Positions 1 to 63,973 of a stretch of 63,973 nt of DNA are shown here, in pieces. The stretch spans positions 1-63,973 of the forward strand of contig JACROV010000012.1 in NCBI GenBank assembly GCA_016214285.1, in the 5' to 3' direction. Each line of letters begins with the position of its first letter. Within the stretch, counting starts at the first letter, position 1. Under the pieces are notes generated by a model. It had not been told where the DNA came from. It saw only the letters and a program-made list of their open reading frames with translations, and did no database searches. Origin of the DNA: Candidatus Omnitrophota bacterium (GTDB taxonomy: Bacteria; Omnitrophota; Gorgyraeia; Zapsychrales; Zapsychraceae). Made by a program: the position numbers and the translations under genes.

Positions 1-2
1 CA

Positions 3-122
3 TACAACCTCGTCCTCCTGATGTCGCGTGAAATGGACGCTCGAAGTTTTCGTCGGAAAGCCGAACGTCTGCGCCGACAACTGCCAGCGAATCAGATCAT
101 AAAGTTTAAGTTTGAAACATAA
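3..122 (+). CDS. 3' end of a gene running in from the window edge, possibly a DDE transposase
   Basis: Frame 3 reads YNLVLLMSREMDARSFRRKAERLRRQLPANQIIKFKFET-stop. A [A]YNL motif followed by a basic tail is typical of DDE transposase C-termini. Only 39 aa are visible. Confidence 0.3.
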   Translation, partial: YNLVLLMSREMDARSFRRKAERLRRQLPANQIIKFKFET

Positions 123-146
123 AATTTGCCGAACTCAAGTAAGATT

Positions 147-178
147 GTGTCCCTCTATTTCCAGTGTCCCTCTATTTC
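147..178. repeat. Tandem 15-bp repeat GTGTCCCTCTATTTC x2
   Basis: Units at 147-161 and 164-178. The same TGTCCCTCT core recurs at 63515-63546. Confidence 0.8.
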
Positions 179-422
179 GGATACAGGCCCAAAAAAATAC
201 CCAATGACTCTTTCTGGCTCATCCGGCGCAGAGATCTTTTTTTATATCGGGTTTCGGATTCTCTTACTTTATCCCATCGGCGATCATTCATAGCAGTAAC
301 CTGAATTCCAGTGGCACACGCCTGTCCTCAACGCAACGCATCACATCCGTCATCCGTCGTTCGTCATCCGAGAGGCATAAGCCTTCGGGATAATATTCAA
401 CTTATGGTTAATTTTTGACTTG

Positions 423-456
423 ATTATTCCCTGTGGCAGAGACCACAGGGAATAAT
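423..456. terminator. 14-bp perfect hairpin downstream of the wzc-like gene (terminator or REP-like)
   Basis: ATTATTCCCTGTGG-cagaga-CCACAGGGAATAAT, 8 nt past the stop codon at 465. Confidence 0.55.
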
Positions 457-464
457 AATCAAAT

Positions 465-2015
465 TTAAACTCGTTCGTAAACGAATTCAGGGATCGGGAA
501 GACGCGGTTGTTGAGGATCCCGCCCAGGATGTTGGCCTTGCGCTCTTTGAGGGTGTCGACGGCGGCTTTGGCCGCCTGCCGGCGCGCCCGGCCTTCGCTG
601 ATGATCAACGCCGTGGCCTCGGCGGCGCCCGCGAGCTCCACCGCGTCCTTGGACGCGGTGATACTGTCACCGTCGATAAGGATCAGCTCGTATTTCGCCC
701 TGGCCTCTTTGAGGACCTCGGCCATCTTGTGGGTCACCAGCAGGATGCCGGGGTTGAGCCCGGTATTCCCTGCCGGCAGGAGGAACAATCTGTCCCCTTC
801 ATTTTTGACCGTCTTTGAGAATTCGGCCTTGCCTTCCAGGACTTCGAAGAGCCCCGGCCCCGCAGGGGTTTTGTCTTTCTTCTTCCCTGACAATTGCCGG
901 GGGTTGGCGTCGATGATGAGGACCTTGTGCCCCAGATGGGCCGCGATGTATTTACCGATGTGGCGGGTCACGGTGGTGACCCCCTCGCCTGTCCCGGACG
1001 AGGTCATCAGCAGGGTTTGGAGCCTTTTGTCTTTCATCAGAAGATAGATCTGCTCGGAAACATTTTGATACCTGTCCGGACCGGCGTTTTTGAGAACCCC
1101 GCCCAGGAAGGGAATGCCCAGGCCGCGCTCCACGTCTTCGGGCGATTTGAAGGTCTGGTCGGTGTATTCAAAGACAAAGGCCAGCATGACGGCAAGAAAG
1201 ATGCTCATGACAACGGCTAAAGCCAAGGTGAGCGCCTTCGGCGCTCCGGCCGGTTCCATGGCCACGGATGCCTGCTCCATGATCTTGACGCTGGCCGGGC
1301 CAATGGCCTCAATATCATCGATCGGCTGGCCGGAAAGTGTTTTGTTAAGAGCGGCAATACTATCTGCGATGAGGTTGACGGTGGGATGTTTTTCTCCGTA
1401 TTTCAGCTTTAATTCCGCCAGTTGCTGTTCCAGGTCGAACATGACATAGGAACGGCTGACCACATTGGCAATAAGGGCCGCCCCGACGGGGTTATAATCT
1501 CTCACGCTGATCGTAAACATATTAGTGTCCCGGATCGGCTCGACCTTGATGTTTTCTTTTAAGGATTCAACCGCGCGGCGAAAAAGAAAGGCTTCCTTTT
1601 GTTCTTCGGGGAAGTTTTCTATCTCTCGATTAAAGGCCCTGACGTTATGATCGATCAGCATGGCCTTCAAGGGCGAACTGAATTGTTTTTCATCATCCAG
1701 GGGGCGCTTGTTCAGGGCCAGGGCGCGCACCACGCGGTTGATGACAGGATTGGATCTGACGATCTCGCTTTGGGTGAGGGTCTGCTGGACGTTTCTTCCT
1801 TCATACATCTCTTTATAATAGGTCGCTTCCACCTGTTTCTCGGCGGTAATCAGCATTTTAACCTGGGATTCATAGACCGGGGTCTTTAACTTCAAGCCGA
1901 TAAAAACGGTCGCGCACACCGTGATGACGGTTGTCACGATCACGAGTTTCTGCCGGAATAATACGCGCAGGTAGTCGCGCAGGGTTGTTTCGTTGACTTG
2001 CCCGTTATCGTTCAT
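465..2015 (-). CDS. wzc: Polysaccharide co-polymerase / BY-kinase-like protein (Wzz + GNVR + P-loop domain) with degenerate kinase motifs
   Basis: N-terminal TLRDYLRVLFRQK Wzz-type TM segment, second TM, PEDVERGLGIPFLG linker, P-loop region GTGEGVTT, C-terminal LGGILN; located in an EPS locus. Confidence 0.85.
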   Translation of the reverse strand: MNDNGQVNETTLRDYLRVLFRQKLVIVTTVITVCATVFIGLKLKTPVYESQVKMLITAEKQVEATYYKEMYEGRNVQQTLTQSEIVRSNPVINRVVRALALNKRPLDDEKQFSSPLKAMLIDHNVRAFNREIENFPEEQKEAFLFRRAVESLKENIKVEPIRDTNMFTISVRDYNPVGAALIANVVSRSYVMFDLEQQLAELKLKYGEKHPTVNLIADSIAALNKTLSGQPIDDIEAIGPASVKIMEQASVAMEPAGAPKALTLALAVVMSIFLAVMLAFVFEYTDQTFKSPEDVERGLGIPFLGGVLKNAGPDRYQNVSEQIYLLMKDKRLQTLLMTSSGTGEGVTTVTRHIGKYIAAHLGHKVLIIDANPRQLSGKKKDKTPAGPGLFEVLEGKAEFSKTVKNEGDRLFLLPAGNTGLNPGILLVTHKMAEVLKEARAKYELILIDGDSITASKDAVELAGAAEATALIISEGRARRQAAKAAVDTLKERKANILGGILNNRVFPIPEFVYERV

Positions 2016-2038
2016 GTTCGTCTCCTGTTAAAATTCGA

Positions 2039-2650
2039 TTAAAATACTCCCTCGGAAACAACCACCATATCCCCCGCCTTAAGGAGGATGTCGTTTTCGG
2101 AATCGCCGTCCATGACCTTCGTTATATCGATCTTGATGGTTTCATAACCGGCTTCATCCCGCTTCGGTCTTAAGACCTTCACGCGGGATGAGGAACCGAA
2201 TTTGGAAAACCCGCCGGCCATGGAAATGGCCCTCAAGACGGTTGTATTTTCCGCGATCGCGTAGGCGCCGGGTTTTATGACCTCCCCGTAGACAAAGAAT
2301 TTCCGGCTGCGGGATTCCTGCAAGGACACCACCACAACCGGGTATTTCATATACCCGTCGGCCAGCGCGGAGCGCACCTTTTCCTGGACCTGCGGGACGG
2401 TCATGTCCTTGACCTTAACGGTGCCGATATAGGGAAATGTGATCGTCCCGTCGGGCGCCACGTTGACAACGCGCAGAAGTGCATCCGGCTGCAGGACGCT
2501 GATTTCCAGAATATCGTCTACGCCGACGGTGTATGCCTTCTCTTGCGCGGCCTCTTCCTCCCGAAGGGAGCCTTTCGTCCGCGCCGTGCATGGGATAACC
2601 ACGACGGTTATCAGCGCTAATGCGGTTGCCAGGGAAAGAATGTATTTCAT
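2039..2650 (-). CDS. wza: Polysaccharide export protein (Poly_export + SLBB domains)
   Basis: YTVGVDDILEISV, PDGTITFPYIG, VYGEVIKPGAY and AISMAGGFS motifs; signal peptide. Confidence 0.9.
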   Translation of the reverse strand: MKYILSLATALALITVVVIPCTARTKGSLREEEAAQEKAYTVGVDDILEISVLQPDALLRVVNVAPDGTITFPYIGTVKVKDMTVPQVQEKVRSALADGYMKYPVVVVSLQESRSRKFFVYGEVIKPGAYAIAENTTVLRAISMAGGFSKFGSSSRVKVLRPKRDEAGYETIKIDITKVMDGDSENDILLKAGDMVVVSEGVF

Positions 2651-2676
2651 GTTTAACCTCCGGGTTACGTCTTGCG

Positions 2677-4083
2677 TTATTTCGCTCCGATCCCGAAAAG
2701 CACAACAGGGATCGTTTTTAAAAGGATCTTAAGATCGAGCCATAGCGACCAGTTGTCAATGTATTCCAGGTCCAGTTTCGCCCACTGGGCAAAATCCGTT
2801 ATCTTGTTTCTGCCGTTGACCTGCCAAAGGCACGTGATGCCGGGGCGCATGCTCAATCGTCTCCTGTGCCAGTCATCATACTGCGCGACCTCGTCGATGA
2901 GCGGCGGCCTGGGGCCGACTAAACTCATATCTCCTTTGAAGACATTCCAGAGCTGGGGCAACTCGTCAATGCTGAGCTTTCGCAAAAACTTCCCTATCCT
3001 TGTTATCCGCGGGTCGTTTTTGACTTTGAAGGCGGGCCCTTTCATTTCATTCAGGGCTTGCAGCTCTTCAAGCCTGGATTCGGCATCCGCCGCCATCGTC
3101 CGGAATTTGCAGAGCTTGAACGTTCGTCCGTTTAAACTGCCCCTTTCCTGAATAAAAAATGCCGGGCCTCGGGAAGTTGTTTTTATGAGCAGCGCGACGA
3201 CCGCCAACGCCGGCGCCAGCAGGACAAGGGCGATGCCTGATAAAACAATATCAAAGAGCCGCTTGATTAACAGCGGCAATAACCGCTCCGGCGTGCTTTC
3301 AAAGGTCAAAAGAGGAACACCGCAAAATTCTGTCTGCCTGGCGCTGGTCAGCCTGTGGCTGAAATGGTCCAGCGCGATATCGATTTTAACGCCGACCGTT
3401 TCAAGGTACCGGACGGGATCCTCGATTTTATCGAACAAGGTGTAGGGGACGGCAAATAACACCGAGTCCAGGGCATTTTGGCGCTGGATCGCGGGGATAT
3501 CCCCGAACGTACCGATGATCTCATGCCCGGCAACATTATCGCCAACGCTGTTTTTGTCCGCGGCAATAAGCCCGATGATCTTCAGGCCGAATTCTTTGTT
3601 GTTGTCGATCCATTGGATAAAATGCCGGGCCCTTTCACCCGTTCCGACGATCAATATGTTTTTGTAATTAAACCCTTTTTTGCGCAAACCCCGGAAAAAT
3701 TGGACAAGGACCATTTTTTCCGTCAAAAGGAAAAGCGCGGCGTAGACAAAGGCGAACAGGACAAACAAACGGCTGATATGCGCGATCCGCAACGCGTAAC
3801 ACAGGCCGGCAAACGTAAAGAAACTGAACCAGGCCGCCTGATAGATGATAAGAGACACTTCCGACATCTTCTTTAACCTGAAGGAGGCGTACATCCCGGA
3901 GAAATACAGGGAAAATCCCCAGAGAGCAACGAACAAAATGAGGAACCACGACAATTGGCCTATCGGAGAAAGGACCTCATCTCTATTGCGCACATAATAG
4001 GCCAGGAAAAAAGCTCCGCCCACCAGACATAGGTCGGAGAAGATCATCAATCTTCTGAAAATTGTCGCGCTTTCTTTTAACAT
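2677..4083 (-). CDS. Undecaprenyl-phosphate sugar-1-phosphate transferase (WcaJ/WbaP family)
   Basis: Four N-terminal TMs, a Rossmann-like domain, and the Bac_transf motifs KRLFDI, KFRTM, DPRITRIG, DELPQLWNVFKGDMSLVGPRP and RPGIT. Confidence 0.95.
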   Translation of the reverse strand: MLKESATIFRRLMIFSDLCLVGGAFFLAYYVRNRDEVLSPIGQLSWFLILFVALWGFSLYFSGMYASFRLKKMSEVSLIIYQAAWFSFFTFAGLCYALRIAHISRLFVLFAFVYAALFLLTEKMVLVQFFRGLRKKGFNYKNILIVGTGERARHFIQWIDNNKEFGLKIIGLIAADKNSVGDNVAGHEIIGTFGDIPAIQRQNALDSVLFAVPYTLFDKIEDPVRYLETVGVKIDIALDHFSHRLTSARQTEFCGVPLLTFESTPERLLPLLIKRLFDIVLSGIALVLLAPALAVVALLIKTTSRGPAFFIQERGSLNGRTFKLCKFRTMAADAESRLEELQALNEMKGPAFKVKNDPRITRIGKFLRKLSIDELPQLWNVFKGDMSLVGPRPPLIDEVAQYDDWHRRRLSMRPGITCLWQVNGRNKITDFAQWAKLDLEYIDNWSLWLDLKILLKTIPVVLFGIGAK

Positions 4084-4098
4084 GAGTGTTATCCGTCT

Positions 4099-5319
4099 TT
4101 AAAAAACAACCCTTACCCCCACTTCCACCCAATTCCGGTCATAGCCGCGGGTGTCTATGTTTGAATTTACTTCAGAATATGTATACGCGAGAAACGTTTG
4201 CGCGTTCCTGGTCACCTCATAACTTAATCGCGTGCTTGCCCCTGTTTGCCTGTCGGTAATACCCTGCGCCGCGAAATCCCCCTCTCCAAAAAATACCGAC
4301 GCGGTCATTTTCAGCCGTTCCAGTAATTGCCGGCCCAAACTTAGCGCCACCCGCCATGAATCAAAAATATCAGCCGTAAATGAGCTCGGTGTGCTTGTTT
4401 TGCTATAGGACAAGCTGGCCGAATCTGTTTCATTAAAATCATCGGTCAGGGCAACAGCCGCGCTCGGCTTGGACGCGCTGCTTCCGTCAAAGGCCTCCAC
4501 AAAAGAAACCCCGGCGCGGGTGTCGATATAAAGCTGCGTTGTCAGAGAATGCCTGAAACCCGTTGCCAATGTATGGACGGCTGCCGTACCGCTCTCATCA
4601 ATATGGCGTGTGGTAAAATCATATCCCAGAAGGAAGGCCGTGGCTGAACTTTCTATATAATTCACATCAAAACCAGCGCGGTTCAATAACGAATCCCTTA
4701 TATCCTCTCGCGATGTGCTATAGTTTTCATTGCCGTAATGTCCTTGAATGGAAACGTGCTTGCTCAGATCCCTTGTGTATTCAGCATTGAATGTGTTTCT
4801 GTAGTAGCTGTAACGGCCGGTGGTCCTGCCGAAATCATCTTCAAAGCTGCGCGGCTCTTCGGAATGCACAAATTTGTTTGTGGCAGAAAAGCGGTCATAC
4901 CTGGAAAGTTCTTTTTGGAAATCAATGTTGAGGTCCTGGGAGTTGTTATTGAACGAAGGATTGTCAGCAAATAAATGCCGTGTCAAATTCCCTTCCAGCG
5001 CGAGGGTGTGCGTTTTGCCCTCCTGTTTGGCCCCTAACCCGATCAGCAAATTGGTGACATTGTCGGATTTTTTATCTTCTTTGACAAAGGTCACGTTATC
5101 ATCATAGGCAGTGGAGACAGAACCTTTGACGTCAAGATCAAGCCCGGACGAAGCTGATGCTTTTGGCGGAAAAGCAAGGAACAAACAGCAAAAAGAAAGA
5201 CACGAGTTTAATAAATATATTTTTAGGGTTATGCCTTTGATGAACAGTGCAACAGGATTTCGTGCCCATCGTATGCTGGAAGTGGTAGTCAAGGGCATAA
5301 CCCTATATATTTTTTTCAT
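4099..5319 (-). CDS. EPS-associated outer-membrane beta-barrel protein, with a 30-aa MITE-derived insertion in its signal peptide
   Basis: Probable start MKKIY at 5319, 17 nt after the upstream stop (the ORF-track start at 5628 overlaps the cupin gene). Amphipathic beta strands, YDDNV motif, C-terminal VRVVF. Confidence 0.8.
   Translation of the reverse strand: MKKIYRVMPLTTTSSIRWARNPVALFIKGITLKIYLLNSCLSFCCLFLAFPPKASASSGLDLDVKGSVSTAYDDNVTFVKEDKKSDNVTNLLIGLGAKQEGKTHTLALEGNLTRHLFADNPSFNNNSQDLNIDFQKELSRYDRFSATNKFVHSEEPRSFEDDFGRTTGRYSYYRNTFNAEYTRDLSKHVSIQGHYGNENYSTSREDIRDSLLNRAGFDVNYIESSATAFLLGYDFTTRHIDESGTAAVHTLATGFRHSLTTQLYIDTRAGVSFVEAFDGSSASKPSAAVALTDDFNETDSASLSYSKTSTPSSFTADIFDSWRVALSLGRQLLERLKMTASVFFGEGDFAAQGITDRQTGASTRLSYEVTRNAQTFLAYTYSEVNSNIDTRGYDRNWVEVGVRVVF
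5224..5305. mobile_element. MITE-A copy 1: 82 bp, 17-bp imperfect TIR, 8-bp TSD TATATTTT
   Basis: TAGGGTTATGCCTTTGA...TCAAGGGCATAACCCTA. Flanks 5216-5223 and 5306-5313 are identical. Identical to copy 2 at 8842-8923. Confidence 0.95.
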
Positions 5320-5336
5320 CTTCTTGCCGGGGGAAG

Positions 5337-5783
5337 CTAGATTATCCGCCTTCGCGGTCTTGAGGCCGGACGGCCGGACGAGGAGGTCCCGCCACGAGGG
5401 ACAGGCGAGGCGGCGCGGGCGTAGTCGTCTTCCAGCCTGACGATATCTTTTTCGGAAAGTTTCCCTCCGTTGGCGGCGACGGCCACTTCGATAAAGACCA
5501 GCTTCTTTTTCCCGGTATTCGCGATGCGGTGGATGGCGCCGACCGGAACACTTAAAACAGATCCGGCACCGACGATCTTTTTCCGTCCGTTGAGCATCAC
5601 GTAACCGTGCCCGCGGACGATATTCCATTTTTCCGAGCGGCAGGCATGTTTCTGCAGGCTAAGGCGGGCTCCCGGCTTTACCTCCACCCTTTTTACCCAG
5701 AGACCGTTTTCCTGGAATAATTTGACGTAATTGCCCCAGGGGCGGACGGTCATCGGATCGGAGCGTGTCGTTTTCATGGTCAT
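5337..5783 (-). CDS. Stand-alone type II mannose-6-phosphate isomerase cupin domain
   Basis: RPWG, VKPGARLSLQKH, RSEKW, HRIAN and DIVRLEDDY motifs; about 25 aa of atypical C-terminal extension. Confidence 0.9.
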   Translation of the reverse strand: MTMKTTRSDPMTVRPWGNYVKLFQENGLWVKRVEVKPGARLSLQKHACRSEKWNIVRGHGYVMLNGRKKIVGAGSVLSVPVGAIHRIANTGKKKLVFIEVAVAANGGKLSEKDIVRLEDDYARAASPVPRGGTSSSGRPASRPRRRII

Positions 5784-6175
5784 AAGTGCCTCAGGATAGC
5801 GTTTAAGACGATGTGGGATTTGGTCTCATCGCCCAGGACGCCCACACGGATCTTTAGTTGAGCGGAACGCTCTGTTAACGCTTTGATATTAACAGAACCC
5901 TTTTGTCCATCGTCAAATTCAAAGTCAATTTTGGCCAGATGTTTGCGGATCTGGTCATTGCGCACCGTGCATTTGATATCCCGAAGTCCGGCCAGACTCG
6001 CCCGGTGGAGTTGGTCCACCGTTTTATCAAAATTTTGTTCCAGACTGCCTTTGGCCCAGGCCACTCCGCCGGCCCCGGCCGCGGCGCCGATCAAAAGCGG
6101 AACACAGCCCGCTGTGGTCATCAAAAAGAAAATCAAACTAAGCCCTGGCAGCAGGTTTCCAAAAAATTTGCGCAT
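5780..6175 (-). CDS. Lipoprotein, DUF3568-like
   Basis: Lipobox TTAGC followed by GAAAGAGGVAW; ends LKIRVGVLGDETKS..IL. Confidence 0.75.
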   Translation of the reverse strand: MRKFFGNLLPGLSLIFFLMTTAGCVPLLIGAAAGAGGVAWAKGSLEQNFDKTVDQLHRASLAGLRDIKCTVRNDQIRKHLAKIDFEFDDGQKGSVNIKALTERSAQLKIRVGVLGDETKSHIVLNAILRHL

Positions 6176-6268
6176 TGGATATCCTTTCCTTTCTAGCTAC
6201 CTCTACAGGCTCCCGCCTGTAGTATCCCTATTCCCCATCCAGAATTCCCCATGCGGAAGCATGGGGTT

Positions 6269-7555
6269 TTAAGCGTTCTTTGCGAAAAAATCCTTTAGTG
6301 CCTGTGCCAACGCCTCCAGATCCTTTTTCGTGTGCATACTGGAAACAAAAAATGCTTCCAGATCTGCCGGCGGCCAGTAAATGCCGGCGTTCAAAAGATG
6401 CTGGAATAACCGGGCGTAACGTTCTCCTCCGGAGGCGGCTTGCGCGTCAGCGTAGTTAATGACCGGTTCGTTTCGAAAGCGGATACTCATCATCGACCGG
6501 TAATGGGCGATGTGCGCCGGGATATCATGGGTTTGAAAATAGCCGTTGATGTCCTCGGCGAAGGCCGCGCAGCGGTCATTGAGCCGCTTGTAAAATGCCT
6601 CGTTCAGCAGCCGCAACCCGGTCAATCCCGCGCGCATCACGACCGGATTGCCGGAAAATGTCCCCGCCTGGTAAACGCCGCCCAAGGGAGCCAGGTTTTG
6701 CATGATGTCCTTGTGTCCACCGTAGGCGCCAACGGGAAACCCGGCGCCGATGATCTTGCCCAAACATGTCAGATCCGGCGTAACGCCATAGTCCGCTTGC
6801 GCGCAACCGGTGCTGGTACGAAATCCTGTCATCACTTCATCAAAGATCAGAATAATGCCGTATTGCTTGGTCAATTCCCTGAGCCGCCGCAGGAATTCCG
6901 GCTTGGCCGGGATAACGCCCATGTTCCCGGCAACGGGTTCAATGATCACACAGGCAATGGCATTTTTATGTTTCGCTAAAGTTTGTTCCAGAACAACAAC
7001 GTCATTATAAGGTAAACTGATGGTATTGTCGATGTGGTTTCGCGGAATTCCAAGACTTGAAGATTTTTTAAGTTGGGCCACACCGGATCCGGCCGCGGTC
7101 AGCAGGTCGTCGAAGTGGCCGTGGTAACAGCCGTCGAATTTGACGATCGTGTCCCGGCCGGTAAATCCCCGGGCCAAGCGGATGGCGCTCATCGTCGCCT
7201 CGGTACCGGAGTTGACGAAACGGATCAGCTCGATGGACGGCACTTGCGCCGTAATGTGCCTGGCAATTTCAATTTCTTCACGGGTCGTGGTACCGAAACT
7301 GGCCCCTTTTTCCAGCGTCCGTTTGGCGCTTAAGACGACATTGGGGTGCGCGTGCCCGAGGATGAGTGCCCCCCAGGACAAGCAGTAATCCGTCCAGGCG
7401 TTATTATCGTAATCATAGAGCTTGGATCCGCGGCCGTATTTCATCACTATCGGCTGGCCGCGCACGCTTTTAAAGGAACGCACGGGGCTGTTGACGCCGC
7501 CGACCAGGACTTGCTGGGCTTGCTGGAAGTATTCTTGGGAATGTTGGGTACGCAT
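6269..7555 (-). CDS. hemL: Glutamate-1-semialdehyde 2,1-aminomutase
   Basis: GGVNSPVRSF, NSGTEATMSAIRLARG, CYHGH, FDEVMTGFR, GKIIGAG (PLP Lys) and YQAGTFSGNP. Confidence 0.97.
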   Translation of the reverse strand: MRTQHSQEYFQQAQQVLVGGVNSPVRSFKSVRGQPIVMKYGRGSKLYDYDNNAWTDYCLSWGALILGHAHPNVVLSAKRTLEKGASFGTTTREEIEIARHITAQVPSIELIRFVNSGTEATMSAIRLARGFTGRDTIVKFDGCYHGHFDDLLTAAGSGVAQLKKSSSLGIPRNHIDNTISLPYNDVVVLEQTLAKHKNAIACVIIEPVAGNMGVIPAKPEFLRRLRELTKQYGIILIFDEVMTGFRTSTGCAQADYGVTPDLTCLGKIIGAGFPVGAYGGHKDIMQNLAPLGGVYQAGTFSGNPVVMRAGLTGLRLLNEAFYKRLNDRCAAFAEDINGYFQTHDIPAHIAHYRSMMSIRFRNEPVINYADAQAASGGERYARLFQHLLNAGIYWPPADLEAFFVSSMHTKKDLEALAQALKDFFAKNA

Positions 7556-7579
7556 ATCTAAATTTCTACGGACTGAATG

Positions 7580-7697
7580 TCAAATGCCCAATTTCAAATG
7601 ACAAATGAATTACCAATGCCAAATGACAAACTCACTGGAACACTTTGGCCATTCTTAATTTGGCATTAATTTGACATTGGTCATTTGGAATTTGTCA
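7580..7697. repeat. Heptamer-periodic inverted repeat H1 (TGACAAA / TTTGTCA type)
   Basis: Left arm tgtcaaa tgcccaa tttcaaa tgacaaa; right arm tttgaca ttggtca tttggaa tttgtca; between hemB and hemL. Confidence 0.8.
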
Positions 7698-8690
7698 TTA
7701 ACCTAGCCATTTCAATGCCTCTTGTGCATGATAGGTAATAATAATATCCGCCCCGGCCCGTTTGATGGACGTGAGGGTCTCCAGGACAACCTCTTTTTCA
7801 TCGATCCAGTTTTTGGCGGCTGCCGCCTTGACCATTGAATATTCGCCGCTCACGTTGTAAGCGGCAACGGGTACGGTCAATTCCCGGCGCAAGAGCGCGA
7901 CGATGTCTAAATATGCCAATGCCGGTTTGACCATCACGATATCGGCGCCTTCACAAACATCTTGCCGCGCTTCTTTAAGGGCTTCACGCCCATTGGCAGG
8001 GTCCATCTGGTACGTCGCGCGGTCGCCGAACTTTGGAGGTGATCCGGACGCTTCCCTGAATGGTCCATAATAGGCGGAAGCGTATTTGACCGCGTAGGAC
8101 AAAATGCCGACGTTGGATAAATTATTTTTGTCCAGGTTTTCCCGGATCGCCTGGACGCGGCCGTCCATCATATCTGACGGAGCGACGAAGTCAGCGCCGG
8201 CTTGCGCGTGCGCCAGTGCCATCTTGGCCAGCAGCGGAAGCGATTTGTCATTGTCGATGACGCCGCCTGTGACGACTCCGCAATGTCCGTGGCTCATGTA
8301 GGCGCACAGACATACGTCGGTTATTACCAGAAATTCCGGGAATTCTTTTTTAATTTTACGGATGACGGCAGGGATAACCGCGTCGGCGGCGTACGCCCGG
8401 CTGGCGCGGGTATCTTTGGCGGCCGGGATACCGAACAAAAGACACGCCTGGCCGCCGGCTTTACGGTAAACTTCAACGGCCTTGACCAGAAGGTCCGGCG
8501 AATACCGGAAGACCCCCGGCATCGAGACGATGGGTTCCTTCTTGTTGGTCCCTTCGACGACAAAAAAAGGCTGGATGAGATCGTCGGGCGTCAGCGTTGT
8601 CTCCCGGACGAGATTACGCAGCGTTGGCGACGCCCGCAGCCGGCGGTACCTGTTTCGTCTCTTATCTCTCATCTTGGTTTTCCCAACCAC
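7698..8690 (-). CDS. hemB: Porphobilinogen synthase (Zn-dependent); true start may be 8672
   Basis: DVCLCAYMSHGHCG, APSDMMDGRV, YGPFREA, YQMDP, MVKPALAYLD and AYNVSGEYSM. Confidence 0.97.
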   Translation of the reverse strand: MVGKTKMRDKRRNRYRRLRASPTLRNLVRETTLTPDDLIQPFFVVEGTNKKEPIVSMPGVFRYSPDLLVKAVEVYRKAGGQACLLFGIPAAKDTRASRAYAADAVIPAVIRKIKKEFPEFLVITDVCLCAYMSHGHCGVVTGGVIDNDKSLPLLAKMALAHAQAGADFVAPSDMMDGRVQAIRENLDKNNLSNVGILSYAVKYASAYYGPFREASGSPPKFGDRATYQMDPANGREALKEARQDVCEGADIVMVKPALAYLDIVALLRRELTVPVAAYNVSGEYSMVKAAAAKNWIDEKEVVLETLTSIKRAGADIIITYHAQEALKWLG

Positions 8691-8739
8691 AATTCTACCA
8701 CCCTACCGCGAAAAGGCAATTGTTGCCGCACGCGGCAAT

Positions 8740-9165
8740 TTAGAAAGAAGTGGAAAGTATGACGTGGGTGGTCGCAAACTTTTCCTGTTTGGTCTTCGGC
8801 TTGATAATAATTTCGACATCCCGGTCCAAAGAATTCAACAATAGGGTTATGCCTTTGATGAACAGTGCAACAGGATTTCGTGCCCATCGTATGCTGGAAG
8901 TGGTAGTCAAGGGCATAACCCTATTCAACAATTCAAAAAGATGATCCAGAGAGAACATGCTGAGTTTGCCGTTCATAAGGCAGGAAACTTTGGGTTGAGG
9001 AATATCAAGTAATTCTGAAGCGGCTTTTTGGGTCAAACCACGATTTTTGATAATTTCTGCTACGCGGGACATAATCTGAGCGCGTGCCATAACTCTTTCA
9101 GGATGGGCAACCCCGATATCGACAAAAATATTATCACTTCCTCGATGGGCTTTTTCTTTATTCAT
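8740..9165 (-). CDS. XRE-family HTH antitoxin (HigA-like), with a 30-aa in-frame MITE insertion
   Basis: GSDNIFVDIG, LTQKAASELLDIPQPKVSCLMNGKLSMFSLDHL. Removing 90 nt restores LFELLNSLDRDVEIIIKP. Confidence 0.85.
   Translation of the reverse strand: MNKEKAHRGSDNIFVDIGVAHPERVMARAQIMSRVAEIIKNRGLTQKAASELLDIPQPKVSCLMNGKLSMFSLDHLFELLNRVMPLTTTSSIRWARNPVALFIKGITLLLNSLDRDVEIIIKPKTKQEKFATTHVILSTSF
8842..8923. mobile_element. MITE-A copy 2: 82 bp, 8-bp TSD TTCAACAA
   Basis: Identical to 5224-5305. Flanks 8834-8841 and 8924-8931 are identical to each other and differ from the copy-1 flanks. Confidence 0.95.
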
Positions 9166-9359
9166 GATTTGTTCACCTCATTTATAATTCCGGCCCCTCC
9201 GGCCCCTTTTAACGGCCTGGCAGTTGCCGGCTTTTGACCTCTCTGAACCTCAAAGAGCGCAAACCCCACATCCTGCCTTACTTCTTCAGGAAGCTCCTTA
9301 AGATTTTCCCTGGATGAGCCAATCCAACTTAATGGCTTTAATGCTTGTTCTTCGTTCAT
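9162..9359 (-). pseudogene. Truncated RelE/HigB-like (Gp49-type) toxin
   Basis: KPLSWIGSSRENLKELPEEVRQDVGFALFEVQRG..PLKG.GGAG matches the N-terminal half of the family. Only 65 aa; the usual YR..Y and VLHAFQKK half is absent. Overlaps the antitoxin start (ATGA). Confidence 0.75.
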
Positions 9360-9464
9360 AATATGCCATATTTGGTATAATTGTGCAACTCCCTTTTGTC
9401 TGCATTATTTGCACTATTTTATTCGCCCTGTTCATATCCATGCACTTTCTTCAAAATACTCATG

Positions 9465-9499
9465 ACCGTCGCGAGCCACTGTAACATACGGTCAGCCGC
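9465..9499. repeat. 35-bp direct repeat, copy 1 (candidate att site)
   Basis: ACCGTCGCGAGCCACTGTAACATACGGTCAGCCGC, identical at 17178-17212; imperfect similarity extends to about 65 bp. Confidence 0.9.
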
Positions 9500-9656
9500 G
9501 GGTATCAACAAAAACTTTCTTTTTTGTTATCTGATTGTTAATCATAGGATTGTATAAAATGTTAGCGTCATGCAGAGGTTGACAAAATGTTCAAAATTTT
9601 CCAAAACATCGTACTCGTTCATCGGTTCCCCTATTCATTATTTGTTAACAGCAGTA

Positions 9657-9695
9657 AATCAACGACCCTGCGCCAAGAGCGCAGGGTCGTTGATT
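9657..9695. terminator. 17-bp perfect hairpin (terminator or REP/IS605-end-like)
   Basis: AATCAACGACCCTGCGC-caaga-GCGCAGGGTCGTTGATT, followed by a T-run on the plus strand. Confidence 0.55.
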
Positions 9696-9762
9696 AGTCC
9701 CTTTTTTGTTGGTCGTTGAGTGGTTTTAATTCACCAGCCGCTTAGAGCTTTAATACGACGCA

Positions 9763-10446
9763 TTAAGTTGTATCCAGCAAATCCAATAATGCCTTCGTAA
9801 ATTTAGACATATTTCCTTTTTCTAAATATTCTTGTGAAACATCCAATTTGCCATCCGAATCATCGCCATACTTTTTCCAGACCCCATGAAGCAAACGAAA
9901 ATCGCCTTCTTTTAAAGATTTCCGGTTCCGGATTAATAAATTCATAAACCGGTCATGACCATCTTCATTTTCTCCATCTTCCGCTTCCTCATCATAATTC
10001 TCATTGGAGCGATGCCCGCGGCTATCTTCGAAATATTCATGGCTCATACCTGGATTCAGACGGCAATGGATCGCTATAACGACACGGTCATTCTTGGCTT
10101 CAACCCGAATGCCCAGATCGTCTTCCCCGGCAAATTCATATTTCTTGATTTCCTCGATGACAGGTTGATCGGCATAAAAACCAAAGGCGATTGTCCACCA
10201 GTCATAACTTTCAGAATACATTACATCATAATATTTCTTCATCAGCGGTTCCCAACCGCCGGGTAAATCGTTCCAGTCGCCATGATAGATAAAACTCACT
10301 TTCCTCTGCGCAGGGTTTGCCCGGCTGGATAATTTGGCGACGGCCTGCCGTTGAGTCTTTTCCAAAGGTTTATCGATGGCATAAAACTCATAGGAGGTTG
10401 AACTGTGGTCGGGAGTAAACCCTTTACGTACACTGAATATTTTCAT
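9763..10446 (-). CDS. Hypothetical acidic protein co-transcribed with the radical SAM gene
   Basis: 227-aa ORF 25 nt downstream of the rSAM stop; N-terminal RKGFTPDHSSTSYEF; D/E-rich linker. Confidence 0.75.
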   Translation of the reverse strand: MKIFSVRKGFTPDHSSTSYEFYAIDKPLEKTQRQAVAKLSSRANPAQRKVSFIYHGDWNDLPGGWEPLMKKYYDVMYSESYDWWTIAFGFYADQPVIEEIKKYEFAGEDDLGIRVEAKNDRVVIAIHCRLNPGMSHEYFEDSRGHRSNENYDEEAEDGENEDGHDRFMNLLIRNRKSLKEGDFRLLHGVWKKYGDDSDGKLDVSQEYLEKGNMSKFTKALLDLLDTT

Positions 10447-10470
10447 GGCCGCCTGCCTCTTTTTCTTGGA

Positions 10471-11961
10471 TCATCCATTCCGGATAATCAAATCCAGCCA
10501 GCGTCCGGTCCTGCCCAACTGTTCACGTGGAGGCAGGACCGGATCAGGACAGCCGGGATCTCCCCCCATACCGTCCATGGCAAAAATACGGCATCCCCCA
10601 CAACTCTCTTTGGCCAGACACTGGCCGCAGCAACTGTTCTTGAATATTTTTTGTGCTCGAAATGACCGGTATTTGCGCAAGGGCCTGGATTCATTCCACA
10701 ATTTTCCAGGATTGGCTTCCATAATATTGCCGCCATAGGCCTGATCATGCACAAGTTGAGAGCAAGGATAAACAGAGCCATCTGCCGCAATAGCCATGAT
10801 TCTATCTGCAGCCACACATCCCTTAAGGCCACACTCTGCGGATACCATCTGCGAAAGGTGACGCTGCACAAAACTTAAGGCGCAATCAACGCGAATACAA
10901 AGATGCGGATTATCGGCAAGAATTCTATGAAGAATATGGTGAAGCCCTTTTAACTGATGCGGCTCCGGCACTTCAGCTTTCCAACGCTTAATACTTTGGG
11001 GTGGTTTGTACCGAAGAAAAATAATGCGTTCAAATCCAATATCGCTTAACATGCCGACAAGTGGAATGAGGTTCTCCACGGCCGTTTTATTTAAAATGAC
11101 ACTGGCTCCGTGCCTGATCTGATATTTCTGAGTTTTAAGGAAATAATTATCCAACTGCTCTTTGTATCGTCCGCAATGGGTATTCAACAGTGCCTCATTC
11201 CAAATGCCAACTTGCAGATGACGGATAGATGGCAGAGTTTGATCCAGAATATCCATCGGAGTATTTAGTTTTGCGGTTGTCAGATGGACAACCAGGCCCC
11301 GCCGATCGGCATGGCGTACGAGCTGGGGCAAATCCTGACGGGCAAAAGGTTCGCCGCCCCCGATCGCCAGTTGAAACACCTTCCAGTCCGCTAGTTTGTC
11401 AATCAATCCTAAAGCCTCAGCCGTGTTCAATTCCTTACGCGAATGCGAAAGTCTTTCAGCGTAACAATCAGGACAATGCGCGTCACAACGATAGGTCACC
11501 GCCCAATGAACTGTTTCGGGAGCAGAGAGCCGGGGGGATTTAAATTGGGGATGGCCTATTTGATCAGTCATAGCTGGTGCCATCAAAGCACTTGGATCAA
11601 CAAACTCAATCACTTTTAAATCCAGCAACTGGCGTAGTGCGTCGTTAAAAGAATGAATAACCCGGTCATTGTCTGAACTTTTGTGGCCCAAATAAATTAA
11701 CACATCAGGAATGCGTTGCGGCCCGCTCTCAAGAAAATGCAAAAACCGGAATATATTTTTATCGACTTCAAGCGTACAGCCCTGATGATCGTCAAAAATA
11801 AGTCCTCCAAAATATTCCGGCCGTAAGCGGATTCCACGGGCGAGACGAATCGCCCGAGCATCATCGATAGTTTGGTTATTCATGTCTTTGCACTTTTCCA
11901 GGGAAACCCCATCCTCCAGGCGACGCTTTAAGGGTCCGATAGAATTTAAACGCGCAAGCAT
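10471..11961 (-). CDS. Radical SAM/SPASM protein with an N-terminal RRE (PqqD/MftB-like) domain
   Basis: CDAHCPDC, GGGEP, SPASM motifs C...DGSVYPC and CGQC....CGGC...DPGC; N-terminal LRPEYFGGLIFD. Confidence 0.9.
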   Translation of the reverse strand: MLARLNSIGPLKRRLEDGVSLEKCKDMNNQTIDDARAIRLARGIRLRPEYFGGLIFDDHQGCTLEVDKNIFRFLHFLESGPQRIPDVLIYLGHKSSDNDRVIHSFNDALRQLLDLKVIEFVDPSALMAPAMTDQIGHPQFKSPRLSAPETVHWAVTYRCDAHCPDCYAERLSHSRKELNTAEALGLIDKLADWKVFQLAIGGGEPFARQDLPQLVRHADRRGLVVHLTTAKLNTPMDILDQTLPSIRHLQVGIWNEALLNTHCGRYKEQLDNYFLKTQKYQIRHGASVILNKTAVENLIPLVGMLSDIGFERIIFLRYKPPQSIKRWKAEVPEPHQLKGLHHILHRILADNPHLCIRVDCALSFVQRHLSQMVSAECGLKGCVAADRIMAIAADGSVYPCSQLVHDQAYGGNIMEANPGKLWNESRPLRKYRSFRAQKIFKNSCCGQCLAKESCGGCRIFAMDGMGGDPGCPDPVLPPREQLGRTGRWLDLIIRNG

Positions 11962-12013
11962 CCCCTTTTTCCCTGGCGCATTTGATTATCCCCATGGTTG
12001 ATCTTGCTTTTTT

Positions 12014-14026
12014 TCATGCGGGTATCTCCTGAGGTTTTACCATCGATAGTTGATCTGTAAAAAACTTTTCCACGTCATCAAACTCAGAGGTCTGGCGGCA
12101 AGCCGGCAGGGAGTTAAGAAAATCTTTCCCATAACCTTTAGTCCTGATTCGTGGATCGAGAATCACGACGATCCCTTTATCGGTTTGCCGCCGTATAAGC
12201 CTGCCGAATCCCTGGCGCGTCATAATGACCGCCCGGGGGAGCAGATAATGGGTGAAGGCATTCTTGCCCAGGGCCTCCCATCGCTCCATTTTGGCCTCGG
12301 TAATGGGATCATCAGGGACGGCAAAGGGAAGTTTCCAGATGACCACACACTCCAGCGCCCGGCCCGGGACATCCACCCCCTGCCAGAACGTGCTTGTTCC
12401 TAACAGAACAGCATGCTCGTTTTTGCGGAATTTCTCAATCAATGAGTGCGGCGGCAGATCCCCTTGTTTCATTATGGATAAATGGGGAAACGCCCGCGTC
12501 AGCGCCAGCCCCACGCGGACCATGAGTTCGACCCTGGTAAATAAAATAAACATCCTTCCCTGCATTAAGGTAACAAGTCGTTTTGTCTCATCAAACGCTT
12601 TTGCGTAATATTCTGTGGACTCCTGGCGGCCCCCCGGATCCGGCATAGATTGAGGTAAATATAAAAGAACGTTTTTAGCATAATCAAATGGAGAATCCAG
12701 CAGCAATTCGCGGACTTGATCGTCCAATCCTAAACAACTTTTTAGTAAATCGAACCGGCCGTTCGCGGCAAGGGTGGCCGAGACAAAAATCGCAGGCTCA
12801 AAGCGCTCAAGGACTTTGTGTTTAAAGACCGTTGCTATCTCCAGCGGGGCTTTGTTGAGGGAACAGCGAGGGGCCCTTGATCTTTTCTCGATCTCCACCC
12901 AGTAGACACAATTGGATTCCTGGATATTTAAAATAATCTCGATCTGATTCGCCATCTCCTGAAATTTCTTGATCATCGCCAGCCATTCCTTTTCGTCTTC
13001 TTTGGACTGGACGTTTTTTAAAATATCCAGGAAGAACGCGATCATGTCATTGAGAGGGCCCTGTAAAGTATTGCGCACAAGTCCTTTTTGTCGAATTCTT
13101 GTTTTTTGCGATTCTATACCTAGTTTATCCAGGATTTCTGAAAAAAAGACATGAGCGGCTTCTCTTGTTTTGTCGGCCAGCTTCTTTCCTGTTTTAATAT
13201 CATGTCTGGACAATCCGATACGTCTTAGAAGACCGCCTTCATTGGACGGGTTGTGCAGAGAATCCAAATGAAATTTCAGCAGGTCATTACTGATTTTATA
13301 ACCCAAATATTCTGTAGCGACATTTTCCAGCGTATGGGCCTCGTCAAATATCACGGCGTCAAAATCCGGCAGGACTTTGCCGCCGGAGGCGATATGCGCG
13401 AAGAAGATGTGATGGTTGGTGACGAGAATATCGGCCTGTTCTATTTCTTTTCGCTGTTTATAATAAAAACATTCCTCAAAATAAGGACTTTTGCGCCGCA
13501 TGCACAGATCGCTGTCGCGGTTAAATTGGCCCCATATCCCGGGACTCGGCTCAAAGGGTAAAACAGAAACAAGGCCGGTGGGAGTGGAGTTGATCCACTG
13601 ACTAATCTTTCTTAATTCTTCGTTGTCTTTGGATGACGTAAAAAGTTCAGGGAGGCTGTTTTTGTGAAACCTTCTCTTGCATAAAAAATTCTGCGAGCCC
13701 AGGCAGAGGGCGTATTGAAAATCAATATTTAACAGCTTTTTCAATCGCGGGAGCTCTTTTTGCATAAGCTGCTCCTGGAGAGCTTTGGTAAAAGTGGAGA
13801 CGGCGATTTTTTTGCCGGTCCGTTGAGACCATTCAATAGCCGGCAGAAGATAGGCCAGGGTTTTGCCAACGCCTGTCCCGGCCTCGATGACGGCATGGCG
13901 GTTGTTTTCAAAGGACTGCCTGATCTGCTCGGCCATCGCTATTTGCTGGGGGCGGGATTCAAAACCTTTGAGATGGCTTAGCTGAACATTCTTTGAGGGG
14001 CCGAACACACGAGAAAAAATATTCAT
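12014..14026 (-). CDS. dinG: DinG/YoaA-family ATP-dependent helicase
   Basis: EAGTGVGKT, Fe-S cysteines, DEAH, SATL, SPFDY, FWQGVDVPG, LPFAVPDDP and QGFGRLIR. Confidence 0.92.
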   Translation of the reverse strand: MNIFSRVFGPSKNVQLSHLKGFESRPQQIAMAEQIRQSFENNRHAVIEAGTGVGKTLAYLLPAIEWSQRTGKKIAVSTFTKALQEQLMQKELPRLKKLLNIDFQYALCLGSQNFLCKRRFHKNSLPELFTSSKDNEELRKISQWINSTPTGLVSVLPFEPSPGIWGQFNRDSDLCMRRKSPYFEECFYYKQRKEIEQADILVTNHHIFFAHIASGGKVLPDFDAVIFDEAHTLENVATEYLGYKISNDLLKFHLDSLHNPSNEGGLLRRIGLSRHDIKTGKKLADKTREAAHVFFSEILDKLGIESQKTRIRQKGLVRNTLQGPLNDMIAFFLDILKNVQSKEDEKEWLAMIKKFQEMANQIEIILNIQESNCVYWVEIEKRSRAPRCSLNKAPLEIATVFKHKVLERFEPAIFVSATLAANGRFDLLKSCLGLDDQVRELLLDSPFDYAKNVLLYLPQSMPDPGGRQESTEYYAKAFDETKRLVTLMQGRMFILFTRVELMVRVGLALTRAFPHLSIMKQGDLPPHSLIEKFRKNEHAVLLGTSTFWQGVDVPGRALECVVIWKLPFAVPDDPITEAKMERWEALGKNAFTHYLLPRAVIMTRQGFGRLIRRQTDKGIVVILDPRIRTKGYGKDFLNSLPACRQTSEFDDVEKFFTDQLSMVKPQEIPA

Positions 14027-14031
14027 AAATT

Positions 14032-16476
14032 TTAATGCCCTGTTCCATTCAATATCTCTTTGACATCATAGCCCAACATCCTATATGTCTTTAAACGCCG
14101 CTGATACATTCTGGTTAATACAGAAACGTTACGATCAACATAATCATAAATCCGGATGTCCTGCTTATCCTTGTGATACCGGTGAAGGCGTCCGGCATAC
14201 TGAACAATCTTGCCTTTAAACGAACTCGGCATGGTCAGAAATAGTGTATCCAAACGCGGCGCATCAAATCCCTCTCCGATATATGATCCGGTCGCCAGGA
14301 TAACCTTCCGGCAATCCTCAAGACTCTCTTTTATTCTTTCAAAAGCTTCCCGCCGCGCTTTCTGCCTGACTCCGCCATGCAGCCGGAATAAAACTTCAAC
14401 TTTACTCTCCAACAACTTCGCTAAAATCTCTAAATGCTCGCGTCTTTCTGTCAGAATCAGCGGGAACCTTCCTTCCCCCAATGACTCAACAACGTCCTGA
14501 ACGATTAGTTGATTCCTTGTCATATCTTCTATCATTCGGCTTGAGACATCCTGTATCTTAATATCGTCATTCCACGCATGTTCAAAGTCCGTGACACGCG
14601 GGATAACCCATGAAGCTGAAATATGCGCAGAGAGGTTTTTCTGTTTAATGCGGTGAGCAATCGGCCCGCACTGCATATGAATAATTGGCTGATGACCGTC
14701 CCGGCGATATGGTGTTGCGGTTAGCCCTAAAACATATTTTGCCTTTACCTGTGACAGAACCTTCTCAAATGAAACGGCACCCACGTGATGACATTCATCG
14801 ACAATAACAAAACCGTACTCTGCGATGCGGTCGTCAACCCCATCAGCCAAATCCATACTTTGAAACATGGCGATATCGATAACCCCATTCGACTTATTCT
14901 TGCCGCCGCCGATCTGACCGATGTCCTTTTTGTCGATACCTAAAAATGAGGCAGTCTGCAAACGCCACTGATCCATCAACGGTTTTCGGTGCACAAGAAT
15001 AAGTGCATTTGTTTTACGCTTGACGATAGATGCGATTGCTAACACTGTTTTCCCTGTTCCGGGCGGCGCGACAAAAACACCAACGTCCGACTCAAGAATG
15101 GCCTCTAACGCTTCTTCCTGTTCTTCATTGAGCGTGCCATCAAAAACAAAATCAACTTTTTTGCCTATGCCCCGTTTGTCCTCAACATTTATCCGGACGT
15201 TATACTCATCCAGCAAAGCCTTCATATCATCCAAGCACCCTCGAGGCAATGAAAGATAACCATCAACAATTTCCGCGCAACAAATAACCCGCGGTGTCGC
15301 ATGAGTTGAAAAACGCATCTTCTGCTTTCTATAAAACTCCGGATTTTGAAACGCGGCCAGATGTTTGAGCTGATTGAACAACAGTGACGGGCCACTTCCG
15401 GTCTTAATGTAAATTCGATTAGCGAGAACAACATCCAATGCTTCTGGCAGTTCCCTGATGTCAGCTTTAAATCGTCGCTTACCGGATGGTAGACGCATCC
15501 ATGGCTCATCATTTTCTTCAACCGGACTTTGGCGAACCGCGATAATTTGTCCGGTTCGTGAAGCCTCTTCAATAAAAGTTTCCACGTCCCGATGAGACAT
15601 CTTCTTAACAGACGACAAAAAAGTCCATTGATCTGAATAAGGCACACCATGTGCATCGATAAAAAGACTGTTGCCGTTGACCATCGCTTCTTTTTGAAAC
15701 GGCAAAGCAATCAGATTCCCGAATCCGCCTTTGGGCATCGTATCCTGATTCGGGAATAATCTGTCGTAACTTTTCATATCGATCTGATATCGCTTGGCCA
15801 TAGTTTTAGTAATGATCGAAGTCCCTAAACGCCTGGCTAAAACCGCGGGAATCTCTTCACTAAAGAAAATCCAAACATGCCCTCCGTTTCCCGAACGAGA
15901 TCGTTCAACCGCCGCGGGAATTTTTTCTTCGCTGCACGTCCTCATCATCGCCCGAATGTCATCCATCCAATGCTCTTTATCAAAATCAATCGCAAGAAAA
16001 TAGCAATGCTCATTTTTCAACATTGGATAAATAGCCATGACTTGAGCGCCTGTCAAATGTTGTTTGATAGCGATCTCATCCGTTAGAAGAAATCCTTGAT
16101 TGGGACATTCAGAACATTTGATGGCGGGCTTACGACATAAGACGCGATCCCATTCGTGCTTACAAACCGGGCTGTACCCACGCATGCCTGTGCGATTATT
16201 AATCCACAGCTTGGCATAAACATCCCCGCGGCCCCGGAAACAGGTTTTGAACAACGCAATTTTATCGTCTAAAAGCTGATTGTTATTGACCTTTTCCTTT
16301 CCAATGTCAAATCTCCGATGCCTGTTACTGACGGATTTTGGAGATTTGACATTTTGTTTGGCAGGGAGAAGGTCAATAACAGCAGTGGTTGGTTGAGGCG
16401 CGGTAATTTGCGGCCGGCAGGCTCCCTTCGGGAGGAGGGATTGCACGATTGGCAAGGCATTGATTCTTGAGGCCAT
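14032..16476 (-). CDS. AEP (TOTE-type) primase-like domain fused to a superfamily-2 helicase
   Basis: FRGRGDVYA, HLTG, LAIDFD, ERSRSGNGGHVW, FPNQD and GNLIALP (AEP); GTGKT, DECHH, LTATP, GEGFD and QYAGRLHR (SF2). Confidence 0.9.
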   Translation of the reverse strand: MASRINALPIVQSLLPKGACRPQITAPQPTTAVIDLLPAKQNVKSPKSVSNRHRRFDIGKEKVNNNQLLDDKIALFKTCFRGRGDVYAKLWINNRTGMRGYSPVCKHEWDRVLCRKPAIKCSECPNQGFLLTDEIAIKQHLTGAQVMAIYPMLKNEHCYFLAIDFDKEHWMDDIRAMMRTCSEEKIPAAVERSRSGNGGHVWIFFSEEIPAVLARRLGTSIITKTMAKRYQIDMKSYDRLFPNQDTMPKGGFGNLIALPFQKEAMVNGNSLFIDAHGVPYSDQWTFLSSVKKMSHRDVETFIEEASRTGQIIAVRQSPVEENDEPWMRLPSGKRRFKADIRELPEALDVVLANRIYIKTGSGPSLLFNQLKHLAAFQNPEFYRKQKMRFSTHATPRVICCAEIVDGYLSLPRGCLDDMKALLDEYNVRINVEDKRGIGKKVDFVFDGTLNEEQEEALEAILESDVGVFVAPPGTGKTVLAIASIVKRKTNALILVHRKPLMDQWRLQTASFLGIDKKDIGQIGGGKNKSNGVIDIAMFQSMDLADGVDDRIAEYGFVIVDECHHVGAVSFEKVLSQVKAKYVLGLTATPYRRDGHQPIIHMQCGPIAHRIKQKNLSAHISASWVIPRVTDFEHAWNDDIKIQDVSSRMIEDMTRNQLIVQDVVESLGEGRFPLILTERREHLEILAKLLESKVEVLFRLHGGVRQKARREAFERIKESLEDCRKVILATGSYIGEGFDAPRLDTLFLTMPSSFKGKIVQYAGRLHRYHKDKQDIRIYDYVDRNVSVLTRMYQRRLKTYRMLGYDVKEILNGTGH

Positions 16477-16540
16477 TCAGGACGGCGATTTGCTCATCAA
16501 TCTTTTTGATTTTGGTTTCCAGCGCAGTCCGTTGTTCCAT
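16373..16540 (-). CDS. 55-aa ORF, possibly the frameshifted original N-terminus of the AEP-helicase
   Basis: MEQRTALETKIKKIDEQIAVLNGLKNQCL (coiled-coil-like) overlaps the main ORF in another frame across a GC-rich palindrome at 16411-16436. Confidence 0.4.
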   Translation of the reverse strand: MEQRTALETKIKKIDEQIAVLNGLKNQCLANRAIPPPEGSLPAANYRASTNHCCY

Positions 16541-16619
16541 ATTTATTATTCAGTTTTGCCTTATTGAGAAGGTCTCTAGTGTACTGAGTCGGAAGTCTCT
16601 TTGCTTTTGAGTCGCCCGT

Positions 16620-17071
16620 CGATAAATGACTTTCGCGGACACGCTCGCTAAGCGGCCAAATGTCAAGAAGCGTTAGACTCACTACACTAGTACTTTGTCA
16701 GAAAAGTTTTTAATAGTTGATTCCTCTGAACCTTTGAGGAAATCAACTATTAAAAACAAAATTGACAAAGTACTAGCGCTACAATTTTATGCAGAGCTTC
16801 GGGGGGAAAAAGTGGCCGGTCGGCCACTTCTGTCTTTGTCCTTGAGTCCTTTGATTCGCTCTTTTGCAAATCGTTCTCGCCAGCCAAGCACTGTATTGAC
16901 GGCGATTCCCGGTTTTCGAGCGATCGTTTTATTGCCCAAACCTTTCGCGGCCTGAAGAATGATTTTCGCCCGGCAAACATCTCGTTGCGCTGATTTGCTC
17001 TTCCGTACAACTGACTCAAGGGTTTTATACTCATTGTTTGTTAACTTGATCTTTATATTTGGTTTTAACAA
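16620..17071 (-). pseudogene. Decayed IS630-family transposase (HTH part only), frameshifted and interrupted by MITE-B
   Basis: RAKIILQAAKG..NKTIAR....NTVLGWRERF...GLKD..RSGRP, continuing in other frames as PEALHKIVAL and WPLSERVRE; no DDE domain. Confidence 0.85.
16687..16776. mobile_element. MITE-B: 90-bp near-perfect hairpin with CTAG at both ends
   Basis: CTAGTACTTTGTCA...TGACAAAGTACTAG terminal IR plus an internal IR TTTTTAATAGTTGATT / AATCAACTATTAAAAA. Confidence 0.85.
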
Positions 17072-17177
17072 GGCATCCTCACTCCTTTCGTTTGTGATTC
17101 TGCCTTATTATCCAACACATGCAAGAACGGTTCAAGAACTTTTGAAACAATCTAGTACTTTCTTTAAAATGCTCAAT

Positions 17178-17212
17178 ACCGTCGCGAGCCACTGTAACAT
17201 ACGGTCAGCCGC
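17178..17212. repeat. 35-bp direct repeat, copy 2
   Basis: Identical to 9465-9499. Confidence 0.9.
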
Positions 17213-17257
17213 AGGTCTCGATGAAAATTGTGTCCCGAATGGCATACTCGTTGGGAG

Positions 17258-17431
17258 TTATTGCGTTTCCTGGCGCTGTCTTCTTAGTTCAAGCCGGATG
17301 GCCTTCAAGCGCCTGCTGGACGTGCGCAGCATGAATTCATGCATCTGGTGAAGCCATTCCAGTTTCTTTTGGGGTGATATTTTCATAAATCGTCGAAGAC
17401 GCTGGTCGTGAGTTTCCCATTCAAAGATCAT
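17258..17431 (-). CDS. 57-aa small protein, probable partner of the nucleotidyltransferase remnant
   Basis: MIFEWETHDQRLRRFMKISPQKKLEWLHQMHEF...; start overlaps the upstream stop (ATGA); below the ORF-track cutoff. Confidence 0.55.
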   Translation of the reverse strand: MIFEWETHDQRLRRFMKISPQKKLEWLHQMHEFMLRTSSRRLKAIRLELRRQRQETQ

Positions 17432-17589
17432 TTGTGCCGCCCCTGGAGTATTTTTATCCGTTTCAGGTCTTCAATGTCCAGCTTATCCACCGGCCGGTTG
17501 GACTTTTTCTTAAGTGCCATACCTCCCACCAAAACGTATTTTACTTTTTGTTTCTGAAATTCCCGAAAGATTTCCTCGTAGATGATCAA
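17428..17589 (-). pseudogene. Internally deleted nucleotidyltransferase-like gene (53 aa)
   Basis: N-terminal IYEEIFREFQKQKVKYVLVGGMA is joined directly to C-terminal LKKKSNRPVDKLDIEDL; the catalytic DxD middle is missing. Confidence 0.6.
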
Positions 17590-19673
17590 TGTGTATCCCT
17601 CAATTCCTCAAAATCCGTGTAGCCGGCCTCGCGTAAAAAAGCGCTGGTCACGGCCCCGCGGCTTGAGATTTTCCAATACCGTGGAATAGCCCCGTACGCG
17701 GCCAGGAAGTTACGCGCCGTCGACGGGCTTGTAAAGACAACCTGGTCGATCTCTGCCTCCGGTACCGGTAGCGGGCGTTTGGCTGGCGGCGTGTTGTCGT
17801 AGACGGTTAATTCATCCACCCGGGCGCCCCGCCCGGTCAATTTTTGTTTTAAGTACGGGTTCGGCAGCGCCGAGCGCGGGAACAGGATCTTTCTGCCGCG
17901 CAGTTCCAGTTTCTCGGTCATCTCTTGAAAAAGCCCCTCGCTTGTTTCGACCCGGGCGACGAGTGAAACAGGAACACCTTCTTGCGCTAACGCCTTGGCC
18001 GTTGCCCGTCCGATGGCGACAAATGTTTTTTGAGTTAAATTTTCTACCCTGTATCCTTCCCCGGCCAGCAGCGCGAAAAAGTACTTCACACCGAATTTGC
18101 TGGTGAAAAGGATTATATCGTAACGGCCGAGATTTTTCAGCAACGTTTTTATTCGGCCGGCGGCCGGCGGCGCCGGCGTGATCTCGATCATCGGGAAAGG
18201 GATCACCTCGCCGTGCGCGCGGGACCGCTTCGGGTCGGTGCCGGTGTAAAGGATACGTTTGTACTGTCGCGTTGCAAGGCCTTCGTGGTAGAATTTGAGG
18301 GTTTCCCCGACGATGATCAAAACCGGCGGCTCCAGCGGATTTTCTTTGATCCTCTGTCGGACGTCTGCCAGCGTGCCGCTGACGATTTCTTCCCGCGGAC
18401 AAGTCCCTTTTGAAATGACCATCACGGGCGTTTGCTTTGACCAGCGCTTTGCGTCAAGTGATTCGACAATTTTGTCGAGTTTAGTTAATCCCATCAAAAA
18501 AACTAACGTGTCAGCTTGTGGAATATCCAGGGGGATCGGATTTTGTTCGTCCTCGTCATGTTTGTAGCCGCTGATAAAGGCCACGGTCGCGGCCACACCG
18601 CGGGCGGTGAGCGGGATACCCAGCCGGGACGGGATCCCCACGGCGGAGCTGATCCCTGGAATTACTTCCACCTGGATGTGGTAGCCGCGCAGGTATTCGA
18701 TCTCACCGGCGCCGCGCCCGAAAACCAATGGGTCGCCGCCTTTTAAGCGGACGACCGTCTTGCCGGCCGTCGCTTTTTGACGGATGAGCCGGTTGAGTTC
18801 TTCCTGCGGCATGGCGTGACTGCCTTTACGTTTGCCCGCGTAAATTTTCTCGGCATTTGGGGCGTGATCGAGAAGTTGTGCGGGAATAAGATAATCATAA
18901 AAAACGCAGCCGGCGGATTTAAGTGCCGCGACGCCTTTAATGGTGATTAATTCCGGATCACCAGGACCGGCGCCGACTAAAAAGACGCGGCCGTAACCGC
19001 GGCGCGCGTCGATCGCGGCAAAGAGTTCGCGTAGCGCTGTATCGGCGGCGCGGCCGACGATCACCAGCTGTCCTTGCAGCGGCGCCGCTTCCCACGGCAT
19101 GATATTTTGAATATATTTTTCCAGGCCTAGGCGCTTGAGGGCCGCGGTGGCGACAACAAGGCCGTCGCAATAACCATCGCGCATTTTCTGGATGCGTTCT
19201 TCAATTGTCCCGCGAATGTCCACGGTTTCCAGTTTCGGATCGAGCGTTTTGATTTGGCTTTGGCGCAAGCTGCTGCTGGTGGCGACTTTTGATCCTGCCG
19301 GCAGCCGGTCGAAGGTCGTTTTCCCGATAAAGGCATCGGTTTCATCGAGGCTGCGGGTGAGGGCGAAAATGGCCAGCCCTTTGCGCAATGTCCGCGGAAG
19401 ATCTTTGGCGCTGTGGACGGCCACGTCGATCTCGCCGGTCAACAGGGCGTCATCGAGGGTATCCGTAAAGAAATCATCGGCCGGGCTGGCGGTCAACGAA
19501 ACGGTTTTATCTTTATCGCCCCGCGTGGAATACGTCTTGCGATCAAAGGAAACTTCAATTCCTTTTTTCTTAAGAAGCGCTTGCGCTTCATCTACCTGGA
19601 CCAGCGCGAGTTTGCTGCCCCGTGAACCGGCCTTAATTTTCTGGATACAAGATGCCATAGGTTTAATAACCAA
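17586..19673 (-). CDS. hemC-cobA-hemD: Triple fusion: short HemC + uroporphyrinogen-III methyltransferase (CobA) + HemD
   Basis: GSRGSKLALVQ, VHSAKDLP and DIRG (HemC); LVGAGPGDPELIT and VRLKGGDPLVFGRG (CobA); FTSKFGV, FPRS and FTSPST (HemD). Confidence 0.9.
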   Translation of the reverse strand: MVIKPMASCIQKIKAGSRGSKLALVQVDEAQALLKKKGIEVSFDRKTYSTRGDKDKTVSLTASPADDFFTDTLDDALLTGEIDVAVHSAKDLPRTLRKGLAIFALTRSLDETDAFIGKTTFDRLPAGSKVATSSSLRQSQIKTLDPKLETVDIRGTIEERIQKMRDGYCDGLVVATAALKRLGLEKYIQNIMPWEAAPLQGQLVIVGRAADTALRELFAAIDARRGYGRVFLVGAGPGDPELITIKGVAALKSAGCVFYDYLIPAQLLDHAPNAEKIYAGKRKGSHAMPQEELNRLIRQKATAGKTVVRLKGGDPLVFGRGAGEIEYLRGYHIQVEVIPGISSAVGIPSRLGIPLTARGVAATVAFISGYKHDEDEQNPIPLDIPQADTLVFLMGLTKLDKIVESLDAKRWSKQTPVMVISKGTCPREEIVSGTLADVRQRIKENPLEPPVLIIVGETLKFYHEGLATRQYKRILYTGTDPKRSRAHGEVIPFPMIEITPAPPAAGRIKTLLKNLGRYDIILFTSKFGVKYFFALLAGEGYRVENLTQKTFVAIGRATAKALAQEGVPVSLVARVETSEGLFQEMTEKLELRGRKILFPRSALPNPYLKQKLTGRGARVDELTVYDNTPPAKRPLPVPEAEIDQVVFTSPSTARNFLAAYGAIPRYWKISSRGAVTSAFLREAGYTDFEELRDTH

Positions 19674-19866
19674 GAAACAAGGTACAAATAAAATTCAAAT
19701 CCCAAGCACCAAACTACAAACAATTTACAAATTCCAATGACCAAAATTATCAAATCTGATGATAGTTAAAAATATTTGTCATTTGGATTTAGGTATTGTG
19801 TATTGTTTGTGATTTGGAATTTGTTTATTGGATATTCTTTGGTTATTGTTTCCTGGTAATTGGGAT
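19665..19866. repeat. Heptamer-periodic inverted repeat H2 (CAAA/TTTG type)
   Basis: ..ttcaaa tcccaag caccaaa ctacaaa.. paired with ..tttgtga tttggaa tttgttt attggat.. Confidence 0.8.
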
Positions 19867-19867
19867 T

Positions 19868-20308
19868 TTATTTATACAGGTGCTCCAGTTCGATTTTAAG
19901 CGAATCCAGGCTCAAACAAACATCCCGGAAAAGAAATATCAGCGCGAGAATAAAGCAGGCGAGGCTTGCCGTGAAGAATATTTTGATGAGCGCGATCAGC
20001 TGGATGTTGAAGGCGAGCGTTGAGAACAGCATCAGCATGATGGAACTGACGAAGAACATGCTGACGGCGACCAGCCCGATGGCGGTCTGCAAAATACGGC
20101 AGCGCCGGTAAATGATATCGATCTGCGCGCGTATGCTGGGGGTCTCCTTGGCCGGGGCGGTTTTAAGCTCAGCGGTAAACGTACGGATACGGTCTATACT
20201 GCGGCCCAGGCGGTTGGTCATGGATAAAAGCACCAGCCCCAGTCCGGAAATAAAAATGCATGGCGCGATGGATGCCTGCAGACTTTGGATGAGATTTTCG
20301 GTTGGCAT
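19868..20308 (-). CDS. DUF2721-like membrane protein
   Basis: SIAPCIFISGLGLVLLSMTNRLGRSIDRIR; three hydrophobic segments. Confidence 0.8.
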   Translation of the reverse strand: MPTENLIQSLQASIAPCIFISGLGLVLLSMTNRLGRSIDRIRTFTAELKTAPAKETPSIRAQIDIIYRRCRILQTAIGLVAVSMFFVSSIMLMLFSTLAFNIQLIALIKIFFTASLACFILALIFLFRDVCLSLDSLKIELEHLYK

Positions 20309-20369
20309 ATCTTTTGTGTATAACCTAGAATTGCAAAATTGTCAATCTTTCACTGGAAGAAGCCTGCTT

Positions 20370-20503
20370 TAAATCCGAAGCACGAAATCCGAAATACGAA
20401 ACAAATAAAAAATTCAAAATCTAAAATATAAAACAACCTGTTTTGATATTTGAATTTAAAGTTTTGGATTTGTTTCGTGCTTCGATATTCGGATTTCGAA
20501 TTT
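20370..20503. repeat. Heptamer-periodic inverted repeat H3 (CGAA/TTCG type)
   Basis: aaatccgaagcacgaaatccgaaatacgaaacaaat ... atttgtttcgtgcttcgatattcggatttcgaattt. Confidence 0.85.
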
Positions 20504-22626
20504 TAATCTGTTTCTATCAATTTCTTAATTTCCGGCAGGGCTTTGCGGGCGGCGTCTTCTCCGCGCTTGATGAGTTCATCGACCTTGTAGAGTTCGAACC
20601 AGTTGATGCCAACCAGGTCCGGATGGATGATGACATCCGCCTGCTGGGCGCTTTGTTCCGCCAGCACGTATTCAGTGGCCTGAAGGGTGCGCACGATAAT
20701 ATCCGAGATATTGTGTTTGAACGGCCCCAATAACACGCGCAGGATGCGGAATCCCAGAAATCGAAACGGCGCCCTCCGGAAGGGTAATCGTTCTTTTTTG
20801 AGCTCAGTATCTTTTTCCAGGGCGAAACTCGCGGAGACGTCGTGGGGGGATTGCAGCACGTTGACGGCAATGATCTTTTTGATGTTCCGGCTGGTTAAAA
20901 TGTTCGTCGGCAAGGGATTAAGGACACCCCCGTCGATGATCAAACGGTCTTTTTCGCGGATGGGTTCGATGACGCCGGGGATCGCGATGCTTTTGCGGAT
21001 GGCGTTGACCAGTGAACCGGATTCCATAACAAGCTCTTCCCTGCGGATCAGATCATAGGCGATGATCTTCAGCGGTATCCGGGTGCTGTAAAATGTCCGG
21101 CCGCCGAAATTCTTGCGCAGCCAGTATTTGATGGCCCGCCCCCCCATGAGCCCCGAGATGGGGACAACCGGGTCAAAGAGCGCCCACAAATTCCTTTTCT
21201 TCTCAAAATCCCGGGCGATCTTCTCGATCTCGGCCGCGTCTTTACCGATCGCCCAAAGGCTGGCAATGATGGCTCCCATGCTGCTGCCCACAATAATATC
21301 GACGGGGATGTGCTCTTTCTCCAGGACGCGCAAGACCCCGATATGGGCGAGACCTAAGGCCGCCCCTCCCCCCAACGCTAACCCGACCGAAACTCCTCCG
21401 ATTTCCCGCGCGATGCGGGTGATGGTTTTGGTGTATTCGCTGTGCGGTTCCGATTGGAGAAAAGATAAATGCTGTGAACCCTCGCGTTGCGTAAGTTCCG
21501 ATGGCTGCAAGGTCGGCAGCGCGGCGTAAACATGATAGTCGAGGTGTTTGTTGATCTCTTCGAACGACAGATAGATCTTTTCCTCAACGGCCCGGACGAT
21601 GACCCTGGTTTGCTCCTCGCGGAATTTATCCTGCAGGGCGGTTTCTAACCGGTCAATGACTTTGCGGATAGATTCCATGTCTCTGGTCCGGTCGCAGGTG
21701 ATCAGGTGCACCGAATCCGATTGGGTCAGCGTTTCTAAAACGATATCGTCCATTTCATTGGGCAGATCGACCACCACGTAATGGTAATCGCCGACAAAGG
21801 CGCTGACAAAAAGACCGATGTGTTTTTTAAGGGCCGTGTCCTTGGGGTCAAAGGAAACGTTAAGAAGATCAACGGGCAGATCCTTTTTGATGACATGGTC
21901 GAGGATTTTCCCGTGGTCATCGATGATCTGCGCGAGGCCGATCGGCGGGCTCTTCCAGCGGCCAAAGGCTCCTCCCCCGCGGGGGACCTCTGGCTGCGGG
22001 GAGGGAGAACTTCCCGCGCTTTGCGCGTTACCTTCCTTCCGGTCAGGGTGGATATTAATGAAGATAACGTTCTTGCCGGTCTCTTTGCGGATGCTCAGCG
22101 CCAGGTTAATGGCGTAGGTCGAAGAGCCCGTGCCGGTGACAGGGCTGTACACGGCGATGACCGTGCTTTCAAAGACGGACCCGGTCGTGTCATGGATCTT
22201 CCGGCGGATGCGCCGCGAAAGGCTTTGGCTCAAGCGCAATCCCAGCTGCGGGATGGAGTTGAGGATCTCATGAAAGTCCGCCTTCGATATCTTAAGGACG
22301 ATCGAGTCATTGAGGGCCTCGAAATTCATCGAATGGTTTTCGCCGGTCAGGATTGAAACGATCCCGAAGTGCATGCCGCGGTGGATGAAATCAATGTCTT
22401 CTTTTTTGGCGCGCAGGCTGCTGCTGTAGGCCAGCAGGCGTCCGGAGATCAGGCAGTAGAAAAAATCCGGCGGCCCCCCCTGCGGGCAGACGATGTCGCC
22501 TTTTTTGTATTCGACGATGACGGCCTTGCGGGCGATGTGGTGGAGCTCCATCCAGCTTAATCCCGTGAAAATGGGGATCTGGCGTACCAGGTGGAAGCGG
22601 TTGATGAGAGAAGACAAGTTGTTCAT
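20503..22626 (-). CDS. cNMP-binding domain + MinD/CpaE-like domain + patatin-like phospholipase
   Basis: cNMP fold (FYCLISG, GMHFG), degenerate P-loop SPVTGTGSST, patatin motifs GGGAALG, GSSMG and DGG. Confidence 0.85.
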   Translation of the reverse strand: MNNLSSLINRFHLVRQIPIFTGLSWMELHHIARKAVIVEYKKGDIVCPQGGPPDFFYCLISGRLLAYSSSLRAKKEDIDFIHRGMHFGIVSILTGENHSMNFEALNDSIVLKISKADFHEILNSIPQLGLRLSQSLSRRIRRKIHDTTGSVFESTVIAVYSPVTGTGSSTYAINLALSIRKETGKNVIFINIHPDRKEGNAQSAGSSPSPQPEVPRGGGAFGRWKSPPIGLAQIIDDHGKILDHVIKKDLPVDLLNVSFDPKDTALKKHIGLFVSAFVGDYHYVVVDLPNEMDDIVLETLTQSDSVHLITCDRTRDMESIRKVIDRLETALQDKFREEQTRVIVRAVEEKIYLSFEEINKHLDYHVYAALPTLQPSELTQREGSQHLSFLQSEPHSEYTKTITRIAREIGGVSVGLALGGGAALGLAHIGVLRVLEKEHIPVDIIVGSSMGAIIASLWAIGKDAAEIEKIARDFEKKRNLWALFDPVVPISGLMGGRAIKYWLRKNFGGRTFYSTRIPLKIIAYDLIRREELVMESGSLVNAIRKSIAIPGVIEPIREKDRLIIDGGVLNPLPTNILTSRNIKKIIAVNVLQSPHDVSASFALEKDTELKKERLPFRRAPFRFLGFRILRVLLGPFKHNISDIIVRTLQATEYVLAEQSAQQADVIIHPDLVGINWFELYKVDELIKRGEDAARKALPEIKKLIETD

Positions 22627-22712
22627 GATTGGTAAATGGTTAATGGTAAATGGTTATTGGTTAATGGATTCTTTGACTATTAACCATTTACTATGTACCA
22701 TTAACCATTAAC
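22627..22712. repeat. Heptamer-periodic inverted repeat H4 (TGGTTAA/TTAACCA type)
   Basis: tggtaaa tggttaa tggtaaa tggttat tggttaa ... ctattaa ccattta ctatgta ccattaa ccattaa. Confidence 0.85.
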
Positions 22713-23510
22713 TCACCGGTTCGGCTTAAGCACCTCATCGATGGCCAGGAGGATATCCTCCACGTTTTGATATTTGACGAAACGGACGAATTCGATCCCT
22801 TCTTTTTTGATCATTGATTGCGCGACAATGGCCTTCTCCGGAGTATCTTCCGTGTAGAGGATGAACTTGACGTCCTGCGTCTTGGGCATTTTTTTTAATT
22901 TCGTAATGACCGCGTCCCCGGGGATATCGCCTAACGCGAAGCTGATCACCGCCACTTCGGGAACGATCGTGAAGATGTGTTCGATGGCCTCCGTTCCGCT
23001 GCGCACCAGGTGAACGACATATCCGGCGCTTAAGAGCGCCGCGCCGATTTTGTTGCATGTCGCCGTGTCGGTCTCGGCAACGCAGATATTGGCCGGCTGG
23101 TTGGTGTCACGAATTTTCGCGGTCCTGGCGGCACCGGCGGATCGTTTTTCGATGATCCGCCGGACTTCCGCCAAAAGGTCGTCGATCTCGAAAGGTTTGG
23201 CCATAAATCCGTCAACGTCCATCCCTTTGAAAAATTCCTCCATGTTCGCGCGGGCTGTCAGGATCAAAATTGGATACTTGGGCTGGCTCCACGCGTCGCA
23301 GATTTTTTGGTAAAATTCCACGCCGCCCATCACGGGCATGTTCATGTCCAGGATGATCAGGTCGGGGTTTGCCGATTCAAGTTTTTCCAGGCCATCCTTC
23401 CCGTTATCCGCCGTGGTGACGTTGTACCCTTTTGTTCCCAATACGACTTTTACCAGTTGCTGCAGGTTGATCTCGTCATCGATCAAGAGTATCTTTTTTT
23501 GTTCGTCCAT
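22713..23510 (-). CDS. Response regulator with two receiver domains (second degenerate)
   Basis: ILLIDDE, PDLIILDMNMP and MAKPF; the second domain has PEVAVISFAL in place of the phospho-Asp strand. Confidence 0.85.
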   Translation of the reverse strand: MDEQKKILLIDDEINLQQLVKVVLGTKGYNVTTADNGKDGLEKLESANPDLIILDMNMPVMGGVEFYQKICDAWSQPKYPILILTARANMEEFFKGMDVDGFMAKPFEIDDLLAEVRRIIEKRSAGAARTAKIRDTNQPANICVAETDTATCNKIGAALLSAGYVVHLVRSGTEAIEHIFTIVPEVAVISFALGDIPGDAVITKLKKMPKTQDVKFILYTEDTPEKAIVAQSMIKKEGIEFVRFVKYQNVEDILLAIDEVLKPNR

Positions 23511-23527
23511 TATCGAGCTCCTTGTTT

Positions 23528-23650
23528 TTTAGAATTCGAAGCACGAAATTCGAAATCCGAAACAATATCTAAATTCTAAACGCTCAGTTTAGGATATTAG
23601 AATTTAGAATTTTAGGTTTGTTTCGTGCTTCGTGCTTCGAATTTCGTGTT
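23528..23650. repeat. Heptamer-periodic inverted repeat H5 (CGAA/TTCG type)
   Basis: ttcgaagcacgaaattcgaaatccgaaac ... gtttcgtgcttcgtgcttcgaatttcg. Confidence 0.85.
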
Positions 23651-23659
23651 TATATGTCT

Positions 23660-24835
23660 TTATGTCCGAAACGGCATCCGGCGTTCCTGTATGGGCAAAA
23701 CGAAACTGAAGGTCGTTCCCTTGCCCAGAGTTGATTCCACCGCGATCTTTCCTCCATGCCGGAGAATGATCTCTTTACAAATGGCCAGCCCGAGCCCCGT
23801 GCCGCCTTTTTCATTCTTTTCCGCGGATTCGAGCTGCTGGAACTTTTGGAAAAGTTTTGGGAAATCCTGCTCGGCGATGCCCTTGCCCGTATCGGTGATG
23901 TTGACGATGATATGGTTGTTGGCGGGTTTGTTTTCGGTTTTGATGGTAATACCGCCGTGTTGTGTGAATTTGATCGCGTTACTGACAAGATTGTTTAACA
24001 CTTGAATGATGCGATCCTTGTCAAAAGGTACCTGGGACAGATCTTTGTCCAACTCGGCCTTAAGATATAATCCCCGGCTTTTGGCAACGTCTTGCTGGGC
24101 GTAAACGACTTCGTCAATGACCTCATTGATCCCCTGGATCTTGAAGTCCATTTGCATCTTTCCGGACTCGATCTTGGTCAGATCCAGGATGTCGGAGACC
24201 AGCCGCTGGAGATGCTCCACGCTTTTCTGCGCGCGGCCCAGGACTTCCTCCTGTTCGTGGTTGATCTCGCCGGCCATCCGCTTGCAGACCAGGTCGATCG
24301 CGATCTTGATGGAGGCCAGCGGTGTACGCAGTTCATGTGATACGGTCGAGGTGAACTCCCTCTGCAGCTTGTACATGTCGACAAGTTTTTTATTGGAGAT
24401 CTCCAGTTCATCCTGACGCCGTTTGGTCTCCGCGAACAATCCCTTGTTTTCCTCGACCAGGTCATAATGGGCGATCGCCTGGCGTACCGTGGCCAGCAGT
24501 TCCGTCGTTTTCCAGGGCTTGCTGATAAAGCGGTAGATCTCCCCCTGGTTGATGGCCTCTTCCACCATGGGAAAATCGGCATAGCCGGTAAAAAGGATAC
24601 GGACGACATCCGGGTGATTCATCTTGACCTCTTGCAGGAATTTTACGCCCAGCATGACCGGCATGCGGTGATCACAGATAACGACTTTGATGTTTTCCTG
24701 GTTGAGTATTTTGCGGGCGTGTTCGATGTCTATTGTCGCCGCAACGCCGTAATGTTCCTTGATGAACAGCCGCTGAATACCGTCAATAATGCTTTCTTCG
24801 TCATCGACAAACAATGCCTGGTTTTCCTTGTTCAC
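23660..24835 (-). CDS. Hybrid histidine kinase (N-terminal receiver + HisKA + HATPase)
   Basis: FVDDE, ICDHRMP, ISKPW, SHELRTPL, NLVSNAIKF, DTGKGI and GTGLGLAIC. Confidence 0.92.
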   Translation of the reverse strand: MNKENQALFVDDEESIIDGIQRLFIKEHYGVAATIDIEHARKILNQENIKVVICDHRMPVMLGVKFLQEVKMNHPDVVRILFTGYADFPMVEEAINQGEIYRFISKPWKTTELLATVRQAIAHYDLVEENKGLFAETKRRQDELEISNKKLVDMYKLQREFTSTVSHELRTPLASIKIAIDLVCKRMAGEINHEQEEVLGRAQKSVEHLQRLVSDILDLTKIESGKMQMDFKIQGINEVIDEVVYAQQDVAKSRGLYLKAELDKDLSQVPFDKDRIIQVLNNLVSNAIKFTQHGGITIKTENKPANNHIIVNITDTGKGIAEQDFPKLFQKFQQLESAEKNEKGGTGLGLAICKEIILRHGGKIAVESTLGKGTTFSFVLPIQERRMPFRT

Positions 24836-27597
24836 GAGCCTTTTCCCTTTTCTTTGTTGATCGGCAGCATGACGGTAAAGGTCGCCCCTTCCCCGATCTT
24901 CGACTGCACGGTCATACGTCCGTTATGTTTTTTGATGATCTCATAGCTGATGCTTAACCCCAGGCCCGTCCCCTGGCCAGTGGGTTTTGTCGTAAAGAAC
25001 GGGTCGAATATTTTATTCAAAATTTCCGGAGGGATCCCCTTGCCGGTATCGCGCACGTCGACGCACACGAATCCGTCCTGCGTGTAGGTCTTGATCGCGA
25101 TGGTGCCCGACCCTTCAATGGCGTGCAGGGCGTTGACGATCAGATTGATGAACACCTGTCCCAGCCGCTGGGGGCTGCACTCGATGATCGGCGTGTCGCC
25201 GTATTTTTTTTCCAGCTTGGCCTTGTATTTGATTTCGTTCTGGACGATCGTGAGGATACTTTCAATGACCTCTTCGATCTTGACGCGTTCCAGTATGTTC
25301 TTATCCTCGCGCGAGAAGGCACGCAAGTCCGTGACTATTTTCTGGATGCGGTCGATACCGTTACGGTTATGCTGTAATAACTTGCTCGTGTCGCCGATGA
25401 TATAATCCATGTTGATCTCTTCCTTAAGTTTGTTTATTTCTTCAACGATGGATTTCGCTTTTGTCAAATCTTCCTGCTCAACGCTTTCCTTGAGATGGTC
25501 AGCCATCTTGAGGACTTTGGCATAATCGGCTATGTATTGCTCCAGTATTTCCATGTTACTGCTGATAAATCCCACGGGATTGTTGATCTCGTGCGCCACC
25601 CCGGCGGCCAGCTGGCCGACAGAGGCCAGTTTCTCCGACTGCACAAGCTGGTTTTGCGTGGTTTTGAGCGCCTCATAGGTGGTGCTGAGGTCCTGGAATG
25701 TCTGGCGCAGGATCCTTTCCTTGTCGGCAACTTCTTTATACGCTTCACGCAGCTCATTCTCCCGGGTTTTGCGTTCGGTGATGTCGCGAATTGTGACGAT
25801 GATGATGTTTTCCATGGCGGTTTTGACGGTCCCTAGACTGATCTCAATCGGAATTTCCCTGCCGTCTTTGGTCATGCCGAAAAGGTTTCCCCCCTCCCCC
25901 ATGGGCCTGGTCCTGGCCTCTTTGGAAAAATCCTGACACTGCCGGACATGCCGGGATTTCAGATGCTCCGGCAGGAAGATTTCCGAAGTTTGCCCCAGCA
26001 ATTCCGCGCGGTTGTAGCCGAACATTTTTTCGGCCTGTGTATTGACGAGTGTTATTTCCCGTTTGTCGTTGACGATGAGCAGCGCGTCCGGAGCGCCTTC
26101 GAGAATTGCTTCGAGTTTTTTTTGGGAAGATTTGCGTTCGGTGATGTCGCGGATAAAGGCGTTAAATTGCCGTTCTTCATTGGTGACGGTAGACCAAACG
26201 GTGATTTCAACGGGAAACTCATGGCCTTCACGGTGCAACGCGGGCAGTTCCAGCGTTTTCCCGATGATCGGCCCCTCACCGGTTTCCAGGAAATGCTTTA
26301 ATCCTTTGAGATGGGCTTCACGGTATTGAGGAGGGATGATCGTCTTTTCCAGCGATTTTCCAAGGGCCTGCGCACGCGTCCACCCGAATACGCGCTCTGC
26401 CGCCTGATTCCAGTCTCTGAGGACCCCTTGCTGGTCCATGGAAACAAAGGCGTCATTCGCGGTCGCGATAATGCTTTCAAAGTATGTTTTCGAGACAGTC
26501 GTTTTCCGCAGATCTTCGGTCATGGCATTAAAGGCCTTGGCCACTTGCCCGAATTCATCTTTTGAGTTAATGGCAACTCTTGTTTGAAAATCGCCCCGGG
26601 CCACTTTTTCAACCGCCTCCGCGATGGTTACTAAGGGCGTTGTCAGCTTGCGGGAGGCGAGCATGGACAAGATGATAACAATCAAAGCAACTATTAATCC
26701 GCCGGCAAACGTAATGACCCTTAGCCGTTCGACGGCGGCAAAGGCCATGTCCGTGTTCGAAAGGACAAACCCAAACCAGCCCAGGTCTGGAAAATCAGTA
26801 TGCCCTCTCGCGTAATCATAGCCGATTAAAGATTCCACGCCATGTTCATTCTTTTCGATCAGATAACCTTCATGTTTCTGGCTGGCCAACAAGGCCGACC
26901 GCAGGCCTTCTTTAATGAGGTTAACCTTAAAAACATCATTTTGCTCAAATTCAGGCGCGGCAATAACAAGCCCGTCATTGCGCGCCAACATAAAATGGTT
27001 GCCCTTGTTCCCTCCTTTTTCTTCTTCCGCGGATAACCGCGTATCCCTCGAGAGCGTCTGTGCCTTCCATCCGGCCAGAAGGACCCCCAAGACCTTGTCT
27101 TTCTCGAACTCCGCTTTAATGGGAAAAGAAAAGGTTATCTCCCAGGCCTTGCTTATGTCGCTGTAATGGACATCGCTTGACTGGGCCTTGTCCGTTTTTG
27201 TATAATTAAAAAACTCTGTGCCCCTGAAGTCTTTTTCCAGCATCTCTGGCAGGGTTGAGGCGACAACCACGCCTTTGGGATTTATAACGCTAATGTGGGT
27301 AAAATCCCGGGTTTCTTTGCTTATGTCCATTAAAAACGATTGTATCGTCGCGTCCATGTCGCCGGTGAAAACCTCCTGCATAATGGACATCTGTGACCAG
27401 TGTTTGACAGTCTTATAAACATCCCCAAAGTTCTGTTCGGCGTTCTCTATCCGCGCGCGGGCCAACTGTTGAAAAGTTGAGCCTAAATTCTTTTTTATCG
27501 CCTGCTGGCCATTTTCATACGCGAATTTCCCCATGCCCATCAAGGGGACCAGAGAAAGGCACAGGAATAACAGGGTATTTTTAGTCCTGATTTTCAT
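24832..27597 (-). CDS. Membrane sensor kinase (Cache-like, HAMP, 2x PAS, NtrB-type kinase)
   Basis: Two TMs, [52 protein letters not shown] and DPFFTTK. Confidence 0.92.
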
Positions 27598-27600
27598 TTT

Positions 27601-28071
27601 TTATTCCGTCGCGAGTTTATATCCGTTTTCTCCGGGGAGCTTGCCGTCGACCTTTAAAATCTTCACGCTGTCATCCGCGTAAGAGGCATCGATATACCCC
27701 ACGGCATTGGGGACCTGCCGTACAAATGTTTTAAGCGATTGGTCGGAGGTAAAAATCTTGGGAAATGATGTAATGTCCCCTTGATAAATTTTGGTCAACC
27801 AGAATTTTTTCAGTTCATTTTCATCCATTTTATAGACCATTTTGAGGACCGCTTCTTTCACCGCGGATTGGGACCCCCGCCCAACGATGTAGATCTGCTT
27901 TCCGTCATCCCAGAGTTTTTTTTCTATTTTAAAGATTCGAACCAGGTCGTTAAAGGAAACATCCTCGATAGCATTAGCCTTGTTGACGATGATGGCGATC
28001 TCCCCGCCGTAACCCGGCCTTGCCCACGCGAAAAATATGCTCAACAATATTAAAATGATATATTTTTTCAT
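27601..28071 (-). CDS. Small periplasmic binding-protein-like (PstS-related) protein
   Basis: Signal peptide, IAIIVNKAN, FVRQVPNAVGYID and VKILKVDG. Confidence 0.7.
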   Translation of the reverse strand: MKKYIILILLSIFFAWARPGYGGEIAIIVNKANAIEDVSFNDLVRIFKIEKKLWDDGKQIYIVGRGSQSAVKEAVLKMVYKMDENELKKFWLTKIYQGDITSFPKIFTSDQSLKTFVRQVPNAVGYIDASYADDSVKILKVDGKLPGENGYKLATE

Positions 28072-28086
28072 CTTGCTCCCCTGCCA

Positions 28087-29301
28087 TTAAAACGCGAACG
28101 ATGACTGGATGGCCGCCTCGTTGTTTTTGGAATTGTCCTTGTCGCTATGACGATATTCGAGCTTGATCGCGTTAAACGCCGTCACTTCATAGCGGATGCC
28201 CAGCGTATGCGACGTTTCATCCTCAACCAACCCTTCATAAAAAGGGTCCCGGTCGGAAATGTTCAGCAAGTCAAAGCGGACATAGGGTTTGTATTTGCCC
28301 ATCTTGTAAGCCAGTTGCCCGTAACCGCCGACGGTTTCATCTCTCATGCCGGTCGCGTGGTTAAAGTGATTTATGAACTGCCCTTCCAGAATAGCTTCAA
28401 ACGGATCCTTGAGATAGAAGAGGTGGGCCCCTGACAGGTTTTCGTCGATCTCGGCCCCGCGGTTGGCGGTGCCCGCCCTTGCGGGTATAGTATCATGCAG
28501 ATAATTAACGCCGAACCCCAGGCCTTCAACGGCGGCAGGCTTGTAGGTCAACATACCCCCGGCCATTTTACTGTCATTGTCATCCTGGACCAGTTGCACC
28601 TCATGGGCGATTTTTCCGCGGCCGTTGGCCAGATCTGAAACGTAGCTTAATGTCCCGCCCGGCATGTCCAGGGTGCCGCTGAATTCCAGGCCGACAAAGT
28701 GCGTCGGCAAAATACCGCCGTCATCTTCAAAACGGTAAATAGCGGGCCTGTCGGTTGTCGTCTCCAGCCATCTCCCGTGATGAAAGGTCTGGTTCCAGTA
28801 CCCCATCGCCGTATGCCCCCGTCCGATCGACACATTAAATTTATCATTGGCCGCGTATTTGAGCAAAACACGCTCAACATCCAGCTCATTGACCCCATCC
28901 GCCTCGAGCTCAAAGGTCGTTTCATTCAAAAATGAAATTTTGTCGCGGATTTGAGAAGTAATAAATAAATCCACACCCCCAACGGTAAAGTGATTCGTGT
29001 CGCCGGAAGTGCCATCAGAAAAATCAGACCGAGAATAATCGTACTGCACGTGGCCAAACCCGCGCAGGGTCAATTTTGGGGCAGAGGTCTTTTCTTCTTC
29101 GTTGCTCGCTTCTGTGACGGCGGGTTCGGGGGTGGTGGCGGCCGTCTGCAACTGTCCCCTCATTTCGTTAACGATCCGGGTGAGATCTTCGACCTTTTTT
29201 TCAAGCTCGCGGATGCGCTCGTTGTCATCACAATAACCCAAGAGAGGACTTCCCAGGAATAACAAAAATACGAAGATAATAAACGTCCTGTTTTTGACCA
29301 T
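28087..29301 (-). CDS. Outer-membrane porin-like protein with an N-terminal coiled coil
   Basis: Signal peptide, RIRELEKKVEDL, beta-strand pattern, GRGHTAMGYWN; ends QSSFAF. Confidence 0.75.
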   Translation of the reverse strand: MVKNRTFIIFVFLLFLGSPLLGYCDDNERIRELEKKVEDLTRIVNEMRGQLQTAATTPEPAVTEASNEEEKTSAPKLTLRGFGHVQYDYSRSDFSDGTSGDTNHFTVGGVDLFITSQIRDKISFLNETTFELEADGVNELDVERVLLKYAANDKFNVSIGRGHTAMGYWNQTFHHGRWLETTTDRPAIYRFEDDGGILPTHFVGLEFSGTLDMPGGTLSYVSDLANGRGKIAHEVQLVQDDNDSKMAGGMLTYKPAAVEGLGFGVNYLHDTIPARAGTANRGAEIDENLSGAHLFYLKDPFEAILEGQFINHFNHATGMRDETVGGYGQLAYKMGKYKPYVRFDLLNISDRDPFYEGLVEDETSHTLGIRYEVTAFNAIKLEYRHSDKDNSKNNEAAIQSSFAF

Positions 29302-29303
29302 TT

Positions 29304-31943
29304 TCAGATCTCCTTCTCTTGTCGCGTGTAATCCATCTGGATGGGCAGCATGACGGTAAAGGTCGCCCCTTCCCCTGCCTTTGACCGCACCGTTATGTCC
29401 CCGCCATGTTTTTTGACGATCTCATAACTGACGCTTAACCCCAGGCCGGTCCCCTGCCCCACGGGTTTTGTCGTAAAGAACGGGTCGAATATTTTATTCA
29501 AAATTTCCGGAGGAATCCCCTTGCCGGTATCGCGCACGTCGACGCACACGAATCCGTCCTGCGTGTAGGTCTTGATCGCGATGGTGCCGGTCCCTTCAAT
29601 GGCGTGCAGTGCGTTGACGATCAGATTGATGAACACCTGTCCCAGCCGCCGGGGGCTGCACTCGATGAGCGGCGTGTCGCCGTAATCTTTTTCCAGCTCG
29701 GCCTTGTATTTGATCTCGCTGTGGACGATCGCGAGGATGCCCTCGATGACATCTTCGATCTTGACATGTTCCATCTCATTTTTGTCTTCCCGGGCGAAGG
29801 TGCGCAGGTCCATGACAATCTTCTGGATACGCCCGATCCCTTTGCGGTTGTGCTCCAGCAATTTGGGAGTGTCGCTGATGATATAATCCAGGTTAATCTC
29901 TTTTTTCGTTTTGGTAATTTCTTCAGCGACGGTTTTTGCTTCCGCCAAATCCCCCTGGATAACACTTTCCTTGAGATGGTCCGTCATTTTCAGGATTTTG
30001 GCATAATCGGCTATGTATTGCTCCAGTATTTCCATGTTATTGTTGATGAACCCAACCGGGTTATTGATCTCGTGCGCGACTCCGGCGGCCAGGTGTCCGA
30101 TAGAGGCCAGTTTCTCGGACTGGACGAGCTGGTTCTGCGTCTCCTTAAGTCTGTCATGGGTATTGTTGAGATCATTGAACGTCTGGCGAAGGGCTTTTTC
30201 TCTTTCCGCGAGTTCTTTATGCGCGTTGGTCAACTCATCCTCCTTCGCTTTGCGCTGTGTGACGTCGCGGACGAAAGCGTGGAATTGGTGTTTCTCGTCG
30301 ACGCGCGTGCACCAGATGGTGATTTCGATGGGGAACTCATGGCCGTCACGGTGCAGCGCGGAAAGTTCCAGTGTCTTTTCGAGCACCACGCTTTCGCCGG
30401 TAACAAGGAAATGTTTCAGCCCTGCCGTGTGTCTCGCGCGGTATTGCTCGGGGATGATTATTCCCGTGAGTTGTTTCCCGATGACCTCCCGGCGGGGCCA
30501 TCCGAAGATGCGTTCCGCCGCGGGGTTCCATTCCACGATGGAATTGTTCTCATCAATGGAGACGAAGATGTCGTTCGAGGTTGTGAGGATGCTTTCAAAG
30601 TAGCTTTTGGAGACGGACGTTTCCCTGAGATTTTCAATCAATTCATGAAAACTTCGCGCGAAGTCTCCGATCTCGTTTTTCAGTCCCCGGAGTCCAGGGC
30701 CGATGTCGAAATTCGGGTCCCGGGGTGAGAATTTTTTTATGCGGTCCAGCGCGGTTTTTAAAGGGGTGGTAACGTTATGGAACATGTAGATCCCCGCGGC
30801 GATGACAAGAGCAGACCCGAGCGTGACTAAAACCGGCGCCAGAGCGATAAGGGTATCGGTGGATATCAATCCCACGAATTCGAAATATTCAACGGCGGCG
30901 TGAACCGTCATGCCGGAAAAAAGTCCGCATCCCAGGAAGATCAGCCCTCTTCGCAATAGCCGGGACCCTGATGCCAGAAGAAAAATAATGAAGGTCATTA
31001 TGCCCGCGGTCGCCACCGCGACAAGGTTCAAAATGGCGGAGCGGACTTTTTCCCTGACGCTCCCCGAATATATTATCAGTTCCTGCGCGATATAGTCCCC
31101 GACCTCTTTGAGGGCGTCGATTTTCTCTGTGGCCATCTTGAACCAGAACGAAGGGTCCACGTCCCACGGCCCTTGCGCGTTTCTAAAGGCGAGGCCCCGC
31201 ATCTTCTCAATTTCGTCCATAAACGGTCTTCGCATTTTGCGGGAGTAATAATCCTTCTGGCCGGGGGACGCGTAGGACAGAAAATTCTCGACGAAGATGT
31301 CCTGGGCGGTTGCCGCCGCCTGGGCCGTCCGGAGACCCCACGGATCGGAGGTGTTTTTGATGAAAAGGCTGTAGAGTGCCGCCCGTTCCAGGCCGGCGTT
31401 TTCCTTGACATAGAGCAGGTTCAGGTAAGCGGTCAGGGATGGAAAGAATTCGCTCTTTGTCATCAAGGGCGGGATGCGGGAAATGATCCGCAGGAGGGAA
31501 TCGTTCAGCCGCGAGTAGTAGTCAAGGGTTTGTCGCGCGGAAAAATTCGCGGTATCGACCGACTGTCTTACGCCTTCGAGGCCGGCCATGTTCTTCCACA
31601 CGGTGTTGATGGCCCCGGTCAATTCAGCGTCGGCAATCGCTTTCTTGTTCCGGGACAGGTAATCCGTCATTTCCCCGGCCGCCGTGTCCGTTTTACCTCT
31701 TTGCTTTTTCAGTTCCGCGTGGAGGACGTCGCCCCCCCCCGCCACGAAACCGACGGATTTCCCTCTTTCGGATTGTAATTCATGTATCAGGGAACCCGTC
31801 TTGACGGCGAATTCACATAATTGCCGCAGGGAAGCCGCCTGGCGCGCGATGTGGATCTGTCCCGCGATGATATAGGCCAGGAACAAAAACAGCCCGATCA
31901 GGGGGATCGCGGACACCATGATAAATTTGCGGAGTGTTTTCAT
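29304..31943 (-). CDS. NIT (nitrate/nitrite-sensing) domain histidine kinase with HAMP and PAS
   Basis: [12 protein letters not shown] and [12 protein letters not shown] motifs, [27 protein letters not shown]. Confidence 0.88.
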
Positions 31944-31964
31944 CGGGAAGAAACGGAAAACCTT

Positions 31965-33824
31965 TCAGGTTTGTTTGACGATATCATTTTCCAGCCATTC
32001 GTATTCTTTTGCCAAAAGTTTGTTGGCGACGCCAAGCGTCTGGCGGTCATGGTTGTTGTGGCTGCTGCGAAAGAGTCCCTCAACCCGCTCTTGTGCCGTG
32101 CGGCAGTAGAGATCGGCCAGATCAAAGGCATTATCTTGTTGCGGTTTGTTCTTGATCAGATAGCCGGCCCAGGCGCAACACGCGGCCATGACAAAAAGTT
32201 CGACGCCAATGTCAACGACGCGGTTCAAAATGGCTTGTTTGGATTCCAGTTTCTTTTGATGGCGGAGCATCGCGTGGAAGATCGTCCGGGCCAGGCGCCG
32301 GCTTGTTCGCTGGATATAAGCGTTGTGCGGGTTCAGCCGCGCGTCCATCTCCGGCAGGCGCGTTTCGAAAGGCATCCAGGTCCGCGGATACCAGAGGAAA
32401 TAATAGCGCGACGCGTGAAATGCCGCGGTCAGTTTCTCTGTAACGGATGTTTTGGGGCTTAAGAACGCTTTAATTTTATCCAGATGCGGGTCGAGAGCCT
32501 CACGGGCGATAAAAAGGCGCATGATCTCGGAGGTCCCCTCGATGATCAGGTTAATGCGCACGTCACGCAAAACCCGCTCGACGGGCCAGTCGTGCTGGCC
32601 CCTGGCTTTGAGCGACGCTTGTGTTTCGTAACCCTGCCCGCCGCGGATCTGCAGTGTTTCATCGGCGATCCGCCAGCTGTGGCGGGTGCAGAAATATTTG
32701 GCGATCGCCGCTTCAAGGCGGATGTCCTTGTCCTTGTCATCGGCCATCGCGCAGGTCAGCCAGCCAAGCGCGTCTTGCGCGAAGGTATGGCTGGCGATGT
32801 ACCCGAGCTTGAGGGCAATGCTTTCATGCTCACCGATACTCGTCCCCCATTGCCGGCGCTCCAGCGACCACTGGCGGACCACCCCCAGGCACCACTTGCT
32901 GATGCCCGTCGAGGCCGCCGGAAGCGTGAGCCGCCCGGTGTTAAGGGTCATCAGGGCCAGCTTGAGGCCCTCCCCTTCGCCCAGGATGATATTTTCCTTC
33001 GGGACTTTGACGTTGGTAAAGCGCAGCAGGCCGTTCTGGATGCCGCGCAGGCCCATGAACATGCAGCGGTGGACGGTTTCGAATCCGGGCGTATCGGTCT
33101 CCACGATAAAGGCGGTGATCTGTTTGTGGTCTTTCCCGTGGACGATCTTCGGCGGCGTGACCGCCATCACGACGATCACTTTGGCGATGGGGCCGTTGGT
33201 GCACCAGAGTTTCTCGCCGTTGATGAGAAAATGTTTGCCGTCTTCAGTCGGGGTGGCGGTGGTGGTCATCCGTCGGGGGTCGGAACCGGCCTGCGCCTCG
33301 GTCAAGGCGAACGCCGAAATGGCGCCTTTGGCGAACATCGGGAGATATTTGGCCTTTTGTTCTTCGGTACCGAACAATTTCAGGGGCTGAGGGACTCCGA
33401 TACTCTGGTGGGCCGAGAGCAAAACGGCGGTCGAACCGCAGTAGCTGGCCGCCAGATGGATCGCGCGGCTATAATTGACCTGGCTCATCTCCAGCCCGCC
33501 GTATTTTTTCGGGATCTTGATGGCAAACGCGCCTAAATCCGCGAGGCCTTTTATAACACTGTCCGGGATGATGCCGGTCTGGTCGACGGCGTTGGGGTCC
33601 AGGCTGCTTTTCAGAAAGGCTTCGAGTTTTTGAAGAAAGGCGTCGCCCTTGCGTTTGTCTTCATCCGGCTGGGCCGGAAACGGATGGATGAGCGGCCAGT
33701 CCACTTTGCCGTGGAAGATCTGCAGCGCGAAACTGGGATGTTTCCATTCCGTCTCGCGCGACTGTTCGGCGAATTCCAGAGAAGCTTTCTTTTCTTCGCT
33801 GATATTTTTGTCGTAAAGACTCAT
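31965..33824 (-). CDS. Acyl-CoA dehydrogenase (long-chain / FadE-like)
   Basis: FALTEAQAGSD, INGEKLWCTNG, LNTGRL, RRQWG and IIEGTSEI. Confidence 0.93.
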   Translation of the reverse strand: MSLYDKNISEEKKASLEFAEQSRETEWKHPSFALQIFHGKVDWPLIHPFPAQPDEDKRKGDAFLQKLEAFLKSSLDPNAVDQTGIIPDSVIKGLADLGAFAIKIPKKYGGLEMSQVNYSRAIHLAASYCGSTAVLLSAHQSIGVPQPLKLFGTEEQKAKYLPMFAKGAISAFALTEAQAGSDPRRMTTTATPTEDGKHFLINGEKLWCTNGPIAKVIVVMAVTPPKIVHGKDHKQITAFIVETDTPGFETVHRCMFMGLRGIQNGLLRFTNVKVPKENIILGEGEGLKLALMTLNTGRLTLPAASTGISKWCLGVVRQWSLERRQWGTSIGEHESIALKLGYIASHTFAQDALGWLTCAMADDKDKDIRLEAAIAKYFCTRHSWRIADETLQIRGGQGYETQASLKARGQHDWPVERVLRDVRINLIIEGTSEIMRLFIAREALDPHLDKIKAFLSPKTSVTEKLTAAFHASRYYFLWYPRTWMPFETRLPEMDARLNPHNAYIQRTSRRLARTIFHAMLRHQKKLESKQAILNRVVDIGVELFVMAACCAWAGYLIKNKPQQDNAFDLADLYCRTAQERVEGLFRSSHNNHDRQTLGVANKLLAKEYEWLENDIVKQT

Positions 33825-33982
33825 TGGGCCTTAAGCACGAAATCCGATCGATATTCGATCTTCGAATTCACAAGTCCTTCTTTCCAGGGAGTTTATACAA
33901 GCAATTGTAGTATAAATATAATAGGTTCTAAATGCAACGACAGGATTGGATTTTTATTCGTTCTCATTCGGCCCGGAATTAT

Positions 33983-35020
33983 TCAAGGAGTTAACAACAC
34001 TAACGTTTCGACATGCCGCGTTTTTGGGAAAAAGTCGAACGGCATGATTTTTTCAACCTTCCAGCCGTGGTCAATAAATCCGTTCAGATCCCGGGCCAGC
34101 GCTTGCGGATTGCAGGAAAGATAAAATAGATGCGTGAATCCCTTTGCATGGACCATCGTATCAAGGGCCTGCGGGCTTAATCCGGCGCGCGGCGGGTCAA
34201 TGATGGCCACTTTCGGGATCGTGGAATTGTCCCGCGCCAGCAGAGGCGGCAAGACCTCCTCCATGCGTCCGGCCATGATCTCCATATGCGTCAGACGATT
34301 GTATCCAACATTGTGTTGCGCAAGTTTGATCGACGGCAGGCTTTCCTCGATCAGGACGGCTTTGCGGGTTTGCCGGGTGAGCGCCAGACTGAAAAGTCCA
34401 ACGCCCGCGTAAAGGTCATACAGGACGGGTTTTATTTGCCAGCAATCAAAAGCGGAGATGCGTTCAAAGAGTTTCGGCAGGATCGAGAGATTGGCCTGAA
34501 AGAATGTGTCGAGGGAATAAAATATTTTCTTTCCGTCGAGGAGCGTCCATAAATAATCGTCGGGATTCAAGCGGCACGAACGCTTGCCGATCCCGCCCCA
34601 GAGGACTTTCGCGTCATCCCCGGTCCGGATCACGATGTTGGCCCGGCGGTAATTCGGCACCGGGTTTTGTTCAAGCCGTTTTTTTAACTCCGGGATGAAT
34701 CCGGAAATGGATTTTTCGGCGATCGAACAGCCTTCCACGGCGGCAATGCCGCGGCCGGATCCCGGCGTAAATCCTAGCAGGATCCGTTCATCCCGTGTGC
34801 GGATAAATTTTAAATCGAGGCGGTTGCGGTAATGATAAGGCTTGGGCGAGGCCACGATCTGTTCGAAGAGGCCGTTCGTAACGCGGGGATTTTTTTGGAG
34901 CAGATCTTTGACAAACGCGTCTTTGCGTTCCAGTTCTTTTTCGTACGGGATATCCTGATACGCGCATCCCCCGCATTCCCCGAAGGCCGGGCATAAAGGC
35001 TGAATGTTCATTGATGCCAT
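33983..35020 (-). CDS. rlmD: RNA (uracil-5)-methyltransferase, RlmD/TrmA family, without TRAM domain
   Basis: CPAFGECGGC Fe-S motif, YRNR, FFQAN, DLYAGVG, DPPRAGL, LSCNP and DFFPKTRHVE. Confidence 0.85.
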   Translation of the reverse strand: MASMNIQPLCPAFGECGGCAYQDIPYEKELERKDAFVKDLLQKNPRVTNGLFEQIVASPKPYHYRNRLDLKFIRTRDERILLGFTPGSGRGIAAVEGCSIAEKSISGFIPELKKRLEQNPVPNYRRANIVIRTGDDAKVLWGGIGKRSCRLNPDDYLWTLLDGKKIFYSLDTFFQANLSILPKLFERISAFDCWQIKPVLYDLYAGVGLFSLALTRQTRKAVLIEESLPSIKLAQHNVGYNRLTHMEIMAGRMEEVLPPLLARDNSTIPKVAIIDPPRAGLSPQALDTMVHAKGFTHLFYLSCNPQALARDLNGFIDHGWKVEKIMPFDFFPKTRHVETLVLLTP

Positions 35021-35784
35021 AATACCCGCGCCATCAGGAGAGCCACCATGATCCGGTAGACCCCAAAGGGCGTAAAATCAAAACGGCCGATAAAACGGAT
35101 AAACCAGCGGACCGCCAAAACCGCCACGGCCCACGACACCGCAAAGCCGGTCAGCAATATCATCCATTGCCCGGGCGCGATGGGCGCGTCGGTTTTCAGC
35201 AGATCCAGTACCGTCGCCGCCAGCATGGTCGGTATGGCTAATAAAAATGAGAACTCGACGATGGTTTTACGGCCCACCCCGCAACACAGGCCGCTGATAA
35301 TCGTGGCCGCCGAGCGGGACACGCCGGGGATGACCGCCAGGGATTGCGCGGCGCCGATCATAAACGCGTGCGCAAAGCGGATCTGTCTGATTTCATTTAC
35401 TGTCGCCGGACGAGATTTTAAAAAGCGTTCAAAGACAATCAGCAGCACCCCGCCAATGCCCAGCGCTGCCACCGGGATCCACACGTGAGCCAATAAGACA
35501 TGTTTGATGATTTTATACAAAACCAGGCCGATCATCGCGGTCGGCAGAAACGCCGTCATGATCCGGGCGGCGATTTCCCTGTCCAGCAAAAATACGCGTC
35601 CATACATCCCCGCCACCGCCGAGATCGCCCCCAGTTGAATGGCGATCTCAAACGTTTTTAAAAACGGTGTCGGCTCAAGCCCCATGAGATGAGAGGCGAT
35701 CATCATATGGCCCGTTGAGGAAATGGGCAAGAATTCGCTTACCCCTTCCACAATCCCTAAAATAACCGCGTGTATCCAATCCAT
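35008..35784 (-). CDS. uppP: Undecaprenyl-diphosphate phosphatase
   Basis: GIVEGVSEFLPISSTGH, IQLGA, PGVSRSAATI and FSFLLAIP. Confidence 0.95.
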   Translation of the reverse strand: MDWIHAVILGIVEGVSEFLPISSTGHMMIASHLMGLEPTPFLKTFEIAIQLGAISAVAGMYGRVFLLDREIAARIMTAFLPTAMIGLVLYKIIKHVLLAHVWIPVAALGIGGVLLIVFERFLKSRPATVNEIRQIRFAHAFMIGAAQSLAVIPGVSRSAATIISGLCCGVGRKTIVEFSFLLAIPTMLAATVLDLLKTDAPIAPGQWMILLTGFAVSWAVAVLAVRWFIRFIGRFDFTPFGVYRIMVALLMARVLWHQ

Positions 35785-35834
35785 TTTTTATTCCACATTC
35801 ACTTGGGGCTCCCCGGGGGGCCTTTGGATATTTC

Positions 35835-36392
35835 TCATCGTATCCGGAAGGAATTCATGATGCGCTCCGCTTCCGCTAAATGTCGTTCATATCCGGAGGA
35901 GATCGCCGTGTACGTGATCTGGTACGCGGTCGTTCCCGCCAGTGTCCAGCGGCATTGGTACTGAAAGTTGCCGTCAGGCCCTTTGCCGATGAAAATGAAT
36001 TGATGCGCCGGGCGATGGTCGATCGATATCCTCGTCGAACCCAATATTTCCAGGTTGGTCCCGAAAACGGCATTCATTTGGCCGATCGCGGTTTCGGTAT
36101 ATTTCTCGAGGGTCATGGGTTTTTGCGAAATATCCCGGACGACAATGTTGACGTTCTCCCTGAAAATATCCAGCGCGTTCTCTTTCGGTGAATAAAAGAT
36201 CGCCGCCGCTCCGCGCTGGTTCTCCGCGAACGACCACGCGGCCGGGTATTTGAGCGCGAAGCCGTATTGCGCGTTCTCGTAGCCGAGCGACCAGTACGGT
36301 TTTACAAAGAACCACCCGACCGCAAGAATGAGGACCAGCCCGATAGCTCCGGCAATGATGGCGATGATAGTTTGTCGTTGTCGGCGTCGCAT
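35835..36392 (-). CDS. Membrane-anchored PsbP/DcrB-like protein
   Basis: N-terminal TM, YGFALKYPAAW, FRENVNI and AYQITYTA. Confidence 0.65.
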   Translation of the reverse strand: MRRRQRQTIIAIIAGAIGLVLILAVGWFFVKPYWSLGYENAQYGFALKYPAAWSFAENQRGAAAIFYSPKENALDIFRENVNIVVRDISQKPMTLEKYTETAIGQMNAVFGTNLEILGSTRISIDHRPAHQFIFIGKGPDGNFQYQCRWTLAGTTAYQITYTAISSGYERHLAEAERIMNSFRIR

Positions 36393-36399
36393 GATTAAA

Positions 36400-36480
36400 T
36401 AGGTTATCCGGTTAACCGGTTATCCGTGACTTGGAAATCCGGATAGCCGGATCTCCGGATTCCCGGATAAGCGGAACGAA
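36400..36480. repeat. Heptamer-periodic inverted repeat H7 (CCGGATA type)
   Basis: ggttatc cggttaa ccggtta tccg ... ccggata gccggat ctccgga ttcccgg ataagcgg. Confidence 0.7.
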
Positions 36481-36496
36481 GCGTTGAAAATGCCGG

Positions 36497-38704
36497 TTAA
36501 ACTGAATAAAATCTTTTGCCATTCTCTTGCAGTTTTAATAAATAAGTTGTTGGTTGAAAACGTTGCGCTTGAAGCTTTTCCTCCAACCGTTTGAGTTCGG
36601 ATACGATAGCCGAAACTCCCAGTGTGTCCGCGTAGCGTAATAATCCTCCGCGAAACGCCGGAAATCCCGCGCCGAAGATCATGCCGACGTCAATGGCGCC
36701 CGGCGCGTCAACGATCCCTTCTTCCAGACAGCGTGCCGCTTCGTTGATCATCACATACAGCATGCGCCGCAGGATTTCTTCTTGATCCGGATGGGCGCCT
36801 CGGACACTCCCGGGGTGTCCTGGCTGTATTGCCGGATTCGGCTGGACGCCTCTGACACTCCCGGAGTGTCCTGGCTGATGGAGGTAAAATCCTTTCCCTG
36901 ATTTTTTTCCGAGAAACCCTTGGGCGTAAATTTTTTCAAAGATCTCCACCGGTTTGAACCGCTCTCCTAACCCGGCTTCGAGGATATGCAGGACTTTACT
37001 GCCCACATCAAGACCCACTTCATCGGTCAAAGTGAACGGACCCATCGGCATGCCAAAATCCGTCATGATCTTGTCAATGGCGACGACTGAATTGCCCTCT
37101 TCCAGGAGCCGGCCGGCTTCGTTGATGTATCCCAGCAGGATCCGGTTGACCACGAATCCGCAGGAATCCTTGACGACGATCGGTGTCTTGCCCAGACGCC
37201 TGACCAGCGCCAGAGTGCCTGCCAGTGTTTCCTTGCTGGTTTGCGCGGTCATGATGATCTCAACGAGCGGCATCTTGTGGACGGGGTTAAAAAAATGCAA
37301 GCCGATCACTTTGGAAGGATCTTTTGTTTCCCCCGCCATTTCCGTGACGGATAACGCCGAGGTATTGGTCGCCAGGATCGTTTGCCCTCCGGCCGCGGCG
37401 CTTAATTCCCGGAAAACCTTGCGTTTGACCTCCATGTTCTCGACCACCGCCTCGATGGCGATGCCGGTATCGGCAAATCCGCTGTAATCCAGCGTCGGGG
37501 TGATCTTGTCCATTTTGACGGCCGCTTCGTAAGGCTTCATGCGGCGCTTTTTTACGGCGTCGCGGTAAAGTTTTGCCGCCGAGCGCACGCCAAGCGCGAG
37601 CGCTTCGTAGTTGATGTCTTTTAAACGCACCCAGATATTTGCATAGCTTAGCAATTGAGCGATGCCGCCGCCCATCACTCCAGCGCCGATGATCCCGCAT
37701 TTTTCGACAGGTTTTGGCGTAATACCTTCTACGTTAAGCTTGCGATATTGTTCCGAAAGATAGAAAACATGGATGAGGTTCTTTGCGACAGCGGTTGCGG
37801 CCAGTTCGTTGAATTCCCGCGCTTCTACGTCAAGACCTTTAGTCCGGTCCAGGTAAAAATTTTTCTTGATGACGGCGATGGCTTTAAGGGGCGCCGGGTA
37901 AAATCCTTTGGTATTTTTCAAAACGGACTGGATGGATTGCTGGAAGATAAACCATTGGCCGAGCAAAGACCCCTCGAGGATGCTGGCAAGTCCTTTGGTT
38001 TTTCGGCGCGCGTATTTGTCAGGGACAATGCGGCCTTGCCGGATATCTTCGATAAACGTGTTGAGATAATGGTCCAGGCCATTTTGCGGCGCCAGGCGAT
38101 CGACCAAACCCAAGCGCAGCGCTTTGCTACTGTCTACGGATTTTCCGGTGAGGATCATGTTCAGGCCATCGGGCAAGCCGATCAACCGTGGCAAGCGGTA
38201 CGTCCCGCCAAAAGCGGGAAAGATCCCGAGATTGACTTCGGGCAAGCCGATACGTGTTTTTTCATTGAACGTTGCCAGGCGGTATTGGCACGCGAGCGCC
38301 AGCTCACAGCCGCCGCCCAAGGCCGCTCCATCAATGACGGCAATGGTGGGTACGGCCAGGTCTTCGAGCTTGTTAAGGATGTCCTGCCCGGCTTTGGCTT
38401 TTTGCAAGCCCTCTTCGGACCGCGTGATCCCTTCGATCTCCTTGATGTCCGCTCCGGCGATAAAAATGTCTTTCTTTTTGCTGACGATGACGACGGCTTT
38501 TAAAGAAGATTTACCGGCCGGCAGGCTCTTCCCCGCGGGCAGGGAGGCTCCCTGCGGGAGGAACCTCTGGCCTGCGGGAGCAAGCGAGTCCAGAATTTTA
38601 TCCAATTCCTGCAGCGCGGCCGCGGTCAAAAGGTTGACCTTGGAATCCGTTTGGTCGAATTCGATGAAGCCGGTGTTGTTGTCTTCACGGTAGGTGATTG
38701 ACAT
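36497..38704 (-). CDS. fadB: Fatty-acid oxidation complex alpha subunit (enoyl-CoA hydratase / 3-hydroxyacyl-CoA dehydrogenase), with two palindrome-derived insertions
   Basis: FIAGADI, GGGCELALAC, LPEVNLG, GAGVMGGG, TNTSAL, HFFNPV and GFVVNR. Confidence 0.93.
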   Translation of the reverse strand: MSITYREDNNTGFIEFDQTDSKVNLLTAAALQELDKILDSLAPAGQRFLPQGASLPAGKSLPAGKSSLKAVVIVSKKKDIFIAGADIKEIEGITRSEEGLQKAKAGQDILNKLEDLAVPTIAVIDGAALGGGCELALACQYRLATFNEKTRIGLPEVNLGIFPAFGGTYRLPRLIGLPDGLNMILTGKSVDSSKALRLGLVDRLAPQNGLDHYLNTFIEDIRQGRIVPDKYARRKTKGLASILEGSLLGQWFIFQQSIQSVLKNTKGFYPAPLKAIAVIKKNFYLDRTKGLDVEAREFNELAATAVAKNLIHVFYLSEQYRKLNVEGITPKPVEKCGIIGAGVMGGGIAQLLSYANIWVRLKDINYEALALGVRSAAKLYRDAVKKRRMKPYEAAVKMDKITPTLDYSGFADTGIAIEAVVENMEVKRKVFRELSAAAGGQTILATNTSALSVTEMAGETKDPSKVIGLHFFNPVHKMPLVEIIMTAQTSKETLAGTLALVRRLGKTPIVVKDSCGFVVNRILLGYINEAGRLLEEGNSVVAIDKIMTDFGMPMGPFTLTDEVGLDVGSKVLHILEAGLGERFKPVEIFEKIYAQGFLGKKSGKGFYLHQPGHSGSVRGVQPNPAIQPGHPGSVRGAHPDQEEILRRMLYVMINEAARCLEEGIVDAPGAIDVGMIFGAGFPAFRGGLLRYADTLGVSAIVSELKRLEEKLQAQRFQPTTYLLKLQENGKRFYSV
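36797..36877. repeat. Two 30-bp palindromic units inside fadB (28/30 identical, 51-bp period)
   Basis: GCCTCGGACACTCCCGGGGTGTCCTGGCTG (36797-36826) and GCCTCTGACACTCCCGGAGTGTCCTGGCTG (36848-36877). Confidence 0.9.
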
Positions 38705-38850
38705 TGGTAAATTGTTAATGGTGAATGGTTAATAGTGAATGGTGGATAGTGAATGGTGAATAGTTAATTGATCTGCAACTGGGTTTTAATGCACTAATCA
38801 TTAGTTGGAAGTATTTACAATTTTACCATTTACCATTAACTATTTACCAT
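38705..38850. repeat. Heptamer-periodic inverted repeat H8 (TGGTGAA/TTACCAT type)
   Basis: tggtgaa tggttaa tagtgaa tggtgga tagtgaa ... ttaccat ttaccat taactat ttaccat. Confidence 0.85.
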
Positions 38851-40125
38851 TTACCGTTCTAGTATAACCGCCGCGCCCTGGCCGCCGCCGACGCATAACG
38901 AAACCAGGCCGGTGTTGAGATTGTGGCGATTCATGTGCTTGAGCATGGTGATGATCAACCGCGTTCCGGTTGTCCCGACCGGATGCCCGAGGGCGATGGC
39001 GCCGCCGTTGACGTTGAGGATCCCGGGGTCAATCGTGCCGGCGAACCCTTCATAACTGAATTCTTTGGCGAAGGCCGGAGAATCCAAGTCTTTGAGACAG
39101 GCCAGGACCTGGGCGGCAAACGCTTCGTTAATTTCGATGGCCTGAATATCTTTTAATTTCATCCCGGCTTTTTTAAGGACTTGAGGAATGGCGTGCGCCG
39201 GCCCGATGCCCATCCGGTGCGGTTCAACGCCGACAAAGGCGTAAGCTCTGATAAAGCCCAACGGTTTTAAATTCAATTCCTTTGCTTTTTGTTCGCTCGT
39301 GATGAGTAATGCCGCCGCGCCATCGGTGACCTGGCTGGAGTTGCCGACCGTCACCGTGCCCGAGCGCCGGTCGAAGTAAGGTTTTAATTTGGCCAGGGCT
39401 TCGATCGTCTGACCTTCGCGCGGGCCGTTATCGTGTTCAACAGCCGATTTATACGCCGGCGGCGGAATGACAGGGACGATCTCCTCACGCAAAAACGTTT
39501 TTCCACGGAGGGCGCGCAAATGACTTTCCAGGGCGAACGCGTCCTGTTCTTCGCGCGTGATGCCGAATTCTTTGGCCAGGGTCTCGGCCGTTGAGCCCAT
39601 GATCATTCCGCAAACGGGATCAGTTAATCCCATTTCCAATCCGGCGCGCGGTTTAAGGTAAGCCGGCTTGATCTGGCTGAGGGCTTGTAACTTTTGCGCG
39701 AACGTTTTGGCCCGGGAAAGATGGGTCAGGATCTCTTTAAGTTCTTTCGACAGGTAAAATGGAATGTTGCTCATTGATTCCGTTCCGCCGGCGATGTAAC
39801 AACTTCCTTGTCCTGATTGAATTTTCATCGCGGCCTGCGCCGCGGCTTCGATGCCCGATGCGCAATTGCGGTGCACCGTGTAGGCCGGCACGGTCTCCGG
39901 GATACCGCTTAAAAGGGCGATCACCCGCGCGATGTTGGCGGTATCCGCCGGCTGGCTGACATTGCCGAAGATCACTTCGTCGATCTGGCGTACGTCGATA
40001 CCGGTGCGCTCCAGGAGTTCCCGTGTGGCGATGCGCCCGAGTTCCCGGGCGTCGATATCCTTGAATTCCGTACCCATCCTGCAAAATGGAGTGCGGATAC
40101 CGTCTATGATGGCGATGCGATTCAT
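38851..40125 (-). CDS. fadA: Acetyl-CoA acyltransferase (thiolase)
   Basis: Start MNRIAII at 40125; HRNCASG, GNSSQVTDGA, NEAFA, GAIALGHPVG and LCVGGGQG. Confidence 0.95.
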   Translation of the reverse strand: MNRIAIIDGIRTPFCRMGTEFKDIDARELGRIATRELLERTGIDVRQIDEVIFGNVSQPADTANIARVIALLSGIPETVPAYTVHRNCASGIEAAAQAAMKIQSGQGSCYIAGGTESMSNIPFYLSKELKEILTHLSRAKTFAQKLQALSQIKPAYLKPRAGLEMGLTDPVCGMIMGSTAETLAKEFGITREEQDAFALESHLRALRGKTFLREEIVPVIPPPAYKSAVEHDNGPREGQTIEALAKLKPYFDRRSGTVTVGNSSQVTDGAAALLITSEQKAKELNLKPLGFIRAYAFVGVEPHRMGIGPAHAIPQVLKKAGMKLKDIQAIEINEAFAAQVLACLKDLDSPAFAKEFSYEGFAGTIDPGILNVNGGAIALGHPVGTTGTRLIITMLKHMNRHNLNTGLVSLCVGGGQGAAVILER

Positions 40126-40127
40126 TT

Positions 40128-40270
40128 GTTTAAATCCCAATAAACAAATCTCAAACCACAAACAATTCACAAATCCTAATGACCAAAATTACAAATAATT
40201 GTTTCGGTCATTTGAATTTCGGTGTTGGGTATTGTTTGTAATTTGGGATTTGTGATTTGGTTATTCAGCA
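40128..40270. repeat. Heptamer-periodic inverted repeat H9 (CAAA/TTTG type)
   Basis: tcccaa taaacaa atctcaa accacaa ... ttgtttg taatttg ggatttg tgatttg. Confidence 0.8.
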
Positions 40271-40281
40271 ATTTTATATCG

Positions 40282-41766
40282 TTATTCCTTCGGTCTTTTG
40301 TCAACGATTCGTTTTTCCTTGTTCGCCGTCTCGAGTTCCAGGCGCTTGATGAGCTCGGGCCGGGGGATCCAATGGACCGCGTTGGGCGCCAGTTCCGTCG
40401 CTAGAAGTAGTTTCTTGCGCAATTGGTTTTCTGCTTCCTGTTGGTCCGCGCCCGCCCGGCAGCAGAGATAAATAACCAGTTCATCAACGCCGAATGGATC
40501 GTCATTTTTCTTTTTGATCTCTACTTGCCATTCATCAACGGCCGCGATTTCCGAAAAGATCACGTCGAAATGGCTCAAGTTGACCAACGCCCCCTTGATT
40601 TTTGACAAATGCATATTTTTGATATCCGACAAACGCGTGATGTCACTGGAGATCCGCGGCACCGTAGATCCGCAGTGAGGACAGGGGTCATAAGCAATCC
40701 CGCCTTTGACAAAATCGCCGGTGCGGTAGCGGATGACGACACTCGAGCGCGCGTCGATGGCCGTGTACACCAGTTCTCCGTCCTCCCCCCCTTTTTTTGT
40801 TTCCCCGGTTTTGGGATCGATGACCTCGAAGATCTCTTTGTCGGGGTACAGATGGTAACCGCTGGAACCCTGCGCCCCCGCCGGACATTCGGCCCAGGCC
40901 GAACGGGCTTCCGTGAACCCGTAGGTCCCGAAGACCGAAACGTTTTTGGCTCCCATCCCGGCCAGCAGTTCGACTACTTTCGTTTTGAAGGCCGGCGTGA
41001 CGCGCGCGGCCCCGAGCACCACTTTCTGGACGAAACGGAAATCGCATTTTTTGTCGGCGGCCTCGCGCAGGATATGATAAACGTAACCGGGCACGCCCAG
41101 GACGACCGACGGTTTCATCTTTTGGATGACCGCGATGTTCCCTTCGGTCCCCATGACTTTGCCGCCGCCGGTGCTTAATGCCAGGGCATTGGCCGAAAGC
41201 GCGCCGAAGACCACTTGCCAGAAAGCGAGATGCGGCGCGTAGGGGAACGTATTGACGATATTCTCGGAGGACTTGATCTTAAAAAGATTCAGCATGCGCC
41301 CGCCGGAAACAGAGAGGTTGCGCATGTCATAATTGCTGTACAAAAATGGCACCGGCTGGTTGGTGGTGCCGGTGGTGAAGGTCATAAACGCCGGCTTGAA
41401 TTCAGCGGCCAGTTGGTCTTCCACCGCCGTTTTGCCGCGCAGCGCCGCGGTCAATGCCAGCGCCGCCAATTTCGCCGGCGGCCAGGCGGCGCGGATTTTT
41501 TCTTTGTCGGGCTGCAGGATGAATTCGCGGAACCGGTCACTGTCCTGGGGCGCGGCCAGAAAATTTATTTTGGAGGTAACCGGGATACGGCGCAGATCCG
41601 CGACGGTACGGATAGCCCCGGGATTGATCCTGTTTTGGTCGAACAGGCGCCGGTAATACGGGCTGAAGGGATAAAGATAGCGGTTGACGAAATGATGCAG
41701 TTTTTGGTCCTGGAGTTTTTGTATTTTTTGGCGCGGCAGACGCGCTACTGTGCCCCATGGATCCAT
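40282..41766 (-). CDS. Phenylacetate-CoA-ligase-like (PaaK family) adenylate-forming enzyme
   Basis: FTTGTTNQP P-loop, TYGFTE, GELVYT and RYRTGD. Confidence 0.8.
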   Translation of the reverse strand: MDPWGTVARLPRQKIQKLQDQKLHHFVNRYLYPFSPYYRRLFDQNRINPGAIRTVADLRRIPVTSKINFLAAPQDSDRFREFILQPDKEKIRAAWPPAKLAALALTAALRGKTAVEDQLAAEFKPAFMTFTTGTTNQPVPFLYSNYDMRNLSVSGGRMLNLFKIKSSENIVNTFPYAPHLAFWQVVFGALSANALALSTGGGKVMGTEGNIAVIQKMKPSVVLGVPGYVYHILREAADKKCDFRFVQKVVLGAARVTPAFKTKVVELLAGMGAKNVSVFGTYGFTEARSAWAECPAGAQGSSGYHLYPDKEIFEVIDPKTGETKKGGEDGELVYTAIDARSSVVIRYRTGDFVKGGIAYDPCPHCGSTVPRISSDITRLSDIKNMHLSKIKGALVNLSHFDVIFSEIAAVDEWQVEIKKKNDDPFGVDELVIYLCCRAGADQQEAENQLRKKLLLATELAPNAVHWIPRPELIKRLELETANKEKRIVDKRPKE

Positions 41767-41881
41767 AATATCGTCGTTGTTCGTTGAAACGAATTCCGAT
41801 AACTTTTTTTGTTACAAAGATTTATACGATGATTATACATGATTGCGTTGGGCAGACAACGGAAATTTATTCTTGTTTCGT

Positions 41882-44038
41882 TCACTTTGAGGACGAAGTT
41901 CCCGGTTCGGCACGCATGCTCAGGGCGATCCGCTTTCGCTCGAGGTCCACCCCGACGACAGTGACCATCACCTTCTGATGAACACTCACCACCTCATGCG
42001 GATCCTTGATGTAACGCCGCGCGAGCTGGCTGATGTGCAGCAGCCCGTCCTGGTGCACCCCGATATCCACAAAAGCGCCGAAGGCGGTGATGTTCGTCAC
42101 CACCCCGGGAAGTTTCATCCCCGGGCGCAGGTCTTCAAGGGTCTGCACACCATCCTGAAAACTGAACAGCGCGAATGGCTCCCGCGGATCCCTCCCCGGC
42201 TTGGCCAGTTCGGCTTTGATATCCAGCAAGGTCGGCATTCCGATGGTTTCGCTGGCGTATTTCTCCAATGGTATTTTTGAGATCAGGCCCGCGTTGCCGA
42301 TCATCCCATCGAGTGAACACCCGAGGTCTCGCGCCATGGTTTCCACAACACAATAAGATTCAGGATGGACCGCGCTGGCATCAAGCGGATTTTTCGCGTC
42401 ATGGATCCGCAGGAAACCGGCCGCCTGCTCAAAAGCTTTAGGGCCCAAACCGGCCACTTTTTTTAATTCCTCGCGCTGATGGAAGGGCCCGTGCGTATTG
42501 CGGTGGTCCAGGATCGCCTGCGCGCGGACAGGACCTAATCCGGAGACATATGTCAATAACTGTTTGCTGGCGGTATTGACCTCGACGCCGACGAGGTTGA
42601 CGCAGCTGATGACCACATCATCAAGGCCGTCCTTCAAAAGATTCTGGTCCACGTCGTGCTGGTACTGCCCCACGCCTATTGATTTGGGATCGATCTTCAC
42701 CAATTCCGCCAACGGATCCATCAGCCGCCTGCCGATAGAAACGGACCCGCGGACCGTGACGTCGTAATTGGAGAACTCCTCCCTCGCCGCCTCCGACGCG
42801 GAATAAATTGAGGCCCCGCTTTCATTGACCATGACCACATGGATCTCCTGGGGGAGCCCGATCCCGCGGATGAAGACTTCGGTCTCGCGGCCGGCTGTCC
42901 CGTGACCGATCGCGATCACCTCCGTCTTATACTTTCGGCAGAGGTCCAAAACAGTTCGTGAGGCTGTCTGTTCTGATGACTTGATGCCCGTGATATAAAT
43001 GGTCTCATGGTGCAAGAGTTTCCCCTGGCGGTCGAGGCAGACGAGCTTGCATCCCGTGCGGAAGCCCGGGTCAATGGCCAGGACGTTTTTCTGGCCCAGA
43101 GGCGGGGCCAGCAGCAGCTGGCGCAGATTATTTTTGAAGATCTCAACGGCCTCGTGATCAGCGCGTTTTTTCAATTCCAGACGGATCTCCGTTTCCAAAG
43201 AGAGGCTTAATAAACGCTTGTAACCGTCCTCGACGGCCAAACGCGTTTCTTGGGCGTCTTTTCCGTCGCCCTGGACAAAAAGGTTTACCAGTACCGGCAG
43301 CGCTTCTTCCTCCGGCGGCAGGATCCGCACCGTTAAAAATTCTTCCTTCTCGCCGCGGCGCAGGGCGAGGATACGGTGCGAGAGGACGTTTTTGACCGGT
43401 TCCTCCCGCTCAAAGTAATCTTTGTATTTGCTTCCGTCTTTTTCCTTGCCTCTGACCACGCGCGACGAGATCACCGCGCGATCACGGAAGAGGGCGCGAA
43501 GCCGGGAACGGGCTGGCGCGTCTTCGCTCACCCACTCGGCGATGATATCGCGCGCGCCGGCCAAGGCCTCGGCGACGGAATTGACCTTCTTCTCAGCATT
43601 GACATAACCTGTGGCCGCGGCCGCCGGGTCAATTCCCTCCTGAGCAAAAATTTCTTGAGCCAGAGGCTCAAGCCCCTTCTCCTTGGCGATGCTGGCCCGG
43701 GTGCGGCGTTTGGGCCGGTAAGGGAGATAAATGTCCTCCAGCGCTGTCAGTGTTGCGCAGGCCAGGATCTTTTCGTTTAATTCTTCAGTGAGTTTACCCT
43801 GTTGCTGGATCGACTCAAGGATCGTCGCTCGCCGTTTGTCCATCTCGTTTAGCTGATGCAGACGATCACGGATGCCGGTGACGGCCACCTCATCCAGGCT
43901 TCCGGTGGCCTCTTTGCGGTAACGGGCAATAAAAGGGATGCTGGCGCCTTCTTCCAGAAGGTGGACCGTCGCGGCCACCTGTGAGGGCTTAACGCGAAGT
44001 TCCTGGGCGATTTGCGCATTATAGAAGTTTTTATTCAT
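41882..44038 (-). CDS. tex: Tex-family RNA-binding transcription accessory protein
   Basis: IPFIARYRKEATG, AIDPGFRTGCK, ESGASIYSAS, DPKSIGVGQYQHD and a C-terminal S1 domain. Confidence 0.97.
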   Translation of the reverse strand: MNKNFYNAQIAQELRVKPSQVAATVHLLEEGASIPFIARYRKEATGSLDEVAVTGIRDRLHQLNEMDKRRATILESIQQQGKLTEELNEKILACATLTALEDIYLPYRPKRRTRASIAKEKGLEPLAQEIFAQEGIDPAAAATGYVNAEKKVNSVAEALAGARDIIAEWVSEDAPARSRLRALFRDRAVISSRVVRGKEKDGSKYKDYFEREEPVKNVLSHRILALRRGEKEEFLTVRILPPEEEALPVLVNLFVQGDGKDAQETRLAVEDGYKRLLSLSLETEIRLELKKRADHEAVEIFKNNLRQLLLAPPLGQKNVLAIDPGFRTGCKLVCLDRQGKLLHHETIYITGIKSSEQTASRTVLDLCRKYKTEVIAIGHGTAGRETEVFIRGIGLPQEIHVVMVNESGASIYSASEAAREEFSNYDVTVRGSVSIGRRLMDPLAELVKIDPKSIGVGQYQHDVDQNLLKDGLDDVVISCVNLVGVEVNTASKQLLTYVSGLGPVRAQAILDHRNTHGPFHQREELKKVAGLGPKAFEQAAGFLRIHDAKNPLDASAVHPESYCVVETMARDLGCSLDGMIGNAGLISKIPLEKYASETIGMPTLLDIKAELAKPGRDPREPFALFSFQDGVQTLEDLRPGMKLPGVVTNITAFGAFVDIGVHQDGLLHISQLARRYIKDPHEVVSVHQKVMVTVVGVDLERKRIALSMRAEPGTSSSK

Positions 44039-44057
44039 GAGATAGCGCTGAAATGAT

Positions 44058-44130
44058 TAGTCACCAAGTCACCCGTCACCATCGTGTTGGCCGGTGACTT
44101 TGTGACCTTGTGACGTTGTGTCCTTGTGCT
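44058..44130. repeat. Heptamer-like inverted repeat H10 (GTCAC/GTGAC type)
   Basis: agtcacc aagtcac ccgtcac ... ggtgact ttgtgac cttgtga cg. Confidence 0.7.
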
Positions 44131-44139
44131 CCGCGGAAG

Positions 44140-44922
44140 TCATTCTTGCTTTAAGGAAAGGGTGTCTTGCTCGTGGGCGTGGATGAAGGATCTGGATAAT
44201 TTGCGGGCGGCTTCATTATCCAGCAGAAAGATGAGTTCTCCATTAGCGGGGTTGACTTGGGAAGCGGGGCACGTGAAATTTTCTTCGAGGATCTTATACA
44301 TGATCTCGCTTTTATGCGCGCCGAGGATCAAAAAAATGACGTAACGGGCGTTGTTGATGACGGAGAGCGAAATACTGACCCGGTCGTTTTTCAAATGCGG
44401 CAGGGAAACGGGCACAGTCACGAGGTTAGGATCGGCGATATTGTCCATGCCCGGAAAAAGCGAGGCGGTATGCCCGTCCTCCCCCACCCCGAGCAGGATC
44501 AGATCGAAGGTCGGCAAGGGCTTCCGCTGGTAGGAAAAATGTCCGATCAATTCATGTTTTAAATGTTCGGCCGCGACCGCGGCGTTATCCGCATCCGTCG
44601 GGATCATGTGGACGTGGCCTCGCGGGATATGGATATAATCGACCAGGCTGGATTTGATCATCCGGTAATTATTTTCTTTGTGTCCCGCCGTGACAACATG
44701 TTCATCCCCAAGGAAAAGGTGTGTTTTTCGCCATACAGCGTCATCATCAATGGTCGTGAGCCGGCAGTAAAATTCGGCGGGCGTGCGGCCGCCGGAAAGC
44801 GCGACGTTGAATTGGTTATGGTCGGAGATCGATTGTTGGGCGATTCCTTGCCAGAGCTTGAGCAGGTAATTGGCGAGGATGAAAGAGTTTTCGAAGATGA
44901 GGACTTTAGCTTGTGTGGCCAT
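44140..44922 (-). CDS. pgl: 6-phosphogluconolactonase
   Basis: ALSGGRTP, GDEH, DLILLGVGEDGHTASLFP. Confidence 0.92.
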   Translation of the reverse strand: MATQAKVLIFENSFILANYLLKLWQGIAQQSISDHNQFNVALSGGRTPAEFYCRLTTIDDDAVWRKTHLFLGDEHVVTAGHKENNYRMIKSSLVDYIHIPRGHVHMIPTDADNAAVAAEHLKHELIGHFSYQRKPLPTFDLILLGVGEDGHTASLFPGMDNIADPNLVTVPVSLPHLKNDRVSISLSVINNARYVIFLILGAHKSEIMYKILEENFTCPASQVNPANGELIFLLDNEAARKLSRSFIHAHEQDTLSLKQE

Positions 44923-45064
44923 GATTGTTACCGTTAAACGGTTGCGGTTACGTAGCTATTTTATAGTTGCCAATCTTGCACCTCTTTGACCCGCTTCGGT
45001 CGCCCAAGGCAAGCAACGGTCAACCCTTTCAATGAAATGGCTGCGGATCTTCTCTTGAACTGAG

Positions 45065-45310
45065 TTAATAACTTTCAATGAAATCCTCCCAAAATGTCCG
45101 CACTTCCCGGGGGAAAAATCGCTTGATCTTCAAAAACACCTGCCTGAACCGTTTAAAATCGACCGCGGTTAAAAGAGCTTTGACGTCCTTCATTCTTCCC
45201 CGGGTTAATACCTGTTGCACATACAGTTCCAAGTCCGCGGCATTGGCCAGATCTAGAGAAGCAGTGTCCTTAAGAAACCAAAATAATTTTTTATCAGGCA
45301 AGATGTTCAT
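45065..45310 (-). CDS. Small antitoxin-like hypothetical protein
   Basis: LFWF...YVQQVLTRG...RTFWE pattern, like small partners of AbiEii-type nucleotidyltransferases; directly downstream of hicAB. Confidence 0.5.
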   Translation of the reverse strand: MNILPDKKLFWFLKDTASLDLANAADLELYVQQVLTRGRMKDVKALLTAVDFKRFRQVFLKIKRFFPREVRTFWEDFIESY

Positions 45311-45358
45311 TGGATATGTTCTTTAACAGGCTACAATGCCTCCATCGGCCAGCCTGCC

Positions 45359-45781
45359 TCAGGATTTGAATGAGATGGCAAGATTCTTTCCAAACACCTC
45401 GCTGATCTTTTCAAGGGTCTTAACAGTGGGGTTGCATTTGCGAGGATTTTCCAATTTTTGATAGGCTTGATAGGAAATGCCGAGTTTCTTTGCGATTTCT
45501 GATTGCGATATGCCATTACGAACTTTTCTTAATTGATAAGCTAAAGAAATATGGGGTTCGACTTCGACAATATATCCGTTTTGATATTTTTTTTTGCGAG
45601 GCTTAGGCAGCGTAAAGCCGCGTTCAAAATCGGATTCCAAGCATCCGTTCAGGGCTTCTTTGGCATTATGAAGAGCCTCCTCAATGGTTTCGCCATAAGT
45701 GTTGATGTTCGGAATATCAGGAAATTTAACCAAATATGAACTGTTTGCTTTTTTGATAATAGCCATATACGTCATTACCAA
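45359..45781 (-). CDS. hicB: HicB antitoxin with C-terminal HTH
   Basis: YLVKFPDIP..TYGETIEEALHNAKEAL, plus XRE HTH SQSEIAKKLGISYQAYQKLE. Confidence 0.92.
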   Translation of the reverse strand: MVMTYMAIIKKANSSYLVKFPDIPNINTYGETIEEALHNAKEALNGCLESDFERGFTLPKPRKKKYQNGYIVEVEPHISLAYQLRKVRNGISQSEIAKKLGISYQAYQKLENPRKCNPTVKTLEKISEVFGKNLAISFKS

Positions 45782-45969
45782 TCTCCATTTTTGATGCCGG
45801 CTTGTTTTACAATTGCGTTAATCAAACCGTGCGGCAAGTCTTTGTTGCCGTGAACCGGAACGGGAATGGATCGCTTTCCTTTTTTAGTCAGAATATGATG
45901 ACTGCCTTTGATTCGATCGAGTTCCCAGCCATATTCTTGAAGTATTTTAATAAGCTGCTTTCCGTCCAT
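45775..45969 (-). CDS. hicA: HicA toxin
   Basis: GWELDRIKGSHHIL, IPVPVH and DLPHG. Confidence 0.93.
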   Translation of the reverse strand: MDGKQLIKILQEYGWELDRIKGSHHILTKKGKRSIPVPVHGNKDLPHGLINAIVKQAGIKNGDW

Positions 45970-45973
45970 TTAA

Positions 45974-46002
45974 ATTATACAACCTATAAGTTGCATTGTC
46001 AA
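45974..46002 (-). promoter_or_regulatory. Consensus sigma70 promoter for hicAB with an operator palindrome
   Basis: Minus strand TTGACA-17 nt-TATAAT, 4 nt before the ATG; CAAC..GTTG inverted repeat in the spacer. Confidence 0.75.
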
Positions 46003-46032
46003 GCTAAAATCATCGTGCGGTACTTGCAGTCA

Positions 46033-47148
46033 TTACTGATTGACCAATGCGGCCGCCTTTTTTTCGATCGCGTTGAGCAACGCCTCGAACGCGTCCTCAA
46101 AGGCCTTGACCCCGTCGCGCAAAAGGTCTGCGCAGACGCTGTTGATGTCGATCCCCTGGGCCTTCAGGTCGGACAAGATCTTTTTTGATCCGCCGTAAGA
46201 CGAAATGAAAGAGTCCTGAAGCCGGCCGTGGTCAAGGAAGGCCAGCAATGTCTTTTCCGGAAGCGTGTTGACCGTTGGACGCGCGATAAGTTCTGTCACA
46301 TATTTAATGTCGTTGTAGTGAGGGTTTTTGGTGCTCGTCGACCCCCACAGGACGCGCTGCATGTTCGCCCCCTGGCCAGCCAGGGTTTTATAGCGCTGGT
46401 CGTTGACGAAGTTTTGATATTGCTCGAAAATGACCCGGCAATTGGCGACCGCCGCCTTTCCTTCTAATGATCGAAGGTTCTCATCTTTGCCTGCGCGTTT
46501 TTCCAGGATACCATCAATGGTCGTGTCGACGCGGCTCACGAAGACGCTCGCGACCGAGTGGAGTTTGTCGGCCTTGCCTTTATTTTTCAATAATCTCGTG
46601 AGCCCGGCCAGATAGGCTTCGACCGTGAAGACATATTGTTCCAGCGAGAATATCAGAGTGGCATTAACGTTGATGCCGCGGGAGGTCAATTCCTCGATGA
46701 CGCTAAAGCCTTCTCGTGTGGCCGGGACCTTGACCATCAGGTTGGGCCGGCCGACCGCCTGGAATAACCTCACGCCCTCTTTGATCTGCTCATCGATCTT
46801 ATGCGCGATCTTTGGGTTGATCTCCAGGCTCACGTAACCGTCGAGGCCTTTGGTCGCGGTGTAGACCGGTTTAAACAAGTCCGCCGCATCCTGGATGTCG
46901 GCGATGGTCAGCGCGTCGTAAATTTCAAAAGTGGACTTACCCTTCCCTTTTAATCGCGCGATCTTCACGTCGTAATCGTTGCTGGAACTGATCGCCTGGT
47001 TGAAGATCGATGGATTCGAAGTCATGCCGCGTAATCCCTGACTGATCAAATCTTTTAACTTCCCGCCTTCAAGCAGAGGACGGCTGATGTGATCCAGCCA
47101 CGCGCTTTGTCCGTAATCTGCCAGTTGCTGGATGGTCGTTTTAGCCAT
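46033..47148 (-). CDS. tal: Transaldolase (large type)
   Basis: GMTSNPSIF, YVSLEINP, NLMVKVPAT, NATLIFS, SVFVSRVD and LWGSTSTKNP. Confidence 0.95.
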   Translation of the reverse strand: MAKTTIQQLADYGQSAWLDHISRPLLEGGKLKDLISQGLRGMTSNPSIFNQAISSSNDYDVKIARLKGKGKSTFEIYDALTIADIQDAADLFKPVYTATKGLDGYVSLEINPKIAHKIDEQIKEGVRLFQAVGRPNLMVKVPATREGFSVIEELTSRGINVNATLIFSLEQYVFTVEAYLAGLTRLLKNKGKADKLHSVASVFVSRVDTTIDGILEKRAGKDENLRSLEGKAAVANCRVIFEQYQNFVNDQRYKTLAGQGANMQRVLWGSTSTKNPHYNDIKYVTELIARPTVNTLPEKTLLAFLDHGRLQDSFISSYGGSKKILSDLKAQGIDINSVCADLLRDGVKAFEDAFEALLNAIEKKAAALVNQ

Positions 47149-48106
47149 GAGGTGTTACCTCTTGCCTTTTTCGTTTTATAGCTTTCTTCGCCGCTGTGAC
47201 GATATCGACGTCTTTTAAATGATAGGCTTTTAATAATTCCTGCGGCGAACCGGATTCGCCGAAGGTGTCGCGCACTGCCACCATTTCCATGGGGACCGGA
47301 TACTGCCGGACCAAAACTTCCGCGATCGCGCTTCCCAATCCGCCGTTGATCTGGTGTTCCTCGGCGCTGACAATAGCCCCGGTCTCTTTGGCGCAGCGGA
47401 TGATCATATCTTCATCGATGGGTTTGATGGTGTGCATGTTGACGACCCGGGCGCTGATCTTTTCTTTTCCCAGGGTCTCGGCCGCCTGCAGGGCCTCGGA
47501 AACCATCGTCCCGCAGCCGAAGATCGTCACGTCTTTACCTTCCCGAAGGACATTGGCTTTGCCGATCCTGAACGGGTCGGATTCTTTGGTCAGCACGGGT
47601 AATGGCGCCCGGCCGGTGCGCAGGTACATCGGTCCTTTGGCGGCGGCGATGGCGCGGGTGGCCTTTTGCGCTTCGATGGTGTCCACCGGACAGATGACCA
47701 CCATATTGGGCAACACGCGCATGAGGGCCAGGTCTTCCAGACATTGCGCGGACGCGCCGTCCTCACCAACGGTGAGCCCCGCGTGAGAGCAGATGACCTT
47801 TACGTTGCAATTATTGTAGCAGAGGTCCATCCTCAGCATGTCATACGCGCGGTTGGTCAGAAAAACGGCGAAGGAATTGATAAAGGGAATAAATCCCATC
47901 AGGCTCAATCCCGCGGCCGTGCCGACCATGTCCTGTTCGGCGATGCCCATCGAAAAAAATCGGCCGGGGAACGCTGTTTTAAAATATTCCGCGCGGGTGG
48001 CGTCCTCCAGGTCGGCGGAAACGACCACGATCCGGTCGCTGGATTTACCGAGCCTGACCAGTTCTTCCCCGAATCCATCACGCGTGGCGATCAGTGTTGT
48101 GTTCAT
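47141..48106 (-). CDS. Transketolase, C-terminal subunit
   Basis: GIAEQDMVG, GEDGASAQ, YLRTGR and EEHQINGGLG. Confidence 0.93.
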   Translation of the reverse strand: MNTTLIATRDGFGEELVRLGKSSDRIVVVSADLEDATRAEYFKTAFPGRFFSMGIAEQDMVGTAAGLSLMGFIPFINSFAVFLTNRAYDMLRMDLCYNNCNVKVICSHAGLTVGEDGASAQCLEDLALMRVLPNMVVICPVDTIEAQKATRAIAAAKGPMYLRTGRAPLPVLTKESDPFRIGKANVLREGKDVTIFGCGTMVSEALQAAETLGKEKISARVVNMHTIKPIDEDMIIRCAKETGAIVSAEEHQINGGLGSAIAEVLVRQYPVPMEMVAVRDTFGESGSPQELLKAYHLKDVDIVTAAKKAIKRKRQEVTPHG

Positions 48107-48114
48107 GTTTTCCT

Positions 48115-48215
48115 AATGCTAAAATTTTTAATCCAAATGTTCAAAACAGATTGTTTAATGCTTTAGATTTTGAGTTTTTTATTTGTTTCGTATTTCGTAT
48201 TTCGTGCTTCGAATT
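48115..48215. repeat. Partial heptamer repeat H11 (mainly the TTCG arm)
   Basis: atttgtttcgtatttcgtatttcgtgcttcgaattt, matching the right arms of H3, H5 and H14. Confidence 0.75.
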
Positions 48216-48221
48216 TAACCG

Positions 48222-49043
48222 TCATTTAAGCTGTTCCAACGCTTTGTTCAATTGTTCCGCGTTAGGGGCTTTGCCGTGCCACTTGTGGTCGCCTTCCATA
48301 AAGGAAACGCCTTTGCCCTTGATGGTGTGGGCGATGATGACCGAAGGCCGATCCCGCGCGTCGGCCGCCTCATCCAGCGCCTTAAAAAGTTGCTGAAAGT
48401 CGTGCCCGTCGACTTCGATCGCGTGCCAGCCGAAACCGCGCCATTTTTCGATCAGCGGCTCGAGATTTTTGATGGTATTGACCGGGCCGTTCTCCTGGAC
48501 TTTGTTGTAATCCACGATGGCGCAGACGCGATCAAGCTTGTAATGGGCGCCGGCCATGGCCGCCTCCCAGATAGAGCCTTCCTGGAGTTCCCCGTCCCCT
48601 AAAAGACAGTATGCCTGAAAATTTTTATTCAGCAGCCGCGCGCCGAGGGCGATGCCGTTGGCGACGGATAAGCCATGTCCGAGAGAACCGGTGTTGAATT
48701 CCACCCCGGGAACTTTATTGTGGACGTGGCCCTGCAAACGGCTGTTCATTTTTCGAAATGTCTGCAATTCTTCTTTAGGGAAATACCCGCAATCGGCCAG
48801 GACAACATACACTCCGGGAGTGATGTGGCCTTTGGAGACGATCAAGCGGTCTCTGTCCTCCCATTTGGGGTCTTTGGGACGGTGATTCATTTTGTAGTGA
48901 TAGAGGCTTAAGAGGATCTCCACCGCGGAAAGGGAGCCGCCGGGATGTCCGGAGCCGGCGCGGTGAAGCGTTTCCAAGATCTCCCGGCGGATCAGGACCG
49001 CTTTCGCGCGCAGGACCTGGATATTGATATTTTTCGTGGACAT
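48222..49043 (-). CDS. Transketolase, N-terminal (TPP-binding) subunit
   Basis: GHPGGSLS, SKGH, LQGH, GSLGHG and GDGELQEG. Confidence 0.95.
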   Translation of the reverse strand: MSTKNINIQVLRAKAVLIRREILETLHRAGSGHPGGSLSAVEILLSLYHYKMNHRPKDPKWEDRDRLIVSKGHITPGVYVVLADCGYFPKEELQTFRKMNSRLQGHVHNKVPGVEFNTGSLGHGLSVANGIALGARLLNKNFQAYCLLGDGELQEGSIWEAAMAGAHYKLDRVCAIVDYNKVQENGPVNTIKNLEPLIEKWRGFGWHAIEVDGHDFQQLFKALDEAADARDRPSVIIAHTIKGKGVSFMEGDHKWHGKAPNAEQLNKALEQLK

Positions 49044-49200
49044 ATTGCTAATGAATTTAGCGCGGATAATCTTTTACGTCAAGACCATAGTTTATTATTC
49101 ATTGTGAATACCACTGGACTTCACAATTAAATTTTGCTATAAAACTTGGGCATAAAGATATCATTTTGGGCCACCAAGGCCTGCCAGCGGCAGGCCGCAG

Positions 49201-49293
49201 TCCCGAGTGACTATCGGATGAAGTACTGGTCACGAGGGATAGTTCATGCGGGGCCATCCCTCGTTGCCGTATATAAACGAAGTCAACTCGGGA
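49201..49293. ncRNA. Candidate structured RNA (rod with a central bubble)
   Basis: Nested stems TCCCGAGT/ACTCGGGA, GAC/GTC and CGAGGGAT/ATCCCTCG in intergenic DNA; no family recognised. Confidence 0.4.
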
Positions 49294-49336
49294 TAGGCAC
49301 CAAAATTTTTTTGGTATAAAAAATTTAGGAAATTTT

Positions 49337-49409
49337 GGGCCACTAGCTCATCTGGTAGAGCAACTGACTCTTAATCAGTGGGTGGCAGGTTCAAGTCCTG
49401 CGTGGCCCA
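49337..49409 (+). tRNA. tRNA-Lys (anticodon CTT); CCA not encoded
   Basis: Acceptor GGGCCAC/GTGGCCC, D-arm GCTC/GAGC, anticodon stem ACTGA/TCAGT with loop CTCTTAA, T-loop GGTTCAAGTCC. Confidence 0.97.
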
Positions 49410-49416
49410 TTTTTTC

Positions 49417-49947
49417 TTAAACTCCGCTGGATCCCGCCATCAGTGCCAGCAAAATCCCCATAAAGAGCATTTGAATGAGCCATCCGATCGCGCACACTCC
49501 CACCGCGCGGGCGGTGCTTTGATAGTCAAGCGCCTGGCGCACGGCGATGATCATCGCCACCAGCATCCAGATCCCCGTGACCATAAAGACAAGGTTTGTC
49601 AGGAAGGGAATAATACCCAGAACGCGCAATATCCCCGGCGCGCTGGAGAATCCGACGGTGCGCAGCATCTGCCCGTAATCGGTTTTGGTTTCTTTTTCCG
49701 GCAGAAGTTTGGTCCCGATCCAGTAAGTCATAAACGCCCAGATGTACCAGCCGATCAAAGCACCGATGGTGATCAAAATTAAATTCGGGCGTCCTATCAT
49801 TCCAACGCTGCCGATACCCGCGGCGACACTTGAGAGGACGACCACCAGCATCGCCTGATTCATCGCCGTTGTGTCTGTCTCCACTTCCTCGTAAAGATGC
49901 GGGTCGAGTTTTGCCGCGCGAAGCATCCGGTCTGCCAATTTTCCCAT
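49417..49947 (-). CDS. Yip1-like membrane protein
   Basis: YEEVETD..A..QA, five TMs, LRTVGFSSAPG and AVRQALDY. Confidence 0.75.
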   Translation of the reverse strand: MGKLADRMLRAAKLDPHLYEEVETDTTAMNQAMLVVVLSSVAAGIGSVGMIGRPNLILITIGALIGWYIWAFMTYWIGTKLLPEKETKTDYGQMLRTVGFSSAPGILRVLGIIPFLTNLVFMVTGIWMLVAMIIAVRQALDYQSTARAVGVCAIGWLIQMLFMGILLALMAGSSGV

Positions 49948-50045
49948 TTTGACCTCCTTGTGATGAATAAGGGTTGGAAACTATAAAATCATTGTAAATG
50001 CGATGAGAAAGGTCTACAAGTCAAATTTCTGGTAGTTCTGGTAGT

Positions 50046-50768
50046 TCATCCGGCAATCTCGAGAGTTACATTCGGCAGTTTCCGGAAATGCTGCAAACAT
50101 TCCTTTTCGGCGCTTGATAGCCGGTTTTCCTCTTGTGTAACCGAAAATGATTTTTGGATCTCCTGTTTGAGCGCGTCGGCCGTAGCGGGAATATTGGCCA
50201 CAAAGTCTGAATGTGAACGGTTTTGACGGTATTCCGGGACATCTTTGGGCATGGTCAGGTAGTTTTCGATTTTTTTCAGGTCGAACCCATAGAGCAGTGT
50301 CCCGTGATGCAGGACGAATTTTTTGGAGCGCTTTTGGGCATTACCGGAAATTTTTTTGTTATTCTGGGTCAAGGCGATGTCGGACAACGGGCGGCATACG
50401 GCGTCGACCTTCAGGACTTTTAGGGCGGTAATGATGCGTCCCAGAATGAATTGGTATGATCGGCGCAGGTCATGGATCTCCGGACGCTCTTTGGATAAAA
50501 CCAGCGTGTAATTCAGGCACCCTTTCCCCTGCAGGACCGTTCCCCCGCCGGATGACCGGCGCAAGACCGGGATCCGGTCAGCGAGGACTTTTTCAACGCG
50601 CAAGTCCACGGCCGGATCCCCGATGCGTCCAAGCACAATGAACAGTTCTTGCGATTCCCAGAAACGCAAGGCCTCCCCCGCGCTTCCTTGTTCGGCCAAT
50701 TCCAGAAGGACGTTATCGTACAGGATGTTTTCCTGCGGGGTGGGGAACGTGATGTCTTTGAAAATCAT
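50046..50768 (-). CDS. lplA: Lipoate-protein ligase family protein
   Basis: RRSSGGGTV, KKISGNAQ and HHGTLL; next to the gcv genes. Confidence 0.88.
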   Translation of the reverse strand: MIFKDITFPTPQENILYDNVLLELAEQGSAGEALRFWESQELFIVLGRIGDPAVDLRVEKVLADRIPVLRRSSGGGTVLQGKGCLNYTLVLSKERPEIHDLRRSYQFILGRIITALKVLKVDAVCRPLSDIALTQNNKKISGNAQKRSKKFVLHHGTLLYGFDLKKIENYLTMPKDVPEYRQNRSHSDFVANIPATADALKQEIQKSFSVTQEENRLSSAEKECLQHFRKLPNVTLEIAG

Positions 50769-50771
50769 ATA

Positions 50772-50852
50772 GGTTATCCGGGGATCAGGGAATCCGGAGA
50801 TCAGGAAACAAGTTCATTCCGGATATCCTGATATCCTGATGTCCGGATATCC
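50772..50852. repeat. Heptamer-periodic repeat H12 (GGATATC type), overlapping the gcvPB 3' end
   Basis: ggttatccggggatcagggaatccggagatcagg ... ccggatatcctgatatcctgatgtccggatatcc. Confidence 0.75.
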
Positions 50853-52306
50853 TTTTGCGTTAGGAAGTAGTTTGTGCTCACATCCCGCGCGGCTTTGACT
50901 TCATCGGGACGGGAGACCGGTGTCGATTGTGGCCGGCCGGCCACAATCTCGGGTTGTGTTTTGCTAAGATCGTCGATCTTGAGCATAACATCGATGAAAT
51001 GGTCGAGCGTTTGTTTGGATTCGCTTTCGGTCGGTTCGATCATGATGGATTCCTTGACGGTCAGCGGAAAATAGATCGTCGGTGGATGGATCCCTTCATC
51101 GATGAGGAATTTGGCGATGTCGAGGGCATGCACGCCGCGTTTGGCCTGACGAGCCGCCGAGAACACCGCCTCGTGCATGCAGAACCGGTCGAAGGCGAGC
51201 TCGAAGCGGTCTTTGAGCCGTTCGCGGATGTAGTTGGCGCTAAGGACCGCGTGGTCGGTCGTTTCCTTCAAACCTTCTTTACCTAATAACAACGTGTACG
51301 CGTAAGCTCTTAAAATAATGGCGAAGTTGCCGTAGAACGACGCGATATACCCGATCGATTCCGGATAATCATAATTGAGCGCGTAGGAACCGTCTTCTTT
51401 TTTGATGACACGGGATACGGGCAAGTATGGGACGAGTTTTTTGTTCACGCCCACCGGACCGGCCCCGGGCCCGCCGCCGCCGTGCGGCGTGGAAAATGTT
51501 TTATGCAGGTTGATGTGCATCACGTCGAAGCCGACGTCCCCGGGGCGGAAGCGTCCCAGGACGGCGTTAAGGTTGGCGCCGTCGTAATACATGATCCCGT
51601 CGACGGAATGGACCAGCCGCGCGATCTCGTCGATCTGCGAGTGGAAGATGCCGTGCGTGTCGGGGCAGGTGATCATCAGTCCCGCCACCTCGTCGTTTAA
51701 TTTCTTTTTGAGTTCCTCGAGGTTCATCACGCCGTTTTTGTCCGAGGCCACCGAGATGATCCCGTAGCCGGCGATCGCCGCGGTCGCGGGGTTGGTCCCG
51801 TGGGCGGAATCCGGGATGATGATGTATTTCTTTTTATTGCCCCTGGCCTTGTGATAGGCGGCCATCATCATGACCCCGGTCAGTTCCCCGTGCGCGCCGG
51901 CCAAAGGCTGCATGGTGAAATTGTCCATGCCGGTAATTTCGCAGAGCAATTGTTCCATTTCATAAAGGACTTCGAGTGCTCCCTGCGCCAGCTTTTCTCC
52001 TTGCTTTAATTGCGGCAAAAGCGGATGGAGTCCGGCGAAGGCGGGCATTTGCGCGATGTGTTCATTGAATTTGGGATTATATTTCATGGTGCAGGAGCCC
52101 AGTGGATAAAATTGCGTGTCCACGGAAAAATTCTGCTGGGAAAGCAAAGTGAAATGACGCACCACGTCGAGTTCGCTCACCTCGGGCAACCCGCATTCCT
52201 GTTTGCGTTGATATTTTTCCGGGACCTGGATATGGACGTCGATATCCGGGGAAGGATTGCGGTATCCCCTTTTTCCCGGAACGCTCTTTTCGAAGATCAA
52301 TTGCAT
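50801..52306 (-). CDS. gcvPB: Glycine dehydrogenase subunit 2
   Basis: YPLGSCTMKYNP, AGAHGE, SAHGTNPA, LHKTFSTPHGGGGPG and EPTESES. Confidence 0.96.
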   Translation of the reverse strand: MQLIFEKSVPGKRGYRNPSPDIDVHIQVPEKYQRKQECGLPEVSELDVVRHFTLLSQQNFSVDTQFYPLGSCTMKYNPKFNEHIAQMPAFAGLHPLLPQLKQGEKLAQGALEVLYEMEQLLCEITGMDNFTMQPLAGAHGELTGVMMMAAYHKARGNKKKYIIIPDSAHGTNPATAAIAGYGIISVASDKNGVMNLEELKKKLNDEVAGLMITCPDTHGIFHSQIDEIARLVHSVDGIMYYDGANLNAVLGRFRPGDVGFDVMHINLHKTFSTPHGGGGPGAGPVGVNKKLVPYLPVSRVIKKEDGSYALNYDYPESIGYIASFYGNFAIILRAYAYTLLLGKEGLKETTDHAVLSANYIRERLKDRFELAFDRFCMHEAVFSAARQAKRGVHALDIAKFLIDEGIHPPTIYFPLTVKESIMIEPTESESKQTLDHFIDVMLKIDDLSKTQPEIVAGRPQSTPVSRPDEVKAARDVSTNYFLTQKDIRTSGYQDIRNELVS

Positions 52307-52314
52307 GGAGCCTT

Positions 52315-52468
52315 ATATTTCAAATCCCAAGCACCAAATTACAAACAATAGACAATCCCAAAATAACAATGACCAAAACATTGTTGCCTTCATCGAGGTT
52401 TAGGATTTTGGTAATTAGGTATTGTAATTTGTTTGTGGTTTGGAATTTGTTTATTGGAATATTTACCA
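52315..52468. repeat. Heptamer-periodic inverted repeat H13 (CAAA/TTTG type)
   Basis: ttcaaa tcccaag caccaaa ttacaaa ... tttgttt gtggttt ggaattt gtttatt gg; arms similar to H2. Confidence 0.85.
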
Positions 52469-52469
52469 T

Positions 52470-53816
52470 TTAGTGGATAACTTCCCTTAAAGCCTTTGCG
52501 TATGCCAAGATTTCTTCCTTGGTCCGCTTCTCGGTCACGGCCACGATCATGTAGTTCTCCATGCCCGGATAATACCGGCCCAGGGGGAATCCGGCCGCGA
52601 AGCCTTTGGTGATCATCGCTTCCACGACCTGCGAAGCGTCTTTGGGCAAGACGACCGTAAATTCATTGAAGGTCGGCGAAGAACGTTTGACCGCCACACC
52701 GGGGATCTTTTCGATCTCTTGCCGGGCAAATTCGGCCTTGTCCAAATTTAACTGGGCCAGTTCTTTGAGCCCTTCTTTTCCCAGAAGCGACATGTAGATC
52801 AGCGACTGCACCGCGCACAATGAAACGTTCGTGCAGATGTTTGACGCCGCTTTTTCGCGGCGGATGTGCTGTTCCCTGGCCTGGAGCGTGTTGACGAAAC
52901 AGCGCTTGCCGTTTTTGTCGACCGTCTGGCCGACAATGCGTCCGGGCATGGCGCGGATGAATTTTTTGCGCGTGGCGATGATCCCCAGATACGGCCCGCC
53001 GAAATTAAGCGGCAGGCCGAGGCTCTGACCCTCGCCGGTGGCGATGTCCGCGCCCATTTCCCCGGGGGTTTTCAGGATTCCCAGCGAGAGCGGATAAACG
53101 CTTTCGATAACGAGCGCGCCTTGTTCATGCGCCTTGATTACGATGTCCGCGTGATCGTCAATGGCGCCGAAAAAATTCGGATTCTGCAAAATGACCGCGG
53201 CCGTATCGTTATCCAGCAGTTTTCTGATCTGCGGACGGTCGCTTTGCCCGTGGACAACGGGGGTTTCGGTAAATTCATAGTGAAGATTGCTTGTGTAGGT
53301 CTTGAGGATCTTCCGGTAAATGGGGCTTACGCCGCCATCCATGATGATCTTGTGCCGGCCGGTCAGGCGCGCCGCCATCATCGCGGCTTCGTAAAGGGCC
53401 GTGCCACCGTCGTAAAGCGAGGCGTTGGCCACTTCCATTCCGGTCAAGGTGCAGATAGCGCTTTGATATTCATACAAAGCCTGCAATGTCCCTTGCGAGC
53501 ATTCCGGCTGATACGGGGTGTAAGCGGTCGCAAATTCTCCCCGGGAGATCAGGGCCGTCACCGCGGCCGGGATAAAATGGTCGTAATATCCTCCGCCGAT
53601 AAAAGGGATCAGCCCCGCGGCGTTTTTGGCCGCCAGGCGGCTGAGATGTTCGGTTACTTCAAATTCGGATTTGCCGGAAGGAATATTGAAAGACTTCGGG
53701 GCGTGGGAACGCTTGATATCGGCGAACAGTTCATCTATCGATGAAACGCCGATCGTTTTTAACATTGCCTCAACATCTGCGGGGGTATTGGCGATGAACG
53801 AAGCCACAGGGACCAC
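52470..53816 (-). CDS. gcvPA: Glycine dehydrogenase subunit 1
   Basis: YTPYQPECSQG, NASLYDG, GEGQSLG, FGGP and REQHIRREKA. Confidence 0.96.
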   Translation of the reverse strand: MVPVASFIANTPADVEAMLKTIGVSSIDELFADIKRSHAPKSFNIPSGKSEFEVTEHLSRLAAKNAAGLIPFIGGGYYDHFIPAAVTALISRGEFATAYTPYQPECSQGTLQALYEYQSAICTLTGMEVANASLYDGGTALYEAAMMAARLTGRHKIIMDGGVSPIYRKILKTYTSNLHYEFTETPVVHGQSDRPQIRKLLDNDTAAVILQNPNFFGAIDDHADIVIKAHEQGALVIESVYPLSLGILKTPGEMGADIATGEGQSLGLPLNFGGPYLGIIATRKKFIRAMPGRIVGQTVDKNGKRCFVNTLQAREQHIRREKAASNICTNVSLCAVQSLIYMSLLGKEGLKELAQLNLDKAEFARQEIEKIPGVAVKRSSPTFNEFTVVLPKDASQVVEAMITKGFAAGFPLGRYYPGMENYMIVAVTEKRTKEEILAYAKALREVIH

Positions 53817-53822
53817 CTTGAT

Positions 53823-54209
53823 TTAGCCGATGCTTTCCAAAAATTTTTGATATTCTTCAGCGGTCATGAGGTTGGAGGCCTCTTCCTTGTCTGACATCTG
53901 GACTTTGGCGAGCCACCCTTTTTCGAAAGCGGATTTATTGATGATGCCGGGGTCGGATTCCAGGCGGGTATTGACTTCGATGACTTTGCCGGAGACGGGT
54001 GCGAAAATATCGTTGGCCGCTTTCACGGATTCTATCGACGCGAATTCCTCGAATTGTTCGACCTCGCCCCCGACTTCGGGAAGCTCCACGAAGGTGATGT
54101 CCCCCAACGCTTCCTGCGCGTAATCGGTGATGCCGGTGGTGGCGATATTGTCTTCAATGCTCACCCACTCGTGTTCTTTTGTGTACAGGTAGTGATCAAC
54201 GACTTCCAT
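53823..54209 (-). CDS. gcvH: Glycine cleavage H protein
   Basis: YTKEHEW, GITDYAQEALGDI, ESVKA (lipoyl Lys). Confidence 0.97.
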   Translation of the reverse strand: MEVVDHYLYTKEHEWVSIEDNIATTGITDYAQEALGDITFVELPEVGGEVEQFEEFASIESVKAANDIFAPVSGKVIEVNTRLESDPGIINKSAFEKGWLAKVQMSDKEEASNLMTAEEYQKFLESIG

Positions 54210-54244
54210 TGTGTTGCTCCTTTATATTGTAAATCTAGTTTAAT

Positions 54245-54410
54245 TTTAAAATCCGAAGCACGAATATCGTCAGCCAGAGGCTGATCCGCATTAGGCGGAA
54301 AATCCGAAACAAATCCAAAATTTTAAATCCAAAGCGATAAACGTTTACGTATTTGAATTTTTGATTTAGATATTGTTTCGTATTTCGCGCTTCGTATTTC
54401 GTGCTTCAGA
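54245..54410. repeat. Heptamer inverted repeat H14 (CGAA type) with a nested 30-bp GC-rich cassette at 54270-54299
   Basis: aaatccgaagcacgaatatcg[tcagccagaggctgatccgcattaggcgga]aaatccgaaacaaat ... gtttcgtatttcgcgcttcgtatttcgtgcttc. Confidence 0.85.
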
Positions 54411-54412
54411 CT

Positions 54413-55519
54413 TCAGGATTTTAAAGAGTCGTTTTTATAGAATGTTCTTGAGCTTATTATCGCTAAATTTCTTGTATTGTCATCACCAAAATAAATTTTT
54501 TGCCCCGTACTCGCCATGGTGATGGGAAGAAAGCCGAGCCCGATCCCGCGCTGGCAATGCGGCGAGAAAGTTCCGCTGGTGACGACACCGATCGCTTCGC
54601 CGGTCGGCGCGTAAATTTTATTGTCCTGGCGTGGCGCGCGGCGGGTCTCGGAAATGAATCCGGCAATCTTGCGGCGCGGGCCGCCCTCCTTCTGTTGTTT
54701 TAGGAGAGCGTCTTTCCCGATAAAATCTTTGGTAAAGTCGACGAACCGCGCCAGGCCCGCTTCGAGCGGTGTCGTCGTTTCATTTATTTCATGTCCATAT
54801 AAACTGTACCCGACTTCAAGGCGCAGCATATCCCTCGCCCCCAGACCCGCGGGTTTGATGTTCGGGTTCTGTAGCAATTTCCGCCAGATGGCCGTTACCG
54901 TTTTGGAGGACGAATAAATTTCGTAGCCGAGTTCACCGGTATATCCGGTGCGGCTCACGCGCACCGTTTCCCCGAGAAGGTTAAAGCTGTCAAAAGTGTA
55001 ATAGGCAAGTTTTTCAATGCCGGGAGTTAAATCGGCAAAGATTTGTCGCGATAACGGCCCCTGGACATCGATCTTTCCGATCGCGGAAGAAACGTCTTCG
55101 AAGGCCTGTGGCTGTTTGAGGCGCGCGCGGAAATGCCGCGCGTCTTTGACGGTTGTGGCGCCGTTAACCACAATAAACCATTCCTCTCGTCCTTCGCGAA
55201 AGATGACCAGATCGTCAATGACACCACCGTGATCATTGAGCAGCATCCCGTAACGGCACGTATGGGCTGGCATGTCGGCGATCGACATGGTCACGAGCGC
55301 GTCCAGACCTGATTCACGGCAGTCGCCGTGGATCAGAAATTCTCCCATATGGCACGTGTCAAAAAGCGTGACGGCCTTGCGGGTGTGTTCGTATTCGGCG
55401 AGGATCCCCTCGTACTGCACGGGCATTTCCCATCCGCCGAACGGGACAATACGCGCCTTGAGGGCGGCGTGTTCGCTGTAGAGCGGGGTTTGTTTGAGTG
55501 TTTCTTGAGTCGCGGTCAT
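54413..55519 (-). CDS. gcvT: Aminomethyltransferase (glycine cleavage T protein)
   Basis: LFDTCHMG, SRTGYTGELGYE and GLGARDMLRLEVG. Confidence 0.96.
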   Translation of the reverse strand: MTATQETLKQTPLYSEHAALKARIVPFGGWEMPVQYEGILAEYEHTRKAVTLFDTCHMGEFLIHGDCRESGLDALVTMSIADMPAHTCRYGMLLNDHGGVIDDLVIFREGREEWFIVVNGATTVKDARHFRARLKQPQAFEDVSSAIGKIDVQGPLSRQIFADLTPGIEKLAYYTFDSFNLLGETVRVSRTGYTGELGYEIYSSSKTVTAIWRKLLQNPNIKPAGLGARDMLRLEVGYSLYGHEINETTTPLEAGLARFVDFTKDFIGKDALLKQQKEGGPRRKIAGFISETRRAPRQDNKIYAPTGEAIGVVTSGTFSPHCQRGIGLGFLPITMASTGQKIYFGDDNTRNLAIISSRTFYKNDSLKS

Positions 55520-55579
55520 TGCGGTTATCTTATAAAATTCTTTTGGGTTTGTAAAGACAATTCACCCCTTTGGAGTGAA

Positions 55580-56791
55580 TTACAGATAAACGACATCGGT
55601 ATCATGATAAAGCGAATGGAAAAGCAGCATATAATCGCGCAGATGGCGGGTTAACAGGAAGTTGTTGCGGACGTGTTCGCGGCCGTTCTCTCCCAGTTTG
55701 CGCGCGTAGGCGGGGCTGTTCAGGAGTTGTTTGATGGCGAAGGCGGCCCCATCAACGGAATGGCACAGCAATCCGGAATATTTGTTGGTGATCTGCAAAG
55801 GAATTCCCCCCACATGACCGGCGACGACCGGCTTGGCTTTCCACAGGGCCTCGCTGACGGTGAGGCCAAATCCTTCCTTGAGGGATTTCTGGACGATGAC
55901 CGTCGGGGCCCGCTGGAGAGCGTTGACCTCGATATCGTTGTGGGCAAGAAGCAGAATGTGGATGTCCTCGTCTTTACCCGCGCGTTCCCTGACTTCCTCA
56001 AAAACCTGCACTCCCTCCGGGTCGTCCGCCGCTCCCCCGCCGGCGAGGACCAGCCGGCAGTCGATATATCTTTTGACCTTTTTATACGCCTCAACGACCC
56101 CGACCGGATCCTTCAGCCGGTCGAAACGGGATATCTGGGTCACGATCGGTTTATCCCGCGGGATGTTGTATTTCAGCAAAACCGCGTCAATGACCTCTTT
56201 GGGCAGTTCCTTGTTTTTGTCACTCAAAGGATCAATGGAAGGCGCGATGAGAAATTGTTTGACGGGAAGCTGTTGGGCGAATTGCGGCGCGGAAAAAACG
56301 GCGGAGTCGTATTGAATGATGAATTCCCGCAAGAATTTCCAAAGCCCCGGGGCGGGGTTCGAGACATCGACGTGACAGCGCCACAGCCATTTGTTGTCCT
56401 TGCGTTTTTTGATCAGGGTGATCGGCTGGGGGTCATGGACGAAAACAATGTCCCCGCAGGTATCTATCTCCGCGATGTTCTTTTGGCCGACTTCCAGAAA
56501 ATGGCTGTAATCGTCGCCGCTGATGTCCGCCGGCCGGCCGTGCAGGGCATTGTGGAACTTTTTGGTTATTTCAAAGAACCGTTCCCCGCCTTTGATGACG
56601 TCCCATCGCGTTTTGACACCCAGTTCATTTAGAAGCGGGACCATCCGGTTGAGGATCTCCGCGACACCTCCCCCCACGGCGGTCGAGTTGATGTGCTGGA
56701 CGAGTTTCCCCTCCAGTTTCCCGGCAATCAGTTTCAGGTCGTCGATAACGGATTGGCCGACGATGGGGATGTAATCATCGATGGGCGTCAT
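55580..56791 (-). CDS. treT: Trehalose synthase, TreT-like GT4 glycosyltransferase
   Basis: NSTAVGGGVAEIL, HDPQP, WRCHVD, SRFDRLKDP and EGFGLTVSEALWK. Confidence 0.88.
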   Translation of the reverse strand: MTPIDDYIPIVGQSVIDDLKLIAGKLEGKLVQHINSTAVGGGVAEILNRMVPLLNELGVKTRWDVIKGGERFFEITKKFHNALHGRPADISGDDYSHFLEVGQKNIAEIDTCGDIVFVHDPQPITLIKKRKDNKWLWRCHVDVSNPAPGLWKFLREFIIQYDSAVFSAPQFAQQLPVKQFLIAPSIDPLSDKNKELPKEVIDAVLLKYNIPRDKPIVTQISRFDRLKDPVGVVEAYKKVKRYIDCRLVLAGGGAADDPEGVQVFEEVRERAGKDEDIHILLLAHNDIEVNALQRAPTVIVQKSLKEGFGLTVSEALWKAKPVVAGHVGGIPLQITNKYSGLLCHSVDGAAFAIKQLLNSPAYARKLGENGREHVRNNFLLTRHLRDYMLLFHSLYHDTDVVYL

Positions 56792-56792
56792 T

Positions 56793-57464
56793 TCAGCTTG
56801 CCATCCTTTTCTGGACGATCCCGATGATCGTCGCGCGCAGGTCTTCGAGCGTCTGCGTGTAAGGGTCCAGGCGCGCGATCCTTTTGGCCAGAGCGGCGTC
56901 TCCCAGCGAAGTTTCCATCCAGAGGGAGAAATCGTTCGTCCCTTTCTCCAGCCTTAACCGCGCCTCAAAAACATGAAAGTAGATCGAATCGATGGTCACT
57001 TTTTTAAGGATGTCGGCGAATTCCGACAAGTTCGCGGCCGCGTATTTGGTCGGCAGCACAAAGCTCATGGACCTGATGAAATGGAACTGCTGGTCCTCGT
57101 GCGCGAACCTTTTCCCGGCCGCCGGATTTTCCTTGAGATAGTCGGCGATCGTCGCGGCGATCTTGTCCCGCAGTTCCCGGATCGTCATGAATTGGACCGT
57201 ATCGATGCTGGCAAGCCTTTCGCCCAGTTCATTTTCCCCCAGGACTTCCTTCACCCAATAGGCGAAATCATTGGGTGGTTCCGGAGAAAGATACTGGTGT
57301 TGCTGCAGGAAACGGTGGGTATGATGATAGATACAGGCGCCGGGCACGTCGCGGACAAGTTCCAGCAGTTCTTCAAGCGTGGACGCTCTTAAGCCCGTCA
57401 ATGCCGAAAGGTGCATGCGCGTGTAAAAACGAAAAGGTTCAATTGTTTTGGCCGCTTCAGGCAT
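56793..57464 (-). CDS. DUF5752-like protein of trehalose clusters
   Basis: Duplicated module (CIYHH/SIYFH, NDFAYW/NDFSLW); the start MPEAAK overlaps the otsB stop. Confidence 0.75.
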   Translation of the reverse strand: MPEAAKTIEPFRFYTRMHLSALTGLRASTLEELLELVRDVPGACIYHHTHRFLQQHQYLSPEPPNDFAYWVKEVLGENELGERLASIDTVQFMTIRELRDKIAATIADYLKENPAAGKRFAHEDQQFHFIRSMSFVLPTKYAAANLSEFADILKKVTIDSIYFHVFEARLRLEKGTNDFSLWMETSLGDAALAKRIARLDPYTQTLEDLRATIIGIVQKRMAS

Positions 57465-58266
57465 GCGCGGCCTCTTTCTGGAAGTCCCGGAGCAGGCGAA
57501 GAAATCGCAGTACCTCCGCGGTATTTTTGACATAATAACGGGCCGCCGAGCGGCCGTTTTGTCCCACGAATACTGTGACCCCGTTTTTCTTCAAAGTCAA
57601 GAACACATCTTCATCGGTGCGGTCATCGCCGATATAAATGGGGAAAACACGGTTTTTCCCGCCCGCGCGCGCTTGTTGGGCCAGAAGCCATAAAACGGCC
57701 TTGCCTTTGTCCCATTCAATGGGGGGCTTGATCTCAAGGACTTTTTTCCCGGAACCGACCTTGATCTGTTTTTTCTTGAGGTAGGGACGGCATATTCGTT
57801 GGAAAGTTTTTGTAACGGAGCCCGTCATTTTCTCCGGGACCAGGCGGTAGTGGACGCTTAAGGTCAATCCCTTGTCCTCAATGATCACGCCTTCCAGTTT
57901 GGCAAAATTTTTGGCCAGATCCTCCTTGATCTTCGCGAATATTTTTCTGATATCCGGCGGCGTCAGGCTTTCAAAATGGATGCGCGGGCCGTCGATCTCA
58001 AAGCCGTGGTTGCCGACGTAAACGATGTTTTTTAATCCGACCATGCTCCGGATATCCTCGAGGGCCCGGCCGCTGATGACCGCGAGCTCGCAATCGCTTA
58101 GGCGCGTCAATTCTTCCAGAACGGCCTTCACCTCCGGAGAAAGAACGGCCTCCTCCGGCGTGGCGGCGATCGGCGTCAGCGTCCCGTCATAGTCCAGGTT
58201 CAGCAGGACAATTTTATCGTCCAGCGCTTTTTTGAGCTTGTCCCATTCGTCAAAAAGATATTTCAT
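57457..58266 (-). CDS. otsB: Trehalose-6-phosphate phosphatase
   Basis: DYDGTL, ISGR, YVGNHGFE, WDKGKA and GDDRTDED HAD motifs. Confidence 0.95.
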   Translation of the reverse strand: MKYLFDEWDKLKKALDDKIVLLNLDYDGTLTPIAATPEEAVLSPEVKAVLEELTRLSDCELAVISGRALEDIRSMVGLKNIVYVGNHGFEIDGPRIHFESLTPPDIRKIFAKIKEDLAKNFAKLEGVIIEDKGLTLSVHYRLVPEKMTGSVTKTFQRICRPYLKKKQIKVGSGKKVLEIKPPIEWDKGKAVLWLLAQQARAGGKNRVFPIYIGDDRTDEDVFLTLKKNGVTVFVGQNGRSAARYYVKNTAEVLRFLRLLRDFQKEAAHA

Positions 58267-58284
58267 TTCGCGCGTGTTTATTCT

Positions 58285-58545
58285 CTATTTTTTCCGGATA
58301 TTCCCTGATACCTTGCGGATGTGAACAATCCCCCAGGCAAGAAGTATTATGCCGGCGGCGACCGCAAGCCCGCCCAAAGAGACAACGAGCGGGGATTCCG
58401 GAAAGAACTTGATCGCGGCCATACCGGACACGGCGATCGCCAAAGCCGTGCGAACGTAAGCCAACAACGTCCGCTCATTCGCTAAATTTGTCCGTAACCC
58501 ATCTGGATTTTCTATGATATTTTTTAAGGGTCCGCCTTTGTGCAT
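58285..58545 (-). CDS. DUF202/YidH-like small membrane protein
   Basis: RTNLANERTLLAYVRTAL plus two TMs. Confidence 0.85.
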   Translation of the reverse strand: MHKGGPLKNIIENPDGLRTNLANERTLLAYVRTALAIAVSGMAAIKFFPESPLVVSLGGLAVAAGIILLAWGIVHIRKVSGNIRKK

Positions 58546-58546
58546 T

Positions 58547-60781
58547 TTAAACTTTTTTAAGCGCCGTCAGCTCCGTAATGATATTGGCCGCCCAGCGGTA
58601 AACATTGTTTTCATGGATGATGTTGCGCATGTTCCGCATGCGCCGCTTTTTTTCTTCCGCGGGCATCTCGATGGCGAATTTTATGCCCTCCGCGAACTCC
58701 TCGATGGCGTAAGGATTGATCAAAACGGCATCGGTCAATTCCCGGGACGCGCCGGTAAAACGGCTCAAGATGAGCGCCCCCGTCAAATCGGACTTCGCGG
58801 CGATATATTCTTTCGCCACTAAATTCATTCCATCGTGCAAAGAACTTACGATACACAGATCCCCCAGGGCATAATACGGCTTGATCTCATCGGCTGAAAA
58901 ATGTTTCTTTAAATAGATGATCGGCTTCCAGACCCCGTCGGTGTATTTCCAGTTCGTCTTCTCGACCAGTTCATCGATCTCGCCCATCAGATCATGATAA
59001 CGTTTGATGTGCGTGCGGCTGGGGGCGGCCAGCTGGATAAAAAGAAATTTATTTTTGTACTGAGGATATTTCTCCAGAAATCTGTCGATGGCCAGGATGC
59101 GCTCGCTGATCCCTTTGGTGTAATCAATGCGTTCCACGCTCACGGCAACGATCTTGTCTTCCAGGTCATATTCTTTCCGGATCGCATCCATATACCCCGC
59201 CAGCGCGTTCGAGGCATTGCCGCTGAATTGGCCGTCTATGCTGATCGGGAAAGGACGGATAAAGGTTTCCTTGCCGGAACGGATGACGCTGGATTTTTCC
59301 GTATCGATACGGCATTCCAGAAGCCGGTTTGCCGTATCAAGAAAATTGTTGCAATGATATTGCACGTGAAACCCGATCAGATCGCACGCCAGCATCCCGT
59401 CCAGGATCTCTTGCTGGTAAGGACAGATCGAAAAAACTTCGGAATTCGGCCACGGGATATGCCAGAAAAGGGCGATGGTCGCGTCGGGCCTTTTGTCTTT
59501 GATCATTTTTCCCAGCAAGGTGAAGTGATAGTCCTGGATGAAGATCAAAGGGCTTTTTTTAGGCAGTTCCTCCAGGATGCCGTCGGCGAATTTTTGATTG
59601 ACCTTTTTATACATCTGCCAGTCGGTCTCCCGGAATACCGGCCGGGTGTGGGTGATATGGCAAAGCGGCCACAACCCTTCATTGGCAAAACCGTAGTAAT
59701 AACCTTCCTCCTCCTCTTTGTCCAGCCAGACCCTTTTGAGAATGTAGCGGTTGTCCTCCGGAGGCACCCCCAATTTATTCCTGGAATTCGTGAATTTCCG
59801 GTCGGCGTTACCGCTGCCGTGGGCGACCCAAACGCCGCCGCAGGCGTAAAGGATGGGGTTGATCGCCGTTACCACACCGCTGGCCGGGCGGATGCATTTC
59901 GGTTTGCCCGTGGATTCGTCCATCACGTGCATGTAGGGTTCGCGGTTGGATACGACGAACAAGGCGTTGTCGCCCAGTTTGGCCCGGATGAGGTCTCTTA
60001 ATTTTGCCTCCGTCCAGATATCTTCCTTTTTGATACGCTCGGAAGCCTCCTCGGAAATGGCCCGGCGCGCGACGCGCAAATTCAGGGCGACCTGCTCGAC
60101 CTCATCGGCGAGTTTTCCCAGTTCATCTTTCCCCTTGATGGAGTGCATCTCGTCGGTCTCGCCTTTTTGGAAATGGGTAAACCATTCGGTGAGCCGCTGG
60201 ACAGGCAGGACGAATATCTGCCTTTGAATGAAAAACGCGATGATCAGGATGCAAAAGACCAGGATGATCAGCGTGACATTGATCCGCTCCCAGAGTTCCG
60301 TCAGGGTCGCGAAGACGAAGGAAGTGTCGTAAATGACCTCCACGACCCCTAAAATACTGTCTCCATTGTCGAATATCGGGACGGCGTAAGCGTAAACGGA
60401 GTATTCCTTGAAGTTTTCCAGCTCGCCGTGCGGCGTCTTTTCGGCCAAGATATCCCTGATGTAGGGTTTTTCTTTTTCGCGCCAGTCGGCAAACCGTTCG
60501 GTGATCGCGAAGATCTCTCCGGCGTTATCGTAAAGGACGCACCCCTGCAGCCTTTCCCGCGCCTGGAATTTTTCGACCAGCGCCTGGGCCCCTTTCAAAT
60601 CATTATGGAGCAAAATATATTTTGCCGAGAGGTCGATGCTCTCCGCGACCGCCTTCGCCTTGCGCTTCAATTCCTCCATCAGTTTTTGTTCTTCGGAGCG
60701 GACTTGCAGTGTGCCGAAAACGACAAAGGCCGCGGCGACAATGATCAGGATGGGTAAAATAAATAACAGAACTCTTTTCAT
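58547..60781 (-). CDS. otsA: Trehalose-6-phosphate synthase with an N-terminal two-TM sensor-like / HAMP region
   Basis: VVSNREPY, GLWPLCH, IQDYH, FWHIPWP, ERIDYTKG and DGMNLVAKEY; about 250 aa of extra N-terminal sequence with two TMs and KDELGKLA. Confidence 0.92.
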   Translation of the reverse strand: MKRVLLFILPILIIVAAAFVVFGTLQVRSEEQKLMEELKRKAKAVAESIDLSAKYILLHNDLKGAQALVEKFQARERLQGCVLYDNAGEIFAITERFADWREKEKPYIRDILAEKTPHGELENFKEYSVYAYAVPIFDNGDSILGVVEVIYDTSFVFATLTELWERINVTLIILVFCILIIAFFIQRQIFVLPVQRLTEWFTHFQKGETDEMHSIKGKDELGKLADEVEQVALNLRVARRAISEEASERIKKEDIWTEAKLRDLIRAKLGDNALFVVSNREPYMHVMDESTGKPKCIRPASGVVTAINPILYACGGVWVAHGSGNADRKFTNSRNKLGVPPEDNRYILKRVWLDKEEEEGYYYGFANEGLWPLCHITHTRPVFRETDWQMYKKVNQKFADGILEELPKKSPLIFIQDYHFTLLGKMIKDKRPDATIALFWHIPWPNSEVFSICPYQQEILDGMLACDLIGFHVQYHCNNFLDTANRLLECRIDTEKSSVIRSGKETFIRPFPISIDGQFSGNASNALAGYMDAIRKEYDLEDKIVAVSVERIDYTKGISERILAIDRFLEKYPQYKNKFLFIQLAAPSRTHIKRYHDLMGEIDELVEKTNWKYTDGVWKPIIYLKKHFSADEIKPYYALGDLCIVSSLHDGMNLVAKEYIAAKSDLTGALILSRFTGASRELTDAVLINPYAIEEFAEGIKFAIEMPAEEKKRRMRNMRNIIHENNVYRWAANIITELTALKKV

Positions 60782-60857
60782 CTCTTTCGCTCTTTATCTT
60801 TCTGGAACGTTTTGTAAAAATAGTGAAAATTTGACCGAAGGCAACAGTGTTTTTGGG

Positions 60858-61958
60858 TTATTTCCCGTTCTGCCACAGCCGCGCCAGACCGGCGTCGAGG
60901 AGTTCCTGGTTCAAATAATTTCCGGCTTGCGCGACCTTCGTGGGGCCGCTGAAATCTATGGTAACCCCTGCTCGCCCTCCCTGGGCTCGCGGGGTGCTCG
61001 CGGCTTCTCTGGATTGTGGAAGCCGCGGAGCATAAAAGACATCCGCCAGGTAGCGATCATATTTGTCGGTGGTGTCCTTGTGGGTCTTGACGACGATAAA
61101 ATCGAGGCCGTTGAGGCGCTCTTCCACGAAACGTTTCGCGCGTTTGCCTTCGGGCGTATTGATCTCGGGACAGTCGATGCCCCGCAGGCGGAACTTTTGC
61201 GTGAGGAACATCCGGAAATTCAGATGGACCCGGGCGATCAAAGTGTCGCCGTCGATGATCTTTTTGACCCCGGCCTTGTAGGTGAACAATTGTTCTTTGG
61301 GGACGAGGGCCGTTTTGAAAAAGCGGTCGTCGCGGACCTGGACACAGGCGTCTTTTTGAAGACGCATCCTTTTGATCTGCGCGAATCCCCAATGCAGCCG
61401 GAACCCCATGTCGACCAGCAGGTCTTTCTCTCCCTCGTCTTCAACCAGCGCGAAGGTGTTCACCCGCCCGCGGACAACGGTTAATTGAGGGATTTCCTTT
61501 TCCGCGTCTTTTTTGTCGTCACGTGTTTCTGCTGTGGCGGCCTGGATCGTCGTCATCTTATCCTTAAGTTCATCGACACTCCATCCTTTGAGGATGGCTT
61601 GATGTTCCAGTTGTTTACGTTGTTTCTCATCTTTAACCGTCATCAAATGCAAGAAATGGCTCCAGGGCAATTGCGTCAACCTTGACGCAATTGGGTAAGT
61701 CCGGTACAACTGGACGGTGCGTTCCAGCGTCCTTTTATTTAATGAAACTACAGGAACAAGCTGTTCATAAACGTGATCGCCGTACTGGGCCCGGCCTTTG
61801 TTTTTCAAGATCTCCCGGTTGACCCAGCGCCCGATGCGCCAGTAGCCAAGGGTCACCCGGCCTTTGACGTCCAGTTCCATGTTCCGGATTTCCCGTTTGA
61901 TGTCGGCGGCCAACTTTGAAATACTGCCTGGGGTGAGGAGGCTTTTCTTCATCATCAA
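60858..61958 (-). CDS. DUF1016 N-terminal-like domain fused to a thermonuclease (SNase) domain
   Basis: YWRIGR, QYG..V, LPWSHFLHL and WSVDEL (YhcG-N); IIDGDT, RLRGIDCPE, DKYDRYLA and NQELL..GLA (SNase). Confidence 0.8.
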   Translation of the reverse strand: MMMKKSLLTPGSISKLAADIKREIRNMELDVKGRVTLGYWRIGRWVNREILKNKGRAQYGDHVYEQLVPVVSLNKRTLERTVQLYRTYPIASRLTQLPWSHFLHLMTVKDEKQRKQLEHQAILKGWSVDELKDKMTTIQAATAETRDDKKDAEKEIPQLTVVRGRVNTFALVEDEGEKDLLVDMGFRLHWGFAQIKRMRLQKDACVQVRDDRFFKTALVPKEQLFTYKAGVKKIIDGDTLIARVHLNFRMFLTQKFRLRGIDCPEINTPEGKRAKRFVEERLNGLDFIVVKTHKDTTDKYDRYLADVFYAPRLPQSREAASTPRAQGGRAGVTIDFSGPTKVAQAGNYLNQELLDAGLARLWQNGK

Positions 61959-61985
61959 TTCCCCTTCTGGTTAGAGGTCGTGAAC

Positions 61986-62411
61986 TTAATCATCTGCTTT
62001 TCGTAACACGGCCAACAATTCCGTGGTCGAATAGACCGTTACAGTTATTTGTTTCTTCATGCCCTTATCATTTGACCAGACGGCGGCCTCGAGCTTTAAC
62101 GCCAGCGCCAGGTAAGGGGCGTCTTGTCGGTGCGAGGCCAGCGCCAGGGCTTTTGCCATGGCAGGCTGATATGATGTTTCAGGGAAGACCCGGATTCGTT
62201 GCGTCAACAGCAGGAATAGCGCTTCTATTTCTTTGGAGGGTAACCCGATCCGTTTTCTGATTGACGCGCTGGTCCGTAGATGGCGCCGCGTCTCCGAAAG
62301 CAGATGCTCGGGAGCGGCCAGGTCAAGCCTTGAATCCAGCAGAAGTTCCCTCGTGAGAGCTTCTTTCAGGAAAGCGGCCAGCAGGATGTTGGCGTCAACG
62401 ACAAGTTGCAA
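61986..62411 (-). CDS. vapC: PIN-domain (VapC-like) toxin
   Basis: VVDANIL, DAPYLALAL and WSNDK; TTG start coupled to the antitoxin stop. Confidence 0.9.
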   Translation of the reverse strand: MQLVVDANILLAAFLKEALTRELLLDSRLDLAAPEHLLSETRRHLRTSASIRKRIGLPSKEIEALFLLLTQRIRVFPETSYQPAMAKALALASHRQDAPYLALALKLEAAVWSNDKGMKKQITVTVYSTTELLAVLRKADD

Positions 62412-62413
62412 GG

Positions 62414-62638
62414 TCAGCCCGCCTTGTGTTTTTTTGATACGATTTTTTTGATCTTGGCGGCGTGGGCTCCGATGGAAGCATCGTCGAGCGTGCTGCCCGA
62501 AAGCATTTGGTTCATGCGTTCCAGAAGAAGCATTTTTCCGCGGATGGCCTGGCGGGCGACCTCGGACCAGTTCATCTCCTTGAATTTGTCCATTCTTTCC
62601 TTCAGGTCCACCGGGATTGCGAGCGTCATATTGGGCAT
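62414..62638 (-). CDS. RHH-type (VapB-like) antitoxin, 74 aa
   Basis: MPNMTLAIPVDLKERM...NWSEVARQAI; AAGGAG RBS. The longer ORF-track start lies in a duplicated fragment. Confidence 0.85.
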   Translation of the reverse strand: MPNMTLAIPVDLKERMDKFKEMNWSEVARQAIRGKMLLLERMNQMLSGSTLDDASIGAHAAKIKKIVSKKHKAG

Positions 62639-62663
62639 GGTTTGTATCTCCTTTCCTGCATTA

Positions 62664-62692
62664 AGTATAATATGTGTAAGCACATAATGCAA
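62664..62692 (-). promoter_or_regulatory. Sigma70-type promoter and operator of the vapBC pair
   Basis: Minus strand TTGCAT-17 nt-TATACT; nested palindromes TATGTG/CACATA and TGCATTA/TAATGCA. Confidence 0.7.
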
Positions 62693-62705
62693 GTAATTAT
62701 TCACA

Positions 62706-62808
62706 CAGCGCCCGATGCGCCAGTAGCCAAGGGTCACCCGGCCTTTGACGTCCAGTTCCATATTCCGGATTTCCCGCTTGATGTCGGCGGCCAACTTTGA
62801 AATACTGC
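62706..62808. repeat. 103-bp duplicate of the 5' end of the DUF1016-SNase gene
   Basis: Matches 61825-61927 with 2 mismatches. Confidence 0.9.
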
Positions 62809-62889
62809 TCGGGGAGAGAATGCTTTTCGTTTTCATCGGTTCTTTCTTGAAGCTACTTTATGTTTTTTCGATACATTTTTCTTGATCCC

Positions 62890-62942
62890 GGCGGCGTGGG
62901 CTCCGATGGAAGCATCGTCGAGCGTGCTACCCGAAAGCATTT
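62890..62942. repeat. 53-bp duplicate of the 3' part of the antitoxin gene
   Basis: Matches 62456-62508 with 1 mismatch. Confidence 0.9.
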
Positions 62943-63016
62943 TTTGCGCAAGAGTTTTCTTCATTTGCTGATTCTCAAGTCGGCCGCGGACGATCTGTTT
63001 CTGCTGCGCGCCGCTT

Positions 63017-63460
63017 TTATTCGTCCCACGCCACGGCGTCGGCGGGTTGGGCGGCGGGTTCGGACTGCTCCGCTTCACCGGCGGGGGCGGGTTGTTGTCC
63101 CGCGGCGGGGGCGCCTTGCCCTCCTCCGGCGGCGCCGGTCTTTTTCGGCATGAAATGGATGCTGTTGGCGATGATCCGCACGCGGCTCTGCGTTTTGCCG
63201 TCTTTCTCCCAGCGGTCCTGGCGGAGGCGCCCCTCCACGATAATGCCGCTGCCTTTGGTCAGGTATTTGTTGCAGTTCTCCGCGGCCGCGCCCCAGACCT
63301 CCACGTCGAAATAGGACACCTCGGTCGTCTTCTCGCCGTTTTTGGTGTACACCCGGTTGTTGGCGAGCGAGAGGCTGCAGACGGTTTTTCCTGACGGTGT
63401 GTACTTTAATTCCGGATCCCTGGTGAGATTCCCCATGATATTGACGCTGTTCAAGCTCAT
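63017..63460 (-). CDS. ssb: Single-stranded DNA-binding protein
   Basis: NSVNIMGNLTRDPELKYTPSG, DVEVWG and VEGRLRQDRWE; start MSLNSV at 63460. Confidence 0.96.
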   Translation of the reverse strand: MSLNSVNIMGNLTRDPELKYTPSGKTVCSLSLANNRVYTKNGEKTTEVSYFDVEVWGAAAENCNKYLTKGSGIIVEGRLRQDRWEKDGKTQSRVRIIANSIHFMPKKTGAAGGGQGAPAAGQQPAPAGEAEQSEPAAQPADAVAWDE

Positions 63461-63481
63461 GTCGGTCCTTTCTCTTTTAGG

Positions 63482-63546
63482 GGGACACAATACTTATTTC
63501 GGGATTAAGTACTGTGTCCCTCTTTTTGTATGTCCCTCTTTTTGTA
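63482..63546. repeat. GGGACA...TGTCCC hairpin plus a 16-bp tandem repeat
   Basis: GGGACACAATACTTA / TAAGTACTGTGTCCC (1 mismatch); TGTCCCTCTTTTTGTA x2 at 63515-63546. Confidence 0.8.
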
Positions 63547-63669
63547 CTTGTTTTATATTGCCGGTCTTAACCCCGAAGCCGAACGATTGCGGGAACTGGG
63601 CAGGATTAAAATCCCTGAGCCCGAAGCCCTCCCGCAAGGATCATGTTCGGCCAACTGACAAACGCGCCT

Positions 63670-63846
63670 CTAAGAGATAACCTCCCAACGCCCGCCCTTA
63701 GCGGGGCCGATACGGCGTAAACGCCCCTCCTGTTTTAAAATCCGAATAATCTTTTCAACGCCTGCGAGACTTAATCCAAGATGATCCGCAATTTCTTGCG
63801 CCGTAATCGAGGAATTTTCGACTATAAGAGGGACATGCGTTATCAC
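63670..63846 (-). pseudogene. Orphan winged-HTH fragment (58 aa)
   Basis: ITAQEIADHLGLSLAGVEKIIRILKQEGRLRRIGPAKGGRWEV resembles the C-terminal wHTH of Fic/AlbA-type proteins; not in the ORF track. Confidence 0.6.
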
Positions 63847-63973
63847 TTAAGCCATCATAATTTTGCAAGCAAGACACAACGCCTTGCTGCTCTTTGATAA
63901 AAAAATATAAATTTACTGTAGGAGTCCATAAAAAAAGACGATATCTTACTTTCAAAAGGTCTCGCCAACCTAA

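Follow-up and report, generated by a model that had tools for sequence, protein, structure and literature searches.

The locus studied here raises the question of what kind of element can lie, letter for letter the same, within the translated part of two unrelated genes, and how it came to be there. The window, by which we mean the whole stretch of DNA analysed (63,973 nucleotides of contig JACROV010000012.1), belongs to Candidatus Omnitrophota bacterium GCA_016214285.1, a fragmented metagenome-assembled genome of 1.82 Mb in 104 contigs. The same 82-bp sequence, TAGGGTTATGCC...GGCATAACCCTA, is present at two sites of the window, with terminal inverted repeats (TIRs) and between target site duplications (TSDs), and is called a MITE in the list of features below.

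4099..5319, minus strand: outer-membrane beta-barrel gene (BBP2_2; PF10082, 39.7 bits), 406 aa with the insert
5216..5223, no strand: left TSD TATATTTT of MITE copy 1; the syntenic empty site (L143) has this target once
5224..5305, plus strand: MITE copy 1, 82 bp, TIRs at 5224-5240 and 5289-5305
5306..5313, no strand: right TSD TATATTTT of MITE copy 1
8740..9165, minus strand: XRE/HTH_37 antitoxin-type gene, 141 aa with the insert and 111 aa without it
8834..8841, no strand: left TSD TTCAACAA of MITE copy 2
8842..8923, plus strand: MITE copy 2, 82 bp, identical to copy 1, translated from the minus strand in frame 1
8924..8931, no strand: right TSD TTCAACAA of MITE copy 2
9162..9359, minus strand: Gp49/HigB-type toxin remnant, 65 aa, N-terminal half only, directly upstream of the antitoxin gene

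A sequence-only reading of the window had described two identical 82-bp elements with imperfect 17-bp TIRs and with 8-bp TSDs differing between the sites, and each part of this description is confirmed at the positions listed. The TIRs (TAGGGTTATGCCTTTGA and TAGGGTTATGCCCTTGA) match at 16 of their 17 positions, and the RNA is predicted to fold into a hairpin with an 18-bp stem (-36 kcal/mol, z = -5.2). On each strand frame 1 is the sole stop-free frame, giving RVMPLMNSATGFRAHRMLEVVVKGITL and RVMPLTTTSSIRWARNPVALFIKGITL respectively (RVMPL...KGITL); the TAG at TIR positions 1-3 interrupts frame 0, and a TAA within the TIR interrupts frame 2. These longest frames have 27 residues, and there is no transposase gene in the element. 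Each insertion brings a net gain of 82 + 8 = 90 nt, or 30 codons, so that the downstream frame is never shifted and several genes carry the MITE as an in-frame insert of 30 residues. The gain of 90 nt, the single open frame per strand and the use of that frame by both window copies had all been stated before and hold, copy 1 yielding RVMPLTTTSSIRWARNPVALFIKGITL from frame 1 of the minus strand. The same reading had allowed a split into 81 + 9 bp, which seems to fit because a T follows the TSD at 45 of 47 sites of the genome; it is ruled out by the sites lacking this T, such as C68:56167, where the flank, TTAAGGAA followed by A, shows only 8 bp duplicated. Simple scans within the element for promoter or terminator function flag nothing, and the hairpin, strong as it is, has no T-run of its own.

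Over the whole genome of 1.82 Mb, 52 full copies of the MITE are detected, a number well above chance, as a reversed-pattern control gives 0, and 51 of the 52 are identical. Together with truncated copies and those at contig ends, they are spread over 41 contigs. A perfect 8-bp TSD, with a different sequence each time, flanks 47 of the full copies; of the other five, one runs into a contig end and four have no TSD. The target is an AT-rich palindrome, RAA-TTATATAA-TTY, in which 93% of the sites have an A at -1 and a T at +9, and the ends of the TSD are strictly A/T. Most of the copies lie between genes, on stop codons or shortly before starts, and about 15 of the 52 are intragenic. The near-total identity (51/52) shows the burst to be unusually young, and three arrangements are signs of ongoing activity, namely a MITE within an end of the IS described below (contig C59), an IS abutting the TSD of a MITE (C85) and MITEs in tandem (C44). 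The element is an 82-base non-autonomous transposon, which has spread very recently to at least 52 sites in one Omnitrophota lineage. A non-autonomous family with clean TSDs and recent activity had been proposed from the window; this is supported, with 52 copies in place of two. Being short and without a transposase, having TIRs, a TSD of fixed length and variable sequence and dispersed copies, and sharing its ends with an IS, it is classed as a MITE. REP and BIME sequences are imperfect palindromes of 20-40 bp without TSDs, linked to a RAYT (IS200/IS605-like) transposase; the present element, with its 82 bp, TIRs, 8-bp TSDs and a DDE IS1595 partner, is not one of these.

The partner is found at contig ends outside the window. 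Fourteen contig ends carry sequence shared with the MITE ends (17-25 nt) and, next to it, code for the N- or C-terminus of a transposase of the IS1595 family; the opening sequence is TAGGGTTATGCCCTTGATGACC... in eight of them and TAGGGTTATGCCCTTGACTACCACTGCCCC...ATGGAAGAC... in six, the match to the MITE being about 22 nt at IS end A and 25 nt at end B. End A codes for the C-terminus of DDE_Tnp_IS1595 (PF12762 positions 118-153, 31-32 bits with a cut-off of 27), with a partial match to NF033547 (positions 179-215, 37.9 bits), and the assembled catalytic domain consists of the last ~36 profile positions alone. End B codes for MEDYPKTMLEF..., which aligns at 62% identity with residues 1-29 of a complete IS1595 transposase (E = 3e-13); the assembled N-terminus has 29 residues, and the CxxC motifs of the Zn_Tnp_IS1595 zinc ribbon fall past the contig ends. 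The flanks of the IS are AT-rich, as at the MITE targets. IS1595 had been on the list of candidate families for a cognate transposase with MITE-like ends, and it is this one that was found. Related complete ISs elsewhere have 1010-1015 bp and the ends TAGGG(T/C)TATGCA, with clear 8-bp TSDs (TCAATTTA and ATTTCCAT) in two of three examined (L060 and L062); judged from these relatives, the parent IS probably has a length of about 1 kb. On NF033547, the closest relative reaches 200.8 bits, and the transposase termini of this genome are 62-89% identical to database members. In a search seeded by that relative, 120 transposases with a length of about 304 aa were listed; the highest identity to the two assembled fragments is only 85-89%, so that none of those listed is the copy of this genome. 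The interior of the IS is absent from the assembly of this genome, and an exact-pattern scan for it in JGI metagenome contigs gave no match; since the interior is missing from the assembly, we infer rather than see an intact, active transposase gene. As judged from its ends, the MITE is a cut-down derivative of an IS1595-type insertion sequence, and the shared ends, the TSD length and the AT-rich targets suggest that it is mobilised in trans by the IS1595 transposase.

The sequence-only reading had also pointed to related genomes and to proteomes. Among 166 other genomes of the order no MITE copy is found save one diverged cousin in a sister species, a single intergenic copy of 85 bp which differs in interior and length. 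Its net gain would be 85 + 8 = 93 nt, also a multiple of three; its plus-strand frame is open in the ORF list, and its minus-strand frame, read by eye, appears open as well. A search of JGI metagenome contigs for the MITE gave no matches, and the MITE peptide, searched in 1.84 billion representative proteins, matches solely ORFs of this genome.

For both host genes of the window the uninterrupted form can be seen in homologues. In the beta-barrel gene, the insert separates MKKIY from the hydrophobic core of the signal peptide, and the empty-site protein would have 376 aa. The same length is found in the porin orthologue P0123, which is 91% identical, syntenic (L143) and without exactly the 30 residues; the L143 DNA at the empty site reads ATGAAAAAAATATATTTATTGAAC unbroken. 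In the antitoxin gene, the insert comes after the final helix of the HTH domain. The HTH_37 match covers positions 1-80 of 80 without the insert (84 bits) and ends at position 70 with it (74 bits); about 120 homologues are listed, nearly all with 110-112 aa against 141 aa here, and the closest eight, when aligned, are without exactly the 30 residues. It had been claimed that taking out 90 nt restores a normal signal peptide in the one protein and a normal HTH antitoxin in the other, and the homologues bear out both. At a third MITE site, the orthologue of a giant ORF is likewise collinear across the empty site. An AlphaFold2 model of the antitoxin is confident for helix 73-83 of the HTH domain and gives pLDDT values of 42-55 for the insert. 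The toxin remnant matches PF05973 at positions 2-40 of 90 (21.7 bits, under the cut-off), and the antitoxin is probably an orphan under relaxed constraint. Other inserts in this genome are located in a metal-binding TRASH/YHS domain and in inter-domain regions of giant multi-enzyme proteins.

It had further been proposed that the element can hide in coding sequence. For the intragenic copies, hand curation gives about 10 in the open phase and 5 in a closed one (p~0.02), and a strict automatic coding mask gives 5 open and 3 closed (p = 0.11), the null of 29-37% open coming from a target-motif scan of coding DNA. Both tallies are reported because codon-score gene calling alone missed real AT-rich genes, for example a lipoprotein gene at C36:53974. 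Inside giant ORFs (12,189 and 5,102 aa) all three copies are in the open phase. From the coding share of the target potential (28-38%), about 10-13 closed insertions are expected, and 5-6 are observed; truncating insertions are present in at least three real genes, one coding for an MR/MLE enzyme (with the insertion at residue 40), one for a LysM protein and one for a protein of 151 aa. An AT-rich target often ending in TAA was considered as the source of the phase bias and rejected, as the motif scan gives the above 29-37% open. The excess of open-phase coding insertions is no more than suggestive, and that the element was built to hide in coding sequence is not established.

We give a probability of about 0.85 to the reading that this is an IS1595-derived MITE, mobilised in trans in a recent burst, with the phase of its coding insertions filtered by purifying selection. 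The DDE transposase of the IS would bind the common TAGGGTTATGCC(C/T)TTGA ends in trans, and the 82-bp element would be integrated through an 8-bp staggered cut at the AT-rich palindrome RAA-TTATATAA-TTY. An insertion after codon position 2 places a stop-free frame in the gene in either orientation and adds 27 fixed residues (RVMPL...KGITL) and three duplicated host residues; in the remaining two phases, translation ends at the TAG or TAA of the inverted repeats. The family has expanded very recently, in one Omnitrophota lineage, to at least 52 near-identical copies; most truncating insertions would have been removed by purifying selection, and the open-phase enrichment would not arise from a function of the peptide. 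We infer both this selection filter against truncating insertions and that the cell makes and tolerates the interrupted proteins.

The phase bias itself may be questioned, in that the open excess could be small-number noise combined with subjective gene calling. This would agree with the strict mask, where 5 of 8 are open at p = 0.11, and with the location of several 'open' cases (MutY, the Gp49 toxin and the porin signal peptide) 2-5 residues from a gene end, a place where an insertion in any phase might do no harm. However, the curated 10 of 15 stand against 29-37% expected, the three of three in giant ORFs have a chance of about 0.04 (0.35 cubed), and closed insertions are fewer than expected (5-6 against ~10-13), and we consider an absence of bias rather doubtful. 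In the other direction, one may suppose a 'stealth MITE', selected for its 3n length and for a stop-free frame 1 on both strands. The sum 82 + 8 = 90 with two open frames is what this would give, as are the cousin, with 93 nt, a different interior and frames apparently open both ways, and the giant-ORF insertions, all in the open phase. Yet with the TIRs fixed, both frames are open by chance with a probability of 0.16-0.27, which with a factor of 1/3 for 3n becomes roughly 5-9% per element, and a 'designed' element is for this reason not established. The cousin, moreover, is a single intergenic copy and shares its ancestry at the ends with the MITE, so that the two are not independent; the bulk of the MITE copies are non-coding; and no further derivatives of 64-94 bp are found in 18 genomes with related ISs, which leaves no independent comparative sample for the 3n rule. 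Such selection on the element is in our view unlikely. If true, the element could colonise the coding DNA of a tiny gene-dense genome, genes of 5,000-12,000 residues included, with the host gene spared, and would be a bacterial transposon strategy converging on the Rickettsia palindromic elements (RPEs), with its mobilising enzyme identified.

A chimeric repeat made by the assembler might also be suspected in a fragmented metagenome-assembled genome of 104 contigs with copies so suspiciously identical. It is hardly credible, as each copy has its own 8-bp duplication, all fitting one palindromic motif, and the orthologous empty sites are exact; a repeat of 82 bp fits within a single read, and it is the longer parent IS, not the MITE, which breaks the assembly at no fewer than 14 contig ends.

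Compared with known systems, the IS1595-derived MITE adds a new and clear case to a phenomenon already known, without revealing a new mechanism. The RPEs had been named as a precedent, and these too are in-frame palindromic repeats adding a conserved peptide to unrelated proteins. For the RPEs, we know of no recognised cognate transposase or clean TSDs, whereas here the mobilising IS is identifiable, the TSDs are perfect and about 15 of 52 copies are intragenic. According to the passages on RPEs in PMC10969869 (after Ogata et al. 2000, 2002), they likewise lie in frame in unrelated genes with the proteins apparently intact, are about 150 bp, old and diverged, and in some families have about half of their copies intragenic. 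As size, TSDs, parent IS and host phylum all differ, the RPEs are an analogy and not a family to which the MITE belongs. Prokaryotic MITEs from DDE ISs, such as Correia/NEMIS and Nezha (PMC10969869, PMC3184786), are alike in being short, in the missing transposase, in TIRs matching a resident IS, in a TSD of fixed length and variable sequence, in many copies, in a strong hairpin and in being mostly intergenic with occasional in-frame fusions, the last being already known (PMC10969869). The present case differs from them in its IS1595 parent with 8-bp TSD, its Omnitrophota host, the identity of 51 of 52 copies and a gain of exactly 30 codons that is translatable both ways. QMITE1 and QMITE2 of Coxiella burnetii likewise have about 50 copies per genome with 3'-end and intra-ORF insertions, including in-frame C-terminal extensions, and the direct repeats of QMITE2, of 7-11 nt, are a further likeness (PMC5896051); they are 150-400 bp, diverged and with no parent IS assigned (PMC5896051), in contrast to the 82 bp, the defined IS1595 parent and the defined target motif found here. 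With the IS1595 family (PF12760 + PF12762; NF033547), which has ~1-kb TAGGG(T/C)TATGC members, the MITE has the end sequence, the 8-bp TSD and the AT-rich targets in common, but it is non-autonomous, the autonomous copy being known here from the 14 contig ends.

The Omnitrophota are, to our knowledge, a phylum without cultured representatives and with very small genomes. The finding provides, in this phylum, an unusually clean and very young MITE burst with a defined parent, a target motif and perfect TSDs. Gene callers are misled by the MITE, as the database record P0125, 100% identical to the window porin, has 331 aa and no signal peptide, and eight of ten database ORFs with the MITE peptide start at an ATG within the TIR. 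The insertions are also a natural experiment on the tolerance of in-frame inserts of 30 residues, in a signal peptide, a DNA-binding domain, a TRASH/YHS domain and giant proteins.

Two copies of the MITE, an 82-bp non-autonomous element with terminal inverted repeats (TIRs), lie within the window:

4099-5319, minus strand: porin gene
5224-5305: MITE copy 1, within the porin gene
8842-8923: MITE copy 2, within the minus-strand gene of an HTH_37 protein (antitoxin)
9162-9359, minus strand: Gp49/HigB-type toxin, an N-terminal remnant of 65 aa covering Pfam profile positions 2-40 of 90

Both copies have the same letters, TAGGGTTATGCCTTTGATGAACAGTGCAACAGGATTTCGTGCCCATCGTATGCTGGAAGTGGTAGTCAAGGGCATAACCCTA, with TIRs of 17 bp each and one mismatch, and are flanked on both sides by the 8-bp duplications (TSDs) TATATTTT and TTCAACAA, respectively. 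The sequence-only reading, identical elements with imperfect TIRs and differing TSDs, is thereby borne out. It had also allowed a split into 81 bp plus a 9-bp duplication, which is rejected here since other copies, such as C68:56167 (contig:position in the same assembly), duplicate 8 bp only; its fit to the two window copies comes only from the T that follows the TSD in the target motif. Single-stranded, the MITE folds into a hairpin with an 18-bp stem (-36 kcal/mol, z = -5.2 against shuffles). In the six-frame translation only frame 1 is free of stops on either strand, reading RVMPLMNSATGFRAHRMLEVVVKGITL on one and RVMPLTTTSSIRWARNPVALFIKGITL on the other, while stops in each TIR shut the other two, the initial TAG in frame 0 and an internal TAA in frame 2. 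Both window copies are translated through frame 1, in agreement with the claim of one stop-free frame per strand used by both insertions.

The window has other repeats as well. Intergenic inverted repeats unrelated to the MITE, built of units of about 7 nt resembling AATCCGAAGCACGAAAT and CAAACAAT (families D2-D4 and I1-I11), are located at 19698-19857, 20369-20518, 23533-23666, 40133-40261, 48122-48231, 52321-52460 and 54352-54413. Longer direct repeats of 73-91% identity are present at 24859-25158 and 29340-29639 (300 nt, 4.5 kb apart), at 26435-26532 and 30553-30650 (98 nt, 4.1 kb apart), and near the window end at 61819-62942 (143/85-nt pairs); they all look like paralogous gene segments.

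On the whole, a mismatch-tolerant scan of the 1.82-Mb assembly (104 contigs, GC 51%, 88% complete), of which the window is contig C73, detects 52 full copies, 51 identical and one with a single substitution, together with one truncated, relic copy (C82:16532) and pieces at contig ends. Perfect 8-bp TSDs, different at each site, flank 47 of the 52, and a 48th match is found on C59, where the contig begins within the left flank. The 47 aligned usable sites give a palindromic, AT-rich target motif, RAA|TTATATAA|TTY, with A before and T after the TSD, each in 93% of sites. Among the four copies with no matching TSD, C39:3200 fits a 6-bp duplication, and recombination between copies is the probable cause at C77:24523, C81:222 and C83:2038. 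The flank to the left of C77:24523 (TTTTATTT) and the one to the right of C81:222 (AAATAAAA) are reverse complements, a hint of inversion or recombination between copies. On C59 a MITE sits inside an IS end, on C85 an IS abuts the TSD of a MITE, and on C44 two MITEs lie 10 bp apart. These arrangements and the near-identity of the copies argue for a burst that is very recent or still under way, so that the proposed recently active non-autonomous family with clean TSDs finds support in the census. No copy occurs in 166 other genomes of the order, and a genome of the same genus has just one diverged cousin, 85 bp long and flanked by an 8-bp TSD; the MITE was not found in JGI metagenome contigs, and a search of 1.84 billion representative proteins with its peptide returned ORFs of this genome only.

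Empty sites are seen in relatives. Nearly all of the approximately 120 listed homologues of the HTH protein have 110-112 aa versus 141 aa with the insert (two listed hits are longer, one being a toxin-antitoxin fusion), and all eight aligned homologues, 80-91% identical outside the insert, are without exactly the 30 residues. Exactly 30 residues are also missing from a porin orthologue of 376 aa (91% identical), whose locus is syntenic (hemB-hemL-DUF3568-...-porin) with uninterrupted DNA, ATGAAAAAAATATATTTATTGAAC. Removal of 90 nt had been said to restore normal proteins, and these relatives show the same. In the sister species, the orthologue of a giant ORF is collinear across site C99:12077.

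The partner of the MITE was sought among contig ends carrying its terminal 12-mer outside full copies. Eight contig ends start TAGGGTTATGCCCTTGATGACCATTAC... (end A) and six start TAGGGTTATGCCCTTGACTACCACTGCCCC...ATGGAAGACTATCC... (end B), as is typical when a short-read assembler collapses an IS present in several copies. Read inward, the opposite strand of end A encodes ...LLKRWLQGTHQGAPRPSHLSYYLDEFVFRFNRRTS...DIHGGKD*, which matches Pfam DDE_Tnp_IS1595 over its last 36 positions, with a score above the curated cut-off, and NCBIfam NF033547 over positions 179-215. End B encodes MEDYPKTMLEFKKLFNTEQSCQEYLYKMR, 62% identical (E = 3e-13) to the first 29 residues of a full-length IS1595-family transposase. 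About 22 nt of the MITE are shared with end A and 25 nt with end B, and its middle, some 35 nt, is unrelated; the IS-end flanks are AT-rich, like MITE targets. IS1595 had been one of several candidate partners, and these ends single it out. A scan of species-representative genomes gives 477 relatives of the C-terminal fragment, the complete elements being 1010-1015 bp with ends TAGGG(T/C)TATGCA; of three complete relatives examined, two (loci L060 and L062) lie at AT-rich sites and are flanked by clear 8-bp duplications, TCAATTTA and ATTTCCAT, and on NF033547 (cut-off 75) the closest relative reaches 200.8 bits. The interior of this genome's IS was not recovered from the genome contigs, the JGI metagenome contigs or the protein search, and therefore we infer, rather than see, an intact transposase gene. 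A second IS1595-family element, at a contig end (C24:20300-21387) and adjoining heptad repeats, is a relic, degenerate and frameshifted, whose terminus differs (TAGGCTTATCCAGTTAAC...); it seems to be a dead paralogue, older than the active IS.

In the HTH protein the insert follows the last helix of HTH_37, and the Pfam match stops at profile position 70 of 80; an AlphaFold2 model gives pLDDT 75-87 for the HTH core and 42-55 for the insert. The toxin remnant lies upstream of this antitoxin and runs straight into its start. The module looks decayed, and since only an N-terminal part of the toxin is left, the antitoxin is probably under relaxed constraint. In the porin, the insert extends the n-region of the predicted signal peptide from 5 to 35 residues. 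The giant ORFs on C51 (1-36478, at least 12,189 residues) and C99 (2-15218, at least 5,102), both running off their contigs, have one and two in-frame copies, respectively, outside any Pfam domain match, one of them between a cytidylyltransferase-like and a PRK/uridine-kinase domain; an open frame of 11,970 aa lies at the orthologous position in the sister species.

Each empty site was rebuilt and all spanning ORFs were inspected, drawing on Pfam matches where there were any. Non-coding sites hold most copies, in three classes: intergenic, exactly at stop codons, with a TSD often ending in TAA (C2:49389, C47:17814 and C82:1331, for example), and on start codons or a few codons upstream of them. 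Five copies overlap a start codon or precede one by at most 13 codons (C21:1693, C37:4914, C62:2225, C67:14711, C85:15972), shifting any ribosome-binding site by 90 nt; the TSD of C62:2225 duplicates the ATG of a 604-aa gene with an N-terminus GTPase-like by eye. The coding insertions are listed below.

Coding insertions by phase (open, the host frame reads frame 1 of the MITE; closed, TAG or TAA in the TIR ends translation)
Open, C3:140: TRASH/YHS protein
Open, C51:3930: 12,189-aa ORF
Open, C62:4178: 352-aa ORF, MutY-like by eye, 2 residues before stop
Open, C73:5224: porin, within signal peptide
Open, C73:8842: HTH_37 protein
Open, C82:8050: Gp49 toxin, residue 4
Open, C99:12077 and C99:14048: same 5,102-aa ORF
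Open, C36:42107 and C36:53974: genes called less securely
Closed, C1:14019: 15 residues before stop
Closed, C3:10731: MR/MLE enzyme, residue 40
Closed, C6:4007: start of LysM domain
Closed, C4:15792 and C91:51294: genes called less securely

A target-matrix scan of confident coding DNA, testing the phase bias of TAA-ending targets, places 29-37% of target-like sites in open phase. Against this null the curated tally of 10/15 gives p ~0.02 (extrapolated from binomial tails of neighbouring counts), and a strict automatic mask keeps eight sites, five of them open (p = 0.11); within giant ORFs all three are open. With a coding share of target potential of 28-38%, about 10-13 closed-phase coding insertions are expected versus 5-6 observed. 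With 52 copies in total, an open-phase bias is probable, not proven, and its simplest explanation, which we somewhat favour, is purifying selection against truncating insertions. That the element itself is adapted to coding sequence seems unlikely. When the TIRs are kept and only the interior is shuffled, 16-27% of trials leave both frames open, and jointly with a net length of 3n (x 1/3) the chance is ~5-9%. The sister-species cousin, with another interior, is suggestive of adaptation, as its 85 bp plus TSD make 93 nt, again 3n, its plus-strand frame is open in the ORF list and its minus-strand frame appears open by eye; however, the ends of the two elements have a common origin, and 18 genomes carrying related ISs yielded no other independent derivative (64-94 bp).

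Overall, the sequence-only observation is confirmed and its interpretation supported by the multicopy family, clean TSDs, IS1595-type ends and empty sites. An IS1595-derived MITE would have been mobilised in trans and inserted with an 8-bp stagger, to which we give a probability of about 85%. In-frame MITE insertion is already known: fusions with host ORFs are "not unusual" among intragenic prokaryotic MITEs according to a 2024 review, with Rickettsia palindromic elements as the extreme case (PMC10969869), and Coxiella QMITEs provide more in-frame and C-terminal-extension insertions (PMC5896051). Giant genes are documented in Omnitrophota in a preprint (bioRxiv 10.1101/2023.11.21.568195). The present MITE is a very clean new example. 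It stands out in that its IS1595 parent is identified, it adds exactly 30 codons, either orientation can be translated, the burst is extremely young and copies survive inside giant genes. As for annotation, the recorded porin P0125 (331 aa, 100% identical to the window-encoded sequence) starts downstream of the MITE and is without the signal peptide, and 8 of 10 database ORFs with the MITE peptide start at the ATG within a TIR; the MITE systematically misleads gene callers.

Follow-up and report, generated by a model that had tools for sequence, protein, structure and literature searches.

Hairpins of phased short repeats at gene junctions

The window analyzed here is the whole stretch of 63,973 nt from Candidatus Omnitrophota bacterium (GCA_016214285.1 JACROV010000012.1:1-63973), in which intergenic inverted repeats occupy a series of gene junctions, including hemB/hemL, thiolase/fadB, gcvT/gcvH, gcvPA/gcvPB, and that of a split transketolase (Table 1). 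A first-pass annotation had named both the repeats and their flanking genes. All 14 named loci were recovered, including the short remnant E6, the genes were as named, and each repeat folds as a long imperfect hairpin. The arms are inverted arrays of about 4 to 9 degenerate units of 7 nt, or 8 nt in some families. The 7-nt period initially ascribed to all types was found for most of them, but the CCGGATA (36400 and 50771) and GTCAC (44058) elements have a period of 8 nt. The initial scheme of five sequence types needed one change, as the element at 7580 belongs not to the CAAA type but to a separate AATGACA family.

Table 1. Hairpin elements of the window and occupancy of the orthologous junctions in related genomes (G numbers)
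Element	Position	Description	Orthologous site
E1	7578..7702	AATGACA-type heptad hairpin, hemB stop to hemL start; gene-less counterpart of the C31 PF05635 cassette	Four other occupants or empty; five different occupants in six genomes
E2	19676..19877	CAAA-type heptad hairpin with an additional outer CAAGAAACAATAACC arm pair	Empty in G006 (1-nt gene overlap) and G003 (4 nt); outer arm pair only in G002
E3	20369..20503	CGAA-type heptad hairpin; conserved promoter-like box downstream	Empty 8-nt spacer in G003; different hairpins in G006 and G002
E4	22628..22712	TGGTTAA-type heptad hairpin; complementarity 0.83, alternative registers 7 nt apart	CCGGATA-type or AGTCGTA-type elements
E5	23532..23651	CGAA-type heptad hairpin; histidine kinase and response regulator genes on either side	No element in G006 and G003; TGGTTAA type in G004; CGAA outer arms in common with G002, where another hairpin is nested within
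E6	33838..33873	Short remnant or mini-hairpin of CGAA units; start codon just downstream	Missing in the orthologous spacer of G001
E7	36400..36470	CCGGATAn hairpin, 8-nt period, registers 8 nt apart	ATCTCGT-type heptad hairpin in G001, G006, and G004; empty in G005 and G009
E8	38703..38856	TGGTTAA/TGGTGAA-type heptad hairpin; occupies the entire thiolase/fadB spacer	Empty in the closest relative G001, which reads TAACGAAATC-ATG; ACCAGTA-type element in G006 and G004
E9	40129..40266	CAAA-type heptad hairpin	CAAGGGG-type element in G001 and G004; CCGGATA remnant in G006; empty in G005 (9 nt)
E10	44058..44130	GTCACnnn hairpin, 8-nt period	Common to G001 and G006
E11	48119..48216	Truncated CGAA-type element between two transketolase genes; one outer arm absent	Empty (-1 to 29 nt) in 6 of 6 relatives covering it
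E12	50771..50855	CCGGATAn/CCTGATAn hairpin, 8-nt period	ATCTCGT-type element in G004, at the same point and likewise lengthening the ORF; CCGGATA-type element in G003
E13	52314..52463	CAAA-type heptad hairpin between gcvPA and gcvPB	gcvPA and gcvPB overlap, no element, in G001 and G004
E14	54245..54413	CGAA-type heptad hairpin between gcvT and gcvH	Element-free 20-29-nt spacers in G001 (two contigs), G004, and G009; CAAGGGG-type element in G006
E14 insert	54268..54299	32-nt double mini-hairpin (CGTCAGCC..GGCTGA, TCCGC..GGCGGA) nested in one E14 arm	

RNAfold gave stems of -26 to -60 kcal/mol for the window elements, whose loops span 5 to 60 nt and hold no ORF. Gapless arm complementarity ranged from 0.44 to 0.83 and was at least 0.63 except in E10 and E14. 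Its maxima, of near-equal value, fell at multiple registers spaced by exactly 7 or 8 nt (e.g., 0.69 at offsets -3 and -10 for E3), so that the earlier suggestion of slipped pairing registers proved quantitatively right. The 32-nt insert of E14 recurs in two further CGAA-type copies, C57:6546 and C68:32330.

Abundance and placement of the elements in the genome

A census of the 1.82-Mb Omnitrophota genome found about 204 element loci, totaling 20.8 kb and at least 12 arm types, with a density of about one copy per 9 kb and about one in eight gene junctions occupied. An excess of period 7 over shuffled DNA had been set as a test beforehand, and the genome scan revealed 197 four-unit arrays of period 7 compared with 3 in shuffled genomes; arrays of period 8 numbered 38 compared with 1. 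Intergenic autocorrelation peaked at lags 7, 14, and 21 (0.284 versus 0.260 in dinucleotide shuffles), and inverted-repeat candidates amounted to 195 versus 28 in shuffles. Seven was the best arm period in 111 of 309 inverted repeats and in 81 of the 99 that were strongly periodic. Furthermore, family members have a common non-periodic layout, and one layout of 130 bp, including its non-periodic parts and asymmetric units, was found at more than 40 loci of the genome. Paralogous copies are just 78-90% identical, which argues against a recent burst from a single master copy. Some elements sit within the loops of others.

The elements are found, in either orientation, after a stop codon and ahead of the start codon or ribosome-binding site that comes next. 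They start -5 to +10 nt from the stop codon in 53% of cases and overlap the end of the ORF in 14%. The last codons and stop codon of the upstream gene are sometimes supplied by the element itself, one arm of E12 coding for the final 16 residues and stop codon of GcvPB, and downstream ribosome-binding sites are preserved. The link to co-directional operons proposed from the window was not borne out, with 129 co-directional, 25 convergent, and 16 divergent element junctions against a background of 1227, 204, and 200, respectively.

Turnover of the elements within one genus

The first-pass annotation had proposed comparing orthologous junctions for presence or absence, and occupancy indeed varied across six genomes of the same genus, most junctions being empty or holding a different arm type. 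Among the comparable junctions, the closest relatives have no element at the sites of E2, E8, E11, E13, and E14, the sites of E7 and E12 carry another arm type instead, and E10 alone is shared. At gene junctions, elements have thus inserted, disappeared, and given way to others over the lifetime of a single genus, and they are not conserved regulatory hairpins. For example, the ATCTCGT-type hairpin found at the E7 site in three relatives points to a replacement in the lineage of the window. Arms evolve through gain and loss of whole units, and the orthologous copies of E10 differ in this way.

These observations bear directly on the idea that the hairpins exist as cis-acting RNA structures under selection that set the stability, processing, or translational coupling of neighboring operon cistrons, stability and processing having been raised in the first-pass annotation. 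Such a role would account for their exact placement between stop and start codons and for the intact ribosome-binding sites downstream. The fold of the sense strand is also slightly more stable than that of the antisense strand (71:50, p = 0.068; 19:7 for CGAA and 9:2 for AATGACA), a weak bias that may reflect some selection on the RNA and leaves room for an effect of this kind. However, we consider this explanation improbable, given that the orthologous junctions of the six congeners are mostly empty or occupied by unrelated arm types, that the elements run with or against transcription at random (14 sense, 17 antisense), and that convergent and divergent junctions are used in background proportion. 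E3 moreover lies upstream of a promoter-like box and not within an operon. Nor is an RNase III at hand to process the stems, as no gene for it was detectable in this genome, in any of the six congeners, or in 39 of the 41 genomes examined from the order, an absence that rests mainly on the relatives since the genome is 88% complete. With no such gene detectable in the lineage, the elements are probably not excised from transcripts by RNase III.

Cassettes carrying a PF05635 gene share the hairpin architecture

PF05635 is the 23S rRNA intervening-sequence protein, an Avd-like four-helix bundle for which we know of no catalytic activity. Elements that enclose an ORF, whose listing had been suggested from the window, do occur: the genome holds four PF05635 genes, three of them visibly bracketed by inverted unit arrays, and PF05635 is the only gene ever found within the arms. 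The joined arms of the cassette at C31 align with gene-less hairpins, including E1, at 76-79% identity over 121-138 nt (106/137 for E1), directly supporting E1 as a putative empty shell of a PF05635 cassette. At 27 of 30 PF05635 loci sampled elsewhere in the order, the inverted repeat around the gene exceeded the shuffle maximum, and the arm period at sampled loci was nearly always 7 or 8 (7 at most loci, 8 at three). Of 121 genomes from the order, 73 contain PF05635, with a maximum of 12 per genome. We found no publication on repeat-armed PF05635 cassettes.

The elements had initially been read, as one of two options, as empty shells of a four-helix-bundle cassette. The C31 alignment upholds this for the AATGACA type, and the bracketed loci of the order agree with it. 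For the CAAA, TGGTTAA, CCGGATA, and GTCAC types, cassettes with matching arms were not found in this genome, and their link to the cassette is by architecture only. The CGAA type, an element of some 130 bp, was met solely without a gene, including in about 50 external copies, and may be a separate element that merely has the same architecture. A 29-nt stretch of its arm recurs without mismatch in 118 or more contigs that represent about nine phyla (Desulfobacterota, Planctomycetota, Acidobacteriota [Aminicenantes], Binatia, Patescibacteria, Chloroflexi, Armatimonadetes, Gammaproteobacteria, and Omnitrophota), and its right arm, including the asymmetric units, is likewise conserved in these matching copies. 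The AATGACA arm is present in three phyla.

A local and non-mobile origin, in which replication slippage makes a unit array and template switching copies it in inverted form, would fit the multiple near-equivalent pairing registers, the whole-unit differences between E10 orthologues, and the non-complementary arrays that lie adjacent to each other at the hemB/hemL junction of G001 and G006. We nonetheless consider it improbable, slightly more so than selection on RNA hairpins. The same 130-bp layout, down to its non-periodic parts and asymmetric units, is present at more than 40 loci here and again in the contigs of other phyla, and gene-less copies can be aligned from end to end with the arms that bracket a PF05635 gene. 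Least credible of all is that the elements are ordinary MITEs moved by a DDE or HUH transposase elsewhere in the genome, such as the resident IS1595 element or a Y1/RAYT-like gene: they are indeed short, gene-less, numerous, and terminally symmetric, an IS1595-derived MITE copy lies in the window at 16687-16776, and the genome has one Y1_Tnp gene, but four clean empty/filled pairs show no clear target-site duplication (none at E8, E11, and E14; a possible short duplication of the overlapping stop/start region at E13), the entire arm is periodic and repeated instead of forming a short terminal repeat, the 12 or more unrelated arm sequences have architecture alone in common, the Y1 gene has no flanking arrays, and no transposase-bearing parent with matching ends was found.

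A proposed route of spread

Taken together, these results make it probable that the elements belong, as gene-less and non-autonomous representatives, to a class of hairpin cassettes built from inverted 7- or 8-nt arrays, whose gene-carrying members hold PF05635 in the loop. Such elements would spread as selfish DNA within genomes and between phyla, mobilized by a trans-acting factor able to recognize the phased arrays. The most likely such factor would be a PF05635 oligomer supplied by gene-carrying copies, which may act with host replication or repair functions on the extruded single-stranded hairpin; no mobilizing enzyme was identified in the genome, where the single Y1-transposase-like and single reverse transcriptase genes lack flanking arrays. 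Selection would then retain only those copies that land in very short intergenic spacers. Transcribed inside operons, the retained copies would form long imperfect RNA stems, which could not be removed as rRNA intervening sequences are, since no RNase III gene is detectable in the lineage, and the loss of this enzyme may be what permits so high a density of copies.

A broader proposal, which we offer tentatively and hold to be rather doubtful, is that all phased inverted arrays with a 7- or 8-nt unit, whether or not they enclose PF05635, form one pan-bacterial mobile system. The PF05635 oligomer would recognize the arrays and, together with host replication or repair enzymes, mobilize both its cassette and the far more numerous gene-less hairpins, including the extremely conserved CGAA type found in at least nine phyla. 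RNase III loss in this order would lift the chief burden that long double-stranded RNA imposes in operons and so allow about one gene junction in eight to be occupied. If this were true, arms and relics of this system would make up much of the long-unexplained surplus of heptameric repeats between bacterial genes.

Comparison with known systems

STRR are heptanucleotide repeats whose units include TT(G/T)GTCA, and E1 holds TTGGTCA and TTTGTCA units, which is only a partial sequence resemblance. The STRR of heterocystous cyanobacteria and the TAACTGA repeats of Beggiatoaceae are, like the elements described here, intergenic tandem heptamers near start codons with suspected horizontal spread, but they are mostly direct arrays (one inverted among 170 TAACTGA sets; PMC4679880), whereas the inverted pair is the rule here. 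Another comparison is with the convergent (inverted) pairs of GGGAATC heptamer arrays of Xanthomonas, described along with a widespread overrepresentation of heptameric repeats in the intergenic DNA of bacteria (Rehm et al. 2015, PMC4692102). These are also intergenic, often paired in inverted orientation, and stem-loop capable, with repeat lengths that vary among related strains. They differ in unit sequence and are discussed as G-quadruplex formers, and that study describes no connection with PF05635 cassettes, no turnover at orthologous sites, and no identity across phyla.

REP/BIME sequences with their RAYT genes, and MITEs, are likewise abundant, short, gene-less intergenic palindromes, and REPs bracket the RAYT gene as the arms bracket PF05635. 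However, a REP is an imperfect palindrome of 20-40 nt, compared with 70-200 bp and far longer periodic arms here, and the arms enclose no Y1 transposase, since the genome's one Y1 gene, at C43, is without such flanks. MITEs are set apart by the target-site duplication, of which filled sites here show no clear trace.

The elements also resemble the intervening sequences (IVSs) of 23S rRNA in Coxiella burnetii, Leptospira, and Salmonella (PMC4990558), in which a long stem of terminal inverted repeats likewise surrounds either a small four-helix-bundle gene or no gene. Shared too are a sporadic distribution suggestive of horizontal transfer and insertion into a transcribed region without destroying its function. 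IVSs lie in helix 9, 25, or 45 of 23S rRNA, whereas 14 of 14 window elements lie between protein-coding genes, and an Rfam search of the window returned one tRNA only. RNase III excises IVSs, whereas the host lineage here has no detectable RNase III. The S23p/PF05635 ORF found in the loop of some IVSs is absent from the window elements and present in their relatives elsewhere in the genome. The elements further differ from IVSs by their roughly 200 copies per genome and by explicit 7/8-nt unit arrays that allow several pairing registers.

Unit-array hairpins occur in the window and throughout the genome

The window, contig C73 of a 104-contig, 1.82-Mb assembly (genome G000), carries nearly all of its genes on the minus strand. 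Wherever the first-pass annotation had placed an intergenic inverted repeat we found an element of 70-200 bp that folds, whichever strand is taken, into a long imperfect hairpin (-26 to -60 kcal/mol), and the gene names given for the junctions were confirmed. These elements, E1 to E14, matched no Rfam family at gathering score. The observation of intergenic unit-array hairpins is thus confirmed with corrections. The 7-nt period holds for the AATGACA, CAAA, CGAA and TGGTTAA arms, while the CCGGATAn and GTGACnTT arms have a period of 8. Furthermore, E1, previously typed as CAAA, belongs to the AATGACA family, and E11 lacks one outer arm. In the best gapless register, arm-arm complementarity was 0.63-0.83 in 10 of the 12 elements scored, with lower values for E10 (0.52) and E14 (0.44). 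It was nearly equal in registers offset by exactly 7 nt (8 nt for the three 8-mer elements), indicating that the arms are complementary as arrays and that the suggested slipped pairing registers are correct.

The same signal rises above chance across the genome. Intergenic autocorrelation at lags 7, 14 and 21 was 0.284, 0.281 and 0.277, against 0.260 in dinucleotide shuffles, and arrays of four units with a lag match of at least 72% numbered 197 at period 7 and 38 at period 8 (3 and 1 in shuffled sequence). A k-mer scan for inverted symmetry returned 195 inverted repeats versus 28 in block-shuffled sequence. The best arm period was 7 in 111 of 309 inverted-repeat candidates and in 81 of the 99 that were strongly periodic. 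These k-mer and periodic-array scans were substituted for MFE-based pair counts, which separated real from shuffled intergenic regions poorly (193 vs 97 regions with at least 30 pairs), and blastn families were used in place of consensus-unit clustering, which was too noisy. Searches with family representatives by blastn gave 204 loci totaling 20.8 kb and at least 12 arm types, a density of about one in eight gene junctions. Paralogues within the genome are only 78-90% identical, so a single recent burst is excluded.

The elements had been tied to co-directional operons. The idea that they mark operons was rejected because their junction types (129 co-directional, 25 convergent and 16 divergent) follow the genome background (1227, 204 and 200, respectively). 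Genome-wide, 53% of elements start between -5 and +10 nt from a stop codon; overlap with an ORF end was seen in 14%.

Elements are gained, lost and replaced within one genus

Syntenic regions were taken from seven relatives (six of the same genus, one of the same family), and every orthologous spacer was extracted. Sites were found empty, replaced or, in one case, shared. The sites of E2, E8, E11, E13 and E14 are empty in the closest relatives: the thiolase-fadB site of E8 reads TAA-CGAAATC-ATG in G001, gcvPA and gcvPB overlap in G001 and G004 where the window has E13, and gcvT-gcvH spacers of 20-29 nt are the empty counterparts of E14. No target-site duplication was visible at clean empty/filled site pairs. 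At the E7 site, an ATCTCGT-type heptad hairpin is present in G001, G006 and G004 and the site is empty in G005 and G009, indicating that the 8-mer element of the window is a replacement. The hemB-hemL junction has five different occupants among six genomes. Only E10 is shared (with G001 and G006), in copies that differ by whole units. These comparisons show gain, loss and replacement of elements inside one genus and exclude a conserved regulatory structure.

Such insertions are of consequence for the genes around them, as they uncouple overlapping genes (e.g., gcvPA/gcvPB), fill whole intercistronic spacers and rewrite C-termini. The gcvPB reading frame ends within one arm of E12, which supplies its final 16 codons and stop codon, so that 16 GcvPB residues come from the element. 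E12 is another case of replacement: G004 has an ATCTCGT-type element at this site, which likewise extends the gcvPB reading frame.

RNA hairpins that tune processing and stability within operons had been proposed as an alternative. The sense strand tends to fold slightly more stably than the antisense strand (71:50, Wilcoxon p = 0.068; 19:7 for the CGAA type), which is weak evidence of an RNA-level effect, and the empty or replaced orthologous sites do not support operon tuning as the reason the elements exist.

Several junctions showed additional features. The hemB-hemL spacers of G001 (L022) and G006 (L025) hold three to four AAGAAGT units followed by about four ACGAGAT or ACGAGCG units; these adjoining arrays are non-complementary, as if half of one hairpin had been joined to half of another. 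One window spacer contains the GC-rich hairpins AACCCCATGCTTCCGCATGGGG and CTACAGGCGGGAGCCTGTAG; its counterpart is an AATGACA-type heptad hairpin in G006 and G002 and an empty 20-nt spacer in G004. Elsewhere, two window genes overlap by 4 nt, and G001, G006 and G004 (L023, L025 and L028) have 1.2-1.4-kb inserts with small ORFs. A promoter-like TTGACA-17-TATACA box, conserved in G006 and G002, lies about 10 nt upstream of an ATG; E3 is upstream of this box, so that junction is probably a transcription-unit boundary.

One arm type is both gene-carrying and gene-less

The hairpins had also been suggested to be empty shells of a mobile cassette. The genome has four genes of PF05635, the 23S rRNA intervening-sequence (IVS) protein family, and inverted arrays bracket three of them. 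When joined, the arms of the cassette at C31 are 76-79% identical over 121-138 nt to gene-less hairpins including E1, which have a loop of about 5-25 nt where the cassette has its ORF. PF05635 occurs in 73 of 121 genomes of the order, with up to 12 copies each. At 30 loci from different genomes of the order, the flanking inverted repeat exceeded the maximum of 30 shuffles in 27 cases, with arms mostly of period 7 and, at three loci, of period 8. PF05635 was the only gene found inside arms: array pairs separated by as much as 3 kb held no other cargo, the remainder being ordinary genes between two separate hairpins. Support for the cassette reading is therefore direct for one type and architectural for the rest.

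Arm sequences recur in other phyla

A CGAA pattern covering 29 nt of the arm, with 26 specified bases, was matched exactly in at least 118 contigs. Among the matches listed were records from Desulfobacterota, Planctomycetota, Aminicenantes, Binatia, Patescibacteria, Chloroflexi, Armatimonadetes, Gammaproteobacteria and Omnitrophota, including two complete chromosomes. The opposite arm lay within 180 nt in 52 of 81 matches, and none of these 81 had a 300-900-nt cargo between the arms, again among the matches listed. Conservation extends to the opposite arm, which departs from an exact complement (one side has a GCA unit and the other an ATA unit) and so gives the element a polarity. With a profile built from external copies, the orientation relative to flanking genes in G000 was sense in 14 cases and antisense in 17. 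The AATGACA arm was found gene-less in Thermodesulfobacteriota, Patescibacteria and Omnitrophota. A blastn search of E3 against phage and plasmid collections gave no match, a result that is uninformative since the low-complexity filter may mask such queries, and an exact pattern scan of viral contigs matched one contig.

Nesting, slippage and a putative mode of spread

Elements are inserted in either orientation and nest in hairpin loops, and their arrays undergo whole-unit slippage. They may spread as selfish DNA, with a trans-acting factor that would read the phased arrays. No transposase associated with the arms was found, and neither the single Y1_Tnp-like gene nor the single reverse transcriptase gene of the genome is flanked by arrays.

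Smaller features are nested in the hairpins as well (see table). E14 contains a 32-nt double mini-hairpin (CGTCAGCC..GGCTGA and TCCGC..GGCGGA), which recurs at the same arm position in several CGAA elements; the G002 orthologue of E5 has it too. Loops of heptad hairpins belonging to different arm types also harbor, in one orientation or the other, a conserved element (AATAGGGTTATGCC...GGCATAACCCTAT) of about 110 nt that bears a terminal inverted repeat of its own. Rfam gave no match for this element, which is probably either another small mobile element or an RNA gene targeting hairpin loops. An IS1595-derived MITE family is nested in heptad and octad hairpins, suggesting that hairpin loops are preferred or tolerated landing sites.

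Coordinates and arm units of the elements and neighboring features (w, window)
Feature	Position	Detail
E1	w 7578-7702	AATGACA
Period-8 elements	w 36400, 50771	CCGGATAn (Tandem Repeats Finder)
Period-8 element	w 44058	GTGACnTT (Tandem Repeats Finder)
E12 arm	w 50801-50855	gcvPB 3' end
E12 site, G004	L008:4927-4997	ATCTCGT type
PF05635 cassette	C31	AATGACA units
PF05635 cassette	C24	AGTGGTAA 8-mers
PF05635 cassette	C71	ATAGACN units
32-nt double mini-hairpin	w 54268-54299; C57:6546-6711; C68:32330-32467	
~110-nt loop element	C72:6272-6462; C70:2368-2526; C83:1994-2153; C32:7142-7405; C41:26515-26740; C104:3905-3990	
~110-nt loop element	C44:2985-3201	two tandem copies
IS1595-derived MITE	w 16687-16776, 5213-5312	
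MITE nested in hairpins	C96:8874; C20:11393; C25:4901	
GC-rich hairpin spacer	w 6176-6268	
Overlapping genes	w 24831-24836	
Promoter-like box	w 20309-20365	minus strand; ATG at 20308

RNase III and comparison with known systems

Heptameric repeats have been recognized as over-represented in bacterial intergenic DNA since 2007, and we know of no accepted explanation. To our knowledge, the origin and mobility of rRNA IVSs and the function of the PF05635 family have likewise been open questions since the early 1990s. The present genome offers a dense and tractable case, with about 200 copies in 1.8 Mb, clean empty/filled sites among congeners, one arm type both with and without a gene, and arm sequence conserved across phyla.

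RNase III was not detected with TIGR02191 and PF14622 in G000, its six congeners and 39 of 41 genomes of the order; in control genomes these models recovered it from 8-9 of 14. When the order's single bona fide RNase III (from G036, on a 2.8-kb contig) was used as a tblastn query, G000 gave no match (best E = 2.3). Loss of the enzyme may extend to the entire lineage. With RNase III undetectable, hairpin stems must persist or be handled by another nuclease, and loss of the enzyme may have made them cheaper to carry. The apparent lack of RNase III across the host order suggests that hairpin-element load is linked to surveillance of double-stranded RNA.

Our literature search found no paper tying inverted heptad arrays to PF05635 cassettes or describing gene-less copies of the elements between genes. 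PF05635 has been mentioned as Avd-like (PMC10053308), and TAACTGA is the subject of a repeat study (PMC4679880). Intervening sequences of rRNA are excised by RNase III (PMC4990558), which makes them the natural analogy for the present elements, but this analogy unexpectedly breaks down because the host lineage is without detectable RNase III. In Xanthomonas, GGGAATC forms 70-75 convergent inverted array pairs per genome, in a study that also noted a general heptamer excess (PMC4692102); these are inverted heptamer array pairs, as in the elements described here.

Follow-up and report, generated by a model that had tools for sequence, protein, structure and literature searches.

A two-domain HemC without the cofactor-anchoring domain 3, fused to CobA and HemD in a Candidatus Omnitrophota bacterium

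A self-assembled dipyrromethane, linked to the protein through a cysteine, has been described as a constant of hydroxymethylbilane (HMB) synthase, HemC (PMC7959689, PMC3945110, PMC13564367). In the single-site model of Sato each cycle moves the growing chain back by one ring. When the hexapyrrole is reached, the four product rings lie in the substrate site and sites 1-3, with the cofactor rings in the loosely binding sites 4-5 against domain 3 (PMC7959689). Short HemC sequences are already in the databases under the ordinary name, and an NCBI model exists for the chlamydial members (PRK01066), which are named by homology. Our literature search, covering few subscription papers, turned up nothing published on a two-domain or chlamydial HemC, on a missing cofactor site or on C242S. 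CobA-HemD fusions occur in Firmicutes and anaerobes. A HemC-HemD fusion of Leptospira is cited in bioRxiv 10.1101/2021.02.09.429727.

We analysed a window of 63,973 nucleotides from Candidatus Omnitrophota bacterium (assembly GCA_016214285.1, contig JACROV010000012.1, positions 1-63,973 of the forward strand), which carries on its minus strand a hemC*-cobA-hemD triple fusion gene (17586..19658), where HemC* denotes the HemC module. The ORF (17586-19673, minus strand) is open as far as a TTG at 19673, from which 695 codons are counted; a more probable start is the ATG at 19658, which gives a protein of 690 aa, whose residues are numbered from it. The first-pass annotation had claimed that the HemC part lacks domain 3 and the anchoring cysteine and runs straight into CobA, and this is borne out by Pfam, by TIGR00212 and by structural superposition. 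In Pfam, PF01379 matches over model positions 1-206 of 207 within the HemC* module (residues 1-219; 19002..19658, minus strand), PF00590 begins 15 residues after it and PF02602 comes last, and PF03900 (domain 3) was not found in the fusion protein even at E<=1. The alignment to TIGR00212 is restricted to positions 1-218 of 293, solved HemC sequences match as far as E. coli residue 220, and the module as modelled by AlphaFold (pLDDT 94) superposes on residues 3-222 only of E. coli HemC 1ah5 (Z 23.3, rmsd 1.7, 203 aligned); the next structural matches have the periplasmic-binding-protein fold (Z 10-13). The HemC part consists of HMB-synthase domains 1 and 2 only, and domain 3, Cys242 and Arg232 are missing from it. 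The CobA/SUMT module (about residues 223-458; 18285..18992, minus strand) scores 253 bits against a TIGR01469 cut-off of 185 and also folds like SUMT 1s4d, NirE and CysG-A in Foldseek, and the HemD uroporphyrinogen-III synthase module (about residues 466-685; 17604..18263, minus strand) matches PF02602 at model positions 10-215 of 231 (140 bits, E 8.5e-41). The Foldseek list for the full-length model recovers the separate modules only. In this model the HemC-CobA linker has a pLDDT of 95-97 (pTM 0.71), and linker residues D217, R219 and G223 are invariant; the prediction hints at a fixed packing of HemC* on CobA. A homodimer prediction for the HemC* module scored 0.00, which gives no answer either way.

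Apart from the two-domain protein, the assembly (1.82 Mb, 88% complete) has no HemC: a profile search that matched both families in 11 of 14 control genomes gave a single PF01379 match and zero PF03900 matches, and no ORF of the assembly contains the domain-3 cysteine motif by regular expression. A second hemC, the search for which had been proposed as a check on the first reading, or a split one was found neither by profile nor by cysteine-motif search. The incompleteness of the assembly is not the explanation, because HemC is present in 33 of the 45 family genomes and domain 3 in only 5, which encode ordinary HemC proteins of 297-331 aa. The other 28 of these 33 HemC-bearing genomes have no domain 3 anywhere; hemB is present in 27 of them and hemA in 24. 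Among the 12 family genomes without HemC, 11 also lack hemB, a co-occurrence that is a pattern and not a statistic, kin genomes not being independent. In a sample of 301 genomes of the phylum, HemC was found in 157 and domain 3 in 81; 12 of the 76 HemC-bearing genomes without domain 3 were read, and all are of the short type. One phylum genome holds both HemC types, with the short copy on a 3-kb contig. Moreover, the complete chromosome of Chlamydia crocodili carries a single short hemC and zero domain 3, together with hemA, hemB, hemE and hemH.

The first-pass annotation had suggested that short HemC forms may exist in other PVC bacteria, and they turn out to be present across PVC bacteria and beyond. 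The closest homologues by name belong to Ca. Omnitrophota, and most of the best 120 homologues have the same triple-fusion architecture. Stand-alone short HemC proteins (about 220 aa) occur in Chlamydiota, Omnitrophota, Elusimicrobiota and others; further short forms are joined to HemD alone, to CobA alone or to unrelated domains. In several genomes the partner is a PF01451 (LMWPc/ArsC-like) or an HD domain (P0133, P0149, P0172, P0216, P0231; P0198, P0238, L148). A quick maximum-likelihood tree separates 72 short rows from 24 three-domain rows by a branch with SH-aLRT 93, which is compatible with a single short clade; the query fusion groups with fusions of Bacteroidales, Termititenax and spirochaetes (97 on the same quick tree), and fusions originate more than once. 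Because fusions arise repeatedly on the tree and short stand-alone forms exist, the loss of domain 3 appears to be older than the triple fusion and independent of it. The fusion is a later, optional arrangement; as the cause of the loss it is ruled out, stand-alone short forms being common and fusions having arisen several times.

The surroundings of the short genes also differ. In relatives (including locus L032) hemB and then hemL directly follow the fusion gene, the chlamydial stand-alone gene sits behind rnc-radA, and at locus L039 a stand-alone HemC* fills the hemC slot of a sirC-hemA-hemC-cobA-hemB-hemL-reductase operon; no neighbour gene is common to all the operons seen. In the sirohaem operon of L039, hemD was not seen. 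In an Elusimicrobiota locus (L037), a cysteine-free short hemC lies amid sulfate-assimilation and Fe-S genes, with zero other hem genes within 7 kb.

Residues were counted among 222 short homologues in E. coli numbering, with the list of substrate-site and site 1/2 residues taken from the site table of PMC7959689. The substrate-site residues R11, S13, Q19, S81, D84, R149, G150, R155 and F62 and the site 1 residues K83, R132, A170, R176 and G199 are each conserved in 221-222 of 222; R11 is present in 221, and Q19, D46, F62, S81, K83, D84, S129, R132, R149, R155, A170, R176 and Q198 in all 222. N151 is mostly Thr. The query itself holds R11, S13, Q19, S81, R149, R155 and the catalytic Asp84, which is its Asp86 in HSAKD (19401..19403, minus strand), in agreement with the claim of the first-pass annotation that VHSAKD and the other arginine motifs remain: D84 is found in 222 of 222 and R132, R149, R155 and R176 are invariant. 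The reported replacement of TSSLRRQ by TSSSLRQ is likewise real and corresponds to L130S plus R131L, by which the cofactor-ring arginine pair R131/R132 is broken, R132 being kept and Leu131 (19266..19268, minus strand) replacing the Arg131 that binds cofactor ring c1. R131 is Arg in 28/28 canonical and 87/96 stand-alone short proteins, whereas 0/126 fused proteins have Arg at this place and most have Leu (84), Ile (23) or Val (13), and the lid-loop lysines K55 and K59 are also lost in the fusion lineage. An E. coli HemC with R131L cannot bind the cofactor and is inactive (PMC3945110). Ser103 (19350..19352, minus strand) replaces E. coli Arg101, which is Arg in 28/28 three-domain and 1/222 short proteins. 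The human counterpart of this residue, Arg116, forms a salt bridge to Glu250 of domain 3 (PMC10577081), so that its loss in the short forms follows from the absence of the domain-3 partner and speaks against provision of domain 3 by another protein. It is also evident that G60 has become Asp or Asn in 221/222 short homologues and T154 has become Glu in 213/222, which places new conserved acids, Asp60 and Glu154, near the lid and the cleft.

A conserved replacement cysteine was not found in the alignment of the 222 short homologues, where Cys occurs in 80-89/222 at the best columns; 19 modules contain no Cys, and 12 of 96 stand-alone short proteins are entirely Cys-free. A conserved replacement cysteine within the module is thus rejected, and the earlier view of a variant HemC without a covalent Cys anchor stands, its activity being probable.

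Judging from conservation and genomic context, HemC* very probably makes the bilane, and it is the sole candidate for this step in genomes that encode the preceding and the following steps. With somewhat better than even confidence, we further consider the module to be an active two-domain HMB synthase without a covalently anchored dipyrromethane. This reading is the simplest: HemC* has kept the product-ring binders, and its losses fall on parts that serve the cofactor, namely domain 3 and the Cys loop, the lysines of the lid and, in the fusion lineage, R131. The first porphobilinogen (PBG), bound non-covalently in the cleft, would prime each cycle, and Asp84/Gln19 would deaminate every incoming PBG, the chain moving by one site per step until the substrate site and sites 1-3 hold four rings. 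Without passing through a hexapyrrole, the bilane would then exit on the side that is closed off by domain 3 in other enzymes, and the lineage-specific acids Asp60 and Glu154 are candidates for removal of the ring-A amine or for the stop at four rings. The fused HemD would close the ring to uroporphyrinogen III, which could be methylated by CobA (sirohaem branch) or pass to HemE (haem branch). Several published results count against a non-covalent start: in the human enzyme C261 and R149 (E. coli C242 and R131) admit no substitution (PMC10577081), domain 3 is considered to limit chain length (PMC7959689), and the canonical apoenzyme is regarded as unstable (PMC7907807). R131L cuts both ways, since R131 also contacts product rings on their way through site 2 and its loss could mean weak catalysis; the loss leans towards no retained cofactor.

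Other explanations have to be weighed against this reading. An assembly error or a decaying truncated gene is scarcely credible, and has already been refuted for the whole family by the homologue junctions, the genome counts and the residue conservation. The missing hemA and the interrupted operon of this strain would fit decay, but the identical junction occurs in >100 homologues and in the contig of an independent study, which crosses the HemC/CobA junction, and a contig of the probable source run spans 17412-20399 with zero differences. A crude pairwise count, affected by saturated dS between distant sequences, gives dN/dS values of 0.09-0.13 in the HemC part, 0.09-0.20 in the CobA part and 0.19-0.33 in the HemD part; the HemC* value of about 0.1 indicates purifying selection, and the short forms stand together on one side of the branch in the quick tree. 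An active enzyme could also, as the first-pass annotation had proposed as one option, work with a non-covalent primer, retaining its dipyrromethane permanently and cleaving the hexapyrrole as usual. Most of the c1/c2-ring binders of the resting holoenzyme (K83, D84, S129, R132, R155, R176) are indeed kept, and R131 is retained by most stand-alone short forms; we nevertheless regard this as unlikely, as the rings would reach the loose sites 4-5 at the hexapyrrole stage, where nothing holds them untethered and without domain 3, and the fusion lineage has lost R131 and the lid-loop K55/K59.

The primer might instead be anchored covalently elsewhere, by a non-Cys nucleophile of domains 1-2 or by a Cys from a partner protein or from the fused CobA. 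Candidate residues K85, S83, H82, S129 and D86 are invariant and line the cleft, C251 of the CobA part is present in 95/105 fusions, and the linker confidence and pTM of the full-length model suggest that HemC* may pack on CobA. Canonical enzymes, however, also keep these residues invariant, for non-covalent roles that are known; there is no PF03900 gene in trans, and the domain-3 contact R101 is gone; stand-alone forms and HemD-only fusions have no CobA, and the operons seen share no partner gene. Such an anchor is accordingly improbable. It is rather improbable, too, that the module binds PBG or oligopyrroles without being a bilane synthase, as a carrier, a regulator or the maker of a shorter or amino-ended product finished elsewhere. 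Domains 1-2 do have the periplasmic-binding-protein fold, and the absence of C242 together with R131L is the natural equivalent of two inactivating changes; yet the catalytic D84, Q19 and all substrate-site arginines are invariant, the genomes hold no other HemC, and the presence of HemC tracks hemB almost one to one.

As for the rest of the pathway in this strain, hemB (porphobilinogen synthase; 7698..8690, minus strand; PRK09283, 485 bits), which directly follows the fusion in relatives, and hemL (glutamate-1-semialdehyde aminomutase; 6269..7555, minus strand; TIGR00713, 565 bits) are encoded within the window; the assembly also has hemE, hemN, a HemY/G-type oxidase and hemH, as well as a NirB nitrite reductase, a sulfite-reductase-like haemoprotein and a CbiX/SirB-type chelatase. 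The first-pass annotation had also supposed that the fusion could channel PBG to precorrin-2. This is unsupported, because the haem branch (HemE, HemN, HemY/G, HemH) needs free uroporphyrinogen III, and the fusion partners vary or are absent among the homologues; a plausible advantage of the fusion would be that the unstable bilane stays close to HemD. The reported absence of hemA from the window is correct, and it extends to the whole 88% complete assembly and to that of the sister G036 (93% complete). Where two genus mates have gpsA-hemA-hemH, a small MoaD-like gene takes the place of hemA in this genome (contig C76 28762-29079, locus L131) and in G036 (L130). In another genus mate hemA lies at a different site, and an assembly gap in the present genome is possible because the counterparts of its neighbours are near a contig end; a true loss with uptake of ALA (ALA auxotrophy) is the possible alternative. 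An ALA synthase replacing hemA was rejected, since the best TIGR01821 match falls short of the cut-off and, lying in a biotin cluster, looks like BioF. A PF00745 search gave no match in the assembly, nor even in the genus mates that have hemA, and so carries no weight. The SirC/CysG N-terminus was not found in this genome or in four relatives (G036, G038, G024, G047); in these five genomes CobA and a CbiX/SirB-type chelatase are present, a precorrin-2 dehydrogenase was not found, and sirohaem-type reductase domains are present in four family genomes of the five. With hemA and a recognisable SirC missing from the assembly, pathway flux in this strain is not certain. The ferrochelatase frame (L131 2080-3438, C76) has about 100 extra N-terminal residues of hydrophobic look with no Pfam match, a feature common to the genus mates.

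The operon is interrupted here by a low-GC block (0.45-0.48) of 8.7 kb between the fusion and hemB (8700..17240, ends approximate), which is absent from G036, G037, G038 and L032 and from the strain of run X5, a contig of which joins 8457 to 17206 with 1159 letters between. The block contains an HTH gene, an uncharacterised ORF of 227 aa, a radical SAM/SPASM protein, a DinG-type helicase, an AEP primase-helicase that carries the TOTE conflict-system domain PF22548, and an IS630-like HTH fragment. Most of the block lies between the copies of a 71-nt direct repeat (87%; 9444-9514 and 17157-17227), which may mark an integration site. We also observed an 83-nt element bounded by terminal inverted repeats and flanked by TA-rich target duplications. 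It represents a very recent MITE burst, because its >50 copies in the assembly are nearly all 100% identical. Its two copies in the window, at 5224-5306 in a beta-barrel ORF and at 8842-8924 in the HTH gene, are both in frame and encode the same 27-residue peptide. AT-rich imperfect palindromes of short 7-nt-like units are found in the intergenic regions of many genes, at 7583-7699, 19665-19848, 20370-20498, 22630-22712 and 23533-23652.

Taken together, this enzyme and its hundreds of short relatives, those of Chlamydia included, probably assemble the tetrapyrrole chain by a route that has yet to be described. The broader proposition, to which we give about even chances, is a widespread class of cofactor-free tetrapyrrole polymerases in which a bare two-domain binding-protein fold counts and joins four PBG with neither a covalent nor a retained primer. 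If true, Chlamydiota, about half of the HemC-bearing Omnitrophota and some Bacteroidales would depend on this class alone for haem and sirohaem, and the chlamydial enzyme would differ in mechanism from the human one. The two-domain form could then resemble the ancestor of the three-domain enzyme, either direction of change being possible. A selected natural family without the cofactor bears on the purpose of the cofactor, on the stop at four rings and on how the first bilane was made before any holoenzyme existed. A one-chain enzyme from PBG to uroporphyrinogen III or precorrin-2, if active, may also suit haem or B12 engineering.

Compared with the canonical HMB synthase (E. coli HemC 1PDA/1AH5, B. 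megaterium 4MLQ and human HMBS; TIGR00212; PF01379 plus PF03900), HemC* shares the fold of domains 1-2 (rmsd 1.7 over 203 residues), the catalytic Asp84, the substrate-site and most ring-binding residues and the place in the pathway. It differs in the absence of domain 3, Cys242 and Arg232, in the loss of Arg101, Arg131 and Lys55/Lys59, in the changes of Gly60 to Asp and Thr154 to Glu, and in being fused to CobA and HemD. The chlamydial short HemC (NCBIfam NF002202/PRK01066, a 241-position model) resembles the query in its two-domain length without domain 3, in Asp60 and in the loss of Arg101; it lies on the same side of the quick tree and is the sole HemC of its genome. Unlike the query, it is a stand-alone protein encoded behind rnc-radA and mostly keeps Arg131. 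Against the PRK01066 cut-off of 251 bits the query scores 169 and C. crocodili 400, which places the query in a different subfamily of the same wider lineage. The CobA-HemD fusions of Firmicutes and anaerobes carry, as the query does, consecutive uroporphyrinogen-III enzymes on one chain. Consecutive enzymes are likewise joined in the HemC-HemD protein of Leptospira cited in the preprint. In contrast to both kinds of fusion, the query joins three enzymes; its HemC part is of the two-domain type.

Follow-up and report, generated by a model that had tools for sequence, protein, structure and literature searches.

Inserts in the patatin and fadB genes

The window, i.e. the whole stretch of 63,973 nt analyzed here from one Candidatus Omnitrophota genome (G000), contains two minus-strand genes with patches of extra codons, one encoding a cNMP-binding/patatin-like phospholipase and the other a fadB-type enoyl-CoA hydratase/3-hydroxyacyl-CoA dehydrogenase, together with two genes that each carry a single 21-nt unit (Table 1). 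An earlier note on this DNA had described a GC-rich 10-mer beside a short GC palindrome in the patatin gene. This was confirmed, with CAGCCAGAGG located on the minus strand at 21987-21996, adjoining TCCCCCGCGGGGGA and encoding ...SPSPQPEVPRGGGAFG... Orthologues of the patatin gene were found in 30 of the 31 relatives searched. In comparison with 11 orthologues the G000 protein showed 14 extra residues, the insert being absent from G006, G002 (90% amino-acid identity) and nine more. On the minus strand the insert consists of CTCCCCGCAG, CCAGAGGTCCCCCGCGGGGGA and GGAGCCTTTGG in succession, which we read as two units, one outer (22003-21994 plus 21972-21962) and the other inverted and probably nested within it (21993-21973), by analogy with sites that hold a single unit in the congener G001 and a composite in G000; the boundary is ambiguous by 1-2 nt. 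The 42-mer subfamily to which this insert belongs recurred at 8-10 further sites of G000, all of them empty in G006. The native right flank of the patatin insert, CCGCTGGAAGAGCCCGCCGATCGGCC, is itself unit-like.

The earlier note had placed a further copy of the motif in the fadB N-terminus. A copy is indeed present at 38564-38574, although with one extra G (CAGGCCAGAGG), and encodes APAGQRFLPQGASLPAGKSLPAGKS. The fadB insert is a triple nest, and its site was empty in G006, G004 and G005; in G001 it held 42 nt, made up of the outer and middle parts, and in G000 63 nt, the innermost unit being present in the window and missing at the same site in G001, without target duplication. Living relatives thus record successive steps at one site, from empty through 42 nt to 63 nt, which is rare and makes the process testable. 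In an AlphaFold model, the insert (residues 44-64) formed a low-confidence coil (pLDDT <50) between a helix (residues 28-41) and a strand (residues 70-75) and is accordingly predicted to be a disordered loop. The earlier note's claim of a modular family repeatedly inserted into housekeeping proteins was borne out by the clean orthologue gaps of 21 residues in fadB and 14 in patatin. A comparable gap was seen for the single unit in the Poly_export/SLBB lipoprotein gene, where the G001 orthologue, ~90% identical across 613 nt, lacks 21 nt.

Table 1. Positions of the genes, units and inserts in the window.
Feature	Position	Strand	Basis or remark
Poly_export/SLBB lipoprotein gene	2039-2650	-	Pfam domains; host of the unit at 2558..2578
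Single 21-nt unit CTCCCGAAGGGAGCCTTTCGT	2558..2578	+	Antisense, in frame (KGSLREE), directly after signal peptide
AEP-primase/helicase ('TOTE') gene, 814 aa	14032-16476	-	Pfam domains; carries the unit at 16414..16434
Single 21-nt unit CTCCCGAAGGGAGCCTGCCGG (LPKGACR), codons 15-21	16414..16434	-	Exact match to the unit pattern; candidate insertion
cNMP-binding/patatin-like phospholipase gene, 707 aa	20503..22626	-	ORF; Pfam cNMP_binding and Patatin
Patatin 42-nt insert, 14 codons, SPQPEVPRGGGAFG	21962..22003	-	Orthologue gap
fadB-type gene, 735 aa	36497..38704	-	Pfam ECH_1, 3HCDH_N, 3HCDH
fadB 63-nt insert, 21 codons, triple nest	38518..38580	-	Clean 21-residue gap vs 9 orthologues
fadB outer unit CTCCCGCAGG...GAGCCTGCCGG	38580-38571 + 38528-38518	-	
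fadB middle unit, inverted, CCAGAGGTTC...CCCGCGGGGAA	38570-38561 + 38539-38529	-	
fadB innermost 21-nt unit CTCCCGCAGGGAGCCTCCCTG	38540..38560	-	Sits at GGTTC^CC of the middle unit; matches unit pattern
Family D 30-nt double hairpin, TCAGCC-AGA-GGCTGA / TCCGC-ATTA-GCGGA	54270..54299	+	Outside the 21-nt family; only the 10-mer in common

A 21-nt unit in one groundwater Omnitrophota genus

The 10-mer by itself is weak evidence of a family. Two exact copies were found in the window and seven copies at up to one mismatch vs 2.4 expected, a number reached in one of 100 shuffles. As a family marker the 10-mer was rejected because it is too weak alone and also joins two unrelated families. The extended family, in contrast, lies far beyond chance, CCGCAG(G)CCAGAGG for instance occurring five times in the genome. 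Its basic unit is 21 nt or 7 codons long, reads CTCCC-(GAA/GCA/AAA)-GGGAG-CCT-NNN-GG (general form CTCCC-NNN-GGGAG-CCT-NNN-GG) and contains two very short inverted repeats. G000 carried 35 exact units, 53 at up to one substitution and 65 at up to two, the corresponding values for the shuffled genome being 0 exact, 0 at one substitution and 4 at two. The unit or its composites occupied ~91 loci in the genome, and an iterated nhmmer profile of the extended family returned 47-48 loci. The 21-nt unit, its target preference and its nesting had been missed in the earlier reading.

Several hairpins that the earlier note had regarded as related, at 5386-5402 (cupin gene), 49178-49196 and 60960-61030 (SNase gene), showed no profile match and are not members; the SNase segment, moreover, aligned without gaps to the congener G006. 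The intergenic motif copy exists as an exact 10-mer at 54271-54280, but the element spanning 54270-54299 belongs to a different family (family D), in this case within an arm of an intergenic cassette of 7-base repeats. Family D comprised ~14 G000 loci of the same two-hairpin design with covarying stems, and its DNA fold was better than that of shuffles (z = -5.7). Most full copies are preceded by CG and thus read CG|TC, and the copy at contig position C27:5407 of G000 was missing in G006. In the 21-nt unit (family B), a 5-bp inverted repeat encloses a 3-nt loop and shows a few compensatory variants (e.g. CTCTC/GAGAG), and folding as single-stranded DNA was no better than that of dinucleotide shuffles (z = -0.4, 0.0 and -0.8), so that it does not demonstrate a structural recognition signal. 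Hairpin stability was therefore discarded as a defining feature, better folding being confined to family D.

The unit was found in six of the seven species of one groundwater Omnitrophota genus, with exact units numbering 35 in G000, 29 in G001, 16 in G004, 13 in G006, 10 in G002, 7 in G003 and 0 in G005. Among 401 Omnitrophota genomes searched, three others had 1-2 copies each. A search of 185,579 species genomes gave 38 matches, of which 22 were Candidatus Omnitrophota MAGs or assemblies matching genus members by coordinates and the remaining 16 were singletons, about the chance expectation. There were no unit matches in 2.9 million viral contigs searched for a viral carrier, and a search of the accessible literature found no report of these elements in Omnitrophota. 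Indel lengths between G000 and G006 peaked at 21, 42, 63 and 84 nt, and 12 of the 17 G000-specific 21-nt indels were the unit itself. The extra stretches in patatin and fadB are most probably copies belonging to a mobile but non-autonomous DNA family specific to this genus.

Insertion target, nesting and reading frames

At 57 G000 loci with an orthologous site in G006, the insert was common to both genomes in only two, and the size differences were 21 nt (15 loci), 42 nt (9), 63 nt (6), 84 nt (2) and 105 nt (1). Nineteen unit sites of G001 could be matched to orthologous sequence in G000; of these, eight corresponded to clean 21-nt gaps in G000 and three were shared as single unit versus composite (C29:1472, C26:18963 and C76:56752, each single in G001), the two genomes sharing ~82-92% nucleotide identity at unit sites and up to 99% in some flanking stretches. 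The earlier note had taken these insertions for an older route of peptide insertion; with 2/57 loci in common, the activity is instead recent. Local tandem duplication was rejected as the source of first insertions since the empty sites lack the unit.

The insertions showed a preference for the target (Y)TC^C(C). Of 25 clean 21-nt events, 24 had Y at -3, 16 had T at -2, 20 had C at -1, 22 had C at +1 and 14 had C at +2 (P per position 1e-3 to 1e-10). No target-site duplication was seen at these 25 events, at the eight further clean events or at the fadB nest: the empty alleles have a single TTC and a single CC, so insertion duplicates no target bases. Pairing of the unit loop triplet with the left flank (GAA with TTC) was also considered and rejected, as inspection by eye of the 25 events and of the clean 21-nt events between G001 and G000 gave no consistent pairing. 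The unit, or a block with the same ends, is probably copied to new positions with no target-site duplication, most often into the C^C step of (T/C)TC^C(C) and in either orientation relative to genes.

The target is present in the unit itself, as CTC^CC at the 5' end and again as GGCTC^CC on the complementary strand, and because both strands carry it, new copies often land within old ones. Composites of 42, 63, 84 and 105 nt were observed. Same-sense nesting produces CTC + insert + CCNNNGGGAGCCTNNNGG, and antisense nesting produces inverted doublets resembling GC palindromes, the composites subsequently spreading as blocks. Ten same-sense nests were found, with inner lengths of 21, 22, 33, 42 or 45 nt, and the antisense-nest pattern gave 16 matches with inner lengths of 21 (6), 39 (5), 42 (4) and 60 nt (1), the five 39-nt matches overlapping same-sense nests at the same loci. 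Some composites are 39, 45, 48, 54 or 60 nt long, lengths divisible by 3 though not by 21, so there must also be secondary indels or units of variant length (18 or 24 nt). Nesting accounts for the GC-rich "palindromes" within genes without a long palindromic transposon.

Open frames of 150 aa or more contained most of the units (37/53, 70%). Each of the six classes of orientation and frame was represented (10, 10, 6, 5, 4 and 2 units), and the host frame stayed open; as the unit is 7 codons long and mostly free of stops, its insertion into a gene never shifts the frame. Unit orientation showed no bias relative to GC skew or the dominant gene strand (P = 0.78; both are weak proxies in a fragmented genome), and a replication-strand or gene-strand bias was accordingly rejected. 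The family has repeatedly inserted in frame into housekeeping and other genes, where the inserts are predicted to form Pro/Gly/Ala/Arg/Ser/Glu-rich loops, and insertions would survive where a disordered loop of 7-35 residues is tolerated. Judging from the intact frames, the inserts are probably translated, and they are presumably neutral. The element can be viewed as a natural insertion-mutagenesis system, marking those loops of fadB, patatin and other enzymes in which 7-35 additional residues are tolerated, and in genome annotation such inserts should not be taken for frameshifts, inteins or assembly errors.

Putative mobilizing enzyme, alternative explanations and known systems

The copying is presumably performed by a dedicated enzyme. 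Transposase searches in G000 and the genus, covering assemblies 59-93% complete, revealed no RAYT or other transposase linked to the unit, and the number of Y1 genes did not co-vary with unit counts across the same assemblies. G000 has one Y1 (HUH) gene, an N-truncated Y1_Tnp fragment with no units beside it, and none of the four Y1 genes of G006 is flanked by units, so the RAYT/HUH transposase flanked by the motif that the earlier note had proposed to look for was not found. A search for Y2/IS91-type transposases gave no match, although the control genomes gave none either.

It remains unlikely, in our assessment, that the units are REP/REPIN elements moved by RAYT, or miniature IS200/IS605 elements moved by Y1 HUH enzymes on single-stranded hairpins, with the transposase gene lying in the missing 12% of the assembly. 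Insertion without target duplication and 3' of a short specific motif agrees with this explanation, as do the Y1_Tnp fragment in G000, the intact copies in G006 and the loops, mostly GAA or GCA closed by C-G; such loops form unusually stable DNA mini-hairpins. The folding energy of the unit is nevertheless no better than that of shuffles and the strand bias is absent. In addition, G004 carries 16 units without a Y1 match, sister genera lack units despite their 2-6 Y1 genes, and the Y1 genes of G000 (truncated) and G006 lack flanking units. Inverted doublets spreading as blocks resemble REPINs (PMC3116915), yet 70% of the units lie in genes, hence not extragenically, and none bears a GTAG or CGTC tag (PMC3733652). 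RAYT/Y1 linkage was thus rejected for these incomplete assemblies on location, co-variation and flanks, and the term "REP-like" used in the earlier note is apt by analogy only, given that most copies are in genes and lack both the tag and a linked RAYT.

Slightly less probable still is an origin without any dedicated enzyme, through template switching during replication or repair at microhomologies, TTC to the left and CC to the right, for which units prone to form hairpins would be the preferred donor templates. The consensus of the flanks is identical to the flanks of every donor copy, which is what copying guided by microhomology predicts, the composites are variable and modular with some lengths that are not multiples of 21 nt, and the native right flank of the patatin insert is similar to a unit. 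However, 2-4 bases of microhomology cannot explain a constant 21-nt donor with the same two ends at dozens of unrelated sites, nor identical 42- and 63-nt blocks with the same termini at unrelated loci, and the process is limited to one genus whereas replication errors are universal. That the inserts are selected functional modules, such as flexible linkers or in-gene RNA or DNA signals whose recurrence is kept by selection, rather than selfish or neutral DNA, appears highly improbable. Copies are well conserved (35/65 exact, and one copy common to G000 and G006 differing at 1/59 positions), but the use of all six frames and orientations means that no common peptide or sense-strand RNA is encoded, the hosts are unrelated (patatin, fadB, polysaccharide exporter, primase-helicase), almost every site is specific to one lineage, with differences even among close congeners, and the fadB insert is predicted to be a disordered loop.

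A mobile, non-autonomous family is thus the reading that we retain. That no transposase is linked to the unit suggests that some other enzyme is involved, which would be worth identifying. We raise as a tentative possibility that the genus, or perhaps the phylum with lineage-specific units, has undescribed insertion machinery, neither RAYT/Y1 nor DDE, that writes a unit of 21 nt (7 codons) at (Y)TC^CC, duplicates nothing and lets the unit grow by self-nesting. If true, no smaller insertion module of autonomous appearance would be known, and protein loop insertions would have a natural source.

The 21-nt element works like Rickettsia palindromic elements (RPEs) and REPINs and is a member of neither. 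RPEs are ~100-150 bp long, each family having a conserved encoded peptide, and belong to the Rickettsia lineage (Ogata et al. 2000, via PMC10969869). Both types of element are short, GC-biased, palindromic, lineage-specific and present in frame in many unrelated housekeeping genes, where they are read through as a fold-compatible extra peptide, and no transposase is known for either (PMC10969869). In-frame insertion into unrelated protein genes compatible with the fold was found here as well. The present elements differ in their 21-nt unit (elements of 21-105 nt), use of six frames, growth by nesting and restriction to one Omnitrophota genus, in another host phylum and without sequence similarity. 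Neither a defined (Y)TC^CC target nor stepwise nesting is, to our knowledge, on record for RPEs.

REPs and REPINs occupy extragenic space, are marked by a GTAG or CGTC tag and lie beside a RAYT gene (PMC3116915; PMC3733652). They share with the present family a unit of 20-40 nt with an inverted repeat, spreading inverted doublets, tens to hundreds of copies and the absence of target duplication (PMC3116915; PMC3733652). Extragenic location, tag and adjoining RAYT gene are all missing for the 21-nt unit, and its doublets arise from a unit inserted into a unit whereas a REPIN consists of two units around a spacer. Miniature IS200/IS605-type elements (PATEs) also insert without duplication and 3' of a short specific sequence, but here no cognate Y1 is linked and replication-strand bias is absent (P = 0.78, from weak proxies). 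DDE-derived MITEs differ in that the present unit makes no target-site duplication and its ends, CTCCC... and ...CCTNNNGG, are not mutual inverted repeats. Small dispersed repeats (SDRs) of 21-27 nt, which PMC3116915 mentions, were reportedly described in Nostoc and related cyanobacteria by Elhai et al. in Genome Res in 2008; they are said to be, like the unit, mobile-looking repeats of ~21 nt that are abundant in some genomes, missing in relatives and nested in other repeats, with no known mechanism in either case, and they differ in phylum and sequence. The mobile GC clusters of yeast mitochondria and the double-hairpin elements of Allomyces mitochondria are tiny GC-rich hairpins that spread within a genome, occasionally in frame in protein genes and some with short target duplications, but they are organellar, lie in an AT-rich context and are unrelated in sequence. 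At 21 nt and with a clear insertion rule, the present unit is among the smallest replicating units described.

A 21-nt unit within open frames

The 10-mer CAGCCAGAGG was found in the patatin gene, and a one-base variant of it in fadB, where the earlier note had placed them. In the window it had two exact copies and seven with at most one mismatch versus 2.4 expected, a number equalled by 1 of 100 shuffles of the window. By itself it is thin evidence for an excess over base composition, a claim that held for a 21-nt unit (below). Across the genome holding the window (G000; an assembly of 1.82 Mb in 104 contigs, 88% complete, in which the window is contig C73, the closest named relatives of the window being Candidatus Omnitrophota MAGs), CAG(G)CCAGAGG contexts sorted into two groups, family D and family B, the latter being GC-rich stretches within long open frames, with 47–48 loci in an iterated nhmmer profile search. 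As proposed earlier, the inserts were delimited by orthologue alignment, giving clean gaps of 14 residues for patatin (11 orthologues, two of them congeners at 90% aa identity) and 21 residues for fadB (nine orthologues).

In the congener G006 (1.38 Mb of comparison sequence), 40 of 47 profile loci had a two-sided orthologous match, and the element was wholly or partly missing at 37 of these. Insert sizes were quantised, the two genomes differing by 21 nt (15 loci), 42 nt (9), 63 nt (6), 84 nt (2) or 105 nt (1), and the unbiased indel spectrum had peaks at 21, 42, 63 and 84 nt whichever of the two carried the extra sequence. The unit CTCCC-(GAA/GCA/AAA)-GGGAG-CCT-NNN-GG made up 12 of the 17 G000-specific 21-nt indels. 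Its copies in G000 numbered 35 exact, 53 at one and 65 at two substitutions (0, 0 and 4, respectively, in a shuffled genome).

The two 90%-identity patatin congeners, G006 and G002, had a GC-rich insert of their own some 100 residues further downstream: 21–24 residues (PGGPSPRP..LGPRWGEGTSIHG) between VIDRL and KFREE, opposite window position ~21631 and absent from the window. In G003 and G004, patatin held yet other additional residues shortly upstream of the site filled in the window. This one gene has thus taken at least three independent hits within the genus.

Of 53 units, 37 fell within open frames ≥150 aa long, and all six orientation/frame classes were used (10, 10, 6, 5, 4 and 2). The one antisense frame in which ATC/AAC loops would make TAG held only two units, both with other loops, as would be expected if stop codons were selected against. 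The intact frames suggest that the inserts are translated. Mapped onto an AlphaFold model of fadB (mean pLDDT 84), as the earlier note had advised, the insert (residues 44–64) was modelled as coil with pLDDT <50, between helix 28–41 and strand 70–75 of the crotonase domain. A second variable fadB patch, HQPGHSGSVRGVQPNPAIQPGHPGSVRGAHP (residues ~611–641), consisted of two copies of the hairpin GACACTCCCGGRGTGTCCTGGCTG, with pLDDT <50 at residues 613–618 and 629–635; G006 had one shorter copy there.

Coordinates of features in the window
Feature	Position	Strand	Remark
Single unit	2558-2578		Just after signal peptide of Poly_export/SLBB protein; 21-nt gap in G001
MITE-A copies (n=2), 83 nt	5224-5306; 8842-8924		Identical (100%)
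AEP-primase/helicase gene	14032-16476	minus	814 aa; 'TOTE conflict system' archaeo-eukaryotic primase domain + ResIII/DEAD helicase
Single unit	16414-16434		Codons 15-21 of AEP-primase/helicase gene; exact unit match, putative insertion
cNMP-binding/patatin gene	20503-22626	minus	707 aa
10-mer CAGCCAGAGG	21987-21996	minus	Adjoins TCCCCCGCGGGGGA, within patatin gene
fadB-type gene	36497-38704	minus	N-terminus holds one-base 10-mer variant CAGGCCAGAGG
Second variable fadB patch	~36784-36874		
Empty allele	42973-42996		In gene 41882-44038 (minus); G001 holds 21-nt unit CTCCCGCAGGGAGCCTATCGG at orthologous position
Family D copy	54270-54299		Intergenic
Exact 10-mer copy	54271-54280		Between genes

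Target site, nesting and composites

The flanks of 25 clean 21-nt events, drawn from both genomes compared (G000 and G006), were strongly biased: T or C at −3 (24/25), T at −2 (16/25), C at −1 (20/25), C at +1 (22/25) and C at +2 (14/25), with P values of 1e-3 to 1e-10. Empty alleles read ...TTC^CC..., and there was no target duplication. About 18 composite events, judged by eye, all started with CTCC... and finished with ...CCTNNNGG, with C next in most.

The unit itself bears this target twice, once at the 5′ end (CTC^CC) and once on the complementary strand (GGCTC^CC), and these internal targets are in use, as shown by the single-versus-composite sites, the fadB series and the 63-mers. At three sites where the congener G001 had a single unit, G000 had that unit split after CTCCCNNNGG, with 21 nt of intervening sequence at C29:1472 and at C26:18963, and 42 nt at C76:56752 (contig:position). 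The fadB site was empty in G006 (the insert was also absent from G004 and G005), held a 42-nt doublet CTCCCGCAGG-CCAGAGGTTC^CCTGCGGGGAA-GAGCCTACCGG in G001, and held the same doublet plus CTCCCGCAGGGAGCCTCCCTG, inserted at TTC^CC, in the window. The 63-mers on contigs C22, C53, C68 and C44 were exactly 'CTC' + 42-mer + 'CCNAAGGGAGCCTNNCGG', and taking out the 42-mer left a perfect unit. Same-sense nests numbered 10 (inner lengths 21, 22, 33, 42 or 45 nt) and antisense-nest pattern matches 16 (inner 21 nt in 6, 39 nt in 5, 42 nt in 4 and 60 nt in 1), the five 39-nt matches overlapping same-sense nests at the same loci. The patatin 42-mer may be read as an outer unit CTCCCCGCAG...GGAGCCTTTGG enclosing an inverted unit CCAGAGGTCCCCCGCGGGGGA, the 10-mer straddling their junction.

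Distribution, age and other repeat families

Exact units numbered 35 in G000, 29 in G001, 16 in G004, 13 in G006, 10 in G002, 7 in G003 and 0 in G005, all of one genus; among 401 Omnitrophota genomes searched, three others had 1–2 copies each. A search of 185,579 species genomes gave 38 matches, of which 22 lay in Candidatus Omnitrophota MAGs or assemblies matching genus members by coordinates (UBA10147, ERP119705_co25_233, NC_groundwater_1780 and 1781, RIFCSPHIGHO2_01_FULL_52_10, nzgw308, SJ432) and the remaining 16 were singletons, with ~17 expected by chance (18 fixed bases, 596 Gb). Viral contigs gave no match to the unit. G006 had a counterpart for 57 of 91 family-B loci, and only 2 of the 57 were common to both genomes. 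An orthologous G000 match was available for 19 unit sites of G001 (nucleotide identity ~82–92% at unit sites, up to 99% in some flanking stretches); eight of them were clean 21-nt gaps in G000 and three were the single-versus-composite sites. The insertion route had been called older; these filled and empty sites contradict that, and together with the distribution they indicate that unit activity is recent and ongoing in several lineages.

The intergenic copy previously assigned to the same family belongs instead to family D, CG|TCAGCCAGAGGCTGATCCGCCTTTGGCGGA|AAA, a pair of 15-nt hairpins (TC(A/C)GCC-NNN-GGC(T/G)GA and TCCGCC-NNN-GGCGGA; 30 nt) with covarying stems and a strong predicted DNA fold (z = −5.7). 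It has ~14 loci in G000, most within arms of AT-rich 7-base-repeat intergenic cassettes. The copy at C27:5407-5436 was missing from G006, so that family D looks mobile too. The family-B profile was silent at the hairpins at 5386-5402, 49178-49196 and 60960-61030, which had been listed as relatives; the SNase segment, aligning without gaps to a congener, was rejected as a member. Many in-frame G006-specific insertions, e.g. opposite C14:10384, C103:20693, C73:29602 and C73:25121 of G000 (the last two facing window positions ~29602 and ~25121), belong to another 21-nt family, GCCTGCCTGCCCGGCAGGCAG, which forms one hairpin with a 9-bp stem; the 49178-49196 hairpin (GGCCTGCCAGCGGCAGGCC) resembles it.

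The AEP-primase/helicase gene sits in the window's 8–17 kb low-GC stretch, a segment of 45–48% GC. This segment, which looks like a defence island, appears to be missing from G006: on the syntenic contig there, the distance between cupin and patatin is 7 kb, against 15 kb in the window.

Mechanism and relation to known elements

The unit is copied in without duplication, with defined ends, at a biased target and in either orientation; it nests in itself, and its composites spread as blocks. Y1 and Y2 searches of G000 and the genus genomes found no transposase linked to the unit, the Y2 controls also being silent, and hence not the motif-flanked RAYT/HUH transposase suggested earlier. Comparing orientation with GC skew and local gene strand revealed no strand bias, and comparing predicted ssDNA folds with shuffles revealed no folding signal. 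Because of these three results, a putative site-specific activity acting in trans is favoured as the mover of the unit. An HUH-type enzyme would be the best mechanistic analogy, although the features of HUH membership were not found. Copying by microhomology-guided template switching is improbable, as it explains neither the constant donor, the 21-nt unit, nor the confinement to one genus. At C43:1-700 of G000, an IS3-type integrase fragment is immediately followed, at its 3′ end, by an N-truncated Y1 (IS200-like/RAYT-like) transposase gene, probably a dead element.

Family B is real and well resolved; in the literature searched, no report of such elements in Omnitrophota came up. Cyanobacterial small dispersed repeats are similar in size to the unit. 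The in-frame peptides left in housekeeping genes resemble those of RPEs (PMC10969869), and the inverted doublets spreading as blocks, the part of the former 'REP-like' label that stands, resemble REPINs (PMC3116915). However, family B, being intragenic, untagged, 21 nt in unit length and without RAYT, belongs to none of these three classes.
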